53,149 nt of DNA from an uncultured Collinsella sp. Lineage in GTDB: Bacteria > Actinomycetota > Coriobacteriia > Coriobacteriales > Coriobacteriaceae. Under the pieces are notes generated by a model, which made no database searches, was not told the origin of the DNA, and saw only the letters and a list, made by a program, of their open reading frames with translations. Every line of letters begins with the position of its first letter. The stretch's first letter is position 1. The translations under genes were made by a program, and so were the position numbers. Below, piece by piece: positions 1 through 53,149 of the stretch. Location of the stretch: NCBI GenBank assembly GCA_900544425.1, contig UQUX01000001.1:1-53149 (forward strand), in the 5' to 3' direction.

Positions 1-1
1 G

Positions 2-913
2 GAGCTTCATGATGAAGTGATCCACGAACTCCTGAATCTGCTCCTCGGTGAAGGTGCCGTTGGCAAGGTCGCGCTCAGCGTAGATGTCAATGAACGTGGA
101 GGTACGGCCGATGGACATAGCGGCGCCGTTCTGCTCCTTGACGGCAGCGAGGTAGGCGAAGTACATCCACTGGATGGCCTCCTGCGTGTTGGTAGCAGGG
201 TTGGAAATATCGAAACCATAGGTCTCGGCCATCATCTTGAGCTCGCCGAGGGCGCGGATCTGCTCCTGCAGCTCCTCGCGATCGCGGATGTTGTCGGCGG
301 TCATGACCGTCGGGGTGGAAGCCTTCTGGGCCTCCTTGTCCTTGATCAGGTAGTCGACACCGTACAGGGCGACACGACGGTAGTCGCCGATGATGCGGCC
401 GCGGCCATAGCCATCGGGCAGACCGGTGATGATGTGAGCCGAGCGGCAAGCACGCATCTCGGGGGTGTAAACATCGAAGACGCCGGCGTTGTGGGTCTTG
501 CGCTCGAAGGTGTAGCGCTCGACAACGTTCTCGTCGACCTTATAGCCGTGCTGGCTGGCAGCCTGGCAAGCGATGCGGATACCACCGTTGACGTGCAGCG
601 CGCGCTTGAGCGGCTTGTCGGTCTGGAGGCCAACAATGGTCTCCTTGTCGCGATGGGCGTTATCGATGTAGCCAGCGGGGTGGCTCACGATACCCGTGAC
701 GGTCTTGGTGTCCATATCGAGGACACCACCCTGCTCGCGCTCCTTAAGCAGCAGGTCGAGAACCTCGCCCCACAGCTCCTTGGTACGCTCGGTCGGACCG
801 ACGAGGAACGACTCGTCGCCCTCGTAAGGGGTGTAGTTCTTCTGGATGAAGTCTCGGACGTCAACCTCTCCCGTCCAAATGCCTTCCTTGAAGCCTTCCC
901 ATGCCTCCTGCAT
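2..913 (-). CDS. pflB: Pyruvate formate-lyase (formate C-acetyltransferase), 5' part; runs off the left edge
   Basis: Not in the ORF track. Manual translation from ATG 913 (RBS AGGAG) gives MQEAWEGFKEGIWTGEVDVRDFIQKNYTPYEGDESFL...GLQTDKPLKRA...RKTHNAGVFDVYT...GLPDGYGRGRIIGDYRRVALYG, typical PFL motifs. Confidence 0.95.
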   Translation of the reverse strand, partial: MQEAWEGFKEGIWTGEVDVRDFIQKNYTPYEGDESFLVGPTERTKELWGEVLDLLLKEREQGGVLDMDTKTVTGIVSHPAGYIDNAHRDKETIVGLQTDKPLKRALHVNGGIRIACQAASQHGYKVDENVVERYTFERKTHNAGVFDVYTPEMRACRSAHIITGLPDGYGRGRIIGDYRRVALYGVDYLIKDKEAQKASTPTVMTADNIRDREELQEQIRALGELKMMAETYGFDISNPATNTQEAIQWMYFAYLAAVKEQNGAAMSIGRTSTFIDIYAERDLANGTFTEEQIQEFVDHFIMKL

Positions 914-1462
914 TGTGTAACCACGCTCCTAGTTACGTGTAATGCGGCGCTCTCTCACACCGCTGCTTATTGAATTCTTGAATTTTCGGCTTGCACTACC
1001 GGCTTCTTCCGTTCTTCACCACATGTTGGTGCAGGGAAAAACGTTTGTCCACCTTGGAACTGCAACCCAAAACCCAAGATTTCACTCGTTTGAGAAGGAT
1101 AACATAGCGACCCTCTCCATCTGGGCTGTTATATGTTTCTTTTTTTATATCATAAGGGCGTTTTTTACAAACCCGCAGGAAATGCGAGCGTGAACAACTA
1201 CCGTTCACCGATTTGTTTAGTTTTTTCCTTGCCTTTGTACGACGTTCACTCTAGCTGTTATGCCAGCTTTAGCAGGGTAAAGTGCCTCTGAGTGGGCTTT
1301 AGGACGTGCTCAGAGATCTACCCCTAACTTTGCTGATACCGACGGTGTACGGAGGTCGCCTAAAGGTTGTTTTCTAGGCATGTCCCAAAATCTACCGTAT
1401 AGGGTGCGCGTGCGGGGGTATCATCTTTCACCGAAAATAGTTTCTAGTGTTAGGGGTTTTCG

Positions 1463-1912
1463 GTGGAAGATACCGATTTCCGTGAACTTGGGCGTCAGCT
1501 CCTTACCGAGTTCGGCAGCATGCATCAGCGCATTTCGCGTTTTGCGGACAAAGCCCTCGGCGGCGAGATGGCCGTCATGCGCGCCCTCATACTCGCCGGC
1601 GGTTCGCTCACGCCGAGCGAACTCGCTGATCGCGCCTGGGTCTCGAGCGCCCGCATCGCCAATATTCTGCGCGCCCTCGAGGCCAAGGGCTGGGTCGAGC
1701 GCGAGCACTCAAAGACTGACCGTCGTCGCGTACACGTCATAGTGACCGACAAGGGATTCCAGGATCTCGAAATCAAACGTCGGGAATTCGAGGCCCGCAC
1801 CGCGGCTTTCCTCGAGCAGCTCGGCGAAACAGATACCCAAGAGATGGTGCGCCTTCTTAGGCGTGCCAACGAAATTATCGACCGCAATCAAGAAAGGAGA
1901 GATGCCGAGTGA
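1463..1912 (+). CDS. MarR-family transcriptional regulator
   Basis: 149 aa; wHTH (LTPSELADRAWVSSARIANILRALEAKGWVER...DRRRVHV); overlaps the ABC gene start. Confidence 0.9.
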   Translation: MEDTDFRELGRQLLTEFGSMHQRISRFADKALGGEMAVMRALILAGGSLTPSELADRAWVSSARIANILRALEAKGWVEREHSKTDRRRVHVIVTDKGFQDLEIKRREFEARTAAFLEQLGETDTQEMVRLLRRANEIIDRNQERRDAE

Positions 1913-4278
1913 GGATTCTCAAGCTCTTTAAAAAGCATATCCTGGCACTGTTCGCAGCTATCGTGCTTATCGTAATCAGCTGCAACGCCGATCTGGCGCT
2001 GCCTACCTATATGAGCGACATCGTCGACGTGGGTGTGCAGCAAGGCGGCATCGCCTCGCCCGTACCCGACACCATCCGCGCCGAATCGCTCGACGACCTT
2101 GAACTCTTTATGAGCACCAAGGACGCCAAAGCTGTGGAGGCCGTGTTTAGCAAGGCTGACAAAAATGGCATTCGAACGTATAAGGGTACCGAGGAAGAGC
2201 GTGCCGATGGAGGCAAGATTGCCGACATTATGAGCCTGCCCGAGACTGTCGTTCTTTCGCTCAACCAGGGCATTGACGCCAACTCTATGGGCGACATGAT
2301 GGGTTCGTCCACCGAGGCAAGCGATGGCGGCGCCGCTCAGGCCATGCCCACCCCCGAGCAGATGGCGGCGATGACGCCCGAGCAGCTCGCCGAGATGCAG
2401 CAGAAGGCCGCAGCCGCGCAGAGCATGCAAAAGCAGATCGACGCCGACGGCGGCAAGATCACCATGAAGAGCCTGCGCCTAGGCGTTGAAGGCGGTCTTA
2501 TCGATCAGGGCAAGCTCGTCGAGGGCGCCAACCAAATGGCGGACAAAATGGGCTCCATGTCGGGCTCCATCGTCACCCAGCGCGCCGTGAGCTATGTACA
2601 GGACGAGTACAAGGCACAGGGCATCGACCCCGCCGACGTGCAGAACGCCTACCTGAGCCACATGGCGACCACGATGTTTGGGCTGTGCCTGGTGTCGCTC
2701 GTCGCCACCATTCTGACCGGTGCCGTGGCGTCGCGCACCGCCTGCTCCATCGCCCGCGACCTGCGCCGCGAGACCTTCAACAAGGTTATGCACTTCTCGC
2801 CGGCCGAGGTGGGCAAGTTTAGCCAGGCCTCGCTCATCACCCGCTGCACCAACGATATTCAGCAGATCCAGATGGCCGCAACCCTGTTTATCCGCATGTG
2901 CCTGATGGCTCCCGTCATGGGCATCGTCGCCGTCATGCGCGTCCTGGCCAACCACACCGGCCTGGAGTGGACCATCGCCGTGGCCATCATCGCGGTCTCG
3001 GCCGTCGTCGGCGTGCTCATGGGCCTCACCATGCCCAAGTTCAAGAAGATGCAGAGCTTCGTGGACCGCGTGAACCTTACCGCCCGCGAGCTACTCGACG
3101 GCCTTATGCCCATCCGCTCGTTCAACCGCGAGGAGCATGAGCTCGAGCGTTTTGACAAGGCGTCGCTCGACCTGATGACCACGCAGCTCTACACCAACCG
3201 CGCCATGAGCTTTATGATGCCGCTCATGATGCTCGTCATGAACTGCATCACCGTGCTTATCGTCTGGTTTGGCGCGCAGGGCGTGTCCGACGGCGTGATG
3301 CAGGTCGGCAACATGATGGCGTTTATCTCCTACACCATGCAGATCGTCATGGCGTTTATGATCCTCACCATGGTTTCGGTCATCCTGCCCCGCGCCGAGG
3401 TCGCCGCCGAACGCGTGGAAGAGGTCATCACCTGCCCCACGAGCATCAACGACCCCGCCTCGCCCAAACTGCCCGCTGCCAGCTCGCCGCGCGGCGAGCT
3501 CACCTTCCGCGACGTGAGCTTCCAGTATCCCGATGCCCGCGCCGACGTCATCAGCGGCGTGAACTTCACCACGCATGCCGGTCAGATGCTCGGCATTATT
3601 GGCTCCACGGGCTCGGGCAAGTCCACGCTCGTGCAGCTGATTCCGCGCCTGTACGACGTCACGGGCGGCAGCATTTCGCTCGACGGCATCGATGTGCGCG
3701 ACATGACCCTTTCCGAGCTGCGCCGCCGCATCGGTTATATTCCGCAGCAGGGTCGCCTGTTCTCGGGCACCGTCGAGAGCAACCTTAAGTTTGCCGGCGA
3801 CATGGTGAGCGACGAGGACATGTACCGGGCGGCACGCATCGCCCAGGCCGAGGACTTTATCGCCGAGCGCGAGGGCGGCTACGACTCCCCCATCAGCCAG
3901 GGTGGCTCCAATGTTTCGGGCGGTCAGCGACAGCGTCTGGCCATCGCCCGCGCCCTGGCCAAGAAGCCCGAGGTCGTGGTGTTCGATGATTCGTTTAGCG
4001 CGCTTGACTACAAGACCGACGCGCGCCTGCGCGAGGAGCTGGCCAAAAACGTCACCGACGCCGCGCTCGCGGTCGTGGCACAACGCATCGCGACCATCAT
4101 GCACGCCGACCAGATCATTGTACTCGACGACGGTCACGTAGTGGGCACCGGCACGCACGAGGAGCTACTGCGCAGCTGCCCGGCGTACCTGGAAATCGCA
4201 CAGTCGCAGCTTTCCGCCGAGGAGCTGGGGCTTACCCAAGAAGAAATTGCAACCGTTACGGAAGGAGGCGAGCGCTAA
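1909..4278 (+). CDS. Heterodimeric ABC exporter subunit (TMD+NBD, degenerate site) with a large extracytoplasmic loop
   Basis: Walker A GSTGSGKS, signature VSGGQ, degenerate Walker B VFDDS, AQR in place of the H-loop. Confidence 0.92.
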   Translation: MRILKLFKKHILALFAAIVLIVISCNADLALPTYMSDIVDVGVQQGGIASPVPDTIRAESLDDLELFMSTKDAKAVEAVFSKADKNGIRTYKGTEEERADGGKIADIMSLPETVVLSLNQGIDANSMGDMMGSSTEASDGGAAQAMPTPEQMAAMTPEQLAEMQQKAAAAQSMQKQIDADGGKITMKSLRLGVEGGLIDQGKLVEGANQMADKMGSMSGSIVTQRAVSYVQDEYKAQGIDPADVQNAYLSHMATTMFGLCLVSLVATILTGAVASRTACSIARDLRRETFNKVMHFSPAEVGKFSQASLITRCTNDIQQIQMAATLFIRMCLMAPVMGIVAVMRVLANHTGLEWTIAVAIIAVSAVVGVLMGLTMPKFKKMQSFVDRVNLTARELLDGLMPIRSFNREEHELERFDKASLDLMTTQLYTNRAMSFMMPLMMLVMNCITVLIVWFGAQGVSDGVMQVGNMMAFISYTMQIVMAFMILTMVSVILPRAEVAAERVEEVITCPTSINDPASPKLPAASSPRGELTFRDVSFQYPDARADVISGVNFTTHAGQMLGIIGSTGSGKSTLVQLIPRLYDVTGGSISLDGIDVRDMTLSELRRRIGYIPQQGRLFSGTVESNLKFAGDMVSDEDMYRAARIAQAEDFIAEREGGYDSPISQGGSNVSGGQRQRLAIARALAKKPEVVVFDDSFSALDYKTDARLREELAKNVTDAALAVVAQRIATIMHADQIIVLDDGHVVGTGTHEELLRSCPAYLEIAQSQLSAEELGLTQEEIATVTEGGER

Positions 4279-6134
4279 TGGCAGACGAGACCAAGACCCA
4301 AATTCCCAAGCCCACCCGTCAGCGTGGACCCATGGGCCGCATGGGCGGCATGCGTCGCAGCGAAAAGGCCAAGGACTTTAAGGGCACCATGAGGCAGCTG
4401 CTCGGCTATATTGGCCAGCACAAGATTGCCGTGTTTGCCGCCGTCGCCTTTGCCGTGTGCTCGGTCATCTTTAACATTGTGGGGCCCAAGGTGCTCGGCC
4501 AGGTTACGACCAAGCTGTTCGAAGGCCTGGTCGCCAAGGTCAACGGCACCGGCGACGTTGACTTTGACTGGATCGCCAAGACGCTCGGCTTTTTGCTCTG
4601 CCTGTATCTGGCGAGCTCTGTCTGCAGCCTGGTCCAGGGCTGGCTCATGACCGGCGTCACGCAAAAGATCTGCTACCGCATGCGCAAGGAAATCGCCGCC
4701 AAGATTGCCGTCGTACCGATGAGTTACTTCAACGGCCACAGCAAGGGAGACGTACTCAGCCGCATCACCAACGACGTCGATACGCTGGGTCAGTCGCTCA
4801 ACCAGAGCGTGACGCAGCTCATCACGTCGGTGACGCAGATTATCGGCGTGCTCGTCATGATGCTGTCGATCAGCCTGCCGCTCACCGGCGTCACCGTGCT
4901 CACGCTGCCGGCAGCCGCAATTATCTTGATGGTGATGATTCACTTCTCGCAGCCGTACTTCCGCGAGCAGCAGCAGGTCCTGGGCGCCGTCAACGGCATT
5001 ATCGAGGAGGACTTTGCCGGTCAAAACGTCATTCAGGTGTTCGACCGCGCCGAGGCCTCAATCGAGGAGTTCGACCGTCAAAACGACCGCCTGTTTATTA
5101 GTGGCTGGCGTTCGCAGTTCCTGTCGGGCCTGATGATGCCGCTTATGAGCCTGGTGGGCAACATGGGTTACGTGGGCGTTGTCGTGGTGGGCGCGCAGCT
5201 CGCGCTGACCGGCAATGCCACGCCCGGCGACATCCAGAGCTTTATCCAGTACGTGCGCAACTTTACGCAACCCGTGCAGCAGCTGGGCAACGTGAGCAAC
5301 ACGATGCAGTCGATGGCCGCCGCCACCGAGCGCGTGTTTGAGTTCCTGGCCGCGCCCGAGGAGGAACAGAAAGCTGACGCGCAGATTCCCGAGAAGCGCC
5401 CCGGCCACGTGGAGTTTGACCACGTCAAGTTTGGCTACACGCCCGACAAGACCATCATCCACGACTTTAGCTGCGAGGCGCAGCCCGGCCAGACCATCGC
5501 CATCGTCGGCCCCACCGGCGCCGGCAAGACCACGCTCATTAAGCTGCTGCAGCGCTTCTACGACGTGGACGGCGGTTCGCTGCGCGTCGAGGGCGTCGAC
5601 GTGCGCGACTGGGACCGCGCGGCGCTGCGCGGCGAGTTTGCCATGGTGCTGCAGGACACCTGGCTGTTTAACGGCACCATCCGCGAGAACATCCGCTACG
5701 GACGCCCCGATGCGACCGACGCCGAGGTCGAGGCCGCCGCACGCGCCGCACGCTGCGACCACTTTATCCATACGCTCGCCGGCGGTTACGACTTTATGAT
5801 CAACGAGGAGGGCACTAACCTCTCACAGGGCCAGCGCCAGCTCGTGACCATCGCCCGCGCCATTTTGGCCGACCGCCCGGCACTGATTCTGGACGAGGCG
5901 ACTTCCAACGTCGATACCCGCACCGAGGAGCTTATTCAGCGCGCCATGGATGCGCTGATGCAGGGCCGTACCAGCTTTGTCATCGCACACCGCCTGTCCA
6001 CGATCCGCAACGCCGACGTGATCTTGGTGATTCGCGACGGCGATATCGTCGAGAAGGGCACGCACGACGAGTTGCTCGCCCAGGGCGGCTTCTACGCCGA
6101 TCTGTACAACTCGCAGTTCGACGAGGCGGCGTAA
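4278..6134 (+). CDS. Heterodimeric ABC exporter subunit (TMD+NBD, consensus site)
   Basis: GPTGAGKT, LSQGQ, ILDEAT, AHRL; coupled to the upstream gene (TAATG). Confidence 0.93.
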   Translation: MADETKTQIPKPTRQRGPMGRMGGMRRSEKAKDFKGTMRQLLGYIGQHKIAVFAAVAFAVCSVIFNIVGPKVLGQVTTKLFEGLVAKVNGTGDVDFDWIAKTLGFLLCLYLASSVCSLVQGWLMTGVTQKICYRMRKEIAAKIAVVPMSYFNGHSKGDVLSRITNDVDTLGQSLNQSVTQLITSVTQIIGVLVMMLSISLPLTGVTVLTLPAAAIILMVMIHFSQPYFREQQQVLGAVNGIIEEDFAGQNVIQVFDRAEASIEEFDRQNDRLFISGWRSQFLSGLMMPLMSLVGNMGYVGVVVVGAQLALTGNATPGDIQSFIQYVRNFTQPVQQLGNVSNTMQSMAAATERVFEFLAAPEEEQKADAQIPEKRPGHVEFDHVKFGYTPDKTIIHDFSCEAQPGQTIAIVGPTGAGKTTLIKLLQRFYDVDGGSLRVEGVDVRDWDRAALRGEFAMVLQDTWLFNGTIRENIRYGRPDATDAEVEAAARAARCDHFIHTLAGGYDFMINEEGTNLSQGQRQLVTIARAILADRPALILDEATSNVDTRTEELIQRAMDALMQGRTSFVIAHRLSTIRNADVILVIRDGDIVEKGTHDELLAQGGFYADLYNSQFDEAA

Positions 6135-6165
6135 ATTCTGCCGCGGGGAACGAATAACGCCCGAG

Positions 6166-6201
6166 AACGGGGGCGCAGGACAACCTGCGCCCCCGTTTTT
6201 T
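6166..6201 (+). terminator. Rho-independent terminator of the MarR-ABC operon
   Basis: AACGGGGGCGCAGG-ACAA-CCTGCGCCCCCGTT followed by a T run. Confidence 0.85.
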
Positions 6202-6255
6202 CGTCCACGGCACTCGAATTAGCTCTCTTGGGGCCCGATTGACAGCCCCTTCCGG

Positions 6256-6495
6256 ACCCTGTGGCCAAAAAAGGTCAAATATGAGTACTGTTACATTTTT
6301 AGTAGCAGCCAAAACCGCCTCAAATGACCTCTTTGCGGCTTCTATACGCCTTCAAATTAATCAAAACGCCCGTTAGCATGCTTCTGTGTGCCAACGTTAA
6401 TGAACATATTTGCTGTTGTGCCTACTATCTTGTAAGCTCGATATGAGACTACGCCAGCAACAGTACTCATATTTGCCATTTTTTGCCCACGGGGT
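6256..6495. repeat. MITE-like element with ~36-bp imperfect terminal inverted repeats
   Basis: 6257-6292 CCCTGTGGCCAAAAAAGGTCAAATATGAGTACTGTT vs reverse complement of 6459-6494 CCCCGTGGGCAAAAAATGGCAAATATGAGTACTGTT (4 mismatches); AT-rich interior. Confidence 0.65.
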
Positions 6496-6629
6496 ATGCC
6501 GCAGAAGATCCAACTTGCTCCAGCGTGCCGTACGCCGACCCCCTCTTCCGGCGAGTGCCGACATTTTCCCAGATAAAACCGACCAAAATAAACCTGTCCC
6601 TTTTTGGTAGGTTTCGGGGTGACAAGGGC

Positions 6630-6658
6630 TTGCACTTTAGCGTGCGACAGCGGATAAT
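6630..6658 (+). promoter_or_regulatory. Putative sigma70-type promoter of the DAHP synthase gene
   Basis: TTGCAC-17 bp-GATAAT. Confidence 0.55.
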
Positions 6659-6712
6659 GCCGAGCATTCGACAATACGCTTATTGCTCTTTCTATAGATT
6701 GAGGAGGCCCCT

Positions 6713-7744
6713 ATGGCCATGGAATTCAAACGCAAGTTGCCGATCCCCATGGAGATCCGCGAGGAAATGCCGCTTTCTGCCGAGCTTACCGCCAAAAAGC
6801 AGGCATTTGACGCCGAGGTCGCCAAAGTCTTTACCGGCGAGGACGCACGCAAGGTGCTTATCATCGGCCCGTGCTCTGCCGACCGCGAGGATTCGGTGCT
6901 TGAGTACATGAACCGACTGGCCAAGACCGCCGAGGAGGTCAAGGACAAGCTCATCATCATTCCGCGCGTCTACACCAACAAGCCGCGCACCAAGGGCACC
7001 GGCTACAAGGGCCTGCTGCACAACCCCAACCCCGAGGCTCCCGACGATCTGCTCGAGGGCGTCAAGGCCATCCGCCATATGCACCTGCGCGTTATTGAGG
7101 AAACGGGCTTCTTCACCGCCGACGAGATGCTCTATCCGTCCAACTACCAGTACCTCGTTGACCTGCTGAGCTATGTTGCCGTGGGCGCACGCTCGGTCGA
7201 GAACCAGGAGCATCGCCTGGTGTCGAGCGGCATTTCGGTACCCGTCGGCATGAAGAATCCCACTGCCGGCTCTACCACCGTTATGCTCAACTCCATTTAC
7301 GCCGCGCAGGCGCACCAGAGCTTCATCTTCCGCAACTGGGAGGTCGAGTGCGACGGCAATCCGCTCGCACACGCCGTTATGCGTGGCTACATCGGTCTCG
7401 ATGGGCGCACCTACCCCAACTACCACTACGAACACCTGGAACGCCTGGCCGAACGCTATACCGAGCATGCCGGCTATGCCAATCCGGCAGCGGTCATCGA
7501 CTGCAACCACGACAACTCGGGCAAGCGTCCGCTGGAGCAGTATCGCATTTGCAAGGAGGTGCTCGACAGCTGCCGCCGCAACGAGTCCATCTCCAAGCTG
7601 GTCAAGGGCTTTATGATCGAGTCCTACCTGGAGGACGGCAACCAGCCGGTCGACGGCGGTGTCTTTGGCAAGTCGATCACCGATCCGTGCCTGGGCTGGG
7701 AAAAGACCGACTACCTCATCCACGAGATCGCGGAACGTATTTAG
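6713..7744 (+). CDS. 3-deoxy-7-phosphoheptulonate (DAHP) synthase, class I
   Basis: IIGPCS, RVYTNKPRT..GYKG, VGARS, PVGMKN, DCNHDNS, GFMIES, GKSITDPCLGW; RBS GAGGAGG. Confidence 0.93.
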   Translation: MAMEFKRKLPIPMEIREEMPLSAELTAKKQAFDAEVAKVFTGEDARKVLIIGPCSADREDSVLEYMNRLAKTAEEVKDKLIIIPRVYTNKPRTKGTGYKGLLHNPNPEAPDDLLEGVKAIRHMHLRVIEETGFFTADEMLYPSNYQYLVDLLSYVAVGARSVENQEHRLVSSGISVPVGMKNPTAGSTTVMLNSIYAAQAHQSFIFRNWEVECDGNPLAHAVMRGYIGLDGRTYPNYHYEHLERLAERYTEHAGYANPAAVIDCNHDNSGKRPLEQYRICKEVLDSCRRNESISKLVKGFMIESYLEDGNQPVDGGVFGKSITDPCLGWEKTDYLIHEIAERI

Positions 7745-7891
7745 TTACGCGGTTTTACCAAACCGCGTAACGGCTCGACGCTGCAAACCCGCCAGAACGG
7801 CAATCTGCCTTTCAGCTTCGACGGCATGACCAAAAGGTCAATGCCGCCTCGCTTCAAGGCACCTTGCTCGCTCTGGCGGGTTTTCGCTGAC
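7744..7891 (+). repeat. Structured ~148-bp dispersed repeat, family A, copy 1
   Basis: GTTACGCGGTTT-N4-AAACCGCGTAAC hairpin plus a long nested stem; homologous to 11193-11340 and, inverted, 25621-25765. Confidence 0.9.
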
Positions 7892-8061
7892 GTTTTTCGA
7901 CCTGCATCGTTGCCAGAGTTGGCACCAATGACTAATGCGGTAGCAAGCTACGTCGGTCCGATTGATCGGCTGGGTTTTCGAGGTGCCCCAGGTCGCCGCG
8001 AAAGAGGAGCGAAGCGTACTTTGATGAACGGCAAGGTGCCGTGCCTCGGGAAGACAAACAG

Positions 8062-9267
8062 TTACGCCGAGGGTTCCTGCTGCGTGATGCAGTGGATGTT
8101 GCCGCCGCCGAAGACGACCTGCTCGGACTGAACGCCGACGCACTTGTAGACGCCCTCGCCCCAGACCTCGTCATAGATCTTCTGGAGCGTGTCAACGGCA
8201 ATCTGATCGTTCTCGTCGCCGTACTGCGGGACGATAACGCCGTGGTTGGTGACCAGGTAGTTCATGTAGGAGGCGATCAGCGGCTCGTCGGCAACGCGCG
8301 GCTCGGCGTTCTCGTCGGCGTCGATGGTGTCGCAGGAAGCCTGGTCCATGAACAGCGGGTTCACAGGCATGCAGAGCTTGTAGACCTTCATCTTGCGGCC
8401 CTTGGCGTCAACGGCGTTGGAGAGGGTCTCGTAGACGGCGTGGCATTGCTCGTAGAACGGATACTCGGGATCGTCGGTCCAGATGCAGGCCATGACGCCC
8501 GGAGCGATGAACGTAGCGACATCATCGATGTGGCCGTTGGTCTCCTCGGGGTCGATGCCCTCCTTAACCCAGATGACCTTCTCGACACCCAGGTACTCCT
8601 TGAGGTGCTCGTCCATATAGGCGCGAAGTTCCTCGCTCCAGGGCTCAAACTTCCTCTTGAACTTGGGCCAGATGGACTCGGGATCCTCTTCCTCCTCCAG
8701 AACCGCAGAGCAGGTGCGGCCTGGGGAAAGCAGGCACTGGTCGGTCACGACCACAGTGCCTTCGCCGTCGACGGTAATGGAACCGCCCTCGAGGATCATG
8801 TCATCGGGACGATAACGACGGCAGCCGGAAAGCTCAGCTATCTTAAGGGCGATCTGCTCGTCCTTGTCCCACGGGAAATAGAGGCCGTCGACGAGGCCGC
8901 CGTAGGCGTTGAAGTGCCAGTGGTTGGCGCGCTTATCGCCCTTGCCATTGATAACAAAAGTGGCAGCGGTGTCGCGGAACCAAGCGTCGTCGGTGGTCAT
9001 CTCGATAACGGTGACGTTCTCGTCTTCCTCAAAGGCGGCCTTGCAGTTGGCGTAGTCGGCCTGGTTGGCGCACATGGTGACCGGGGTGAACTCGGCGATG
9101 GCGCGAGCGATGGCGGCATACTGCTTCTGAGCCGGCTTGGCACCATGGGCCCAGGTATCGGTGCGATGGGGCCAGCCCATCCACACGCGATCCTGTGGGG
9201 CGAACTCAGCAGGCATAAAGAAGCCATCGGCCTTAGGGGTGGACTCGGACTCGGTGATCGTACGCAT
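8062..9267 (-). CDS. aguA: Agmatine deiminase
   Basis: Start moved to ATG 9267 (RBS GGAGG); MPAEF, WPHR.D.W, DAWFRD, LEGGSI..DGEGT, TNGHIDD, ASYMNY, GGGNIHCITQQ. Confidence 0.93.
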   Translation of the reverse strand: MRTITESESTPKADGFFMPAEFAPQDRVWMGWPHRTDTWAHGAKPAQKQYAAIARAIAEFTPVTMCANQADYANCKAAFEEDENVTVIEMTTDDAWFRDTAATFVINGKGDKRANHWHFNAYGGLVDGLYFPWDKDEQIALKIAELSGCRRYRPDDMILEGGSITVDGEGTVVVTDQCLLSPGRTCSAVLEEEEDPESIWPKFKRKFEPWSEELRAYMDEHLKEYLGVEKVIWVKEGIDPEETNGHIDDVATFIAPGVMACIWTDDPEYPFYEQCHAVYETLSNAVDAKGRKMKVYKLCMPVNPLFMDQASCDTIDADENAEPRVADEPLIASYMNYLVTNHGVIVPQYGDENDQIAVDTLQKIYDEVWGEGVYKCVGVQSEQVVFGGGNIHCITQQEPSA

Positions 9268-9550
9268 AAGATTTCCTCCAAATCGAACGATCGCTTGCTG
9301 CGGGCGGGTTACCCGCAGCCTAAAACCAAGAGATGGTAGGCGCCCGTTCCCCGGCAAAGGTCGGGGCGCCTGGCACCGGTTTTCACGGATGTCGCACCGG
9401 CAAGCGACGACGTAACCCGGTGCGCGGAGACAAAACGCACGAAGGATACGGAAGAGAGATTGGGGCGGGCGGTGGTTACCGGAGCAATAGCTCACACCCA
9501 CCTCAGGGAAAGGTTAGCAAACCTGTTGCTTGGGCACGCCTCCGAAGAGG

Positions 9551-9639
9551 CTAGAGTATCCCGAGTCGGGAGCGACAAGCCCGACGAAGCGTACGTTGGT
9601 ACGCGAGGAAGGTTGGAGCCCCGAATCTGGGTGCTCTAG
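9551..9639. repeat. Imperfect hairpin at the permease stop codon, sharing the GAAGCGTAC/GTACGCGA core of family A
   Basis: CTAGAGTATCC...GAAGCGTACGTTGGTACGCGA...GGGTGCTCTAG. Confidence 0.55.
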
Positions 9640-11066
9640 TCCTCCTCGGACTCCTCAGCGAGGCGCTGAGCAGCCAGCTCGGGAGTGAGACCCTTGTACT
9701 CGGTCTCGCGGCCCTTAGCACTGACGACGCGGACAACCTCGCCAATAAGCAAGAGCACGATGAAGATGACGATCATCGGGACCTTATCGCCAATCTCATC
9801 GACAGAGAACGGAATCAACGTTGCAACGATAGCCAGAATCAGCTCGATGCAGGGAATAGCCAGCATGACCTTCATCATGGCGCCCTTAAACGGGAACGTA
9901 AAGATACGCTCACGGTTGGGGTCGTTCTTACGAAGGTTGAGGAATGCCGGGAACATCGGGATGTAGGTCAGCAGCAGGAAGACAACGGAGGTACCGAAGA
10001 GCATCCAGAAGACACCGTTGGAGATGGCGTCGATGGGAACCAGCTGCAGGCACAGCACCAGGGAGGCAACGATGGCGTTGACCAGGTTGGCGCCGTTGGG
10101 CATGTCGTCATCCGAGATCATCGAGGCGAAGACCTTGGGCATGTTGCCATGTTCGGCAGCATAGCGAGCAACGGAGTTGACGCCGAAGGACCAGGCAGCC
10201 ATGTTGGCGAACAGCGTAATCAGGAAGGCGATGCAGATGACCTTAAAGATCATGGAATCGCCCACAATAGTCTGGACAGCATAAATCATGCCGTAGTCGG
10301 GATCGATGGAATCGGCCGGCACAGCAGCGCCGATGCCAAAGCCAGCGAAGAGGTAGATCACGGCGATGGACAGGCCGCCGACGATGATAGCCTTGGGGAT
10401 ATCGCGAGCGGGATCGGCCATATCGTCGGTCATGGTGCAGATGACCTCGAAGCCCATGAAGTTAAAGATGATGATCGACAGGTAGCCGAGCGCGTTGGTG
10501 TTGGTGAGCTCGGGCAAGAAGGTGACAGCGGACATATCGTTCGCGAAACCGTTCTCCATGGCGTACCAAATGCCCAAAGCGCCGACGATAACGGCAACGG
10601 CGACCTTGATGATGGCGCCGCCGTTCAGGACCCACTCGGAGTCGGCAGCCTTTGAGCGACCCATAAGATAGACAATCCACACAAAGGCAAGGTCGATACC
10701 AATCTTGGCAATCAGATTGAACTCGACGCCAAAGACCATGCCCAAAATGTCCGGGAACATAGTAGCCAGCGAGGCAATCCACAGCGGGTAGTTAACCCAG
10801 TAGTAGTACGAAATGCGGGCGCCCCACTTGTCGCCCAGGCCATCGCGTACCCAGTCGTAAATGCCACCCTCACCGTCATAGGTAGTGCCGAGCTCGGCAA
10901 CGACCATGCCATAAGGGAGCAGGAAGGTCAGAATCAGGAAGATCCACCAGAAGAACTGCTGGTTACCAATGGCAGCAGCAGGTGCGGCGGCCTCGCAAAC
11001 GAAGACGACGCAGATGATGGTCGAGATGACCGTCAAGAAGGAAAGCTTTTTCTTTCCGTCGCTCAT
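9636..11066 (-). CDS. APC-family amino acid/polyamine permease, probable agmatine:putrescine antiporter (AguD-like)
   Basis: About 12 hydrophobic segments, AELG...EGGIY.W, GFE; co-oriented upstream of aguA. Confidence 0.8.
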   Translation of the reverse strand: MSDGKKKLSFLTVISTIICVVFVCEAAAPAAAIGNQQFFWWIFLILTFLLPYGMVVAELGTTYDGEGGIYDWVRDGLGDKWGARISYYYWVNYPLWIASLATMFPDILGMVFGVEFNLIAKIGIDLAFVWIVYLMGRSKAADSEWVLNGGAIIKVAVAVIVGALGIWYAMENGFANDMSAVTFLPELTNTNALGYLSIIIFNFMGFEVICTMTDDMADPARDIPKAIIVGGLSIAVIYLFAGFGIGAAVPADSIDPDYGMIYAVQTIVGDSMIFKVICIAFLITLFANMAAWSFGVNSVARYAAEHGNMPKVFASMISDDDMPNGANLVNAIVASLVLCLQLVPIDAISNGVFWMLFGTSVVFLLLTYIPMFPAFLNLRKNDPNRERIFTFPFKGAMMKVMLAIPCIELILAIVATLIPFSVDEIGDKVPMIVIFIVLLLIGEVVRVVSAKGRETEYKGLTPELAAQRLAEESEED

Positions 11067-11192
11067 GATGAGCTCCTTCGCTCAGTCTTGGACAAATCGA
11101 GGCCCTTAAGATATTAAGGCAATTGCCGGGCCTCGGTGAGCGGGCGACAGGAGACGAGCATCCGCCGCCCGCAAACGCGCTTCTACGATGAA

Positions 11193-11340
11193 GTTACGCG
11201 GTTTTGCCAAACCGCGTAACGGCTCGACGCTGCAAACGCCCCTAAGCGGCAATCTGACGTTCAATCGTCGGTCGCGTACCCAAAGTACGCTTCCCTCCTC
11301 TTTCACGTCACCTTGCTCGCTTAGGGGCGTTTTCGCTGAC
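11193..11340 (+). repeat. Structured ~148-bp dispersed repeat, family A, copy 2
   Basis: Colinear with 7744-7891, with compensatory stem substitutions. Confidence 0.9.
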
Positions 11341-11376
11341 TTATGCTCAACCTACGATAATTCCAAACTGGGTGAG

Positions 11377-13614
11377 TTATTCGCTGTAGCGGGTGGCTAT
11401 GGCAGCTTGCACCATGCCGGCGCTCATGAGGTAAGTCACCAAGAAGTAGCCGCCGTATGCTGCCAGGAAGATTGCACAGGTGAGGCCCACGGTGCCGGCG
11501 ATGCTCATATCGCCGAATACGCTCACCAGCTCGATGATCACCTTAAGTGCCACAAAGGAGTGCGCCAGGCCCACTGCCAGCGGGAACAGGAAGAATACCG
11601 CTTGCTGCGCCATCACCGAATGGCGGATCTGGCGGTCGTCGCAGCCGATCTGTGCCAGCACACGATAGCTGCGGCTGCCGTCGGCCACGTTGGAGAGTTG
11701 CTGGATCGACAGAATCGCCGCACATGCAACGACCAATACAAAGCCGATGTAGATGGCTAGGTAGCCAATAAGACCGTTCATTTGCGCTGCTTGCGTGTAC
11801 ATCTCGGAGCGTGTGATGAAGATTCCCCACGACCCCGGCTCCTTGCCGTCAACGAGCAGATTGTCGAGCACAGTGTTTTTAATGCTCTCGTCTGCCTCAG
11901 TCGTATCCATCCCCTGTTTGTAGTTAACGAGCAGGCTACTGGAATACGGCTGCAGATTAAGTTGGGACAACAGCTCGTCGGCAACGACGACGGTACCCGG
12001 ATTACTGCCCATCGCCGAGTTGGCGATGGCCGCCGTATCTTCGTCCGACTTATCGGTTGCGGGCTTGAGCGTATGCCCGCCCAAGGTAAGGGTATGGCCG
12101 CCAGCCATATACTTGGTGTACAGGTCGACCAGCTCGCCGCCCATATCACACGTGAGCAGATACTGGTCGTGACCGATGTGCACCGGCTCCTTGCCCATCA
12201 TCTGGCGCAGTTTGTTGTACTGACTTGCCGGCGTCACAGACAGGCCTATCATGTCGGCATTGCTACCCCCGAACGCCTTGGGAAGCTTTTCGCCCATGGT
12301 CTTGCACATCTCACTTGGGGTCACCGAAGGATCCGAGCCGCCAAGCGGGTAACTCAGATACGAATCGATCTGCACATGCTCACCGGCAACATCGGCGATA
12401 TTGACCTTCTTGCCGGTCTCGTCGTTGTTGTCCGCCGACTTGCCTTTAATACCGTCTGCAACGTTATCGGGGTCGACACGATCGCCGTGCCATGCGGAGT
12501 ACAAATCGACCGTACTATCGGCCAGCACCATGCGATCGGCCTCAGACGGATTGACATACTCTTTGTAGTAGTCGAGCGTATCGGACGCGTAATAGATATA
12601 CGTCTGCGACATGTCGGCCGGATTATAGCGCTCCAGGTTTTCGTTCATCACGTTGGCGATCGACATACCGCACGTCACCGAGGTAATGGCGAGGAACAGG
12701 ATCATCGCGATGACGCCCATCGAAAAGCACACCGTATTGACCTTGGCCGAAAGCTGACGCACGGTAAACATATTGAGGCCACGCCAATACACGCTGCGCA
12801 GGCTCTGCAGCAGCTTGATGAGCATGCCCGAGAGCCCCCAGAACAGGGCAAAGGTGCCCACGGTAACCATAGCGGTCGTAATACCAAACTGGTTCATGGC
12901 CTCTTGCAGCTTGCTGTCCGTCGCGGTTAGCGGGAACCCATCACGTAACAGACGGTAATAGGCCACGCCCACAAGCGCCACGCCCACGACAAAGATGGCA
13001 ATCGCAATCCAGGGGTTGCGTGTCTTGATGCTCTCGTTGCGACGCTCGGCACCCATAAGCTCGATGAGTTTGGTACGACGCACGGCGCGAAGGTTCAGCA
13101 GTAGCGTGAGCACAAACATTACGAGCATGCAAGCAAGGGTCAGGTTGAACGCATGCACCGAGAAAAAGAAGTGGAAATTGGCGATCTGTGTCTTAAAGAG
13201 CGAGGCCGTAAAGAACGTCATGAGCTGGGAGAGTCCCACACCCAGCACAATGCCGGCGACAAAGGCCACGACCGAAACGATCACCGTCTCGAGCGCCATA
13301 ATCGTGGCGACGCGCCCGCGCCCCATGCCGAGCACCTGGTACAGGCCAAACTCCTTCTTGCGGCGTTTCATGATGAAGTTATTGGCATACACCATCAAAA
13401 AGGCCATGACACCGGCCAAAAAGTACGTTAGGTCGCCGAGTATGCTGCCCATAACCTGCGCCAAGCCCTCTTCATCGATGCCGGCGATGTCGACCTGCAT
13501 CGAGATGGTGTTAAAGGCATAGAAGACCGTGACGCCCAGGGTAAGCGTCAGCAAGTAGACGAGGTAGTCGCGGCCGGCGCGGCGGACGTTGCCCCAAGCG
13601 AGTTTACAGAGCAT
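11377..13614 (-). CDS. BceB-like (FtsX-domain) ABC permease
   Basis: Probable start MLCKLAW at 13614; RRKKEFGLYQVLGM motif, about 10 TM segments with a large extracellular domain. Confidence 0.87.
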   Translation of the reverse strand: MLCKLAWGNVRRAGRDYLVYLLTLTLGVTVFYAFNTISMQVDIAGIDEEGLAQVMGSILGDLTYFLAGVMAFLMVYANNFIMKRRKKEFGLYQVLGMGRGRVATIMALETVIVSVVAFVAGIVLGVGLSQLMTFFTASLFKTQIANFHFFFSVHAFNLTLACMLVMFVLTLLLNLRAVRRTKLIELMGAERRNESIKTRNPWIAIAIFVVGVALVGVAYYRLLRDGFPLTATDSKLQEAMNQFGITTAMVTVGTFALFWGLSGMLIKLLQSLRSVYWRGLNMFTVRQLSAKVNTVCFSMGVIAMILFLAITSVTCGMSIANVMNENLERYNPADMSQTYIYYASDTLDYYKEYVNPSEADRMVLADSTVDLYSAWHGDRVDPDNVADGIKGKSADNNDETGKKVNIADVAGEHVQIDSYLSYPLGGSDPSVTPSEMCKTMGEKLPKAFGGSNADMIGLSVTPASQYNKLRQMMGKEPVHIGHDQYLLTCDMGGELVDLYTKYMAGGHTLTLGGHTLKPATDKSDEDTAAIANSAMGSNPGTVVVADELLSQLNLQPYSSSLLVNYKQGMDTTEADESIKNTVLDNLLVDGKEPGSWGIFITRSEMYTQAAQMNGLIGYLAIYIGFVLVVACAAILSIQQLSNVADGSRSYRVLAQIGCDDRQIRHSVMAQQAVFFLFPLAVGLAHSFVALKVIIELVSVFGDMSIAGTVGLTCAIFLAAYGGYFLVTYLMSAGMVQAAIATRYSE

Positions 13615-14389
13615 CGGAGCCCTCACCGCCCATCATGGCAACGACCTCCATAATGCGGTCGAAGAACTCTCGGCGGTCGATGTCGCCGCGGCGCAGCTCG
13701 GTGAAGATCTTGCCGTCGCGAATAAACAGCACACGGCTCGTGTAGCTGGCGGCAAAGCTGTCGTGCGTGACCATGAGCACGGTGGCGCGTAGGCGGCGGT
13801 TAAGGGCCTCTAGGCTCTCGAGCAACAGGCGGGCGCTTTTGGAGTCGAGGGCGCCGGTAGGCTCGTCGGCCATGATCATGGTGGGGTCGGTGACGAGCGC
13901 GCGAGCCGCGGCAACGCGCTGCTGCTGACCGCCGGACATCTGGTAGGGATACTTGTCGAGCACCTGGCTGATGGACAGGCGCGCTGCCACATCCTGCACG
14001 CGAGTCGAGATCTCTGCCGAGTTTGTGCGGGCGATGGTGAGCGGCAGAGCGATGTTCTCGCGTGCCGTGAGCGTATCGAGCAGGTTGGAGTCCTGGAAGA
14101 TAAAGCCGAGCTCCTCGCGGCGGAACTGCGAGAGTTTGGCCTGCTTCATGCGCGTCACGTCCTGGCCGTTAATGCGGATCGTGCCGCTCGTGGCGCTATC
14201 GATGGTCGACACGCAGTTGAGCAACGTCGACTTGCCCGAGCCCGAAGCGCCCATGATGCCAACAAATTCACCGCGGTTGACGGTAAAGCTGACGTCGTTG
14301 AGCGCGCGGGTCACGTTGCCCAGCGCTCCGTATACCTTTTCGAGATGCGCGACCTCCAGTACCGGGGTCGCCATGTGCGTGGTTTGCAT
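13604..14389 (-). CDS. BceA-like ABC ATP-binding protein
   Basis: GASGSGKS, MSGGQQQR, ADEPTGALDS, VTHD. Confidence 0.92.
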   Translation of the reverse strand: MQTTHMATPVLEVAHLEKVYGALGNVTRALNDVSFTVNRGEFVGIMGASGSGKSTLLNCVSTIDSATSGTIRINGQDVTRMKQAKLSQFRREELGFIFQDSNLLDTLTARENIALPLTIARTNSAEISTRVQDVAARLSISQVLDKYPYQMSGGQQQRVAAARALVTDPTMIMADEPTGALDSKSARLLLESLEALNRRLRATVLMVTHDSFAASYTSRVLFIRDGKIFTELRRGDIDRREFFDRIMEVVAMMGGEGSDAL

Positions 14390-14462
14390 ACCGAGTCCTT
14401 TCTTGCAATTAGTCTACGGCATCTATAGTCGCAAGAAGACGAGTCGGCTACCATCGATATGG

Positions 14463-14489
14463 CTTACGCTTGCCTTACCGTTGTGTAAG
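14463..14489. promoter_or_regulatory. BceR/GraR-type response-regulator box upstream of the ABC operon
   Basis: CTTACC-GTTG-TGTAAG (14474-14489) plus another CTTAC 11 bp upstream; resembles the TNACA-N4-TGTAA site of Bce-like modules. Confidence 0.55.
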
Positions 14490-14537
14490 GTACGCGTAGC
14501 TACCCTGCCGCGTGTTGATGTTGAGAGAGGACTCCTG

Positions 14538-15527
14538 TTGAAGACTGTTCATGTTGCCGCTGGGATCATTCGCAAGGAAGGATCTGACGAGCTGCTTGCC
14601 GTGCAGCGCGGCTACGGCGACATGCAGGGACTTTGGGAGTTCCCCGGTGGCAAGCTCATGCGCGGCGAGACGCCCGAGGACGCCGTACGCCGCGAGCTCA
14701 TGGAAGAGCTGCAGGTCAAAGTCACCAACCTGCGCGATTTCTATACCGTTGAGTATGACTACCCCGATTTTCATCTCTCCATGGAGTGTTACTACTGCTC
14801 GCTCGCCGATGAATCCGATGAGCCTCAGAAGCACGATCGCCAGCTCGATATCCGCTGGATTCCACGCACCTCACTTGCCACCGTTGAGTGGATGCCCGCC
14901 GACAAGGGGCTTATCGATGCGCTGATTGAGCTGAAGGAAGACCGGCTTGAGGCCAACGGCACTGCCAACGACGCCGAGGCCACCGCGACCGAGGAGCCCG
15001 CCACCAAACCCAAGCGCGCACCTAGGCGCCGTAGCAAAAAACGCCCCAAGCCTGGCCTGCTGGACGGCATCGACACCTCGGACCTTTCCGCCGACGAGCG
15101 TGAACTCGTGCGCCGTCGCGCCGCCATCAAAAAGTCCATGAAGGGCAACAAGCGTGCGAACACCAAGCCCGAGCTGCTCGTTCGCCAGCGCCTGCGGGCA
15201 GCGGGCCTTACGGGTTATCGCTTGGAATGGAAGGTTCCCGGCAAGCCCGACATCGCCTTTCCCGGGCGCAAGATCGCCATCTTCGTCAACGGCTGCTTTT
15301 GGCACCGCTGCCCCAAGTGCAACCCTAGCCAGCCCAAGCGCAACGTTGAGTTTTGGGAGGCAAAGTTCCGTCGCAACGTCGAGCGCGACCGAGCAGCCAT
15401 CAACGCACTCACCCAAATGGGCTGGACACCCATAACCATCTGGGAATGCGAGCTCAAAAAAGACCGCATCGCCGGCACGATGGAAAAGGTCATCGAACAA
15501 GTACGCGCCGCCGCACCGCAGCGCTAG
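14538..15527 (+). CDS. Fusion of a MutT-like Nudix hydrolase and a Vsr very-short-patch-repair endonuclease
   Basis: TTG start 7 nt after GAGAGG; Nudix box GGKLMRGETPEDAVRRELMEEL; C-terminal TKPE...GKPDI...FVNGCFWH...FWEAKF..NVERD...GW...IWECE. Confidence 0.88.
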   Translation: MKTVHVAAGIIRKEGSDELLAVQRGYGDMQGLWEFPGGKLMRGETPEDAVRRELMEELQVKVTNLRDFYTVEYDYPDFHLSMECYYCSLADESDEPQKHDRQLDIRWIPRTSLATVEWMPADKGLIDALIELKEDRLEANGTANDAEATATEEPATKPKRAPRRRSKKRPKPGLLDGIDTSDLSADERELVRRRAAIKKSMKGNKRANTKPELLVRQRLRAAGLTGYRLEWKVPGKPDIAFPGRKIAIFVNGCFWHRCPKCNPSQPKRNVEFWEAKFRRNVERDRAAINALTQMGWTPITIWECELKKDRIAGTMEKVIEQVRAAAPQR

Positions 15528-16016
15528 GAACGAGCCGTCCACACGCCCCACACAGGCGAGCCACATCCGCGCCACAAACCTTAGAAAGCCCTTAAGCTCA
15601 AAACCTTTCAAGAGTGTTACTCAATAGCCTTGACCTGCGGTTTCATCGTAACACCAAACCAGGTTAAGCCTTTCTTTAGCGCTTCTTTGAACGGTCCGCT
15701 GCATAATACTGCCAACGCACGGGACCTAGCAGCATACCCCGAGCGCAATCTATTGGTGGACATCGAGGAGGCCGCATAAGCATGCATTCTTCCAATGACG
15801 CAGCACAGCAGCCATCCCTAAAACATGCAAACCTTTTCTCCTTCCCCCCGACACAGAGAGACAGCCTCCTCGACTCCCCCACCACAAAAGCCAAACGCTC
15901 AACCGACCAGAGCCACAACTTGCGAGCATCGTTCGAAAAGCTCCAAGCATCCCTAGACAAGGCGTTCCCCGAACAGGCAAGAGCAATCTAAGCCCATCGC
16001 GCTTTATACTGATGCC

Positions 16017-16955
16017 ATGCGAAACATGGATCACATAGAATTGCACCGCGGAGGACGCGAGGAAGCGTTTCCCGAGACCGCCGAAGACTGGCCCTATATT
16101 GCCGAACGCGCAGAATTCGCTCGCTATCCGGGCAATTCCGTCCCCTGGCACTGGCATTCCGAAGTTGAGCTTTTCTACATGGAGCAGGGAGCGATTGACT
16201 ATCGAACGCGCGCGTCTCATGAGCACGTACGCTTTGAGGAAGGGTCCGCCGGCTTTATCAACGGCGGCGTTTTGCACAGCACGCTGCAATCACCCAATTC
16301 GGCGCCAGCCATTCAAATGCTGCATATCTTTCAGCCGTCGATGCTCGGCGATCCCGCGGGACGTCTCCAAAAGCGCTACATCAATCCTTTGCTGCAATGT
16401 CGAGGCGTCGATGTGCTCAAATGGTCGCCCACCAACCCCGACGATATGCCCTTTATCGATTTGCTAAAGAGCTCCTTTAACCACGACCTTCAACGGCCGC
16501 AGAACGAGATGGCGCTTCGGAATAGCTTGTCAGAGCTCTGGATTCAGATTTACGCCAAGGCCGAACCGCTCTTTTCCTCCGACAACGCCTCTTGGATGAC
16601 CAACCGCGACGTACAGTTCAAGGCAATCCTGGACTATATCCGCGCAAACTATGCAGCCGCTATAGATGTGCCCCAGATGGCATCTGCAGCCGGCGTAAGC
16701 GAAAGAGAGTGTTACCGCATTATCGAAGCTTGCGCAGGAACGACCCCGGCGGCATATCTGCGCGCATACCGCGTAAACCGTGCTTGCGAACTTTTGGCAC
16801 ACACCACGCGAACGGTCCAGACAGTCGCGCGCCAATGCGGCTTTGCGACAGCAAGCCATCTTGGCCAGGTATTTAAAGAACAAATGGGATGCACTCCTTC
16901 GAGCTATCGAGCAGCGAGGCAGAATCTCGATAGCACCAGGCAGAAATCCCGCTAG
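16017..16955 (+). CDS. AraC-family regulator with cupin sensor domain
   Basis: PWHWHSEVEL cupin; C-terminal double HTH (A.ELL..T...VA..CGF...SH....FK..MG.TP..YR). Confidence 0.9.
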   Translation: MRNMDHIELHRGGREEAFPETAEDWPYIAERAEFARYPGNSVPWHWHSEVELFYMEQGAIDYRTRASHEHVRFEEGSAGFINGGVLHSTLQSPNSAPAIQMLHIFQPSMLGDPAGRLQKRYINPLLQCRGVDVLKWSPTNPDDMPFIDLLKSSFNHDLQRPQNEMALRNSLSELWIQIYAKAEPLFSSDNASWMTNRDVQFKAILDYIRANYAAAIDVPQMASAAGVSERECYRIIEACAGTTPAAYLRAYRVNRACELLAHTTRTVQTVARQCGFATASHLGQVFKEQMGCTPSSYRAARQNLDSTRQKSR

Positions 16956-17011
16956 CCCTTCTTCTGTCACTGCATCAAACTTGCAGGCAAACAACAGAGA
17001 GGAGCTACTAT

Positions 17012-17635
17012 ATGAAGTACTTTGACTATATCGTGTTTGACGTTGATGGGACATTGGCAGATACAGAAGAAAGCGTGCTGTCATCGCTTGGCCAGATTAT
17101 CCAAGAAGAAACCGGCAAAACGCTCCCCCGACACGAGCTTGAATTTGCCCTCGGCATACCCGGCAAGAACGCCCTTGAGAAACTTGGAATCTACTCGCAG
17201 GCAACGTTGGATCGCTGGTGCCAAGTTGCCGCCAGCTTTAAAAGCACCATCAGCGTGTTTCCAGGTTTGCTTGAAGTCATCGCAACACTCGCCGATAGCG
17301 GCTGCAAACTTGGCATCGTCTCCTCACGTGCGCGCGACGAATACGCAGAAGAAATTGCACCCCTTGGCTTCGATAAGTATTTTGAGCACATCATCCTTGT
17401 CGAAGACACAACCGAACATAAACCCGCACCCGCTCCCATGCTCGAATATCTCCGGCGTACGGGCGCGAATCCTGGCAACGTCGTCTACGTTGGCGACACC
17501 GTCTACGACGAACAATGCGCAACTTCGGCAGGGGTCAGTTTTGCCCGAGCAGCATGGGGATCACACCAAGACATCCCAAACGCCACCTACAACCTCAAAA
17601 CCCCCAACGACCTGCTAACCCTAACAACCAAATAA
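17012..17635 (+). CDS. HAD-superfamily phosphatase
   Basis: FDVDGTL, VSS, KPAP, VGDT..D; RBS GAGGAG. Confidence 0.9.
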   Translation: MKYFDYIVFDVDGTLADTEESVLSSLGQIIQEETGKTLPRHELEFALGIPGKNALEKLGIYSQATLDRWCQVAASFKSTISVFPGLLEVIATLADSGCKLGIVSSRARDEYAEEIAPLGFDKYFEHIILVEDTTEHKPAPAPMLEYLRRTGANPGNVVYVGDTVYDEQCATSAGVSFARAAWGSHQDIPNATYNLKTPNDLLTLTTK

Positions 17636-17684
17636 CCCACGCGTCCCACCCTTTCAGCCCCAACGCCACAAGGGCGATTGAGCA

Positions 17685-17835
17685 GGACGGTTTGGGCGGG
17701 TCCCGTACTTAGTTTCCAAAATCATTCCGCAGCGCGAAGGCCCCCGTTGTCAACGCTTCGAAGAAGCGAGACAACGGGGGCCTTCATGCGCGAGGACGTT
17801 TTGGAAACTAAGTACGGGACCCGCCCAAACCGTCC
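17685..17835. repeat. 151-bp nested palindrome with perfect 37-bp terminal inverted repeats (REPIN/MITE-like)
   Basis: GGACGGTTTGGGCGGGTCCCGTACTTAGTTTCCAAAA (17685-17721) is the exact reverse complement of 17799-17835; inner 16-bp stem GAAGGCCCCCGTTGTC/GACAACGGGGGCCTTC. Confidence 0.9.
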
Positions 17836-17859
17836 GGTGGGATCAGAGTACCCTTGCTG

Positions 17860-18717
17860 TTACTCTGCTTTGCCCACAGAGTTGAGGTTGGTCATGCGGA
17901 TCTTAACCAGCTCGGTGATCTCACGCATGCCCTCCTTGGCCGGCTTCTTGGGATCGAAGCAGGCGGGGTTCTCGGCCATGTAGGCCATGAAGCCCTTGGT
18001 GTAGGCCTGACGCAGCTCGGTGGCGTAGTTAACCTTGCAGATGCCGTTCTTCACAGCCTCGGCAACCTGCTCATCGGGCACACCAGAGGTGCCGTGCAGA
18101 ACCAGCGGCACGTCGACGGCGTCGCGGATGGCCTTGACCACGGACTGCTCGATGTGCGGATCGCTCGTGTACACACCGTGGCTGGTGCCAACGCCAATTG
18201 CGAGGGAGGTGCAGCCGGTACGCTCGACGAACTCCTTGGCCTCGGCCGGATCGGTGTAGGGGCTCTCGCCCTCAACCGCGGGACCGTCGTCCTCCTTGCC
18301 GCCAACCTTACCGAGCTCAGCCTCGACGGGCACGCCCATGGCGCGGCCAGCGTCGGCGACGGACTTGGTCAGGGCGATGTTGTCCTCGAAGGACTCGTGC
18401 GAACCGTCGATCATGACAGAGGTGTAGCCCGTGCGGAAAGCCTGCATGCAGCGGTCATAGCCATCGCCGTGATCGAGGTGCAGAGCGACGGGCACGGAAG
18501 CGCGCTCGGCGGCAGCCTTGACCATGCCGTAGAAGTAGTCCAGACCAGCGGTCTTGATGGTGCCCGGGGTGGTCTGCATGATGACGGGGGACTTGGTCTC
18601 CTCGGCAGCGGCCAGAACGGCCATAACAAACTCGAGGTTCTCGACGTTGAACGCGCCAACGGCGTAATGACCGGCCTGAGCGTCCTTGAGCATCTTTTCG
18701 GTGGTAACAAGTGCCAT
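17860..18717 (-). CDS. Class II fructose/tagatose-1,6-bisphosphate aldolase
   Basis: Start ATG 18717 (RBS GAGGAG); AVGAFN, VALHLDHG, SVMIDGS, VEAELG, GTSHG, PLVLHG.SG, KVN. Confidence 0.9.
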   Translation of the reverse strand: MALVTTEKMLKDAQAGHYAVGAFNVENLEFVMAVLAAAEETKSPVIMQTTPGTIKTAGLDYFYGMVKAAAERASVPVALHLDHGDGYDRCMQAFRTGYTSVMIDGSHESFEDNIALTKSVADAGRAMGVPVEAELGKVGGKEDDGPAVEGESPYTDPAEAKEFVERTGCTSLAIGVGTSHGVYTSDPHIEQSVVKAIRDAVDVPLVLHGTSGVPDEQVAEAVKNGICKVNYATELRQAYTKGFMAYMAENPACFDPKKPAKEGMREITELVKIRMTNLNSVGKAE

Positions 18718-19052
18718 GAGCGTTTGCTCCTCTCCCTCGCCCGCATCTGGACATCGGGCGTAGTTGTTCACAAGGCGTTTTACCTTGCGTTTTGCTGCGA
18801 CCATTGTATGAAAATTGACGGCGTCACACGTATGAGATATCACCGGCACACAGGTCAAGACACTCGTTTTTGAAAAGCAAACGGAAGGGATTCGCGCCGG
18901 ATCCCTCTATACGACATTGCAGTTTTCAAGCGAATTATCTTTCTTTTATAGAAAAGATAAGTAATCGAAAGGCGTTTTCTTACTCAAAAAGAAAATGAAC
19001 GAAAATGGACTCATCACAATTCCTGCAAATTTCAGTTGAGAATGGAGCAGCT

Positions 19053-19856
19053 ATGGCCCACGCAACAACCCGAGCCTTCGCCGATGAGCGTCGTGCCGCC
19101 ATCATGGAAATGCTTGAGCATAATGCCTCGGTGCAGGTAGCAGAAATCGCCCAGACCTTTGGCGTGTCCTCCGTTACCGCCCGCGCCGACCTGGACGCGC
19201 TCGCCGAAGCAGGCAAGCTGCGCCGCACGCATGGCGGCGCCGTATCGCTCCACAAACGCCTAACCGTCTCCACGCAGGATCGCCGCATCAACGTCAATGT
19301 CGCCGCCAAGCAGGCCATCGCACAAAGCGCCATCGAGTTCGTCAATGACGGCGACACGCTGCTCGTCGACTCGGGCACCACGGCGCTCGAGTTCGTCCGG
19401 CTCCTCGATCAGCGCGACGCCATCACCGTCGTCACGGCCGACATTACCATTGCCGATTACATCGACGAGAGTATGCCCTCGGTCGATGTCGTCATGCTGG
19501 GCGGAGCGCTGCGCAAAGGCCATCGTTATTTGTACGGACCGCTCACTATGCAGGCGCTTCAAACGGTTCACGCCGACCTTGCCATCGTGTGCCCCGGCGC
19601 TTTTGTCCCCCGTTGCGGCTTTACGACCGACTTTCCCCAGATGGCCGAGACCAAAACGGCTATGATCGCCGCAGCCCATCAAAGCGTCGCCCTCATGGAC
19701 GCCAGTAAGGTCAACGGACGCGGCATGTACCGTTTTGCCGAGCTTGCCGACGTCGACACCATCGTGATGGACTGTGATCCCGATGGCGCCGTCGCCACCT
19801 CAATCGCCGAGACCGCCGACGACGCCCGCCCGAATCTCGTCATCGCCGGCGCTTAA
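19053..19856 (+). CDS. DeoR/GlpR-family regulator
   Basis: Start ATG 19053 (RBS GGAG); HTH VS..TARADL..L, RTHGGA, DSGTT. Confidence 0.9.
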   Translation: MAHATTRAFADERRAAIMEMLEHNASVQVAEIAQTFGVSSVTARADLDALAEAGKLRRTHGGAVSLHKRLTVSTQDRRINVNVAAKQAIAQSAIEFVNDGDTLLVDSGTTALEFVRLLDQRDAITVVTADITIADYIDESMPSVDVVMLGGALRKGHRYLYGPLTMQALQTVHADLAIVCPGAFVPRCGFTTDFPQMAETKTAMIAAAHQSVALMDASKVNGRGMYRFAELADVDTIVMDCDPDGAVATSIAETADDARPNLVIAGA

Positions 19857-19861
19857 ACAAA

Positions 19862-19898
19862 AACCACCACAAAGGTGCCTGTCCCCTTTGTGGTGGTT
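19862..19898. repeat. REP-like hairpin or bidirectional terminator with a CCTGTCCCC core
   Basis: AACCACCACAAAGG-TGCCTGTCC-CCTTTGTGGTGGTT between convergent genes; related hairpin at 6582-6608. Confidence 0.6.
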
Positions 19899-19930
19899 GT
19901 GATGGCTGAGCGTCAAAAGTGAACGTGTCG

Positions 19931-21091
19931 CTACTTGGAAAGCTCGTCGGCGAGGGCCTCGATCTGAGCGCGCGAGGCGTCGTTGAGCGAACCCAGCACG
20001 GTCACCTTGTTCTGCGCCAGAGTGATGTCCTTCATACCCTCGAGCTCCTTGGTCATAACCTTGGCGGCAGCGGGCGCCCAGGAGCCGGCCTCGACAAGCG
20101 CCACCGTACGATTCTGATAGGCGTGCCCGGCAAGCGTGTGGATAAAGGTGCTCATGAACGGGAAGATCTCGCCCTGATAGGTGATGGAAGCGAGCACCAG
20201 GCGGTCGTAGCGGAACGCATCCTCAACGGCCTCGGCCATATCGTCGCGAGCCAGGTCAAAGACGGAAACCTTCTGGCCGCGAGCCTCAAGCGCAGATGCG
20301 AGTTCCTCGACGGCAGCCTTCAGATGGCCATACACGCTCGCATAGGCAATCGTGATGCCCTCGTCCTCGGGCTGATAGCTCGACCAGGTGTTATAGGTGT
20401 CGAGGTAGTAGCCCAGGTTCTCGGTCAGCACGGGGCCGTGGAGCGGACAGATGATCTGGATGTCCAGGTCGGCGGCCTTCCTGAGCACGGCCTGCACGAA
20501 CTTGCCGAACTTACCGACGATGCCAAAGTAGTAGCGGCGTGCTTCGCAAGCCCAGCCCTCGGGATCCTCGATGTCGTTAGCACCGAACTTGCCAAAGCCG
20601 TCGGCACTAAAGAGCACCTTGTCGGTGGACTCGTAGGAGAAGAGCACCTCGGGCCAGTGCACGTTGGGAGCACCGACAAACGTCAGGCTGTGGCCGCCCA
20701 GGTCGAGCACATCGCCCTCTTTGACGACCATCTTGCGCTCGGGGAAGTCGGTGCCAAAGTAGTTGACCATCATGCGGAAGGCGCCCATGCTTGCCACGAT
20801 CTGCGCCTGGGGATAGCGCTCCATAAAGGCAGCGATGCCGGCGGAGTGATCGGGCTCCATGTGATGGATAACCAGGTAATCGGGCGTACGACCATCGAGC
20901 ACGGCCACGAGGTTGCCGAGCCACTCGTCGACAAAGTCAGCGTCAACCGAATCGGCGACAGCGATTTTATCGCCCAAGATAACGTAGCTGTTGTATGCCA
21001 TACCGTTCTCGGACACATCGTACTGGCCCTCGAACAGGTCAATGTCGTGATCGTTAACGCCAATGTAGCGGATATCCTTGGTGATCTCCAT
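19931..21091 (-). CDS. fprA: FprA-type flavodiiron protein (metallo-beta-lactamase + flavodoxin domains)
   Basis: Start ATG 21091; YNSY, HHMEPDHS, HWPE, FSADGFG, PLHG, YASVYG, GSW. Confidence 0.9.
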   Translation of the reverse strand: MEITKDIRYIGVNDHDIDLFEGQYDVSENGMAYNSYVILGDKIAVADSVDADFVDEWLGNLVAVLDGRTPDYLVIHHMEPDHSAGIAAFMERYPQAQIVASMGAFRMMVNYFGTDFPERKMVVKEGDVLDLGGHSLTFVGAPNVHWPEVLFSYESTDKVLFSADGFGKFGANDIEDPEGWACEARRYYFGIVGKFGKFVQAVLRKAADLDIQIICPLHGPVLTENLGYYLDTYNTWSSYQPEDEGITIAYASVYGHLKAAVEELASALEARGQKVSVFDLARDDMAEAVEDAFRYDRLVLASITYQGEIFPFMSTFIHTLAGHAYQNRTVALVEAGSWAPAAAKVMTKELEGMKDITLAQNKVTVLGSLNDASRAQIEALADELSK

Positions 21092-21220
21092 CAGGCAAAG
21101 CCTCCTAGATAGACAAAAGAGCCCGTCTATCATAGCACTCGTCTTCATAGCCACGGCTATCTGCCAGCATCCTTATCGATTGTTATTGAGGCGGAATATA
21201 TCGCCATTGACCTGCAAAAA

Positions 21221-22252
21221 CTATGTGCGCGGAGCTGCCGTGGTATGTCGAACGATAAGCTGGCCGGGAATACGAATGGCAACGGTTTTGTCCGTTGCCC
21301 CCGCCTTGGGAACCGCGTGCTCGAACACCTCGCGTCCACGCTGATGCAAATCGAATCGAACGGTCGTGAGCTCGTTGTGTGCCACAAAATCATCGAGCGA
21401 ATCGTCGACGCCCACCACGCTCACGTCCTCGGGCACGCGCAGACCGCTATCGCGCAGCGCTGCAATCGCGCCATTTGCCATCTGGTCGTTTGCCGCGTAA
21501 ATCGCCGTCATGGTGCGATCGTGCTCGGCCAGGTACCTGCCGGCCTCGTAGCCGCTGTTGGCAGACCAGTCGCCCTCGAGCGGCTCTGCCGGCTCGATGT
21601 GTTTACGCTCGAGTGCATCCTGCCAACCGGCGCGACGAAATTGCTCGTCGACCGAGAATGACGGGCCGCCAATATAGCGAATCTGCTCGTGCCCTAGCTC
21701 AAACAGGTGATCCATAAGCAATAGCGAGCAGCCGTAATGATCGGAGTCGACCGTGGTCACCCGCGGGTGCGCGTACATGGTAACGATGACCGTGCCAATG
21801 CCCGGCAGTGGATCAAACGTCTCAAAATCGGGCGCCATGCGACTCATGCCGATGATGATGCCGTCCACCGGCAATGCGGCCATACGACGCGTGGCCTCGG
21901 CAAGCGAAAACTCCTCGGTCTTGGACATCTCGACCAGCGTGATGGCACAATTATGCTCACGAGCAGCGCTGGCGATGCCGTCGATCATTGAGAGGTTGCC
22001 GAACTTGGTCACATCGTTGACGCACAGGCCGACCGAATGGTAACGGCCGTCGCGCAGCGAGCGACCGGCATAACTCGGACGAAAGCCGAGCTCTTGCATC
22101 GCGGCCTGTACGCGCTGGCGCGTCTGCTCGTTCACATTGGGCAAGCCGTTGGCAACGCGCGAGACCGTCTGCTGCGAAACGCCGGCAGCGCGGGCGACGT
22201 CGGCCATGGAGACCGGACGCGAACTGGTATCGTTGGACGGGCGCCTTGCCAC
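21221..22252 (-). CDS. LacI-family regulator 1 (divergent from galKT)
   Basis: MADVARAAGVSQQTVSRV HTH; GDWS, ANDQMA, VPEDVSVVGVDD. Confidence 0.93.
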   Translation of the reverse strand: MARRPSNDTSSRPVSMADVARAAGVSQQTVSRVANGLPNVNEQTRQRVQAAMQELGFRPSYAGRSLRDGRYHSVGLCVNDVTKFGNLSMIDGIASAAREHNCAITLVEMSKTEEFSLAEATRRMAALPVDGIIIGMSRMAPDFETFDPLPGIGTVIVTMYAHPRVTTVDSDHYGCSLLLMDHLFELGHEQIRYIGGPSFSVDEQFRRAGWQDALERKHIEPAEPLEGDWSANSGYEAGRYLAEHDRTMTAIYAANDQMANGAIAALRDSGLRVPEDVSVVGVDDSLDDFVAHNELTTVRFDLHQRGREVFEHAVPKAGATDKTVAIRIPGQLIVRHTTAAPRT

Positions 22253-22345
22253 AGGATCACCTTCACCCTTGCGAGATCTGAATAGCGTGAATGCCGGCCC
22301 GGGCAGAAATACATCCCGCGCCGAGGCCCGCTATCGTCGGACGCA

Positions 22346-22550
22346 TGTTAACGTACTCTACTTTTTCTATCTGCATCTCTTCTGCTTTATAAGTCCATAC
22401 GGCAGTACCGTTCACGGCTGTATTTCTACCGATCACCAGATTCTCAAAAAGTGACAAGCGTTGTGTTATGAGTACGTTAACATAGCCCGTAACGTGCGGT
22501 ATCGTGAACACTTGGTTCATACCGCTTCAAGTTGTTAACGTACTCATAAC
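22346..22550. promoter_or_regulatory. LacI-type operators TGTTAACGTACTCA (3 copies) in the lacI1/galK interval
   Basis: 22346 TGTTAACGTACTC; 22465-22482 GTTATGAGTACGTTAACA and 22533-22550 TGTTAACGTACTCATAAC are exact inverted copies. Confidence 0.75.
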
Positions 22551-22590
22551 GACGCAAAACTCATCCGTGCGCGCCAAGGAAAGGACTCCC

Positions 22591-23796
22591 ATGACCACCA
22601 CCGACGAAAAGACATTCGCCACGCTCACCAAGCTATTTGAGAAGGAGTTTGGGCCCATCGGCGATCGCCAGGTGCTCTATGTGCACGCACCCGGCCGTTC
22701 CGAGATCAGCGGCAACCACACCGACCACGAGGGTGGCCACGTTATCGCCGGCTCGCTCGATGTCGCCGTTGACGGCATTGCCGTGGCGACCGACTCCAAC
22801 AAGATTCGCGTCGCCGACGAGGGCTATCCTACGTTTGAGATCACGCTCGACACGCTGGATATTCAAGAGTCCGAGAAGGGCACGTCCGCGAGCCTCGTCC
22901 GCGGCATGGCCCACGAAATCGCTGCTCTGGGCGTTGAGCCCCAGGGCTTCGACTTCGCCTTCACCTGCTCCGTCCCCTCGGGCGGCGGCCTTTCGAGCTC
23001 CGCTGCTGTCGAGGCGGCATACGGTCGCGCCATGGAGGCGCTCTGGGGCGCACCAGCCATCGAGCCCGTCGCGCTCGCCCAGATGAGCCAACGCACCGAA
23101 AACAACTATTACGGCAAGCCCTGCGGTCTGATGGACCAGGCCGCCGTTTGCTTGGGCGGCCTCGCCTACATGGACTTTGAGGACCAGACTCAGCCTAAAA
23201 CCCAGAAGCTCGAGCTCAACTTTGAGGATCACGGTTATGCGCTCGTGCTCGTTAAGGTTGGCGCCGACCATGTGGCCGCCACCGATGACTACGCCGCCGT
23301 TCCGCGCGAGATGCAGGACGTCGCTGCCGAGTTCGGCAAGGCACGCCTGTGCGAGGTAAACGTGGCGGACTTTGACGCCAAGCTCCCCGAGCTGCGCGCC
23401 AAGCTGGGCGACCGCGCCTGCCTGCGCGCCGTTCACTACTGGTACGAAAACGGCCTGGTCGATAAGCGCTGGGCCGCCCTGAACGCCGGCGACATCGATC
23501 AGTTCCTGGTCCTGACGCGCGAGTCCGGCGCCAGCTCTGCCATGTACCTACAGAATGTCGTTGCCAAGCTGGGCTCCGAGCAGCCCTCGATGTATGCCCT
23601 GGCACTGGCCGAGCACGTGCTCGACGGCCGTGGCGCCGTCCGTATCCACGGTGGCGGCTTTGGTGGCACCATCCAGGCCTTCGTGCCGCTCGACCTGGTC
23701 GACACCTTCATCGCCAAGATGAACGGCTGGCTGGGCGAGGGCTCTGCCCGCCACTACGCAATTTCTGACAAGGGGGCTTACGCGGCATGGCTGTAA
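22591..23796 (+). CDS. galK: Galactokinase
   Basis: Start ATG 22591 (RBS AAGGA); APGRSEISGNHTDH, PSGGGLSSSAA, CGLMDQ, RIHGGGFGG. Confidence 0.93.
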   Translation: MTTTDEKTFATLTKLFEKEFGPIGDRQVLYVHAPGRSEISGNHTDHEGGHVIAGSLDVAVDGIAVATDSNKIRVADEGYPTFEITLDTLDIQESEKGTSASLVRGMAHEIAALGVEPQGFDFAFTCSVPSGGGLSSSAAVEAAYGRAMEALWGAPAIEPVALAQMSQRTENNYYGKPCGLMDQAAVCLGGLAYMDFEDQTQPKTQKLELNFEDHGYALVLVKVGADHVAATDDYAAVPREMQDVAAEFGKARLCEVNVADFDAKLPELRAKLGDRACLRAVHYWYENGLVDKRWAALNAGDIDQFLVLTRESGASSAMYLQNVVAKLGSEQPSMYALALAEHVLDGRGAVRIHGGGFGGTIQAFVPLDLVDTFIAKMNGWLGEGSARHYAISDKGAYAAWL

Positions 23797-25415
23797 TGAC
23801 TGACGTGCGCGAGGCCGCGCAGAACCTGATCGAGTACGCTATCCACCGATCGATGATCGGACAGGACGATCGCATCTGGGCCTACAACACCATTCTGGAG
23901 TGCATCGGCGCCACGGGTCCCGCGCTCGACATGACCTGGGCGCTCCAGGTTGAGAAACTCTCGCTCTTGCATCCCGATACCCTCCCCGACTTTGACCTGG
24001 AGGGCACGCTTGCCGCGCTTTCCGAGGCTGCCGTCGCAAACGGTGCTGCCGAGGACACGGCGTCGGGCCGCGACCGCATCGCCATGCGCATCATGGGCGC
24101 GCTCATGCCGAGGCCTTCGGTTGTAAACGAGGAGTTCAACGGCCGCATGGGCGTCGACGAGCCCCGCGCCGCGACCGACTGGTTCTACGGCCTATGCTGT
24201 GACGCCGGCTACGTGCGCCGCGCCGCCATCGCGCGCAACATCAAATGGAGCACCCCCACCAACTGGGGCGACCTCGAGATCACTATCAACCTGTCGAAGC
24301 CCGAGAAGGACCCGCGCGATATCGCCGCGGCAGGTGCAGCCAAGAACACGGGCGAGAAGTATCCCGCCTGCCAGCTCTGCATCGAAAACGAGGGCTATCC
24401 CGGACGCTCCGCCGCAGCCGACGGCGGCGCCCATCCCGCCCGCCAGAACCTACGCGTTATCCCCATTCAGCTCAACGACGAGCGCTGGGGCTTCCAGTAC
24501 AGCCCGTACGCATACTTTAACGAGCACTGCATTGCTATGAGCTCCGAGCATCGCCCGATGCACGTCGACCGCAAGGGGCTGACCTGCCTGCTCGATTTTG
24601 TGGACCTGTTCCCGCACTACTTTATTGGCTCCAACGCCGACCTGCCCATCGTGGGCGGCTCGATTCTGTCGCACGACCACTTCCAGGGCGGCGCGCACGA
24701 GTTCCCCATGATGCATGCCGCCGAGGTCTCGCAGTTTAGCGTGCCCGGCTTTGACCAGGTCAGCGGCACCGTGTTGCAGTGGCCGCTTTCGGTGCTGCGA
24801 CTGCGCTCGCACGACCGCACCCAGCTGCTCGATGCTGCCGAGAAGATTATCCTCGCCTGGCGCGAGTGGACCGATGAGTCGGTGGGCGTTATCGCACACA
24901 CAGCCGACGGCGTAGCGCACAACACCGTAACGCCCGTCATCCGCCGCGTCGACTCCCGCGGCAACGCCGGCGGCGAAATCTACGAGGCCTACCTGGCGCT
25001 TCGCTGCAATATCACGACCGACGAGCATCCGCTGGGCGTATTCCACCCGCATGCCGAGTACCACCACATTAAAAAGGAGAACATCGGCCTGATCGAGGTC
25101 ATGGGCCTGGCAATTCTGCCGCCGCGCCTGGTTCCCGAGCTTGGCGCTGTCCGCGAGCATCTGCTGGCAGCCAAGGCCGATGCCAGCTACGACCTTGCCG
25201 GTGCACTCGAGGGCGATGATCTATGCCGCAGCCACGCCGCATGGGCCGAGGATGTCTATGCCCGCCGCGCCAACGAGCTTACAGCCGACAACGCCATCGA
25301 TATCCTGCACGAGGAGGTCGGCGTGGTGTTTGGCCACGTGCTCGACAACGCCGGCGTCTTTAAGTGGGACGAAGCCGGCCGCGCCGCCCAACAGCGCTTT
25401 ATCGACTCGCTATAG
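23787..25415 (+). CDS. galT: Galactose-1-phosphate uridylyltransferase (type II)
   Basis: ITINLSKPEKDP, YPACQLC.ENEG, QYSPY.YFNEH, GSNADLPIVGGSILSHDHFQGG, HIKKENIGLIEVMG. Confidence 0.95.
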   Translation: MAVMTDVREAAQNLIEYAIHRSMIGQDDRIWAYNTILECIGATGPALDMTWALQVEKLSLLHPDTLPDFDLEGTLAALSEAAVANGAAEDTASGRDRIAMRIMGALMPRPSVVNEEFNGRMGVDEPRAATDWFYGLCCDAGYVRRAAIARNIKWSTPTNWGDLEITINLSKPEKDPRDIAAAGAAKNTGEKYPACQLCIENEGYPGRSAAADGGAHPARQNLRVIPIQLNDERWGFQYSPYAYFNEHCIAMSSEHRPMHVDRKGLTCLLDFVDLFPHYFIGSNADLPIVGGSILSHDHFQGGAHEFPMMHAAEVSQFSVPGFDQVSGTVLQWPLSVLRLRSHDRTQLLDAAEKIILAWREWTDESVGVIAHTADGVAHNTVTPVIRRVDSRGNAGGEIYEAYLALRCNITTDEHPLGVFHPHAEYHHIKKENIGLIEVMGLAILPPRLVPELGAVREHLLAAKADASYDLAGALEGDDLCRSHAAWAEDVYARRANELTADNAIDILHEEVGVVFGHVLDNAGVFKWDEAGRAAQQRFIDSL

Positions 25416-25469
25416 AGCACGGGCCCGAACGTTCAACAGCAGCCCGCACGACATAACCACCTACACGAC

Positions 25470-25510
25470 AACGGTGCCCGCCGGCAACATCGCCGGCGGG
25501 CGCCGTTTTT
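25470..25510 (+). terminator. Terminator after galT
   Basis: AACGGTGCCCGCCGGC...GCCGGCGGGCGCCGTTTTT. Confidence 0.8.
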
Positions 25511-25515
25511 GAGTG

Positions 25516-25584
25516 TAGTCATTGGGGTCATTCTTAAGGGGCGTTCTTAAACGACTAGTCATTAAAGAGCGTCCCCAATGACTA
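25516..25584. repeat. TAGTCATTGGGG/CCCCAATGACTA palindromic repeat cluster
   Basis: Terminal inverted repeat; internal GTTCTTAAACGACTAGTC recurs inverted at 30198-30215, followed there by GTCCCCAATGACTA; CCAATGACTA also at 7925. Confidence 0.65.
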
Positions 25585-25620
25585 CTTGCGACCAAGGCAA
25601 CGCCGGTGTCTTGGCAACGA

Positions 25621-25765
25621 CAGCGAAAACGCCCCTAAGCGAGCAAGGTGACGTGAAAGAGGAGGGCATTGAGCTTTTGGTCATGCCCGACGATTGAACG
25701 TCAGATTGCCGCTTAGGGGCGTTTGCAGCGTCGAGCCGTTACGCGGTTTGGTAAAACCGCGTAAC
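25621..25765 (-). repeat. Structured dispersed repeat, family A, copy 3 (inverted, next to the lacC stop)
   Basis: Reverse complement has outer stems like copy 2 and an inner hairpin like copy 1. Confidence 0.9.
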
Positions 25766-25766
25766 C

Positions 25767-26702
25767 CTACAGTTCAGTCACGACAACACTGTTGTAGACC
25801 TCGTCCCAGCGGTCCATGACCAGGTGGCCGGTCTTGGGATCCATGGCGTTGAGCTTGCCGCAGGTATTGGCGGTCTTGAGCACCGTGACGTCGTCGACAC
25901 CAGCCGCAATGGCATGCGCAAAGCCGGCGATGGTCGAGTCGCCGGAACCCGTCGCGTTCACAGCCGTAATCGCGGGCGTCTTGGTGCGGAACGCGCGACC
26001 CTCATGGAAGCCCACCGAACCGGCAGCGCCCATCGAAACGACAACCCAGGGAATACCGTCAAAGCGGCCATCGCCGGCAAGCGCCTCGCGCAGGGCATCG
26101 ACATCATCGGTCGTAAAGGACGTACCCAGCAGGCCGTTAATCTCGGTCAGGTTGGGCTTTACGAGCTCAGGCTTAGCGTCAGACTCCAGCGCGGCCTCCA
26201 GCGATGCACCCGAGGTGTCGAGCAGCACCTTGGCGCCCGCCTCCTCGGCGATCTTGACGAGCTCGGCATAGTAGCCGGCATCGACACCACGCGGCAGCGA
26301 GCCCGAAAGCGTCACAACGTCCGCCTTCGCTGCAAGCTCGGCGAACTTGGCCGTAAAGGCCTCGAGCTCGGCCGGGGTGATCTGCGGGCCGCTCTCCAGC
26401 AGCTCGGTCTGATTACCCTCGTGCAGGATATTCAGGCAAATGCGCGTCTCGCCGGCAATGGGCACAAAGTCGTTCTTGACGCCATCGGCATCCATAAGCT
26501 CGGCCATATAGGCACCCATGTGTCCGCCGAGCAGACCGGTCGCGAGCACATCGTCGCCCAACTGCAGCAGCACACGGCTCACGTTGAGGCCCTTGCCGCC
26601 AGCGGTCTTTTCGGGCGTCACACGGTTAACATCGTCGATGATCAACTTGTCGAGCTGATAGCGCGTATCAATCGACGGGTTCATGGTAACGGTCAGAATC
26701 AT
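25767..26702 (-). CDS. lacC: Tagatose-6-phosphate kinase (PfkB family)
   Basis: MILTVTMNPSID, AGGKGLNV, SGSLP, KPN..E, NATGSGDS; in an operon with lacAB. Confidence 0.88.
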   Translation of the reverse strand: MILTVTMNPSIDTRYQLDKLIIDDVNRVTPEKTAGGKGLNVSRVLLQLGDDVLATGLLGGHMGAYMAELMDADGVKNDFVPIAGETRICLNILHEGNQTELLESGPQITPAELEAFTAKFAELAAKADVVTLSGSLPRGVDAGYYAELVKIAEEAGAKVLLDTSGASLEAALESDAKPELVKPNLTEINGLLGTSFTTDDVDALREALAGDGRFDGIPWVVVSMGAAGSVGFHEGRAFRTKTPAITAVNATGSGDSTIAGFAHAIAAGVDDVTVLKTANTCGKLNAMDPKTGHLVMDRWDEVYNSVVVTEL

Positions 26703-26755
26703 ATTGAACTCCTGTTCCGGGGCGGCATGACCCACCCCAAACATACGATAGCTCG

Positions 26756-27637
26756 TTAAAGGATCTCGATCTCAAAGCCACGGGTGACGGTCTCCCCCGG
26801 CTTGGCCACCAGGCAGCCACGCTTGTGCTCCAGGATATCGTCCTCATCGGAGCAGGTGGACAGGCCGCCCCACGGTTCCACGGCCACAAAGTCGCCCTCG
26901 GGCTTGCTCCACACAATCAGGTACGGCATATCGGGGAACGTCAGGCGCACGCCCTTGTCCTCGGTTTTCTTGGTCAGCGTAACCACGCGGCTCTCGAGCA
27001 CGTCAAAGATGGTCTCCGCGAAGTCGAAGAGTTCGTGGGTAAGCGGCAGGTTCTGGCCAATCATGGGGTTCTTGCTGCGACGCTCAACATCAATCAGGCC
27101 CGTCGAGGGAACGGCAGTGCAGAGCTCGGCGGCCTCGCGCTGCTCAAAACGGAGCTCGTAGTCGTCATAGGATTCGCCCTCGTCAAGTGGGCACTTAAAG
27201 CCGGGGTGACCGCCCACAAAGAACGGCATGTCCTCGGTGCCCTCATTGGTCACCTCGTACGATACGGCCACCTTTTCCGAATCGATCGTGTAACGAGCAA
27301 CGATTTTAAACGGATACGGGTACTGCTCGAGCAACTCGGCATGGTCGGCAGAGCTTAGGCTCAGCGCGACCATGTTGTCGCTCTGCTCCTCGAGCTTCCA
27401 CTCCTGTTTGCGAGCAAAGCCGTGACGGGCAAGCTTGACCTCGCGGCCGCCCATGGTCATTGCGTGACCGTCTCGAAGGCCGCCGCAGATCGGGAAACAA
27501 ATGGGCGCCTGGCCCGACCACACCGCCGGGTCGCCCTGCCACAGGTACTCACGGCCGTTGGCCGCAATAGAAGTGAACGATCCGCCAGCCGTGCTCAGTG
27601 CTACGCGGATAGAACCGTTATCAAGAACAAACTCCAT
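26756..27637 (-). CDS. lacX: LacX-like aldose 1-epimerase family protein
   Basis: YLWQGDP..W...APICFP..G, HGFAR, GGHPGF, FVAVEPW.G. Confidence 0.85.
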   Translation of the reverse strand: MEFVLDNGSIRVALSTAGGSFTSIAANGREYLWQGDPAVWSGQAPICFPICGGLRDGHAMTMGGREVKLARHGFARKQEWKLEEQSDNMVALSLSSADHAELLEQYPYPFKIVARYTIDSEKVAVSYEVTNEGTEDMPFFVGGHPGFKCPLDEGESYDDYELRFEQREAAELCTAVPSTGLIDVERRSKNPMIGQNLPLTHELFDFAETIFDVLESRVVTLTKKTEDKGVRLTFPDMPYLIVWSKPEGDFVAVEPWGGLSTCSDEDDILEHKRGCLVAKPGETVTRGFEIEIL

Positions 27638-27756
27638 AGGAGCCTTCCCTTTCTTACGACAGCCCGCCAAGTCAATAGGGCTGATAGAAAACCGGCCCGC
27701 GCCCCCTCACAGAAACGCGAGCCGTCAACGGACTAGTTAATTACGCCGAATACCCG

Positions 27757-28281
27757 CTAATCATGGTATTCGCCGCGGTCCCACTTCTCGAGGAACTCGT
27801 CAAAGAAGTGCGGGTCAGCCTGAGCCTCGGCGTCGGCCTTATTGCAGGCATCGATCTTGGCGATCAGGGCATCGTGCTCGGGGGTCTTCTCGTAGGGCTC
27901 CTCCAGGAAGGCAAGCATAATATCGGCCATCAGGAACTCGCCGGTGATCTTGCCGCCAAAGCCCACGATGTTGGCGTTGAGCTCACGACGGGCATACAGG
28001 GCAGAGGTCATGTCGCGGACCAGGGCGCAGCGGGCGCCGGGAACCTTGTTGACGGCGTTGGTGATGCCAATGCCGGTGCCGCACAGGGCCACGCCAAAGT
28101 CGGCCTTGCCGCTGGCAACAGCCTCGCCCACGGCCTTACCGTAGATGGGATAGTGCGTACGGGTGTGGCTGTAGGTGCCGCAGTCGAGCACCTTGTAGCC
28201 AGCCTGCTCCAGGCGGTCGGCCAGATAGATCTTCTCGTCCGTAACGATATGGTCGCAACCGATTGCGATGGTCTTCTTCAT
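27757..28281 (-). CDS. lacB: Galactose-6-phosphate isomerase subunit B
   Basis: [46 protein letters not shown]. Confidence 0.96.
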
Positions 28282-28344
28282 CAGAACGTCCTTTCGTCTG
28301 AATTCACAAGTTGAGGTAGAAGTTCGAGTTCTCGGTGGCTCTCG

Positions 28345-28773
28345 TTAGGCCATCTTGTTGAGCATGTCGACACGGATCTGGTGACGGCCGCCGGCGTACT
28401 GGGCGCGCAGGAACTCGCGGGCGATCTTCTTGGCGACCTCGGTGCCCACAACGCCCGGGCCCATGGTGACCATGCGCGAGCCGTTGTGCTCGCGGGTCAT
28501 GTAGGCGGAACGCTCGTCGGAAATGTTGGCGACGACCATGCCCTTAATCTTGACGGCGGCCATATAGGAGCCGACGCCGTACTTATCGAATGCGAAGCCC
28601 TGGGAATCCTTGTGCTCCAGCAGGTCCTTGGCAACGGCGGTCGCGGAATCGACAAAGTCCGCGGTAGGGGTCTCGGAATAGTCGACGACCTCGTGACCGT
28701 CGGCGATGAGCATCTCCTTGATGGACTCCTTCATCGACATACCGTCGGCATCGGAAGCGATTACAACCCTCAT
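28345..28773 (-). CDS. lacA: Galactose-6-phosphate isomerase subunit A
   Basis: KIKGMVVA..SDERSAYMTREHN, Y.GGRHQIRVDMLNKM. Confidence 0.96.
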   Translation of the reverse strand: MRVVIASDADGMSMKESIKEMLIADGHEVVDYSETPTADFVDSATAVAKDLLEHKDSQGFAFDKYGVGSYMAAVKIKGMVVANISDERSAYMTREHNGSRMVTMGPGVVGTEVAKKIAREFLRAQYAGGRHQIRVDMLNKMA

Positions 28774-28867
28774 GACATCCTCCTTGAGAGATACGCAGGT
28801 GCGTAGTTTCTGTTTGGAAGTGTTGAATCGCGTTCAGGTCCGGGCATCTGAATGTGCGGTTCTTCAC

Positions 28868-28942
28868 TGTTCGTGTTTATTTGAACACATTCGAACATTA
28901 ACTGCAACAACTATTTGTTTATCTTTGTTCTTTTTTGAACAA
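28868..28942. promoter_or_regulatory. Probable DeoR/LacR sites (RAACA/TGTTY repeats about 10 bp apart) upstream of lacA
   Basis: TGTTCGTGTTT, TTGAACACATTCGAACA, TTGTTTATCTTTGTTC; similar pairs upstream of lacF (30803-30819, 30884-30900) and between lacR and galM (51785-51802). Confidence 0.55.
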
Positions 28943-29004
28943 ATACCATTCACAGGCGATTGCTGACCGTTTGGGCCCGGCGCGGACGTAGCGACCATGT
29001 GTTC

Positions 29005-29046
29005 AACAAACAAAAGGGCGGCCGAGAACGTGCCTCGGCCGCCCTT
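29005..29046 (-). terminator. Terminator of the hypothetical membrane-protein gene
   Basis: AAGGGCGGCCGAG/CTCGGCCGCCCTT stem with a T-rich tail on the minus strand. Confidence 0.75.
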
Positions 29047-29080
29047 CGGCGGTATTCCCCGGTATATACAGCTGTTTTAG

Positions 29081-30094
29081 CTACTCGGACTGCCCGCCCT
29101 TCTTGGTATGCTTAGACGGGGTACTCAGAAAGCGGCCCGTCAAATAGTTCGCGGGACCGGAGATATCAATCCCCAGTAGCACGTGCCCCAGCCACAAAAA
29201 CGCCGCGAGCACCAGCAGTGGAATCACGCACGAGGTCACGATCATCACGATGACACCTTCGATCAGATCGGTCACCTGCTGCACAATTTCATCGGTCATC
29301 TGCTTGGCACCACTGGTCACCGATGTGACGAGACCCGAGGCGCCGTCGGCAAGCTGCTCAAGCACATTCTTGGACTCTGTGGACTCGGTCTTTTTCTTGC
29401 TTGCTTTGGAACTGTCGCTATCTGCCGCACCCGCTGCGTCGGCCGCCTTTTGCTCGGCCGCTTCGATGCTCACTCGATACGTTTCGTCGACCTTTTGCGA
29501 CACCCATACGCTTGCAGGCACCAAGGCCATTCCGATCATGGCGACCACCAGCACGCGCGTCGCCACACGGCGCAGGACGACGCTCGTGCTCCAGCGCCCG
29601 TGAATGCCGAGCGACACCGCAAAGAGCACCAGCGCAAACGGAATCAGGATACCCAGACCAACCGACCACAAAATGGTCAGCAGATATTTCTCGAGGTAAA
29701 GCACGGCAAGCACGATACCAAGGTTACCCGAAAGCTGTGCGAGCTGCTCGGCAACTGGCGTTCCTGTATCGCCCGGCAGCGCAGTGACACCCGCAGATAG
29801 GGCGACGCACGAGGTCGTGAGCGCCAAAACATTGCCCTTCTTTTGATCGATGACCTCGATGGTGGAGTCCCAAGTCTTGGTATCGGCGAAATGCGGACGA
29901 GCCACAAAGCCCGACAGCAGCGCCAGTACCACGAGCGCAACGATAAAGCCAATCTGTAGCTTTTTGTTTGCGCACACGACATCGGACAGGCTGGGCTGCA
30001 GCTCGGTTACCGTCGTGTGCTCGGTTATCTGGACAGGACGCCCATGAGCCATCTCGTTCGCGTCTCTTTTTTGTATTGACCCGTTATCCGGCAT
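29081..30094 (-). CDS. Hypothetical multi-pass membrane protein
   Basis: Strong RBS GAGGAGG; several hydrophobic helices; LPGDTGTPVA.QLA.L...LEKYL segment; no catalytic motif recognised. Confidence 0.8.
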   Translation of the reverse strand: MPDNGSIQKRDANEMAHGRPVQITEHTTVTELQPSLSDVVCANKKLQIGFIVALVVLALLSGFVARPHFADTKTWDSTIEVIDQKKGNVLALTTSCVALSAGVTALPGDTGTPVAEQLAQLSGNLGIVLAVLYLEKYLLTILWSVGLGILIPFALVLFAVSLGIHGRWSTSVVLRRVATRVLVVAMIGMALVPASVWVSQKVDETYRVSIEAAEQKAADAAGAADSDSSKASKKKTESTESKNVLEQLADGASGLVTSVTSGAKQMTDEIVQQVTDLIEGVIVMIVTSCVIPLLVLAAFLWLGHVLLGIDISGPANYLTGRFLSTPSKHTKKGGQSE

Positions 30095-30237
30095 TTGGAT
30101 ACCTCCTCAGTCCGGCGTTTAATGCGAAAGGAAGTATACCCACCGAGCAAAAATCGAACGGGAGGACGAACGGAGCGCACCAAGACTGTCCCCAACGACT
30201 AGTCGTTTAAGAACGTCCCCAATGACTATCTCGGGAT

Positions 30238-30306
30238 AAGTTGCGGTGGAATAGGGATTGTTTTGTGCCCACCGGCCCCTATTCAGTCCCTATTTCACCG
30301 CAACTT
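30238..30306. repeat. Inverted repeat with 23-bp arms and a 23-bp spacer
   Basis: AAGTTGCGGTGGAATAGGGATTG ... CAGTCCCTATTTCACCGCAACTT (2 mismatches). Confidence 0.75.
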
Positions 30307-30318
30307 GGAGGAGAACAG

Positions 30319-30351
30319 AAAAGCCCTGCCGCGGGTAGCGGCAGAGCTTTT
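30319..30351 (-). terminator. Terminator after the EIIA gene
   Basis: AAAAGCCCTGCCGC-GGGTA-GCGGCAGAGCTTTT. Confidence 0.75.
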
Positions 30352-30378
30352 GGAAGGGGACTTGGTTGTAAGGACTCG

Positions 30379-30717
30379 TTAGGCGAGCTTGGCCTCGAGC
30401 GCAGCGATGCGCTTGTAGGCGTCGATGGTAAAGCGGGCCTGCTTCTCCAGGATCATGGTGGTCATGAGAGTGTCCTGAGCATGGGCCATGATGAAGGTCA
30501 TCTCCATCTCGCCACCGCCGGCCTCCTGCGAAAGCAGTTTGGTCTGCGTGTCGTGGGCACCGATGAGCGCATCGCTGGCATCCTTGTGCAGCTGTTCGGC
30601 CTTCTCAAAGTCACCCTCGCGAGCAGCATCGAGCGCTGCAAGCAGATCGGTCTGGGCGTCACCTGCGTATGCGACAATCTCGAATCCAACCATCGAGATT
30701 TCTTCTTTGGTTGCCAT
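30379..30717 (-). CDS. lacF: PTS lactose/cellobiose-family EIIA
   Basis: GFEIVAYAGDA, AH..QT.LL..EA.G, HAQDTLM (phospho-His). Confidence 0.93.
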   Translation of the reverse strand: MATKEEISMVGFEIVAYAGDAQTDLLAALDAAREGDFEKAEQLHKDASDALIGAHDTQTKLLSQEAGGGEMEMTFIMAHAQDTLMTTMILEKQARFTIDAYKRIAALEAKLA

Positions 30718-30931
30718 GTTGCGTTCCTTTCACATATGAACCAATGGAGAGCATCGCGTCCGGGCATACGCGTTGCGTTCTGTATGACAGAAACATTAAC
30801 ATTCAAACAAAAAAGAACAGCGCAAAACGTAATTTCGAACTATGAACGGTCACTTTTCGCCCGTGAACGGTTTTTAAACCAATCCGAACAATATCAAACA
30901 CAATTATCGGCAACCCAAACAGGTCCGCACC

Positions 30932-31936
30932 CTAGCGTACATCGCGCACCGTATCGCCCTCGACGAGCTCGCCCGGAAACAGCCTGTGCTCCACACCGGG
31001 CGCAACGCCCTCGGCGCCGGCAATCTTGTCGACCGCCCACATGCCGACGCGCTTGTTGTCAAAGCGCACCGTGGTCAGGCGACGGTCGGGCACGATATCG
31101 CCCAGGCTGTCATCAACACCCACCACACTCACGTCCTCGGGCACGCGCTTTCCGCGCGACTCGAGCCCGCGAATGCAGCCGTAGGCCATGGCATCGTTGG
31201 AGGCATAAATGGCCGTGCAGGTCGGATCATCCGCAAGCACCTGGCCGGCGGCATATCCACTCTGCGCCGTCCAGTCGCCACGGACGAGCTGCGGTGGCTC
31301 AATGCCATGCGCGCGCAATGTCTCGCGCCAGCCTTCCTCGCGCCGCATGCCCGAAAGCGAGCGCTCGGGACACGAGATAAAGTGCACGGTCTTGTGCCCC
31401 CGCTCCAGCAAGTACTCGACCACCTGGCGCGAGCAATCGAACTGGTCGTTATCGACCGTTGAACAGAGCGGGTGCTCCAACATCGTAACGAGCACCGTCT
31501 GCATGCCGGGCAGCGGCTCAAAAGTGCCAAAGTCTGCCGGCATGCGATTCATGATCACAACCATACCGTCCACTGGCAGTGCGCTCATGCGCGACGATGC
31601 GCTCTCGAGGGTATACGGATGCCCGTCTACTTTAGTGAGGGTGATGGCATAGCCGTGCTTATCGGCCGCGGCGGCAAAGCCCTCCATACGGTCGAGATTG
31701 CCGGTGCCGGTAATGTTGAACATGGCGACGCCGACGGTCTTAAACTTACCGCGGCGCAGCGATCGACCGGCAAAATTGGGGCGATACCCCAGCTCGCGCA
31801 TGGCGGCACGCACGCGTTCCTTGGTCTCGGGGCGCACGCTGGGCGAATCGTGCACGGTGCGCGAGACCGTCTGCTCCGAGACGCCCGCGAGGCGCGCTAC
31901 GTCTTTGACGGATACCGATTTTTTAACAGCGGCCAT
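30932..31936 (-). CDS. LacI-family regulator 2 (module 1)
   Basis: VKDVARLAGVSEQTVSR HTH; GDWT, SNDAMA, VPEDVSVVGVDD. Confidence 0.93.
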   Translation of the reverse strand: MAAVKKSVSVKDVARLAGVSEQTVSRTVHDSPSVRPETKERVRAAMRELGYRPNFAGRSLRRGKFKTVGVAMFNITGTGNLDRMEGFAAAADKHGYAITLTKVDGHPYTLESASSRMSALPVDGMVVIMNRMPADFGTFEPLPGMQTVLVTMLEHPLCSTVDNDQFDCSRQVVEYLLERGHKTVHFISCPERSLSGMRREEGWRETLRAHGIEPPQLVRGDWTAQSGYAAGQVLADDPTCTAIYASNDAMAYGCIRGLESRGKRVPEDVSVVGVDDSLGDIVPDRRLTTVRFDNKRVGMWAVDKIAGAEGVAPGVEHRLFPGELVEGDTVRDVR

Positions 31937-31951
31937 AGGTCGATCTTTCTA

Positions 31952-32268
31952 TGTCAACGATGCCATTGGTGGCACCTTGCGCAGTCATTTTTAACGCCTT
32001 CAAGTATATCCAACGCCTCCCCCACCATACGCTCACCACCCAAAACCTACCGTTCACCGACATTTTTGCTTCCCCGAACGGCTTTTGTCGCCCAAATGTT
32101 AACGTTGCCATTGTGCAAACACAGAGCCACCGGGCGGCTCAAACGTTTACGCGCAAGGAATCGACGGTCCACAGGCACAGGGGCCATCGGTTCGCGTCTT
32201 ATTTTGTGTCGCAAAATGGCAACGTCAACATTTTGGCGACAAAACGTCAAAAGCTACCATCGTTGCCA
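31952..32268. promoter_or_regulatory. LacI-type operators TGTYAACGTTGCCA (3-4 copies)
   Basis: 31952 TGTCAACGATGCCA; 32097 TGTTAACGTTGCCA; 32217 TGGCAACGTCAACA (inverted); partial at 32255. Confidence 0.7.
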
Positions 32269-32293
32269 ACCCACCGACTCTTAGGAGCTTTGC

Positions 32294-34069
32294 ATGGAGC
32301 AACTCATCGCCATCATCGAAAAGGGGCAGCCCTTTTTCAACGCGATCGCCCGCAACAAGTACCTCAAGGCGATCCGCGACGGTTTTATCTCCGTCATCCC
32401 CATCATCATCTTCTCGTCCATCTTCTGCCTGGTAGCCTCGGTTCCCAATATCTGGGGTTTCTACTGGCCCGATGACATCAACAACGCCCTGTGGAAGTGC
32501 TACAACTACTCCATGGGCATCCTGGCCATCGCCTGTGCCGCCACCACGGCCAAGCACTTCGCCGACGCTCAGAACCGCGATCTGCCCAAGAACAACCAGA
32601 TCAACTTCATCTCGTGCATGTGCGCGGCCATCATCGGCTTCTTGCTCCTTTCGAGCGACACGATCGCCACGGACGCTGCCAGCGGCTTCAACACCACCTA
32701 CCTTGGTTCCAAAGGCCTGCTGACCGCCTTTATCGCTGCGTTTGTGACCGGCATCATCTACAAGTTCTTCATTAAGCGCAACATCACCGTCAAGATGCCC
32801 GAGCAGGTTCCGCCCAACATCTCGCAGACCTTTAAGGACATCATCCCCTTCTCCGTCTGCATCACCGTCTTTTGGGTCTTTGACATCGCCTTCCGCGCTG
32901 CTTTTGGCTTCTGCTTTGCCCAGGGCGTCATCCAGGTGTTCCAGCCCCTGTTCACCGCTGCCGACGGCTACATCGGCCTCGCTGTGATCTACGGCGCTAT
33001 GAGCCTGTTCTGGTTCGTCGGCGTCCACGGCCCCTCGATCGTCGAGCCCGCCATCGCCGCCGCCCTCGTTGCCAACATGACCGACAACCTGGCTGCGTTC
33101 CAGGCCGGCCAGCACGCTTCCGCTGTCCTGACCCAGGGTGCCCAGTACTTCGTCGTCTGCATGGGCGGCACCGGCGCCACGCTCGTCCTGGTCTTTATGT
33201 TCTGCTTCCTGGCCAAGTCTCAGGAGATGCGCGCCGTCGGTAAGGCCGCCATCGTCCCCGTCTGCTTTGCCGTCAACGAGCCGCTGCTGTTCGCCGCGCC
33301 CATCGTGCTCAACCCCGTCTTCTTTGTCCCGTTTGTCTTTGCCCCGATCGCCAACATCTGGATCCTCAAGATCTTTATCGACTTCTTGGGCATGAACGGC
33401 TTTATGTACACCCTGCCTTGGACCGTCCCCGGCCCCATCGGCACCATCATGGGCCTGGGCTTCCAGCCGCTCGCTTTTGTGATGCTCGCCCTTATCCTGG
33501 TCGTCGACTTCGTTCTGTACTACCCGTTCTTCCGTGCCTATGACGCCCAGAAGTGCGCCGAGGAGGCCGAGATCTCCCAGGAGGAGCTCGCCGCCAAGAA
33601 CGCCGAGAAGGCCGCCAAGCTCAACGATGCCTTCCAGGGCAAGGCTGACGCCAAGAGCGTTGCCGCCGGCGCTGCTGCCGAGGCCGTGAAGGCCGACTCC
33701 CCCGCCGCTTCCGCAGCACCCGCTGCCGAGACAACGACCGCCAGCGACCTCAACGGCAAGCGCGTGCTCGTGCTCTGCCAGGGCGGCGGAACCTCGGGCC
33801 TGCTCGCCAACGCGCTGGCCAAGGCCGCCAAGGAGCGCGGCATTAACCTCGAGACCGCTGCCGAGGCCTATGGCAACCACGTGGACATGCTCCCCGACTT
33901 TGACCTGGTCGTCCTGGCCCCGCAGGCCGCAAGCTACCTGGCCGACCTGCAGAAGGACTGTGAGCGCGTGGGCAACAAGTGCGTCGCCTGCCGTGGCAAG
34001 CAGTACATCGAGCTCTCCCAGAACGGCGACAAGTCTCTCGCCTTCGTGAGTGAGCAACTTTCGAAGTAA
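32294..34069 (+). CDS. lacE: PTS lactose-family EIICB (module 1; most LacE-like)
   Basis: AIRDGF, FWFVGVHGPSIVEP, MGGTGATL, FAVNEPLLF; EIIB VLCQGGGTS. Confidence 0.92.
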   Translation: MEQLIAIIEKGQPFFNAIARNKYLKAIRDGFISVIPIIIFSSIFCLVASVPNIWGFYWPDDINNALWKCYNYSMGILAIACAATTAKHFADAQNRDLPKNNQINFISCMCAAIIGFLLLSSDTIATDAASGFNTTYLGSKGLLTAFIAAFVTGIIYKFFIKRNITVKMPEQVPPNISQTFKDIIPFSVCITVFWVFDIAFRAAFGFCFAQGVIQVFQPLFTAADGYIGLAVIYGAMSLFWFVGVHGPSIVEPAIAAALVANMTDNLAAFQAGQHASAVLTQGAQYFVVCMGGTGATLVLVFMFCFLAKSQEMRAVGKAAIVPVCFAVNEPLLFAAPIVLNPVFFVPFVFAPIANIWILKIFIDFLGMNGFMYTLPWTVPGPIGTIMGLGFQPLAFVMLALILVVDFVLYYPFFRAYDAQKCAEEAEISQEELAAKNAEKAAKLNDAFQGKADAKSVAAGAAAEAVKADSPAASAAPAAETTTASDLNGKRVLVLCQGGGTSGLLANALAKAAKERGINLETAAEAYGNHVDMLPDFDLVVLAPQAASYLADLQKDCERVGNKCVACRGKQYIELSQNGDKSLAFVSEQLSK

Positions 34070-34135
34070 GTAACGCCCAGGGCCAGCCGACCATCCAAGA
34101 CCGGCTGGCCCTTCGATTTAGACGATTGGATCATC

Positions 34136-35575
34136 ATGTCCGTTAATCCTGCTAGCGTCACCAACCCGCCCGCGCAGTTTCCCGAGGACTTTGTCTTTGG
34201 CGGCGCCACCGCTGCCTACCAGGTAGAGGGCGAGACCCGCACTCACGGTAAGGGCAAGGTTGCCTGGGACGACTTTCTGGAGGCCCAGGGGCGCTTCTCC
34301 CCCGATCCCGCTTCGGACTTCTACAACCAGTACCCCGTCGACCTGGAGCTGTGCGAGGAGTTCGGCATCAACGGCATTCGTCTCTCCATCGCCTGGAGCC
34401 GCATCTTCCCCAACGGCACCGGCGAAATCAACCCCGAGGGCGTCCAGTTCTACCACGATCTCTTCGCCGAGTGCCACAAGCACCACGTTGAGCCGTTTGT
34501 CACGCTGCATCACTTCGATACGCCGCTTCCCCTCTTTGAGAAGGGCGACTTCCTCAACCGCGAGACCATCGACGCCTTTGTGGACTTTGCCACCTTCTGC
34601 TTTAAGGAGTACGCCGACCAGGTGACCTACTGGTTCACCTTTAACGAGATCTGGGCCGACGCCTCCAACACCTACATCGAGGGCACCTTCCCCGGTGGCG
34701 TCAAGGCGCATCTGGCCGAGGCCTTCCAGTGCGAGCACAACATGATGCTCGCCCACGCCAAGGCAGTACTGGCCTTCCACAACGGCGGTTTTAAGGGCAA
34801 GATCGGCGTCATTCAGTCGCTGGAGTTTAAGTATCCGCTCAACGAGAACGACCCCGCCGACATCAAAGCCGCCAACAACGAGCACGTGCTGCAAAACCAG
34901 TTTTTGCTCGACGCCACCTTCCGCGGCGACTACGCACCCGACACCCTCGAGTGCGCCAACCGCCTGGCCGCCGTCTCGGGCGGCACCATCGAAATCCTGG
35001 ACGAGGACCTCAAGATTATGCGCGAAGCCGCGCTTTACAACGACTACCTGGGCGTTAACAACTACCAGTGCCGCTTCTTGAAGGCTTACGATGGCGAGAA
35101 CGACCTGCACCACAACGGCACGGGCGAAAAGGGCACCGGCCGCTGGCGCGTTAAGGGCATTGGCGAGCACGTGAACAAACCCGGCATCCCTACCACCGAC
35201 TGGGACTGGATCATCTATCCCGAGGGCCTGTTCGATCTGCTCGTCTACATTAAGCAGCGCTACCCCAACTACAAGCAGATCTTCATCACCGAAAACGGCA
35301 TGGGCTACAAGGACCCCTACAAGGACGGTTTTGTGGACGACCAGCCGCGCATCGACTACATCGAGCAGCACCTGCGCTGGCTGCTTAAGGCCATGGAGGT
35401 GGGTGTCAACGTGGGCGGTTACTTCCTGTGGAGCCTGCAGGATCAGTTCTCCTGGACCAATGGCTACAACAAGCGTTACGGCTTCTTCTACGTTGACTTT
35501 GAAACCCAGAAGCGAACGCCCAAGGCAAGCGCATACTGGTACAAGCACGTAGCGCAGACCCGTCGTCTGGACTAA
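34136..35575 (+). CDS. lacG: GH1 6-phospho-beta-galactosidase (module 1)
   Basis: FVFGGATAAYQVEG, TFNE, ITENG, WSLQDQFSWTNGYNKRYG. Confidence 0.92.
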   Translation: MSVNPASVTNPPAQFPEDFVFGGATAAYQVEGETRTHGKGKVAWDDFLEAQGRFSPDPASDFYNQYPVDLELCEEFGINGIRLSIAWSRIFPNGTGEINPEGVQFYHDLFAECHKHHVEPFVTLHHFDTPLPLFEKGDFLNRETIDAFVDFATFCFKEYADQVTYWFTFNEIWADASNTYIEGTFPGGVKAHLAEAFQCEHNMMLAHAKAVLAFHNGGFKGKIGVIQSLEFKYPLNENDPADIKAANNEHVLQNQFLLDATFRGDYAPDTLECANRLAAVSGGTIEILDEDLKIMREAALYNDYLGVNNYQCRFLKAYDGENDLHHNGTGEKGTGRWRVKGIGEHVNKPGIPTTDWDWIIYPEGLFDLLVYIKQRYPNYKQIFITENGMGYKDPYKDGFVDDQPRIDYIEQHLRWLLKAMEVGVNVGGYFLWSLQDQFSWTNGYNKRYGFFYVDFETQKRTPKASAYWYKHVAQTRRLD

Positions 35576-35621
35576 TGGCTGGCGGGGTTGCCCGCTCACA
35601 CAACCTGTCCCCATTTCTCAG

Positions 35622-35670
35622 CCGGGGGCGGCGCGTCACACGGCGCGCCGCCCCCGGTCTTTTTGTTTTT
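35622..35670 (+). terminator. Terminator after the module 1 GH1 gene
   Basis: CCGGGGCGGCGCG...CGCGCCGCCCCCGG followed by TCTTTTTGTTTTT. Confidence 0.8.
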
Positions 35671-35684
35671 GGGCTGGTCGGGAG

Positions 35685-35834
35685 CCGTTTGTCTCGATCT
35701 GTAACATCTAGCCGAGTTTTTTGGTCCTAGCTGTTACAGATTGAGACGAACAGGATTACTCTTTCCGAAGAATCTAAATCTGTAACACGTAGCCCGCTTT
35801 TGACCGTCTACCTGTTACAAATCGAGACAAACGG
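35685..35834 (+). repeat. Family B palindromic doublet (2 x TGTAACA-N25-TGTTACA, 81-bp period)
   Basis: TGTAACA 35700/35781, TGTTACA 35732/35813; outer 22-bp arms CCGTTTGTCTCGATCTGTAACA / TGTTACAAATCGAGACAAACGG. Confidence 0.9.
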
Positions 35835-35842
35835 AGTAGGAC

Positions 35843-36871
35843 CTAACCCCGTATGTCCCTAACAGTCGAGCGTTCGACCAGCGTACTCGGCACATGAATC
35901 GCCTCGATAGACGAGCTCTCTCCAATCGCCGCCTCAAACGCAAGCTTACCGACACCGCGCAAATCAAATCGCAGCGTCGTCAGCCGATTGTGAGGAACAA
36001 GTCCCTCGAGTGCGTCGTCGATACCAACCACGCTCACGTCGTCGGGCACGGACAGGCCAGCGTTCTCGAGCGCGGCGATAACGCCCAGCGCCATCTGGTC
36101 ATTTGCCGCAAGCACGGCAGTCGGCGCCTGCGACCCGCCGGCAAGCACCTCGGCCGCAATCCGCTCGCCCATGGCGTACCCACTGTCCGCACTCCAATCG
36201 CCGCGCAGCATCGGAGCGGCATCGACATGAGCACGACCCAGCGTATCGCGCCAACCGGCCTCACGAAAACGCGAGGAAATCGAGTTTTCCGGACCCGCCA
36301 CAAACCGCATATTCGAGTGACCATGTTCCAGCAGATAATTGGCCAACAGCTCGCACGAACCATACTGGTCGGAGTCGATCGTCGTGCAGCGCGGATGCGC
36401 ATACATGGACAGGATGACCGTTCGCACTCCCGGCTGGGGAACAAACTCCTCAAAATCGGGAGCCATGCGGTTCATGTTGAGAATCATGCCGTCGACGGGT
36501 CGCTCGACCATGCGGCACGAGGCATCGGCAAGTGCATAGGGCTTGTCGCCGCCCATCTCGATCATAGTGACGGCAAAATCGTGCTCGCGCGCCGCTTGCA
36601 TGATACCCTCGAGCGTCGCCAGGTTACCGACACGTGTGATGTTGTACATGCACAGGCCAATAGAACGATACGACCCGCCGCGCAACGCCGCTCCAGCAAA
36701 ATTGGGACGAAAGCCCAGCTCTTCCATGGCGGCCAGCACACGCTTGCGCGTCTTTTCCGTCACGTTGGGCATACCGTTGACCACGCGAGACACAGTCTGG
36801 CGGCTCACGCCAGCGAGCGCCGCAACCTCTGCCGCGCTCGACGAACGACCATTCCTTGTCTGCTGATCCAT
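35843..36871 (-). CDS. LacI-family regulator 3 (module 2)
   Basis: Probable start ATG 36871; EVAALAGVSRQTVSRVVN HTH; ANDQMA, VPDDVSVVGIDD. Confidence 0.9.
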   Translation of the reverse strand: MDQQTRNGRSSSAAEVAALAGVSRQTVSRVVNGMPNVTEKTRKRVLAAMEELGFRPNFAGAALRGGSYRSIGLCMYNITRVGNLATLEGIMQAAREHDFAVTMIEMGGDKPYALADASCRMVERPVDGMILNMNRMAPDFEEFVPQPGVRTVILSMYAHPRCTTIDSDQYGSCELLANYLLEHGHSNMRFVAGPENSISSRFREAGWRDTLGRAHVDAAPMLRGDWSADSGYAMGERIAAEVLAGGSQAPTAVLAANDQMALGVIAALENAGLSVPDDVSVVGIDDALEGLVPHNRLTTLRFDLRGVGKLAFEAAIGESSSIEAIHVPSTLVERSTVRDIRG

Positions 36872-36932
36872 GCCTTCCACGCTAACCTGCTTCCCAACTA
36901 TTCCCCGCGCCCATGGCGCATCGTACATACAT

Positions 36933-37099
36933 TGATAACGTGCTCATGATACCCGAGCCATATACCACAACATGAAAACTTCTGTCAATCAAAACCGCTT
37001 ACCGAACAAATACAACCGTTCGCGGCTGTTTGAAGTTGTTTGTTTCTATACATCCCAGCCGGATGTTAACGTGCTCATTGTCAAATGTTCACGTGCTCA
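36933..37099. promoter_or_regulatory. LacI-type operators TGTTAACGTGCTCA (3 copies)
   Basis: 36933 TGATAACGTGCTCA; 37064 TGTTAACGTGCTCA; 37086 TGTTCACGTGCTCA. Confidence 0.75.
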
Positions 37100-37214
37100 T
37101 TTTGGTTCTAATCATTTTAAGATAGTGTTTATCGGGCTTTTTCACCGCTGAACGCTAACCAGGGAGCCTCCTGAGCGCAAACGCACAATATCGAACAGCG
37201 AGACGAGAGGGTGT

Positions 37215-38663
37215 ATGCATATGTCTTTGCTAAACCGCGTACAGCAGCTGCCGAAGGGCTTTGTTTGGGGCGCCGCAACCGCCGCGTACCAAACGGAAGG
37301 TTCCACGAAGGTGGCAGGCAAGGGTAAGACCATGTGGGACGATTACCTTGTCGCCCAGGGTCGCTTTTTGCCCGACCCGGCCAGTGATTTCTACAACCGC
37401 TACGAGGAGGATATCCGCCTTTCTGCCGAGCATGGACTCAACGCCATTCGTGTGTCCATCGCCTGGACCCGCATCTTCCCCAACGGCGACGATGCCGAGC
37501 CCCTCGCCGAGGGCGTTAAGCACTACCACGAGCTGTTCGCCTGCTGCAAAAAGTATGGCGTCGAGCCCTATGTGTCCCTGCATCACTTTGACTCCCCCGC
37601 CGCCCTGTTCAACCAGGGCGACTGGCTCAACCGCAAGACCGTCGACGCCTATGTGCGCTATGCCGAGTTCTGCTTCCGCGAGTTCCGCGAGGTCAAGAAT
37701 TGGTTCACCATCAACGAGCTCATCAGCCTCTCGCACTCCCAATACATCCAAGGCAACTTCCCGCCCAACCATCACTTTGATGTGACGAGCGGCATCCAGA
37801 GCCAGCACAACGAGCTCGTTGCCCACGCCCGCGCCGTCAACCTGTATAAGGATCTTAACGAGACCGAGCACCTGGGCGGACGCATTGGCATGGTCAACGT
37901 CCTGACGCCGGCATATCCTGCCACCGACTCGCCCGCCGACCAGCACGCCGCCGACCTGTACAACGCCTTCTACACCGACTTCATCATGGACGGCGCCTTC
38001 CTGGGTCACTACTCCGCGCGCACCCTCTCACTCATCAACGAGATTCTGCGTGCCAACAACGCCACACTTACGGTTGAGGACAGCGACATGGAGGAGCTCG
38101 CCAAGGCGGCGCCCCGCAACGATATGTTCGGCCTCAACTACTATCAGTCGGCGTTTATCGCCGCCTACGATGGCGAGTCAACCAACAGCTTTAACGGCAC
38201 CGGAGACAAGGGCACCTCGTGCTTTAAGTTTAAGGGCGTCGGGCAGCAGGTCGATATGCCGGGTATCCCCACCACCGACTGGGATTGGCTCATCTACCCG
38301 CAAGGCCTCTACGACACGCTCAAGCACATCAGCGCCACCTATCCCAACCTCCCCGTCATCTATATCACCGAAAACGGCCTGGGCCACAAGGACCCCGAGC
38401 CCGACGCAAACGGCATCGTCGCCGATCCCGAGCGCATCGACTTTGTCGACCAGCACATGGAGAAGGTGCTCCAGGCGCGCGCCGAGGGCGTCGACGTCCA
38501 GGGCTACTTTATCTGGAGCCTGCAGGACCAGTTCTCGTGGGCCAATGGCTATAACAAGCGCTACGGCCTGTTCTACATCGACTTCGACACGCAAAAACGC
38601 TACATCAAGCAGTCGGCACTCTGGTACAAGGAGCTCGCCGACACTATGGCGGACGCGCAGTAG
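37215..38663 (+). CDS. lacG: GH1 6-phospho-beta-galactosidase paralogue (module 2)
   Basis: WGAATAAYQTEG, TINE, ITENG, WSLQDQFSWANGYNKRYG. Confidence 0.88.
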   Translation: MHMSLLNRVQQLPKGFVWGAATAAYQTEGSTKVAGKGKTMWDDYLVAQGRFLPDPASDFYNRYEEDIRLSAEHGLNAIRVSIAWTRIFPNGDDAEPLAEGVKHYHELFACCKKYGVEPYVSLHHFDSPAALFNQGDWLNRKTVDAYVRYAEFCFREFREVKNWFTINELISLSHSQYIQGNFPPNHHFDVTSGIQSQHNELVAHARAVNLYKDLNETEHLGGRIGMVNVLTPAYPATDSPADQHAADLYNAFYTDFIMDGAFLGHYSARTLSLINEILRANNATLTVEDSDMEELAKAAPRNDMFGLNYYQSAFIAAYDGESTNSFNGTGDKGTSCFKFKGVGQQVDMPGIPTTDWDWLIYPQGLYDTLKHISATYPNLPVIYITENGLGHKDPEPDANGIVADPERIDFVDQHMEKVLQARAEGVDVQGYFIWSLQDQFSWANGYNKRYGLFYIDFDTQKRYIKQSALWYKELADTMADAQ

Positions 38664-38839
38664 CGCATCGCCTCGCTTTCCCCCGAGAAGGGAGCGGCCC
38701 TATGCGATACAAACCCAGCCGCCCCCCTCTCTCCCCCTGGGACCGGCCCCGCCTGCACCCGGGCTTTTAGCAAGCGGGAGACCATATAGGTTTTCAACGT
38801 CCATGCCATTAAGATTTCATGCAAAGAGGAGCGTGAACT

Positions 38840-40600
38840 ATGGAATCGATCGTTAAGTTCTTGGAGAAAGGTCAGCCGTACTTCGACAAGGTCTCTAAGA
38901 ACATCTACCTTCAGGCCATTAAAGACGGCTTTTTGGCAGCAATGCCCATCATCCTGTCTTCTTCTGTCTTCCTGCTTATTTCGACCCTGCCGGGCGTTGT
39001 CGCCACGGTCGGCGGCTTTACGCTGCCCGACTGGTGGAACGTCGACGTCGTGAACTTCTGCAACAAGGTTTACAACTTCACGATGGGCGTCGTGGGCATC
39101 ATGGTCGCCGGCACCACCGCAAGCGCGCTGACCGGCTCCAAGAACCGCCGCATGCCTGCCGGCAAGGCCATCAACGCCACGAGCACCATGGTCGCCGCCA
39201 TGTGCGCTATGCTCATCTTGGCCGTTACCCAGACGAGTGCCAAGATCGACGGCGCCGATGTCTCGGTGTTCTTTACCGACAACATGGGCACCAAGGGCCT
39301 GCTGAGCTCCTTTGTCGCCGCATTTGCCACGGTCAACATCTATGCCTTCTGCATTAAGCGAGACATCACCATCAAGCTGCCCAAAGAAGTCCCCGGCGCC
39401 ATCGCCCAGAACTTCCGCGACATCTTCGCCTTCAGCTTCTCCATCCTGTTTGTCGCCGTCATCGACGTTATCTGCCGCACCTGCTTGGCCGTCCCGTTTG
39501 CCAACGTCATCTCCACGCTGGTGAGCCCGCTGTTCGCCGCTGCCGATTCCTACGCCGGCCTCGCCCTCATCTGGTTCATGATCCCTCTGTTCTGGTTCAT
39601 GGGCATCCACGGCCCCTCGGTCGTTAAGCCTGCTCTCAACGCCGCGCTGTTTGGCAACATCACTACCAACCTCGCCACGCTGCAGGCCGGCGGTCACCCC
39701 GCCCTCGCCCTGACCGAAAACTTCGGTAACTACATCGGCGAACTCGGCGGCACCGGCGCCACGTTCATTGTCCCGATTATCTTCCTGCTCTTTATGCGCT
39801 CCAAGCAGCTCAAGGCCGTCGGCAAAGCCTCTGTCGTGCCCGTGATGTTCGCCGTCAACGAGCCGCTGCTGTTCGCCGCGCCCATCATCCTCAACCCGTA
39901 CTTCCTGATCCCGTTCCTGTTTGCCCCCGTGGCCAACGTCCTCATTGGTAAGTTCTTCATCGACTTTTTGGGCATGAACGGCTTTATCTATGCCATGCCG
40001 TGGGCACTCCCCGGACCGATCGGCACCTTCATCGACACCAACTTCCAGCCGATCTCTCTGGTCCTGGCTGTCGTCCTGCTGGTCGTTGACTTCTTGATCT
40101 ACTACCCGTTCTGCAAGGCCTACGACAACGTCCTGTGCAAGCAGGAGGCCGAGACCCTGGCCGAAGAAGAGGCCGAGGAGACCAAGGCCGTCAAGACCGC
40201 TGCCGCCCCCGCCGTTGAGGCTCCTGTTGTCGAGACCGCTTCTGCCACTGAGGCCTCCGCAGCTCCGTCCGCCCTTAAGGGCAAGGATCTGAGGGTTCTG
40301 GTTCTGTGCGCTGGCGCCGGCACCTCTGCACTGCTCGCCAACGCGCTTAAGGAAGGCGCCGACGAGCTGGGCATCGACATTACCGCCAACGCCGGTGCCT
40401 ACGGCAGCCACTACGCCATCATGGACCAGTACAACGTCATCGTCCTGGCTCCGCAGGTTCGCACCTATTACAACGAGATGAAGGCCGACACCGACCGCCT
40501 GGGCATCACGCTGCTGTCGCCCAAGGGCAAACAGTACATCGACCTCACTAAGGATCCCAAGGGTGCCGTCGCCTGGATCGAGGAAAACCTCGAGGCATAA
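38840..40600 (+). CDS. PTS lactose/cellobiose-family EIICB (module 2)
   Basis: AIKDGF, FWFMGIHGPS, LGGTGAT, FAVNEPLLF; EIIB VLCAGAGTS. Confidence 0.92.
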   Translation: MESIVKFLEKGQPYFDKVSKNIYLQAIKDGFLAAMPIILSSSVFLLISTLPGVVATVGGFTLPDWWNVDVVNFCNKVYNFTMGVVGIMVAGTTASALTGSKNRRMPAGKAINATSTMVAAMCAMLILAVTQTSAKIDGADVSVFFTDNMGTKGLLSSFVAAFATVNIYAFCIKRDITIKLPKEVPGAIAQNFRDIFAFSFSILFVAVIDVICRTCLAVPFANVISTLVSPLFAAADSYAGLALIWFMIPLFWFMGIHGPSVVKPALNAALFGNITTNLATLQAGGHPALALTENFGNYIGELGGTGATFIVPIIFLLFMRSKQLKAVGKASVVPVMFAVNEPLLFAAPIILNPYFLIPFLFAPVANVLIGKFFIDFLGMNGFIYAMPWALPGPIGTFIDTNFQPISLVLAVVLLVVDFLIYYPFCKAYDNVLCKQEAETLAEEEAEETKAVKTAAAPAVEAPVVETASATEASAAPSALKGKDLRVLVLCAGAGTSALLANALKEGADELGIDITANAGAYGSHYAIMDQYNVIVLAPQVRTYYNEMKADTDRLGITLLSPKGKQYIDLTKDPKGAVAWIEENLEA

Positions 40601-40632
40601 GACGCTGACACCACCTGCCGCTTGCAGACAAT

Positions 40633-40676
40633 AAATGGCCCGTGCATCGATGTGTGATGCGCGGGCCATTTTGTTT
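40633..40676 (+). terminator. Terminator after the module 2 EIICB gene
   Basis: AAATGGCCCGTGCATC...GATGCGCGGGCCATTTTGTTT. Confidence 0.8.
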
Positions 40677-40692
40677 AGACCGCACCCGTCCT

Positions 40693-40763
40693 CCTGTTCA
40701 TCTCAATCTGTAACATCTAGCCGAGTTTTCGGGTCCCACCTGTTACAGACTTAGACGAGCAGG
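40693..40763 (+). repeat. Family B palindromic unit (single)
   Basis: CCTGTTCATCTCAATCTGTAACA-N25-TGTTACAGACTTAGACGAGCAGG. Confidence 0.88.
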
Positions 40764-40773
40764 CCGAGCACGT

Positions 40774-41784
40774 CTACGCCCGCAGGTCCTTCACGCTGGA
40801 ACGTTCGACCAACACGCCCGAGACGAGCGTACGGCTTCTGGAGCTCGGGGTTTCCAGACCTGCGACGACCTCGTTAAGCGCACGAATGCCCAGCTCGCGG
40901 TGGCGAAACTTCACCGACGTCAGAATGGAGTTGGGAATCGTCTTGTAGAGCTCATCGTCGAAGCCGATCACGGACACGTCGTCGGGCACACTGAGCCCCT
41001 TGTCACGTAGAGCCATCATCACGCCGTTTGCCATGCAGTCGTTAGCAGCGAGGACCGCCGTGCAATCGGGTTTATCGGCAAGCGCAAGGCCTGCGGCATA
41101 GCCACTATCCGCATTCCAATCGCCTTGCAGAGGCTCGGGCGGCTCAATGCCACGCGCCTCGAGTGCCGCACGCCAACCTTTCATACGGCACTGGCTCGAC
41201 AGCGACTCTTTCTTACCCGAAACGAAATACACGTTCTTGTGACCATGATTCAAGAAGTACTCGCACGCCATGCGCGCGCCGCCCTCTTGGTCGTCACTAA
41301 CGGTGGAGCAGGCAGGATGCTTCATCGGCGTAATAATCACCGTCTTGAGGTCTTTCGGCGCCTCAAAGGTATCAAAGTCATCGACCATCTGACGCAGGTT
41401 GAAGATCATGCCGTCAACGGGAAGCTGCGACATCCTGCGCGCCGCATCGGCAAGGGTCATGTTCTCCCCTGCGCACTTCTTAATCATCGTGAGCGCAAAG
41501 CCGCGTTCTTCGGCGGCATCGGCGATACCGTCAATCATGTCCACGGCACCGCCCGACAAGTGAAACAGCACGACGCCGATGCACCCGTAACGGCCCAACT
41601 TGAGCGAACGCGCGGCAAAGTTGGTTCGAAATCCGAGCGCCTCCATTGCCGAATGGACCTTATCGCGTGTCGACTCTCGCACGCTATTGGGCTCGTTGAT
41701 CACACGCGAAACCGTCTTGAGAGAAACACCCGCGGCAATCGCCACATCGTTCATCGAGACGTTTTTCTTGTCCATCGTTGTCAC
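40774..41784 (-). CDS. LacI-family regulator 4 (module 3)
   Basis: Probable start GTG 41784 (GGAG 5 nt upstream) or ATG 41775; MNDVAIAAGVSLKTVSRVIN HTH; ANDCMA, VPDDVSVIGFDD. Confidence 0.9.
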   Translation of the reverse strand: MTTMDKKNVSMNDVAIAAGVSLKTVSRVINEPNSVRESTRDKVHSAMEALGFRTNFAARSLKLGRYGCIGVVLFHLSGGAVDMIDGIADAAEERGFALTMIKKCAGENMTLADAARRMSQLPVDGMIFNLRQMVDDFDTFEAPKDLKTVIITPMKHPACSTVSDDQEGGARMACEYFLNHGHKNVYFVSGKKESLSSQCRMKGWRAALEARGIEPPEPLQGDWNADSGYAAGLALADKPDCTAVLAANDCMANGVMMALRDKGLSVPDDVSVIGFDDELYKTIPNSILTSVKFRHRELGIRALNEVVAGLETPSSRSRTLVSGVLVERSSVKDLRA

Positions 41785-41916
41785 TGCTTCTCCACTCGGT
41801 TCTCTATCGCTTGTTTTTTGTGTTCTAGCATACACTACCTGCCTGACTGATAAATCAACCGTTTACCGGGCAATATCGACCGCTCACCCGTATATCCTTG
41901 TTGCTCTTCCAAAAAT

Positions 41917-41953
41917 GTCTTACGTTGTCATTAACGAAATGACAACGTTGTCA
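41917..41953. promoter_or_regulatory. LacI-type operators TGACAACGTTGTCA
   Basis: Perfect palindrome at 41940-41953; partial GTCTTACGTTGTCA at 41917; half-site CGTTGTCA over the lacI4 start. Confidence 0.75.
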
Positions 41954-42059
41954 TTTCGCAATGCCTTCCTTAAGCAGGAAGGCTTCCGGGCAGTCCTGAC
42001 CATCCATCGACGACCAGTTCCATCCACATGCATCGCGCATCAAGTAGCAAAGGAGCTTT

Positions 42060-43838
42060 ATGGACGCCATCGTAAAGATGCTCGAAAAGCATCAACCGTT
42101 CTTTGAGAAGATCTCGAGAAACATCTACCTCCAGGCCATCAAGGACGGATTCCTTGGGTGCATGCCCATCGTCCTCACCTCTTCGATCTTTCTGCTGATC
42201 GCCACGCTTCCCGGCGTGGTCGGCATCGCGCTGCCCCAGCCGCTCCTCGACTGGTGCAACAAGCTGTACAACTTCACCATGGGCGTCATGGGCATCATGG
42301 TTGCCGGCACCACCGCCAAGAACTTCACGGCATCCATGAACCGTCGTATGCCCGCCGGCAAAGTGCTCAACGACGGTTCCACTATGGTTGCTGCCCAGTG
42401 CAGCATGCTGCTGCTCGCAGTCACGCAGTTCAGCACCAAGTTCAACGGCTCCGAGCTTTCGGTCTTCGATTGCACCAGCATGGGCACGCGCGGTCTGTTC
42501 TCGGCCTATATCGCCGCGTTCATTACCGTGTGGGTCTATAAATTCTGCGTCTCGCGCGATCTGACCATTAAGCTGCCCAAGGAGGTTCCGGGCGCCATCG
42601 CTCAGAACTTCCGCGACATCATCCCCTTTGGCGGCGCCGTCATCATCTGCAGCATCATCGATGTCGTCGTGCGCAACCTCATGGGCGTTCCGTTCTCCGA
42701 GCTGCTTATCAAACTGCTCTCCCCGCTCTTTACCGCTGCAGAAACCTATCCTGGCCTTATCCTTATCCAGGCAGCCACCGCGTTCTTCTGGTTCATCGGC
42801 GTCCACGGCCCCTCGATCGTCCAGCCGGGCATCGACCCCATCCGTCTTGCCAACCAGGCCGAGAACCTGCAGGTTCTGCTGGCCGGTGGCCACCCCGCCC
42901 ACTCCCTCACCTTTAACATGTCGCTCGTGGGTGAGTTCGGCGGCACTGGCGCCACGTTCATCGTGCCGCTTCTGCTGATTCTCTTTATGAAGTCCAAGCA
43001 GCTCAAAGCCGTCGGTAAGGCCTCGATTGTTCCTGTTGCCTTTGCTGTCAACGAGCCGCTGCTCTTTGGCGCGCCGATGATCCTTAACCCCTACATGCTC
43101 ATCCCCTTTGTTGCCGCCGGCTGCGTCAACGTGAGTGTTGCCAAGTTCTTTATCGATAACGTGGGCATGAACGGCTTCTCCTTCGTGGTGCCTTGGGCCA
43201 CCCCCGCCCCCATCGGCATTTTCATCACCACGAACTTCCAGCTTATTGCCCTGGTATTTGTCGCGATCATCATCTTGCTGGATGCCATCATCTACCTGCC
43301 GTTCTTGAAGGCATACGATAAGCTGCTCTGCGACCAGGAGGCCGAGCGCGCCGCCGAGCTGGGTCTCGAGTCCGATGGTGCTGCCACCATCGCCGCCAGC
43401 ACCTCTGCGCCCGCTGCCGAGCAGACCGCCGCTGCCGTCGAGCCGACCGCCGCTGCCGCCGACAGCAAGCCTGCCGCCGAACAGCCCGAGCCTGCCGCCG
43501 ATGCATCCGCCAAGAAGGACGTCGATGGCCTGAAGGTCCTCGTCCTGTGCGCTGGCGCCGGCACCTCCGCCATGCTTGCCAACGCCATCAAGGAAGGTGC
43601 CGCGCAGACCGGAGAGAACATCGCTTCCTCCGCAGGCGCCTATGGCCAGCACACTGCCATCATGGATCAGTACGACGTTATCGTGCTTGCCCCGCAGGTC
43701 CGTAGCTACTACAACGACATGAAGGCCGACACCGATCGCCTAGGCATTAAGCTGCTCGCTCCGCGCGGCAAGGAATATATCGACCTTACCCGCGACCCCG
43801 CTGGCGCCATCAAGTGGCTCCGCGAGAACCTCGACTAG
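42060..43838 (+). CDS. PTS lactose/cellobiose-family EIICB (module 3)
   Basis: AIKDGF, FWFIGVHGPS, FGGTGAT, FAVNEPLLF; EIIB VLCAGAGTS; Ala/Pro-rich linker. Confidence 0.92.
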   Translation: MDAIVKMLEKHQPFFEKISRNIYLQAIKDGFLGCMPIVLTSSIFLLIATLPGVVGIALPQPLLDWCNKLYNFTMGVMGIMVAGTTAKNFTASMNRRMPAGKVLNDGSTMVAAQCSMLLLAVTQFSTKFNGSELSVFDCTSMGTRGLFSAYIAAFITVWVYKFCVSRDLTIKLPKEVPGAIAQNFRDIIPFGGAVIICSIIDVVVRNLMGVPFSELLIKLLSPLFTAAETYPGLILIQAATAFFWFIGVHGPSIVQPGIDPIRLANQAENLQVLLAGGHPAHSLTFNMSLVGEFGGTGATFIVPLLLILFMKSKQLKAVGKASIVPVAFAVNEPLLFGAPMILNPYMLIPFVAAGCVNVSVAKFFIDNVGMNGFSFVVPWATPAPIGIFITTNFQLIALVFVAIIILLDAIIYLPFLKAYDKLLCDQEAERAAELGLESDGAATIAASTSAPAAEQTAAAVEPTAAAADSKPAAEQPEPAADASAKKDVDGLKVLVLCAGAGTSAMLANAIKEGAAQTGENIASSAGAYGQHTAIMDQYDVIVLAPQVRSYYNDMKADTDRLGIKLLAPRGKEYIDLTRDPAGAIKWLRENLD

Positions 43839-43913
43839 CTCCTCCCTCTGTTGGTGCCCGAATCCCCAGTTCGGGCACCTCCCCCTATTCGTATCCCACA
43901 GAAAGGATGACTC

Positions 43914-45335
43914 ATGACCAACCCCATGCAGTTCCCCGACGGCTTTGTGTTTGGCGGCGCCACCGCCGCTTACCAGGTTGAGGGCGAGACCCGTACACAC
44001 GGCAAGGGCAAAGTGCCCTGGGACGATTTCCTGGCTGCTCAGGGCCGTTTCTCCCCCGACCCCGCAAGCGATTTCTACAACAAGTACCCGGTCGATATCG
44101 ACCTGTGCCAGCGCTTCGGCATCAACGGTATCCGTGTCTCCATCGCTTGGAGCCGTATCTTCCCCAACGGCACCGGCGAGATTAACCCCGAGGGCGTCGC
44201 CTTCTATCACGAGCTTTTTGCCACCTGCAACAAAGCCGGCGTTATCCCCTATGTCACGCTCGATCACTTTGACACGCCCGAGGCCTTCTACCAGGACGGC
44301 GGAGAGGGCTTCCTGACGCGCACGACGATCGACGCCTTTGTCGAGTACGCCAAGTTCTGCTTTGCCGAGTTCACCGAGGTCAAGTACTGGTTTACCTTTA
44401 ACGAGATTCCCGCGACCGCCGAGGGCAGCTTTATCGTCGGCAACTGGCCGCACGGCGAGAAGTATCGCCTGGACAAGGCCTTCCAGCTTATGCACAACAT
44501 GATGGTGGCCCATGCCAAGGCCGTCGTCGCCTTCCACGAGGGCGGCTTTGAGGGCGAGATCGGCATTGTCCAGAACCTGGAGCCCAAGTATCCCCTCGAT
44601 CCCAACAGTGCTGCCGACTGCGAGGCCGCCCGCATGGCCGACGTCATTAACAACCGCTGGGTACTCGACGCCACCTTCCGCGGCCACTATGCAGCCGATA
44701 CCATGGAGGCTGCGACCAAGCTGGCTCATATCGCCGGCGGCGAGCTCGACGTCCGCGACGAGGACATCGCCGCGCTGACCGCCGCGCTCCCCTACAACGA
44801 TTGCCTGGGCGTCAACACCTACAAGTGCCAGTTCCTGCGTGCCGCCGAGGGCGAAAACGACATCAACCACAATGGCACCGGCGACAAGGGCTCCTCGCGC
44901 TGGTTCCTCAAGGGCGTGGGCGAGTCATGCGTGCGCGAAGGCATACCCACCACCGATTGGGACTGGATCATCTATCCCGAGGGCCTCTACGACCTGCTGC
45001 TCCGCATTAAGAACGATTACCCCAACTACAAGAAGATCTACATCACCGAGAACGGCATGGGCTATAAGGACGACTTCGAGGATGGCTTTATCGACGACGC
45101 CCCTCGTATCGACTACATGCGCCAGCATCTCGCATGGATCCTCAAGGCAATCGACGGCGGTGTAAACGTCGACGGTTACTTTGTGTGGTCGCTGCAGGAC
45201 CAGTTCTCCTGGACCAACGGCTATAACAAGCGTTACGGCCTGTTCTACATCGACTTTGAGACCCAGAAGCGCTATCCCAAGGCGAGCGCGTACTGGTACA
45301 AGAACGTCGCGGAGACCGGCCTGCTTATGGCCTAG
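43914..45335 (+). CDS. lacG: GH1 6-phospho-beta-galactosidase paralogue (module 3)
   Basis: FVFGGATAAYQVEG, TFNE, ITENG, WSLQDQFSWTNGYNKRYG. Confidence 0.9.
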   Translation: MTNPMQFPDGFVFGGATAAYQVEGETRTHGKGKVPWDDFLAAQGRFSPDPASDFYNKYPVDIDLCQRFGINGIRVSIAWSRIFPNGTGEINPEGVAFYHELFATCNKAGVIPYVTLDHFDTPEAFYQDGGEGFLTRTTIDAFVEYAKFCFAEFTEVKYWFTFNEIPATAEGSFIVGNWPHGEKYRLDKAFQLMHNMMVAHAKAVVAFHEGGFEGEIGIVQNLEPKYPLDPNSAADCEAARMADVINNRWVLDATFRGHYAADTMEAATKLAHIAGGELDVRDEDIAALTAALPYNDCLGVNTYKCQFLRAAEGENDINHNGTGDKGSSRWFLKGVGESCVREGIPTTDWDWIIYPEGLYDLLLRIKNDYPNYKKIYITENGMGYKDDFEDGFIDDAPRIDYMRQHLAWILKAIDGGVNVDGYFVWSLQDQFSWTNGYNKRYGLFYIDFETQKRYPKASAYWYKNVAETGLLMA

Positions 45336-45357
45336 TTTCCGCCGCATGCCACCCGTC

Positions 45358-45405
45358 GGCCGCATACGAATCCCAAACCGGTTCGTATGCGGCCTTTTTG
45401 TTTTT
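45358..45405 (+). terminator. Terminator after the module 3 GH1 gene
   Basis: GGCCGCATACGAA...TTCGTATGCGGCC followed by TTTTTGTTTTT. Confidence 0.85.
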
Positions 45406-45421
45406 GGTGAGCCCGTGCAGG

Positions 45422-45568
45422 CCGTTTATCTCGATTTGTAACACCTAGCAAGGATTTTCGGCTCCAATTGTTACAGATTGAGATGAACGGGGGCATCCGG
45501 TTCGAAATATCTAGATCTGTAACATCTAACTCGCTTTTAGCCGTCTAACTGTTACAGATTGAGACGAT
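45422..45568 (+). repeat. Family B palindromic doublet
   Basis: TGTAACA 45437/45518, TGTTACA 45469/45550; same 25-bp spacer and 81-bp period. Confidence 0.9.
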
Positions 45569-45587
45569 TCGACGGTATCGTCCGCAT

Positions 45588-45613
45588 GGACACACCGTGG
45601 TACAATTGTGTCC
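45588..45613 (+). promoter_or_regulatory. TA promoter/operator: extended -10 between inverted repeats
   Basis: GGACACA...TGGTACAAT...TGTGTCC upstream of RBS AAGGAGGT. Confidence 0.6.
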
Positions 45614-45632
45614 CAACGCAAAGGAGGTACCC

Positions 45633-45899
45633 ATGTCAGCTTGTGTGCCCGTCCGAGATATGAAGGACACTGCTGCATTCACCACGCTTGTTGAGTCTGA
45701 GCGCGACGTCACCGTAACTAAGAACGGCTACGAGGCCATGCACTGCATCAGCAGCGACCAGTATCGCCTCATGCAAGAAGAAATCGCCAAGGCAAAACTG
45801 CTGTCTCGTATGATGTTGGCAGAAGACGAAATATCGCAAGGCGACTACAGCGACTACGAATCCTTCGCGGCTTCGATACGAGACAAATATGACCTATAA
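45633..45899 (+). CDS. Phd/YefM-family antitoxin
   Basis: 88 aa; PVRDMK...F...V......VTVTKNG pattern; acidic C-terminus; overlaps the toxin start. Confidence 0.8.
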   Translation: MSACVPVRDMKDTAAFTTLVESERDVTVTKNGYEAMHCISSDQYRLMQEEIAKAKLLSRMMLAEDEISQGDYSDYESFAASIRDKYDL

Positions 45900-46194
45900 C
45901 GTCGTAATCCTCAAAAGCGCGCGATATGAGTACGAGAGTATTGTCGGATACCTTGCTCAAATCCTTAAGAATCCGCGTGCAGCAGGCAATTTTGTCGCTG
46001 AGTTTGAATATCAGCTTGATCTGCTTCGCGAGCAGCCGCTCCTACGTCCCCTCTCGCACATGCAAGAGCTGGCGGCACGTAATTACCGATCGTTTCCCGT
46101 CAACAACTACGTGTGCCTTTACAAGCTTGAGCACGAAACAATCTATATCGCCCACATCTTTCATCAGTCACAGGACTACGCCCGCCTGGTCTAG
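45889..46194 (+). CDS. RelE/ParE-family toxin
   Basis: 101 aa; Y.V.I..SA......I..YL, NP.AA, YRSF.V.NYV.LY, IYIAHIFHQSQDY. Confidence 0.82.
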   Translation: MTYNVVILKSARYEYESIVGYLAQILKNPRAAGNFVAEFEYQLDLLREQPLLRPLSHMQELAARNYRSFPVNNYVCLYKLEHETIYIAHIFHQSQDYARLV

Positions 46195-46223
46195 CCCACA
46201 AGCTGAATACTTGGCCCGAGCAC

Positions 46224-46340
46224 ATTTGCACGTCATATCGCGTCACGTTGACGCGTAAAATGACGCGCAAATTTTTACGCGTCATCAAATTTGACGCACA
46301 AATGGTGTTTTTACATTTACGTGTCATTTTGCGCGTCATT
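46224..46340. repeat. Array of about eight 12-bp units (consensus TTTRCGCGTCAT) in both orientations
   Basis: TTTGCACGTCAT, TGACGCGTAAAA, ATGACGCGCAAA, TTTACGCGTCAT, TTGACGCACAAA, TTTACGTGTCAT, TTTGCGCGTCAT; short remnant at 50889-50920. Confidence 0.8.
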
Positions 46341-46392
46341 GTGAAGCGGTAACCCCGCGCTGGCAAGGGCAAAAGTCCTCCTGCAGCGTTAG

Positions 46393-46788
46393 CTAGCAGA
46401 TGACCTGCGTGTGCTCCTCGATGGCGACACGATCCTCGGCGGTAATACCCGGCTCGCACACCACGGCGTCCAAACTGTCCAGGCGGCAGAAAGTGTAGAA
46501 GCCGCGCCTGCCGATCTTGCTGGAGTCGGCGATGAGGCAGCGCGTATCGGCCTTGCTAAAGACGAGCTGCTGGATGCGGCCCTCGTCCATGTTGGACGTG
46601 GACGCGTCGCCGTCCAGAATGCCGTTGGCACCGATAAACGCCGTGTCAATCCCTAGTGCGCGCAGGGTATCCTCGGCCGTGGGCCCCACAAAGGCGGCGG
46701 TGCGGCGGCGGTACATGCCGCCCACCAGGCATAGCTCGCAATCCTCGCGCGCCTCGAGCAGGCTAAAGGCCGAAAGCGAATTGGTCAC
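46393..46788 (-). pseudogene. 5'-truncated duplicate (3' half) of the DeoR/LacR gene
   Basis: Colinear with 50987-51382 (roughly 90% nt identity by eye); lacks the HTH and start; several amino-acid changes. Confidence 0.92.
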
Positions 46789-46880
46789 ATAGATGGAAGT
46801 CAGCTTGTCGGTGACTCGGAGAGCGCCAATGCGATCTCACGACGGCTGCGCTCATTGTCTCAATTAGCTACTCAACGAAA

Positions 46881-46916
46881 TACGGCCCCGCAGCTCAATA
46901 AGCTGCGGGGCCGTAC
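46881..46916 (-). terminator. Terminator-like hairpin after the module 4 EIICB gene
   Basis: TACGGCCCCGCAGCT-CAATA-AGCTGCGGGGCCGTA. Confidence 0.7.
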
Positions 46917-46950
46917 TATACACCGACGAATCAACGACGGAGTGCATCCA

Positions 46951-48645
46951 CTATTTGGCCAGCTCCTGAACGATCCAGTCAATTGCACCTTCGGGATCGT
47001 TGGTAAGGTCGATATACTCCTTGCCCCTTGTGGTGAGCAGTTTAATTCCAAGGCGATCGGTATCGGCCTTCATAGCGTCATAGTACATGCGTGCCTGGGG
47101 CGCCAGAACAATCACGTTGTACTGATCCATCGTATCATAGTGGCTTCCGTACGCACCGGACTGAGAAACCAGATCAATACCCTTAGCAGCGGCGCCTTCG
47201 CGAAGAGCATTTGCCAAGAGAGTCGAAGTGCCGGCACCCTGGCAAAGCACAAGCACGCGGATCTGCTCCGCCTTGTCCTTTACCGCCTCGAGAGCTTTTG
47301 CGACATTTTCCTGTGCGGCAATAGCATCTGCATCCGAGGTTCCTGCAGTCTCCTTTGCAGACTCTTCCAAACAAAGCTGATGGTCATACGCCTTGCAGAA
47401 CGGATAGTAAATCACAAAGTCAACGACCAACAGCACCGCAATCAATACAAGAGAACGTACATCAAGACCTGTGGTGAGGAATGCACCGATTGGGCCGGGA
47501 AGCGCCCACGGCATGGTATACATGGGGGCGTTCATTCCAATTACGTCAATGAAAAACTTACCGATTATAGCGTTGACCATAGGAGCCGCTAGGAAGGGCA
47601 CGAACATATAGGGATTGAGAACAATCGGCATACCGAAGAGAACGGGCTCGTTAACTCCAAAAATCACCGGGATAATCGATGCCTTGCCCATGGCTTTAAG
47701 CTGCTTGGAACGCATAAACATGATCAGGATAATAGGAACGATGAACGTGCAGCCAGAACCGCCCAGACCGCCGATGAAGTTTGTAAAGTCCAGCGCGAGA
47801 GCAATTGACGGGTGTCCACCTGCTTGGTAAACCGCAAGATTGGTAACGGTATTGTCGTAGAGCGCAGCATTGATCGGAGTCATGACAACCGAGGCACCGT
47901 GAATGCCCATAAATTGGAAAAGTGCGACCGCGCCCTCGATAAGCGCCATGCCAGGATAGGTGTCGACCGCGGAGAACAGCGGCGAGATAAGAGCGGATAC
48001 CAAATTGGCGAACGGCACAGCAAGCAGCTTACGGCTCGCAAGATCGATAAAAGCGCACGCAAGGATCGAAAACCCAAACGCAAAGATATCGCGAAAACTC
48101 TGCGCAATAGAGCCAGGGACCTCTTTGGGGAGCTTGATCGTCACATTATGGCTAATGCACACCTTATAGATATTAACGGTCAAGAATGCGGATACGAACG
48201 CAGCGATAAAACCCTTGGTTCCCATGTAGCCGGTTTCAAAAACAGACGTATCTGCTCCGCCAATCGAGACAACATCGTTCGTCACCGATAGCAAGAACAT
48301 GCCGCACATGGCGCAAACCATGCACGAGGTGGGGTTGAGAGATTTGCCCGAAGGCATGCGGCGGTTCATCGACTTGGCAAGTGAGCTCGCCGTGGTGCCG
48401 GCCACCATAATGCCAAGAAGTCCCATGGTATATGCATAGATTTTATTGAAGAAATCCAGTACCTCAGACGGAAGCGCGATGCCTACATAGGCAGGGAGCG
48501 TCGAAAGAAGAAGGAACAGACTCGAGAACAGCACAATTGGCATATTCGAGAGAAAGCCATCCTTAATCGCCACCAGATAAATGTTCCTTGAGATTTTGTC
48601 GAAGAGGGCCTGGTGTTTTTCAAGGAATTTGACGATAGCGTCCAT
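46951..48645 (-). CDS. PTS lactose/cellobiose-family EIICB (module 4, lower GC)
   Basis: Start ATG 48645 (RBS AAAGGA); AIKDGF, FMGIHGAS, LGGSG, FGVNEPVLF; EIIB VLCQGAGTS. Confidence 0.92.
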   Translation of the reverse strand: MDAIVKFLEKHQALFDKISRNIYLVAIKDGFLSNMPIVLFSSLFLLLSTLPAYVGIALPSEVLDFFNKIYAYTMGLLGIMVAGTTASSLAKSMNRRMPSGKSLNPTSCMVCAMCGMFLLSVTNDVVSIGGADTSVFETGYMGTKGFIAAFVSAFLTVNIYKVCISHNVTIKLPKEVPGSIAQSFRDIFAFGFSILACAFIDLASRKLLAVPFANLVSALISPLFSAVDTYPGMALIEGAVALFQFMGIHGASVVMTPINAALYDNTVTNLAVYQAGGHPSIALALDFTNFIGGLGGSGCTFIVPIILIMFMRSKQLKAMGKASIIPVIFGVNEPVLFGMPIVLNPYMFVPFLAAPMVNAIIGKFFIDVIGMNAPMYTMPWALPGPIGAFLTTGLDVRSLVLIAVLLVVDFVIYYPFCKAYDHQLCLEESAKETAGTSDADAIAAQENVAKALEAVKDKAEQIRVLVLCQGAGTSTLLANALREGAAAKGIDLVSQSGAYGSHYDTMDQYNVIVLAPQARMYYDAMKADTDRLGIKLLTTRGKEYIDLTNDPEGAIDWIVQELAK

Positions 48646-48748
48646 AACACATCCTTTCATGATTCCCGGGCACACAACGATTTATCCGGACTCAACCGTC
48701 GTCGTCCCCGTTTGTATCCACGTATGTAAGTGAATACGTTCTTGTGCG

Positions 48749-48952
48749 AAATGTAATATCATTTGCGCGATTTGTCATAACCAATTCTTTTTCCGCTTTG
48801 TCGATATGTCAAGAATTCAAATACTTATTCGGTGAACGGTAGTTGATTAATATAAGGTTTTCCCAGCTAAAGGCCATTTTTTCCGAGCAGTACAATAAGT
48901 TTGCAACCGTTCACCGATTGGATATAACATATTTAATATATTGTTGTAACAA
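48749..48952. promoter_or_regulatory. Divergent AT-rich promoter region with candidate GntR operators (TGTTATAACA-like)
   Basis: AAATGTAATATCATTT 48749, TGTCATAACC 48773, GGATATAACA 48920, TTGTTGTAACAA 48941; AGGTATAACC also just upstream of gntR. Confidence 0.5.
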
Positions 48953-49001
48953 TATTAGTGACGATGTCACAAGCCTGTCGTTCTAGTCAAAGGAAGTAAC
49001 A

Positions 49002-49922
49002 ATGCCCAAACGATTACTGAACATGTCCGCATCCGATTTTGCCACCACGTCACCCATGGATCTAAAGCAGGCAATTCTGGCCTCCGAGGGACGTACCATC
49101 ATGGCGGAAAACGTACCCTCTTCCCAATTTCTCAGCGGCGTTACTAATGCAGAAATCGAACGTGCCGCAGGTGCCGACCTGCTTCTGTTTAACGCGTTCG
49201 ATGTGTTCGATCCAGTTATTGCCGGTATTCCAGATGATCTCAATGAAAACCCGGTCACTTGGGTGAAGCGAGCATGCGGAAGGCCGATTGGCGTCAATCT
49301 GGAGCCAGTTGATAACGAGGCAGAGATGTCTGAATCCCGTACGGAAATCCCCATGGGTCGTCGCGTCTCTCCCAAGACCTTAGAAAAGGCTAACGAACTC
49401 GGATTTGATTTTATCTGCCTGACGGGCAACCCTGGAACTGGCGTCTCCAACGATGCGATTGCCCATTCAATCAAACTCTCCAAAGAGCATTTCAATGGCC
49501 TGATCATAGCCGGAAAAATGCATGGAGCGGGCGTTGCGGAACCTGTCATGACGCTCGAAATAGCGCGCGAGTTTGTTGACCTCGGTGTCGATATCCTTCT
49601 GGTGCCAGCCCCCTACACCGTCCCCTGCTTCCAAGAAGCAGACCTGCGCGCCATCGTAGACTTTGTACGATCCTACAACGTAGGCAAGTCAATTGAAGAG
49701 AAGGTTCTCGTCATGGCGGCGAACGGGACGAGTCAAGACTCTTGCGACAGCGAGACCATTAAGAAAATAGGCCTTGCAGCAAAAGCAGCCGGCGCTGACC
49801 TCCAACATATCGGGGACTCCATGAACGGTATTTGCCTGCCCCAGAATATCTTCACGCTCGGACAAGCCCTTCGTGGATACAGGCATCAGATTATCATGCT
49901 GAGCCGCTCTGTGATACGTTAA
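49002..49922 (+). CDS. Uncharacterised protein, probable (beta/alpha)8 barrel enzyme
   Basis: 306 aa, RBS AAGGA; eight short hydrophobic strands (TIMAE, LLLFN, IGVNLE, FICLTG, IIAGK, ILLVP, LVMAA, LQHIGD) separated by helical-looking segments. Confidence 0.8.
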   Translation: MPKRLLNMSASDFATTSPMDLKQAILASEGRTIMAENVPSSQFLSGVTNAEIERAAGADLLLFNAFDVFDPVIAGIPDDLNENPVTWVKRACGRPIGVNLEPVDNEAEMSESRTEIPMGRRVSPKTLEKANELGFDFICLTGNPGTGVSNDAIAHSIKLSKEHFNGLIIAGKMHGAGVAEPVMTLEIAREFVDLGVDILLVPAPYTVPCFQEADLRAIVDFVRSYNVGKSIEEKVLVMAANGTSQDSCDSETIKKIGLAAKAAGADLQHIGDSMNGICLPQNIFTLGQALRGYRHQIIMLSRSVIR

Positions 49923-49976
49923 GGTTACCTTGCCCACGTTACATCCCGACTGAGGCAACCATCAGGTATAACCAAC

Positions 49977-50714
49977 ATGCAAACTGAGGCTCTAATGCTC
50001 GATACACACGAAAAACGGCCACTCTATTTACAGCTCACCGACGCGCTGCTCAAGCAGATCGTTGATGAATATCAAGCAGACGATAAACTTCCAACAGAAA
50101 TGGAACTCTGCGACGAATACGCCGTAAGCAGAACAACCGTCCGACTTGCCATGAGTGAGCTGGAGCGTCGTGGAAGTATCTATCGAATCCAAGGTAAGGG
50201 ATCGTTTGTTGCACCGAAACGCGTTAGCGAGCTCAATTCACTTTTAGACTTTGACTTTGCAAGCCATTGCGATGGCGTTGATCCGGATGCCATCACCAAA
50301 CATTTCGGCGGCCTCACATCAGGTCGTCCAATTTCTGTAATGATGCTCCAACAATTTGGATGTCAAAGTCGCGATGAAATTCAGCGTCTTGAATTGACCT
50401 ACGAACTTGAAGGCAGCTTCATAGGCGCTGATACGTTCTTCATTTCAAAGTCGCGCGTTCCGAATAACCAGTTAGATTTTCAGGCATTTAGCAGAATCAT
50501 GGACGACTTGTCCAAGTCTATCCAATCTGTTAGGGAAAGCTATAGAGCACGTCAGCTTAGCGATTCCGAAGCCAGCAATTATGGTGTTGCAAAACTTCCG
50601 GTCATCGAACTGACTCATTATGCTTACGACTCCGGAGGCAAACTAATCTCAATTGTCTGCCGCACCGTCTTAACTGGGCGGGTCCCTTATCAAAACTTTA
50701 TTTTCAAGTCCTAA
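49977..50714 (+). CDS. GntR-family (HutC/UTRA-type) regulator
   Basis: [38 protein letters not shown]; ~245 aa. Confidence 0.88.
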
Positions 50715-50727
50715 TGTTCTTTTTCTT

Positions 50728-50870
50728 TTGTCTCGATCTGTAACACGTAGCCGAGTTTTTAAGTCCTAACCGTTACAGATCGAGACAAACAAGGTAGACC
50801 CCACCGAATTGTCTCGATCTGTAACATCTGACTCGCTTTTGGCCGCCTAGATATCACAGGTTGAGACGAT
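50728..50870 (+). repeat. Family B palindromic doublet
   Basis: TGTAACA 50739/50820; CGTTACA 50771; degenerate TATCACA 50852. Confidence 0.88.
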
Positions 50871-50986
50871 TTGATAGTGGAGTCCTCATTTGCGCGTCAT
50901 ATCGCGTAGCTCTGACGCGCTGGTTCCCACAATGGCAGGAGACAAAAGTCCTCCCGCAGCGCTTGTTGGCAATCCCGTAGCGTTAG

Positions 50987-51751
50987 CTAGCAGATGACCT
51001 GCGTGTGTTCCTCGATGGCGGCACGATCCACGGCGGCAATACCCGGCTCGCACACCACGGCGTCCAAACTGTCCAGGCGGCAGAAGGTGTAGAAGTCGCG
51101 CTTGCCGATCTTGCTGGAGTCGGCGATCAGATAGCGCGAGTCGGCCTTGCTAAAGGCGAGCTGCTGGATACGGCCCTCGTCCATGTTGGACGTGGACACG
51201 TCGCCGTCCAGGATGCCGTTGGCGCCGATAAACGCTGCATCGATACCAAGCGCACGCAAGGTATCCTCGGCCGTTGGCCCCACAAAAGCGGCGGTGCGGC
51301 GGCGGTACATGCCGCCCACCAGGCACAGTTCGTAGTCTTCGCTCGCCTCGAGCAGGCTAAACACCGAAAGCGAATTAGTCACGATGCGCAGGCGGCACGC
51401 CGGCAGCATCGAGGCCATCTGCTCAACCGTGGTGCCCGTACCCAAAAAGATGGTCGAGCCCTCCTCGATGAGCTCAACGGCTCGGCGCGCGATCTGCAGC
51501 TTTTCCTCAGCATGTTTGGAACGTTTTTCGCTGTGCGAATACTCGTGGCGCAACATAGTGTGGGGACGTCCCTGTGCACTGCGGGCTCCGCCGTGCACGC
51601 GCTCGATCTCGCCCAGGCTCGCAAGTTCCTCAAGGTCACGGCGGATCGTCATATCCGAGACGCCCAGCGCATCCGAAATCTCCTTGACCGAGACCGTGCC
51701 CTGCTCTTCGAGCAGCTGCCGAACCTTATCCTGTCGCTCTGCCTTAATCAC
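50987..51751 (-). CDS. lacR: DeoR-family repressor, LacR-like
   Basis: VSDMTIRRDL, RVHGGA, E.SHSEK, GTGTT, VTNS, FVG; lac/tagatose context. Confidence 0.85.
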   Translation of the reverse strand: MIKAERQDKVRQLLEEQGTVSVKEISDALGVSDMTIRRDLEELASLGEIERVHGGARSAQGRPHTMLRHEYSHSEKRSKHAEEKLQIARRAVELIEEGSTIFLGTGTTVEQMASMLPACRLRIVTNSLSVFSLLEASEDYELCLVGGMYRRRTAAFVGPTAEDTLRALGIDAAFIGANGILDGDVSTSNMDEGRIQQLAFSKADSRYLIADSSKIGKRDFYTFCRLDSLDAVVCEPGIAAVDRAAIEEHTQVIC

Positions 51752-51957
51752 GATGAATCCTCGCCGTTCTTTGCGCGCATATCATTCAAACAGTAACGAA
51801 CAAATTGTATCAGACCCGTGCGCGTCAAAAATGAACGCCCGCACAGCTCCAATCATCACTTTTTTGAGAAAAATACCCCCTGCTTTAGTGGGGTGTAGTG
51901 ATAATCTCGCCTGTTCGCGCTACAGTTTGTCGGAAATACCTCGATGTTAGGAACCAA

Positions 51958-53010
51958 ATGATCACTTCCGAGCTTTTCGGCACCGCGCCGTGCGGTACCC
52001 CCGTTCATCGTTACACCCTCAACGGGCCCGAGATCTGCGTTCGCATTATGGACTATGGCGCCACCGTGCTTGGTGTCGACGTGCCCGACATTCCCGGCAA
52101 CGTGCGCGATGTGGTGCTGGGCTTCGATAAGCTCGAGGATTACTTTGACAACCCCGCCTGCTTTGGCGCGACCATCGGCCCCGTGGCAAACCGCACCGCG
52201 GGCGCCACAATCACCATCGCCGGCACGGACTGGCATATGCCCGCCAACGAGGGCGCCAACAACCTGCACAGCGATCTTGAGCACGGTCTGCATAAACGCG
52301 TGTGGGACGTTGAGCTCAACGAGGCCCATAACGCCGTGCGCATGACCACCTCGCTTGAGGATGGCGAACTGGGCCTTCCCGGCAACCGCACCTTTACGGC
52401 CGTGTTTACCGTTACACGCACCGGCGTCTTTCGCATCGAGTATGGCTGCGAGAGCGACCGCGCCACCTACGTGTCCATGACCAACCACACGTACTTTAAC
52501 CTTGCCGGCCATAACGCCGGCATGGACTGCGAGCACTTCTTTGTTGCCAACGCTGCCCACTACCTGCCCATCAACGAGCAGAACATCCCCACCGGCGAGA
52601 TCGCTCCGGTCGAAGGCACGCCGTTTGACTTTCGCGAGCTGCGCCCCGTCGCGCCTGGCATGGAGGCCGACGATCCCCAGATTAAGCAGGCACGCGGCTA
52701 CGACCACTGCCTGTGCATCGATGGCTATCAGTACGGCCGTAATCTGCGCCGTGCGATGCACGTCGAGGAGATGTGGACCGGCCGCGAGCTGGACTACTAC
52801 ACTACCGCTCCAGGCGTGCAGCTCTACACCGGCAACTGGCTGGGCGACGAGCACGCCAAGGACGACGCCAACTATGGCTGGGGCGCCGGCTTTGCCCTCG
52901 AGGCCGAAATGTATCCCGACACGCCGCACCATCCGCTGTTCCCCCAGGGCATCGTGGGCCCCGGTCACCCCTACAGCAATGTGATCGAATACCACTTTAT
53001 GAGGCACTAA
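51958..53010 (+). CDS. galM: Aldose 1-epimerase (galactose mutarotase)
   Basis: Start ATG 51958; YGAT, GATIGPVANR, NLHS, TNHTYFNL, GYDH, QLYTGN, FALE. Confidence 0.92.
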   Translation: MITSELFGTAPCGTPVHRYTLNGPEICVRIMDYGATVLGVDVPDIPGNVRDVVLGFDKLEDYFDNPACFGATIGPVANRTAGATITIAGTDWHMPANEGANNLHSDLEHGLHKRVWDVELNEAHNAVRMTTSLEDGELGLPGNRTFTAVFTVTRTGVFRIEYGCESDRATYVSMTNHTYFNLAGHNAGMDCEHFFVANAAHYLPINEQNIPTGEIAPVEGTPFDFRELRPVAPGMEADDPQIKQARGYDHCLCIDGYQYGRNLRRAMHVEEMWTGRELDYYTTAPGVQLYTGNWLGDEHAKDDANYGWGAGFALEAEMYPDTPHHPLFPQGIVGPGHPYSNVIEYHFMRH

Positions 53011-53039
53011 GCCCACAACGCAACATATCGCACAGCAAC

Positions 53040-53071
53040 GCCCGCCGGCACCACCGCCGACGGGCTTTTTT
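53040..53071 (+). terminator. Terminator after galM
   Basis: GCCCGCCGGC-ACCACC-GCCGACGGGC followed by TTTTTT. Confidence 0.8.
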
Positions 53072-53079
53072 CTATCCAG

Positions 53080-53149
53080 TCGAACGCCCGCTCGTTCGCC
53101 TCATGGGTCGGCCTGACGCCCTCCGAGCACTCCAGCGGGGAGAGCGACC
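53080..53149 (+). mobile_element. IS110-family transposase fragment (5'-truncated; runs off the right edge)
   Basis: Frame from 53080 reads SNARSFASWVGLTPSEHSSGESD, matching the IS110 C-terminal-domain motif GLxPxxxSSG; no room for an N-terminal domain upstream. Confidence 0.7.

Follow-up and report, generated by a model that had tools for sequence, protein, structure and literature searches.

TRIT (tuberculosis Rho-independent terminator motif), a Mycobacterium element present in 147 copies at a very narrow distance from stop codons, is currently interpreted as a target of RNase III (PMC3152330, PMC13714241). It is a single, mostly bidirectional hairpin of ~50 nt, reported only in Mycobacterium, which lies partly inside coding sequence because it is centered around −8. 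A link to primary 3′ termini has been described for Correia and REP elements (PMC3152330, PMC13714241), and RNase III processing for Correia (PMC13714241). A further group, the Geobacter-type repeats (Gmet_R10xx; PMC2700814, 2009), consists of intergenic hairpins of ~113–125 nt that begin at stop codons in the metagenome copies examined. REP/BIME elements are intergenic repeats of mosaic build, found where genes end; they are transcribed, stabilize or terminate the mRNA of the upstream gene, and are hot spots of recombination. Liang, Rudd and Deutscher reportedly found in 2015 that many REPs of E. coli are no more than 15 nt away from a stop codon and affect translation. BOX and ERIC are modular in build and, together with Correia, are transcribed, hairpin-forming repeats of 100–160 nt that alter mRNA processing; these elements have terminal inverted repeats with target duplications (TA for Correia). 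In Collinsella and Eggerthellaceae, both common in the human gut, transcript ending has hardly been studied.

Here we describe family A, a genuine and old repeat of modular build that occurs in many copies in Collinsella and its relatives among the Coriobacteriia. As far as the published descriptions of TRIT allow comparison, both are many-copy, sequence-conserved palindromic elements of an actinobacterial lineage, located at a narrow distance from stop codons and at transcript 3′ ends; unlike TRIT, family A is modular, ~170 nt long and strand-specific (155 versus 28 bits), and it starts at or after the stop. It resembles REP/BIME in being a transcribed mosaic repeat at gene 3′ ends, but is longer, lacks a GTAG foot, carries invariant unpaired motifs, is not tied to RAYT/Y1, and shows near-complete sense orientation and replication polarity. 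Correia, ERIC and BOX share its size, hairpins and modularity without such precise docking at stops, and family A has no sequence relation to them (no Rfam match).

Family A copies in the Collinsella window

The window, a 53,149-nt stretch of DNA from an uncultured Collinsella sp. (GCA_900544425.1 UQUX01000001.1:1-53149), contains three family A copies at the positions given in the original prediction (Table 1). They score 140–155 bits with the family A model, against 28–29 bits for the opposite strands. Each has the predicted 12-bp hairpin GTTACGCGGTTT/AAACCGCGTAAC followed by a long interrupted stem, and folding gave z = −9.4 to −9.9, none of 200 shuffles being equally stable. Direct reading of the sequence confirmed exact compensation in the outer stem (CCGCCAGA/TCTGGCGG versus GCCCCTAA/TTAGGGGC, four pairs) and in the next stem (TGCCTT/AAGGCA versus TGACGT/ACGTCA, two pairs), as well as the mosaic nature of copy 3, which combines the stems of copy 2 with the apical hairpin of copy 1.

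Other parts of the prediction required revision. The proposed length of 148 nt was too short, as the unit continues into a tail of ~25 nt that is homologous among copies. GGCAATC and CCTTGCTCGC, proposed as invariant linker or bulged parts, also take part in pairing: CGGCAA pairs with TTGC(T)CG, and the two sides change together in other copies, as in GGACAA/TTGTCTC. The stated placement of copies 1 and 3 was confirmed: they are located at stop codons in sense orientation, at −1 and +1 nt, the TAG of the DAHP synthase gene overlapping the first base of copy 1. Copy 2 has no sense gene ahead of it and lies antisense between two minus-strand genes.

Table 1. Features of the window associated with family A
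Feature	Position	Strand	Details
Gene upstream of copy 1, DAHP synthase class I	6713..7744	+	Pfam PF00793, E=6e-42
Copy 1 (H, linker and rod)	7744..7888	+	154.6 bits with the family A model
Copy 1, module H	7744..7771	+	perfect 12-bp hairpin, 4-nt loop
Copy 1, linker	7772..7784	+	GGCTCGACGCTGC
Copy 1, rod	7785..7888	+	apical hairpin GGCATGACC..GGTCAATGCC; ends in conserved TCGCT
Copy 1, 3′ tail	7889..7914	+	GACGTTTTTCGACCTGCATCGTTGCC; homologous to tails of other copies
Segment with two minus-strand genes	7892..11192		3.3 kb; bracketed by direct copies 1 and 2
Decayed fourth copy	~7960-8061	−	without H module; apical part deleted
Copy 2 (H, linker and rod)	11193..11337	+	apical hairpin GTCGCGTAC..GTACGC; 139.9 bits
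Copy 2, 3′ tail	11338..11361	+	GACTTATGCTCAACCTACGATAAT; commonest tail type
Inverted doublet, GTAG-footed, REP-like	25515..25585	−	distinct from family A
Copy 3, 3′ tail	25590..25621	−	second type, GTCGTTGCCAAGACACCGGCGTTGCC...
Copy 3, mosaic	25622..25765	−	153 bits; begins 1 nt past the TAG of the PfkB-family gene
Gene upstream of copy 3, PfkB-family carbohydrate kinase	25767..26744	−	PF00294

The decayed fourth copy, which lies directly behind the TAA of a minus-strand gene (8062-9501), is missed by the family A model and was recognized by alignment to copy 2 and to two copies elsewhere (C39_13336 and C193_1472). The GTAG-footed, REP-like repeat seen downstream of copy 3 often follows family A.

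Anatomy and distribution of family A

The family A unit is modular and comprises the 12-bp hairpin (module H), a linker, a rod of ~100 nt, TCGCT and the tail, in total ~170 nt. Module H begins GTT(A/C/G)CG and also occurs alone, in tandem, or truncated within its loop or 3′ arm. The linker motif CGACGCTGC is at least 95% invariant among 77 copies from two bacterial families, across which the unpaired invariant motifs recur. The rod consists of covarying helices and conserved internal loops; its base reads GCAAAC.../...GTTTTCGC or GCGCGG.../...CCGCTCGC, and its apical hairpin is of the copy 1 type, the copy 2 type, or a third type, GGGCGCGACC..GGTCAGCGCCC.

Approximately 27–36 copies are present in the source Collinsella genome and 36–43 in complete relatives. 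Family A was found in 28/30 genomes of Collinsella's own family and in 16/24 genomes of a second Coriobacteriia family, and in 0/96 genomes from 21 other families. A search of Rfam, including Collinsella-1 (RF01700), returned no match in the window at the gathering score and no relevant match for five source-genome loci at E<=5, an outcome that does not go against the original prediction.

Structure is conserved through covariation

Pairing within family A is far above chance. In the 77-copy alignment, which was fitted to the model and thus favors structure, 94.4% of cells were paired, compared with 70.5% after shuffling and 32–40% with slid partners, and double-sided changes occurred in 45 of 49 pairs. 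All 12 pairs of the H helix covary across the family, with 97.8% of cells paired. Compensation is also seen at orthologous sites, one species having AAAC/GTTT where another has AAGC/GCTT. The covariation signal thus holds in a larger alignment and, together with the orthologous sites, strongly supports the proposal that selection maintains the structure and not the sequence of the stems.

Placement behind stop codons and transcription

In the source genome, 22 of 27 elements start −1 to +7 nt after the stop codon of an ORF that is on the same strand and 146 codons or longer. The complete relative G021 gave a similar picture, with 25/27 copies sense to the upstream gene and 19/27 within 7 nt of its stop, and copies in the second family dock likewise, also behind TGA stops. 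No fixed target sequence was found, since neither the distance from the stop (−1 to +7) nor the bases next to the element are constant. The upstream genes, 17/18 of which have Pfam matches, are housekeeping genes that encode DAHP synthase, a GlmM-type mutase, HtpG, RpoC, MetRS, QueA, Dtd, NAD synthase, ABC-F and others. Individual sites are dispensable: at the pfkB site one species has 17 nt in place of the element and three species have other repeats.

Transcription was assessed with stranded, raw RNA reads from a related strain at 88% likeness. Sense depth was 173–176 at 7660–7684, 303–310 at 7852 and 28–31 at 7908, a roughly six-fold drop just beyond copy 1, whereas antisense depth changed little (48–69 at 7660–7684 and 83–92 at 7908). 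Minus-strand RNA reads through the antisense copy 2 (331 to 174 and 195 to 160, as first-mate-on-plus depth). At another gene (contig C64), 614 reads span the gene end into the hairpin. Family A is therefore co-transcribed with upstream genes as a 3′ untranslated tail. These related-strain reads, which pile up from multiple copies, do not distinguish between transcript ends in the hairpin, the rod or the tail, and no clusters of read begins or ends at elements occurred among the entries listed. Depth over the element is ~1.7–2.8 times that of the gene body, pile-up included; this is of the same order as the neighboring mRNA and speaks against the discrete, abundant ncRNA that was one of the predicted identities. 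Of those identities, a 3′-UTR RNA element fits best, given the sense placement 0–7 nt past stops, the reads that run from gene into element, and the drop in depth behind it.

The end of the rod differs between variants: AAAC/GTTT variants end in GUUUUCGCUGACGUUUUU, as in copy 1, where the rod is followed by the terminator-like tail TTTTCGCTGACGTTTTT, whereas GCGG/CCGC variants lack a U run. Family A most likely marks and protects message ends, and we infer termination or processing as its function. To the fuller proposal, that it is a recombining 3′-end module with a terminator, processing or protection role like that of TRIT, Correia or REP-BIME, we would give an even chance. In such a module, the message end would be formed by the post-stop 12-bp hairpin and the rod behind it. 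In the sense direction, the structure would stop or process the transcript: the U-rich run behind the rod in some variants could serve in a terminator-like manner, the long double-stranded rod would be the kind of substrate cut by RNase III, and the leftover hairpin may protect the 3′ end of the mRNA. Antisense transcription would pass. At the DNA level, the copies would provide dispersed homology, allowing them to recombine, swap modules and bracket segments gained or lost between species. If this is true, where messages end and how stable they are in Collinsella and Eggerthellaceae would depend to a large extent on this conserved ~170-nt module, present after dozens of housekeeping genes, and the 3′-end role would make family A useful for annotation and for expression constructs. 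Against the 3′-end module count the dispensability of individual sites and the complexity of the unit, since 170 nt and invariant single-stranded motifs are more than a plain terminator requires.

Replication polarity and strand asymmetry

Two properties of family A are new: the co-orientation of its copies with replication, and the better folding of its bottom strand. Copies were co-oriented with replication in 25/27 cases in G021, where direction was taken from the GC skew of sampled stretches, and in 34/36 cases in G194 (92–94%), above gene co-orientation backgrounds of ~68% (409/602) and ~60% (87/144) of sampled genes. In a third genome (G200), the best two-block split placed 37/41 copies in this polarity, and 0/500 shuffles were as high. 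The source genome gave 10 co-oriented versus 5 opposed copies, its contigs being short and contig-wide skew a noisy proxy. Under RNA parameters, 74/77 copies have the more stable fold on the bottom strand, by a mean of 10 kcal/mol; under DNA parameters, 72/77 do. A strand test counted 81 A.C mismatches and 102 G.T pairs, three fixed positions accounting for 69 of the latter; with these counts and the better-folding bottom strand, it lends no support to the sense RNA. A pure 3′-UTR function does not predict the replication polarity, and precise docking, replication co-orientation and a better-folding bottom strand together render the usual REP-like explanations insufficient.

These properties lend themselves to a different reading, which we regard as the main, though tentative, alternative: a selfish single-stranded DNA element, following REPIN- or IS200/IS605-like logic and moved by a putative enzyme, that inserts into the lagging-strand template and has only secondary effects as RNA. 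Docking at stop codons would then arise because the first tolerated lagging-template site lies just behind the stop of a leading-strand gene. Such an element would account for polarity in excess of gene-strand bias, for the solitary, tandem or truncated H modules, and for occupancy of the same site that differs between species, and its conserved single-stranded motifs adjoin hairpins, as at HUH-enzyme sites. The distribution of candidate enzymes is at odds with it. Y1 (PF01797) is absent from 4/5 complete or near-complete second-family genomes that carry 15–41 copies, and a RAYT-like protein, although present in 27/30 first-family genomes, occurs in only 2/24 second-family genomes and in 3/13 genomes of a family without family A. 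The lack of a fixed target and the weaker, if noisy, polarity of the source genome also count against insertion by such an enzyme. With respect to classical MITE features, no target duplication was present at the single near-empty orthologous site (L361), and no full-length gene-bearing parent was seen in the source genome; both observations also count against the single-stranded DNA element.

Known mobile systems were compared individually. The suggestion of a REPIN/RAYT-type substrate was not supported as such, since a different, GTAG-type repeat flanks the RAYT-like gene (contig C49) and the phyletic patterns of RAYT (2/24) and element (16/24) in the second family do not match. REP/REPIN elements with RAYT were likewise rejected on the missing cognate Y1 gene, the absence of a 5′ GTAG foot, and a length of ~170 nt versus a 20–40-nt palindrome. 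An IS200/IS605-derived PATE was set aside on the basis of the single hairpin, at the 5′ end only, the variable preceding bases, and the same lack of Y1 in 4/5 genomes.

Relationship to Geobacter-type repeats

A possible relative of family A is the Geobacter type of long hairpin repeat, which is likewise anchored at stop codons. These share the motif order of the family A rod: GCAATCT, CGTT.A..TC.TCGG, an apical GCGTA-loop-TACGC with TCC, and ACCTTGC. A model built from eight metagenome copies matched a second-family family A rod at 35.1 bits (E ~1e-7) and nine other family A copies at 21–26.5 bits, on the sense strand and in register; an unrelated palindrome scored 25 bits with this model. In the reverse comparison, the family A model applied to 68 Geobacter-type loci gave at best 21 bits, not at the motif. 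The Geobacter-type repeats are preceded by neither an H hairpin nor a CGACGCTGC linker, and the kinship is a lead only, given these missing modules, the missing palindrome, the low scores with the family A model and the score of the unrelated palindrome. Identity of the two was rejected: the central palindrome GRCGTAGCGCTGCTACGCC of the ~113-nt hairpin is absent from family A, and only one of the three family A apical types is similar.

A broader proposal, which we find doubtful, is that the two form one ancient cross-phylum class of stop-docked elements, polar with respect to strand and replication and with a better-folding bottom strand. This would imply either a new system of single-stranded DNA recombination or transposition, distinct from both Y1 and IntI, or a device that is linked to the termination of translation; in either case, CGACGCTGC and TCGCT would be protein or nuclease contacts. 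Together with similar finds in other phyla, the combination of precise docking, replication co-orientation and a better-folding bottom strand makes it testable whether such elements work at the level of RNA, of folded DNA, or of both.

Recombination and site variation

Family A copies mark points at which gene segments have been exchanged or lost between species, and so bear on strain variation in diverse genera. The 3.3-kb segment between copies 1 and 2 is missing in three relatives (loci L065, L066 and L070), where a single element is followed by the DNA that follows copy 2 in the source. Chimeric copies with mismatched arms were found (C102 and L082), and the same site holds different variants, other repeats or almost nothing in different species. 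We infer that family A spreads by recombination rather than by a dedicated enzyme.

An unlikely alternative is that family A is a DNA-level host site, comparable to the BIMEs of E. coli, at transcription-unit ends for gyrase, a nucleoid protein, or a replication or recombination factor, with its polarity set by replication. The strong replication polarity, the invariant CGACGCTGC and TCGCT that flank a variable rod, the better folding of the bottom strand under DNA parameters and the persistence of the family over two bacterial families would suit such a site; it does not predict the tight stop distance and sense orientation, and the dispensability of individual sites also weighs against it.

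Less likely still are attC-like sites of an integron-like cassette system, recombining as folded single strands behind ORFs. Features of family A that would fit include the position behind ORFs in sense orientation, a conserved structure with variable sequence and a swappable apical part, the better-folding bottom strand, and the absence from relatives of a two-gene segment between direct copies, a loss that homologous recombination between direct repeats explains equally well. The upstream genes, however, belong to the core housekeeping set and are dispersed along the chromosome, not arranged in cassette arrays. No integron integrase (IntI) was found in the 87% complete genome, in which the best TIGR02249 match scored 71 bits against a cut-off of 265, and both versions of the rod base, read directly, lack RYYYAAC/GTTRRRY boxes.

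A family of discrete, trans-acting small RNAs is very improbable: the strong covarying structure and the transcription of the element would agree with it, but the copies number in the dozens and differ in their helices, no promoter-like site was found ahead of the three window copies, reads enter from the upstream gene, depth is only ~1.7–2.8 times that of the gene body despite multi-copy pile-up, and Rfam gives no match.

Several contigs end inside family A copies, which indicates that assemblies break at these repeats.

Architecture and covariation of the family A element

A full family A unit is modular and spans about 170 nt, comprising a 12-bp hairpin (H), a linker, a rod, the motif TCGCT, and a tail. 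As originally observed, a long interrupted stem comes after the hairpin in each of the three window copies, and the hairpin is perfect over its 12 bp; the fold z-scores run from -9.4 to -9.9, a stability that no shuffle out of 200 matched. The compensatory differences described among them proved exact, and direct sequence comparison bore out the description of copy 3 as a mosaic. A decayed fourth copy, which lacks the hairpin and is not detected by the family A model, lies behind the TAA stop of a convergent gene at 8062.

A larger alignment comprised 77 copies from the window's own genome, three congeners, and ten genomes beyond the closest group. The sequence of H varies through compensatory changes (CGCGG, CGGCG, CCGCCG, and others), and the 3′ end of the linker, CGACGCTGC, is at least 95% invariant in these 77 copies. 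The helices of the rod (~100 nt) vary freely from copy to copy; some letters of its internal loops are constant (..TG.C.TTCA.. and ..TTTCA.G.CA..), and its apical hairpins are of three interchangeable types. The tail (~25 nt) occurs in two or three related types. The H-plus-linker module is also found solo, in tandem, and truncated. Often 3′ of family A are REP-like doublets with GTAG feet, which belong to a different family.

The covariation expected of a structured element emerged clearly from this larger alignment, with pairing and double changes far above shuffled controls. Paired cells made up 94.4%, versus 70.5% for shuffled sequences and 32-40% when partners were slid; both sides changed at 45 of 49 pairs, and none of the five measures was attained by any of 500 shuffles. 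Fitting the alignment to the model biases these values in favour of structure; in an unfitted MAFFT alignment of 17 copies, double changes were already present at 31 of the 49 pairs. Orthologous copies also differ through compensatory pairs. Chimeras with mismatched arms, found on contig C102 and at locus L082, demonstrate recombination inside the element. Searches of Rfam returned only chance matches (mir-1909 and snoRNAs) and no matching family.

Coordinates of family A copies and other features (window positions unless a contig or locus is named)
Feature	Position	Strand	Basis or remark
Family A copy 1	7744-7888	+	sequence, family model
Family A copy 2	11193-11337	+	sequence, family model
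Family A copy 3	25622-25765	-	sequence, family model
GTAG-footed palindromes (GTAGTCATTGGGGACGTTCTTAAACGACTAC type)	25515-25585, 30194-30219		often inverted doublets
Hairpins with CCTGTCCC-type loop	6564-6613, 19860-19898		AAACCTGTCCCTTTTTGGTAGGTTT and ACCACCACAAAGGTGCCTGTCCCCTTTGTGGTGGT
TCTGTAACA...TGTTACAGA repeat	35687-35835, 40696-40763, 45424-45572, 50726-50874		68-nt palindrome, seven copies
Perfect inverted repeat	17685-17721 / 17799-17835		37 nt, spacer 77 nt
Clustered RNA starts and ends	17730-17744, 17788-17791, 17837-17841		near the 37-nt inverted repeat
Sharp RNA end	15729	first mate on minus	RNA reads
AGAATGAGCGTGGATAATCTCCCG...GGGAGATTATCCACGCTC repeat	L016:1761-1833		also loci L079, L087, L363, L369, L373
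RAYT-like Y1 gene (265 aa)	C49:11418-12215		flanked by GTAGCTAATTTGGGACGGGGC..AGCTAC repeats

Distribution of family A

A profile of the three window copies gave 36 matches in the window's own genome (1.95 Mb, 209 contigs), which holds 26 hairpin-plus-linker modules; several of its contigs terminate within a family A copy. With a covariance model trained on 17 copies from this genome, three near-complete relatives yielded 41-43 matches each, one congener six weak matches, and another congener none. In a class-wide survey of 150 genomes, the model located family A in 28 of 30 genomes of the same family and in 16 of the 24 representing a second family within the same order, and in none of 96 genomes across 21 other families of the class. 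Within that second family, two complete genomes carried 36 and 41 matches, and a Gordonibacter record displays the same architecture, placed behind a TGA stop.

Placement behind genes and transcription

Copies 1 and 3 begin at stop codons, as first proposed, with offsets of -1 nt (DAHP synthase gene) and +1 nt (PfkB-family kinase gene). Of 27 copies in the window's own genome, 22 start between -1 and +7 nt past the stop codon of an ORF that lies on the same strand and has 146 codons or more, the five exceptions including copy 2, which is antisense and lies between two minus-strand genes. In relative G021, for which genes were predicted with a simple codon-usage gene finder, 25 of 27 elements share the orientation of the gene upstream, and for 19 of the 27 the distance is no more than 7 nt. 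The upstream genes are ordinary housekeeping genes.

Stranded raw RNA reads from a related strain (88% likeness; two runs) revealed how the element is transcribed. Sense depth was 173-176 at the gene end upstream of copy 1 (7660-7684), ~300-490 (run X22) and up to 639 (run X23) within the copy, where reads from other copies inflate it, and 28-31 in the tail at 7908, 17 nt beyond the end of the model; antisense depth was 83-92 at 7908 and 48-69 at 7660-7684. At antisense copy 2, minus-strand RNA went from 331 and 195 before the element to 174 and 160 past it in the two runs. The end of another gene was joined to the hairpin by 614 reads, which, together with the depth profile, indicates that the element is co-transcribed. 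Family A thus behaves as a direction-specific end or processing point of transcripts, and its RNA is not an outstandingly abundant separate species. Breaks at repeats in RNA contigs from runs X3 and X9 are an assembly effect, uninformative on transcript ends.

Variation at orthologous sites

At the DAHP synthase site, an element is present at every one of the 30 relatives' loci examined, as differing variants and in at least five distinct downstream contexts; three of these loci lack the 3.3 kb that separates copies 1 and 2. Behind this gene the element is missing from G014, G015, G045, and G050, which are more distantly related congeners. Five of the relatives' loci (L074, L075, L078, L079, and L085) have a common deletion that fuses hairpin GTTACGCGG to rod GCCGCATTTGG at a CGCGG microhomology, eliminating the linker together with the remainder of the hairpin. 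At the pfkB site (30 loci, the window's own included), most loci have the element, one has 17 nt instead, three have other repeats in its place, and at several the hairpin is truncated or duplicated. A further palindromic repeat, AGAATGAGCGTGGATAATCTCCCG...GGGAGATTATCCACGCTC, can stand at these gene-end sites in place of family A.

Replication polarity and strand asymmetry

In G021, GC skew over 40 sampled stretches of 20 kb each served to assign the two replichores, and 25 of 27 elements are co-directional with replication, versus 409 of 602 predicted genes (68%; binomial P ~0.003, the loci not all being independent). In a second comparison genome, G194, 34 of 36 elements match the sign of the skew, versus 87 of 144 genes, and in a third, G200, a two-block pattern accommodates 37 of 41, the GC skew there being too noisy for independent confirmation. 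In the window's own genome polarity looks weaker, with ten copies co-oriented and five opposed by contig-wide GC skew, a measure too noisy to use; these 15 remained after 12 on short or weak-skew contigs were excluded. Copies 1 and 2 of the window are among the exceptions here.

The two strands of the rod also differ in folding. With RNA parameters, folding favours the bottom strand over the sense strand in 74 of 77 copies (mean -71.6 versus -61.6 kcal/mol), and with DNA parameters in 72 of 77, partly because the internal loops of the sense strand are pyrimidine-rich and several subfamilies have C.A mismatches. A strand test of G.U versus A.C pairs gave no clear overall asymmetry.

Relation to known repeats and likely role

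We conclude that family A is real and strongly structured and belongs among the gene-end repeats. It is apparently previously undescribed: no description was found in open-access papers on repeats of Collinsella, Eggerthella, or Coriobacteriia. Functionally, it comes closest to TRIT of mycobacteria, Correia elements, and REP/BIME. We also compared it with the long-hairpin repeats catalogued in the genome paper of Geobacter metallireducens (PMC2700814), using 125 metagenome loci that carry the central palindrome defining that family. Many of these lie behind stop codons and have short motifs in common with the rod of family A, arranged in the same order. When eight such loci were used to build a model, it retrieved family A rods at 21-35 bits, in register and on the correct strand, and also one unrelated palindrome at 25 bits; the family A model gave no convincing match among the Geobacter-type loci. 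Given this non-recognition and the unrelated match, the kinship suggested by motif order and one-way model matches is plausible and no more.

The role we favour, with moderate confidence, is the shaping and protection of mRNA 3′ ends, with copies also serving as recombination substrates. Neither the replication polarity nor the folding asymmetry is predicted by a plain 3′-UTR function. Either property could reflect a single-stranded-DNA stage. Two other explanations would serve equally well for either: selection could act against an orientation in which the lagging-strand template bears the stronger hairpin, or housekeeping genes on the leading strand could be preferred. The main rival, which we consider rather improbable, is a single-stranded-DNA mobile element moved by a postulated enzyme.

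A link to RAYT/IS200 was rejected because the distributions do not match (RAYT-like proteins in 27/30, 2/24, and 3/13 genomes of three families, versus family A in 28/30, 16/24, and 0/13), because the GTAG repeats that flank one RAYT-like gene in the window's own genome, which has three Y1-domain genes, belong to another family, and because a Y1 domain is absent from four of five second-family genomes with many copies. A TA/TAG target preference, suggested by the stops preceding the 22 own-genome copies (15 TAG, 7 TAA), was likewise rejected: the bias is mostly background, since TGA accounts for only 12% of stops in this genome and second-family copies do occur behind TGA. The stop usage itself (TAG 47%, TAA 41%, TGA 12%; 1375 genes predicted with a simple gene finder) is unusual for a genome of ~60% GC. 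An integron reading was set aside, as a search for an integrase found none and the copies lie outside cassette arrays.

Other repeats and RNA features

The repeats flanking the RAYT-like gene on contig C49 are related to the GTAG-footed palindromes of the window; by eye, both the HUH histidine and the tyrosine seem to have been lost from a paralogue of this gene on contig C62. The CCTGTCCC-loop hairpins look like another multi-copy, terminator-like repeat, with hundreds to ~2000 loose RNA read ends and cross-joints. The TCTGTAACA...TGTTACAGA repeats separate paralogous blocks of sugar-uptake and glycosidase-like genes, themselves repeated, and may be operator or antiterminator sites. The RNA end at 15729 is very sharp, comprising 228 of 987 and 170 of 824 molecules.

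Follow-up and report, generated by a model that had tools for sequence, protein, structure and literature searches.

Do the short palindromic repeats that separate the sugar modules of this Collinsella locus serve as the sites at which whole modules are gained and lost, and do they act through a dedicated recombination system or simply as patches of shared sequence? Collinsella is a common genus of the human gut, with a great many closely related species whose sugar use differs. The window, that is, the whole 53,149-nucleotide stretch analysed here, contains a locus that the earlier note read as a cassette array of four PTS modules of about 5 kb, each closed by a palindromic repeat in the same orientation. 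Its features are listed below, with module counts referring to the 16 genomes compared.

30932..35575, module 1: LacI 30932-31936 (minus), PTS EIICB 32294-34069 (plus), GH1 34136-35575 (plus); in 16 of 16 genomes
35621..35668, plus strand, strong intrinsic terminator that closes the module 1 operon, lying upstream of array 1
35688..35834, plus strand, array 1: two units, 35688-35754 and 35771-35834, 81-bp period
35843..40600, module 2: LacI 35843-36928 (minus), GH1 37215-38663 (plus), EIICB 38840-40600 (plus); in 8 of 16 genomes
40697..40763, plus strand, array 2: a single unit
40774..45335, module 3: LacI 40774-41835 (minus), EIICB 42060-43838 (plus), GH1 43914-45335 (plus); complete in 12 of 16 genomes
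45358-45404, second intrinsic terminator, upstream of array 3
45425..45571, plus strand, array 3: two units, 45425-45491 and 45507-45571
45597..46194, plus strand, toxin-antitoxin pair: weak Phd-like ORF 45597-45899, ParE 45889-46194; in 10 of 16 genomes
46379..46788, minus strand, truncated DeoR copy (3′ part), sharing about 90% identity with 50973-51382
46951..50714, module 4: EIICB 46951-48675 (minus), DUF7916 49002-49922 (plus), GntR 49977-50714 (plus); in 5 of 16 genomes
50727..50873, plus strand, array 4: two units, 50727-50791 and 50808-50873
50987..51751, minus strand, full-length DeoR regulator, conserved and flanking the variable locus on the right

Pfam assignments bear out much of the original gene reading: there are three LacI/EIICB/GH1 modules, of which module 2 has GH1 ahead of EIICB, and a ParE gene with a weak Phd-like partner lies inside the array region, directly past array 3. 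Modules 1 to 3 are alike, but module 4 is unlike them. Its GC3 is low (0.46-0.59), it is preceded by the toxin-antitoxin pair and then the truncated DeoR copy, and its left edge is this duplicated DeoR fragment rather than a repeat. The absence of an integrase also holds, since Pfam found no recombinase among the full set of genes called between 28.3 and 53.0 kb; the tyrosine recombinase family PF00589 has matches in the genome on contigs C144, C130, C9, C63 and C36, and none on the contig of the window.

Array 1 has the GH1 gene of module 1 on its left and the LacI stop of module 2 on its right, and array 2 is flanked in the same way by the EIICB gene of module 2 and by the LacI stop of module 3. 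Array 3 comes past the GH1 gene of module 3, immediately ahead of the toxin-antitoxin pair, and array 4 separates the GntR gene of module 4 from the DeoR 3′ end. The exact pattern TGTAACA-N25-TGTTACA has five matches in the window versus none in each of 100 shuffles, and repeat finding together with nhmmer gives seven units, the seventh of which (50808-50873, array 4) has a degenerate right arm. All seven have the 25-bp centre with TTTT on the plus strand and all three doublets have the exact 81-bp spacing, confirming that the units, their centres and the doublet period are real. The two centre subtypes, a and b, fit the doublet at 45425 only loosely. The other convergent gaps of the window do lack the family, as nhmmer detected no further unit on this contig.

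Within the window the repeats therefore keep to module boundaries, as originally claimed, but genome-wide they do not. Over 11 contigs of the draft genome nhmmer finds 36 units, grouped into 15 arrays, and 11 of these arrays lie outside the PTS locus beside unrelated housekeeping genes (coaX, OYE, M16 peptidase, tuf/tRNAs, dxs, glgP, malK, thiD, Ser/Thr kinase, prfC and gltB). Nor are they restricted to convergent gaps, six arrays being in convergent, six in divergent and two in tandem gaps, with one of unknown orientation. With arrays beside unrelated genes in convergent, divergent and tandem gaps, the units are not specific to PTS modules. The pattern was found in 22 of 24 other Collinsella genomes, with 18-58 matches each, and in none of 16 genomes from other genera of the order; in a public scan, 70 of the 80 matches listed had Collinsella in the title. 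A full-text search of the literature returned no published description of the family, which appears to be undescribed so far. Palindromic candidate RNAs of gut microbiomes are listed in Table S3 of PMC8040213, and the unit motif might be among them.

Across the genus, arrays consist of 1-5 units at a period of 80-81 bp. A unit consists of a pair of inverted 17-bp arms, TGTCTCRATCTGTAACA and its complement, which are near-invariant and lie exactly 25 bp apart, and the variable centre retains only TAG, a T/A run and CTA. Conservation of the arms is 95-100% over 330 distinct units. Neighbouring units are spaced by 80 bp in 118 pairs, 81 bp in 78 and 79 bp in 7. Because the arms are near-invariant while the centres are randomised, continuing constraint is indicated. 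What is conserved seems to be sequence and not pairing. The best centre pair is Watson-Crick in just 52% of units, and the polymorphic arm positions vary independently, without covariation: positions -1/45 are paired in 177 units versus 164 expected, and positions -6/50 in 173 versus 177 expected. Arm mismatches are G:T in 76 cases and A:C in 75, and this equality means that neither strand is preferred. The predicted hairpins are nonetheless stable on both strands (z = -4.6 to -8.0), so that the units might act as single-stranded DNA or as RNA. The arms are most likely double-stranded DNA half-sites for a protein rather than a selected hairpin, and such strongly constrained half-sites would imply a DNA-binding partner. 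The proposal that fixed geometry with drifting sequence reflects protein recognition thus fits the lack of arm covariation. Orthologous arrays were aligned to set the substitution rate of the arms against that of the centres, but the species have diverged too little for such a contrast.

Evidence that modules come and go at the arrays was obtained by comparing the locus in 15 relatives, chosen non-randomly to span its size range (16 genomes in total). Module content varies among them, every module junction in the relatives holds an array of one to four units (the full range is seen at the site of array 2), and the presence/absence junctions of modules 2, 3 and 4 fall in or at arrays, in keeping with the breakpoints that the cassette idea had anticipated. 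In G060 and G065 the first unit is a hybrid, with a left flank from the module 1 array and, on its right, the flank or units of the array between modules 2 and 3, and the single unit of G000 combines the left flank of G020 unit 1 with the centre and right flank of G020 unit 4. These hybrid units place crossovers within units. Gain and loss at the repeats is supported because the junctions carry arrays and hybrid units, and the comparison supports module gain, loss and duplication by recombination inside the repeats in related species. This makes the locus a concrete route for the expansion and contraction of the Collinsella beta-glucoside PTS repertoire, by which whole regulator-transporter-hydrolase modules are duplicated or lost via short repeat arrays.

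The view of the repeats as cassette gain and loss sites nevertheless needs qualification. Junctions and crossovers do lie there, but gaps without arrays vary too: in the window, all four array-bearing gaps are variable versus 11 of 35 array-free gaps (hypergeometric p = 0.017, the gaps not being independent). Moreover, most genomes with a toxin-antitoxin, Fic or Schlafen-like insert have an array on just one of its sides. Two further array loci, outside the four of the window, are also variable; from this and the four of four array gaps, it follows that the arrays may do more than provide passive homology. A Schlafen-like gene sits within the tRNA-Met array of G013, and an RpiR-GH1-EIIBC module adjoins the tuf-locus array of G021, neither with an obvious vehicle. 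Movement of the Schlafen-like gene from array to array was considered and rejected, the tRNA-Met and PTS copies sharing just a 38-bp match.

We favour as the probable explanation that the units are Collinsella-specific dispersed intergenic repeats in tandem arrays, with arms that act as half-sites for a protein, and that the arrays passively serve homologous or unequal recombination. In the PTS locus, arrays would have been copied along with the modules during tandem duplication, as suggested by homology that runs through them, and would then have become short patches of direct homology with a passive role. Unequal or homologous recombination between units, the proposed enzymology, would delete or duplicate whole modules and alter the unit count. 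Arrays 1 and 2 share an exact match of at most 24 bp, a length at the lower limit for RecA-type recombination, which counts against this reading.

Alternatively, the arms might bind a recombinase, transposase or nuclease encoded elsewhere that swaps array-flanked modules by dedicated site-specific recombination. Several observations would suit such a system: half-sites are held at fixed geometry without pairing covariation, arrays flank short gene segments at several loci (an AbiEi-like gene, Nramp, an AAA_16 gene, a Ser/Thr kinase and PTS modules), the four array gaps of the window all vary, a Schlafen-like gene lies within an array in G013 and a second sugar module beside one in G021, the genome encodes IS110-type and RAYT-like proteins, and an equivalent hypothesis was published for the Neisseria NIMEs (PMC1797815). 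We judge it unlikely. No recombinase gene adjoins any of the 15 arrays except for the integrase of an island, which lies 288 bp from the C9 array; the island itself stops about 133 bp outside the array. The junction structure of G060 differs from that of G065, most carriers of module 4 or of a toxin-antitoxin, Fic or Schlafen-like insert do not have units on both of its sides, the Schlafen-like genes at the two array loci are different DNA, and array-free gaps vary as well. The strongest form of this reading, in which the arrays are landing pads where a Collinsella protein binds paired 17-bp half-sites and promotes exchange of the flanked genes, is likewise doubtful, as is the cargo that it would have, namely sugar-uptake modules together with Schlafen-like, Fic, toxin-antitoxin and restriction genes. 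If true, it would represent a Gram-positive counterpart of the recombinase that has been proposed, but never proven, for the NIMEs.

Candidate binders of the arms include an AbiEi-like, weakly DUF559-like gene of 364 aa, which is flanked left and right by arrays in at least nine species, and RAYT-like Y1 proteins. A homology search with the AbiEi-like protein retrieved only close Collinsella orthologues labelled hypothetical, and a PDB sequence search gave no match. The AbiEi-like gene and a 348-aa Y1 frame both track the repeat-bearing clade, but we discarded a phyletic link to the repeats, as any clade-specific gene would do the same.

The units might instead be selfish, non-autonomous elements of MITE- or REPIN-like type, moved by a transposase acting in trans, in which case the arrays would be without a role and their coincidence with junctions simply inherited by duplication. 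The inverted arms do resemble terminal inverted repeats, for which mutual pairing is not required, the family is dispersed, intergenic and confined to one genus, and RAYT-like Y1 ORFs are present on contigs C62 and C49 (38 and 58 bits versus NF047646). These scores are under the curated cut-off of 80 bits, however, and the ORFs are not adjacent to units, of which nhmmer found none on either contig. No insertion polymorphism of arrays was seen in 30 kb of synteny across nine genomes, and the tRNA-Met|OYE array was present in all 30 loci fetched, with three, four or five units. A search of one whole genome yielded no parent element, with 47 solo arms (three or fewer mismatches) versus 38 for a reversed control motif, and the contrast of near-invariant arms with randomised centres points to constraint. 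On balance, selfish elements are an improbable explanation. A MITE identity was rejected on the absence of polymorphic arrays, on solo arms at control level, and on the lack of a transposase between neighbouring arrays in the nine intervals scanned, chosen from 22. The outgroup genomes G015 and G050 lack the repeats, and their locus arrangement is too different to yield the ancestral state.

Least probable, and to be regarded as very unlikely, is an RNA-level element in which the units form long hairpins in LacI 3′ untranslated regions, as stabilisers, terminators or small RNAs: the predicted folds are stable, LacI stops lie 9-11 bp from arrays with no minus-strand terminator-like site in those short gaps, and low-depth RNA-library contigs extending from an array into LacI2 offer a weak hint, but pairing covariation and strand preference are lacking, 6 of 15 arrays occupy divergent promoter gaps, no Rfam family comes near threshold on the units (at a permissive threshold over 30-53 kb, matches were at chance level and none fell on a unit), and the RNA contigs are uninformative on strand, ends and expression level.

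On the favoured reading the arrays would behave in the manner of the Neisseria NIMEs or the E. coli BIMEs. The integron attC sites, to which the repeats had been likened, have core sites R″ = RYYYAAC and R′ = GTTRRRY. Like them, the Collinsella units measure about 60 bp, are imperfectly palindromic, lie at gene-unit 3′ ends and share one orientation at the locus, but the resemblance fails for each defining feature tested (recombinase, core sites, and conservation of structure and length). The locus has no IntI, attI or Pc; the arms read CTGTAAC/GTTACAG (95-100% of 330 units), each off the attC consensus at one or more positions; length is fixed and sequence conserved, whereas attC conserves structure and varies in length; the PTS arrays hold 1-4 units and the family is scattered genome-wide; and the modules bring their own regulators and terminators. 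An integron-like system is thus unsupported, because the locus has no recombinase and because sequence, not pairing, is conserved.

The Neisseria NIME array is the closer analogue. In PMC1797815, dRS3 is ATTCCC-N8-GGGAAT and NIMEs are dRS3 flanking RS elements; as in Collinsella, short conserved inverted repeats stand between variable segments of intergenic arrays, the arrays keep their positions while unit number and neighbour genes change, and the proposed role is that of a substrate for homologous or recombinase-specific recombination. Fixed positions with changing unit number were observed here in the PTS arrays (1-4 units in 16 genomes) and in the tRNA-Met array (3-5 units in 30 loci). 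The likeness is one of working and not of membership, as the Collinsella consensus unit has no dRS3 motif. Its geometry is fixed (25-bp centre, 80-81 bp period), whereas RS elements measure 19-214 bp according to the same paper. Collinsella genomes have tens of units rather than hundreds, and no phage or IS110-type recombinase is known to act on them.

Two other families share part of this behaviour. The REP/BIME sequences of enterobacteria and pseudomonads, associated with RAYT transposases, are extragenic palindromic repeats clustered in arrays, often past operon ends, and are known substrates for duplication and deletion. The Collinsella units are likewise extragenic palindromic array repeats and recombination substrates, but they are longer (59-69 bp), keep sequence and not pairing, and have no cognate RAYT gene found flanked by units; stable stem-loops are predicted for them, yet polymorphic arm positions pair at chance level. 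Mycobacterial MIRU-type repeats are intergenic tandem repeats of 40-100 bp at tens of loci, with lineage-variable copy number. They resemble the Collinsella family in being dispersed, intergenic, tandem, actinobacterial and variable in copy number, but the Collinsella units are palindromic and their centres differ within an array; they are not recent tandem copies. CRISPR was set aside because the arms alternate in orientation and the centres retain TAG, a T run and CTA.

Among the RNA-library contigs, X19 and X20 are short and run from array 1 into LacI2, and X15 and X16 are long, evenly covered and may be DNA. Array-array joints in X19 and X20 were rejected as signs of excision, as their anchors of 20-59 nt fit any unit. 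Several contigs of the draft genome terminate at arrays, and arrays break short-read assemblies.

The sugar locus carries seven family-B units, each made of two inverted arms around a 25-bp centre, which repeat finding and an nhmmer profile placed at 35688, 35771, 40697, 45425, 45507, 50727 and 50808; the pattern TGTAACA-N25-TGTTACA matched five times in the window versus not once in each of 100 shuffles. The repeats were confirmed as the earlier note had described them: all seven centres are 25 bp long with TTTT on the + strand, and the units form three doublets, each with an exact 81-bp spacing, plus a lone unit (array 2). Pfam assignments also bore out the gene content claimed for the locus, modules 1–3 each comprising LacI (− strand), PTS EIICB and GH1, with EIICB and GH1 swapped in module 2, and a toxin-antitoxin pair (ParE and a weakly Phd-like partner) following array 3. 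Module 4 is unlike modules 1–3, consisting of EIICB (− strand), DUF7916 and GntR with a GC3 of 0.46-0.59 versus about 0.8 elsewhere. Arrays 1 and 3 are preceded by strong intrinsic terminators of + strand operons, LacI genes stop 9-11 bp from arrays 1 and 2, and no Rfam family matched the units.

Both flanks of the locus are present on one contig in 31 Collinsella genomes, at a distance of 5.7-24.1 kb, and genes and units were mapped in 15 of these, chosen to span that range, together with the source draft genome (G000). Module 1 is common to all 16 genomes; 8 have module 2 and 5 have module 4. Module 3 is complete in 12 genomes and represented by a 13% LacI3 fragment in 2 others, the toxin-antitoxin pair occurs in 10, and one to four units stand at every module junction. 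Comparison of the junctions shows that crossovers fall inside units. The first unit of G060 is a hybrid: its left flank matches the module 1 array, and its right flank and the subsequent units match the module 2|3 array seen in G051; G065 has a single hybrid unit of the same type. Similarly, the single array 2 unit of G000 combines the left flank of unit 1 of G020 with the centre and right flank of its unit 4. Therefore, the loss or gain of module 2 and the changes in unit number happened by recombination between units.

The proposal that the locus is a cassette array, in which array-flanked gene modules are exchanged at the repeats, is partly supported by these results. While module junctions carry units and module 2 was gained or lost through them, neither an integron-like system nor clean cassette insertion was borne out, and the locus has no recombinase, the earlier note having seen no integrase. 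The left boundary of module 4 is a duplicated DeoR fragment, ~90% identical to the 3′ part of the full gene, which points to recombination through DeoR and array homology rather than clean site-to-site insertion:

46393-46788, DeoR fragment of 131 aa, left of module 4
50987-51751, full DeoR gene

Against the cassette reading, too, the variable low-GC genes by the last array (the toxin-antitoxin pair, Fic, AAA_14/DUF4143, Schlafen-AlbA_2/HATPase_c_4, and EcoRII with DUF2326) are bordered by an array on just one side in most carrier genomes, and array positions are stable between genomes. Moreover, 9 gaps in the 30.9 kb of the window that are free of arrays have breakpoints across 9 genomes. Overall, variable gaps number 11 of 35 without an array versus 4 of 4 with one (p = 0.017, the gaps not being independent).

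Two more array loci, tRNA-Met|OYE and tuf-tRNA, are variable, which favors a more active role of the arrays. At tRNA-Met|OYE of G013, a 1.8-kb Schlafen-like gene lies within the array, with two units to its left and four to its right, and the left array flank is duplicated in part, the repeat copy standing on the right side; the coordinates agree in G005, G057 and G068. Other genomes have an 8-kb insert (G003) or a classical 17.8-kb tRNA island (G004) at this locus. At tuf-tRNA, some 4 kb separate array and tRNAs in about 11 of 40 genomes, judged by coordinates. In G021 the segment consists of an RpiR-GH1-PTS EIIBC module of low GC3, flanked by the tuf-tRNA cluster and a family-B array, with the same coordinates in about 10 further genomes, and G000 is without it. 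At this locus G000 has a phage-type integrase island, specific to that genome at the site, and the first 485 bp of the island turn up again in four other genomes, inside or close to the tRNA-Met locus. Finally, a 364-aa gene is flanked left and right by arrays in at least nine species and has close orthologues in most genomes of the genus. An Atlas feature match points to an AbiEi-like protein, the DUF559 match being weak (E = 0.024); more than 360 codons are open on both strands, and codon-position substitution counts of 55/46/150 show that the gene is coding. It was not found in G000, in which the assembly is broken at that locus. The features concerned are:

L213 (G013:C15:26000-31000), 1394-3640, Schlafen-AlbA_2/HATPase_c_4 gene
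L212 (G021:C1:1223000-1231000), 2769-6582, RpiR-GH1-EIIBC module
L003 (G000:C9), 1-2798, phage-type integrase island, ending about 133 bp from a family-B array
L042, 5004-6098, 364-aa AbiEi-like gene (orthologues in L048, L070, L083, L085, L101, L105, L117 and L132)

The Collinsella family is of the dispersed intergenic repeat-array kind. A profile search of G000 (a 1.95-Mb draft in 209 contigs) found 36 units in 15 arrays of one to four units on 11 contigs. Convergent gaps, in which the earlier note had placed the repeats, are used by 6 of these arrays, but divergent gaps hold another 6 and tandem gaps 2, with 1 array of unknown context, and the 11 arrays outside the PTS locus adjoin unrelated genes (coaX, OYE oxidoreductase, M16 peptidase, an integrase with tRNAs and tuf, dxs, glgP, malK, a glpD-like gene, thiD, a Ser/Thr kinase with an FHA protein, DEAD helicase, prfC and gltB). 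The unit pattern, allowing up to one mismatch, occurred 18-58 times in each of 22 of 24 other Collinsella genomes and not at all in G014 and G015, and all 16 genomes examined from the other genera in the order lacked it. At least 119 stretches of public genomes match it; among 80 matches listed, 70 are from Collinsella, 8 from 'uncultured bacterium', 1 from 'bacterium' and 1 from Acutalibacteraceae by title or label.

Among 330 distinct units from publicly scanned loci, the consensus is WWTGTCTCRATCTGTAACA-NN-TAG-N6-TTTT-N6-CTA-NN-TGTTACAGATYGAGACAWW, with arm conservation of 95-100% and start-to-start spacings within arrays of 80 bp (118 pairs), 81 bp (78) or 79 bp (7). Stable hairpins are predicted (z = -4.6 to -8.0), yet selection appears to act on arm sequence and spacing and not on pairing. 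Polymorphic positions in the arms do not covary with their pairing partners (-1/45 paired in 177 units versus 164 expected, -2/46 in 217 versus 222, -6/50 in 173 versus 177), and the centre has no paired stem, its best pair being Watson-Crick in 52% of units. Because G:T (76 units) and A:C (75) are about equally frequent, there is no strand preference. These features fit arms that serve as putative paired half-sites in double-stranded DNA or as terminal-repeat-like ends. Centres of units in one array are unrelated, and thus the arrays are not recent tandem copies. As a separate observation, positions 10 and 34, the first and last bases of the centre, are complementary in 54 units versus 109 expected, with G/A (88 units) and T/C (64) dominating; since these are one state on opposite strands, the unit has a built-in asymmetry, independent of which way the T run points.

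No description of this family was found in full-text searches for Collinsella intergenic or extragenic palindromic repeats. Among published systems, the Neisseria intergenic mosaic element (NIME) array comes closest: short inverted repeats surround variable segments in syntenic arrays of changing unit number, and the arrays have been proposed to serve recombination, either homologous or site-specific, as its substrate (PMC1797815). Sequence and geometry differ, so that the likeness is one of working, not of membership. A relationship to REP/RAYT elements was not borne out by the search for a cognate transposase gene flanked by units; on the functional stem-loop of that class the evidence points both ways, stable folds being predicted while polymorphic arm positions pair no more often than expected. 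G000 encodes two RAYT-like Y1 ORFs, C62:2973-3998 (L154) and C49:11418-12215 (L155), both scoring under the curated cut-off and neither with adjoining units. The C62 protein, found again as a 348-aa frame in 12 of the 16 Collinsella genomes listed, has altered motifs in place of the expected HUH motif and catalytic tyrosine, both of which are kept in the C49 protein. IS110-type genes are present on other contigs. The units likewise differ from MITEs on the tests for those; no parent element was found in the one whole genome searched, nor any transposase in the nine intervals between arrays that were scanned. The resemblance to attC sites did not hold up.

The window contains further dispersed intergenic repeats, at least two families of which occur at 30181-30306:

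30190-30228, palindrome of ~35 bp around AACGACTAGTCGTT
30236-30305, inverted repeat of the second family
25542-25766, 6256-6614, 7745-8023, 11191-11353 and 19857-19899, further repeat sites

The palindrome and the inverted repeat have 20-50 matches each on other contigs, and four array-free variable gaps contain such repeats. The last 68 bp of the window (53082-53149) are 94-97% identical to other contigs in many Collinsella genomes, at places away from the syntenic locus, and may represent another repeat or a conserved small gene. Two low-GC3 genes (16017-16955 and 17012-17635, within 15995-17640) are missing at the same site in four of nine relatives.
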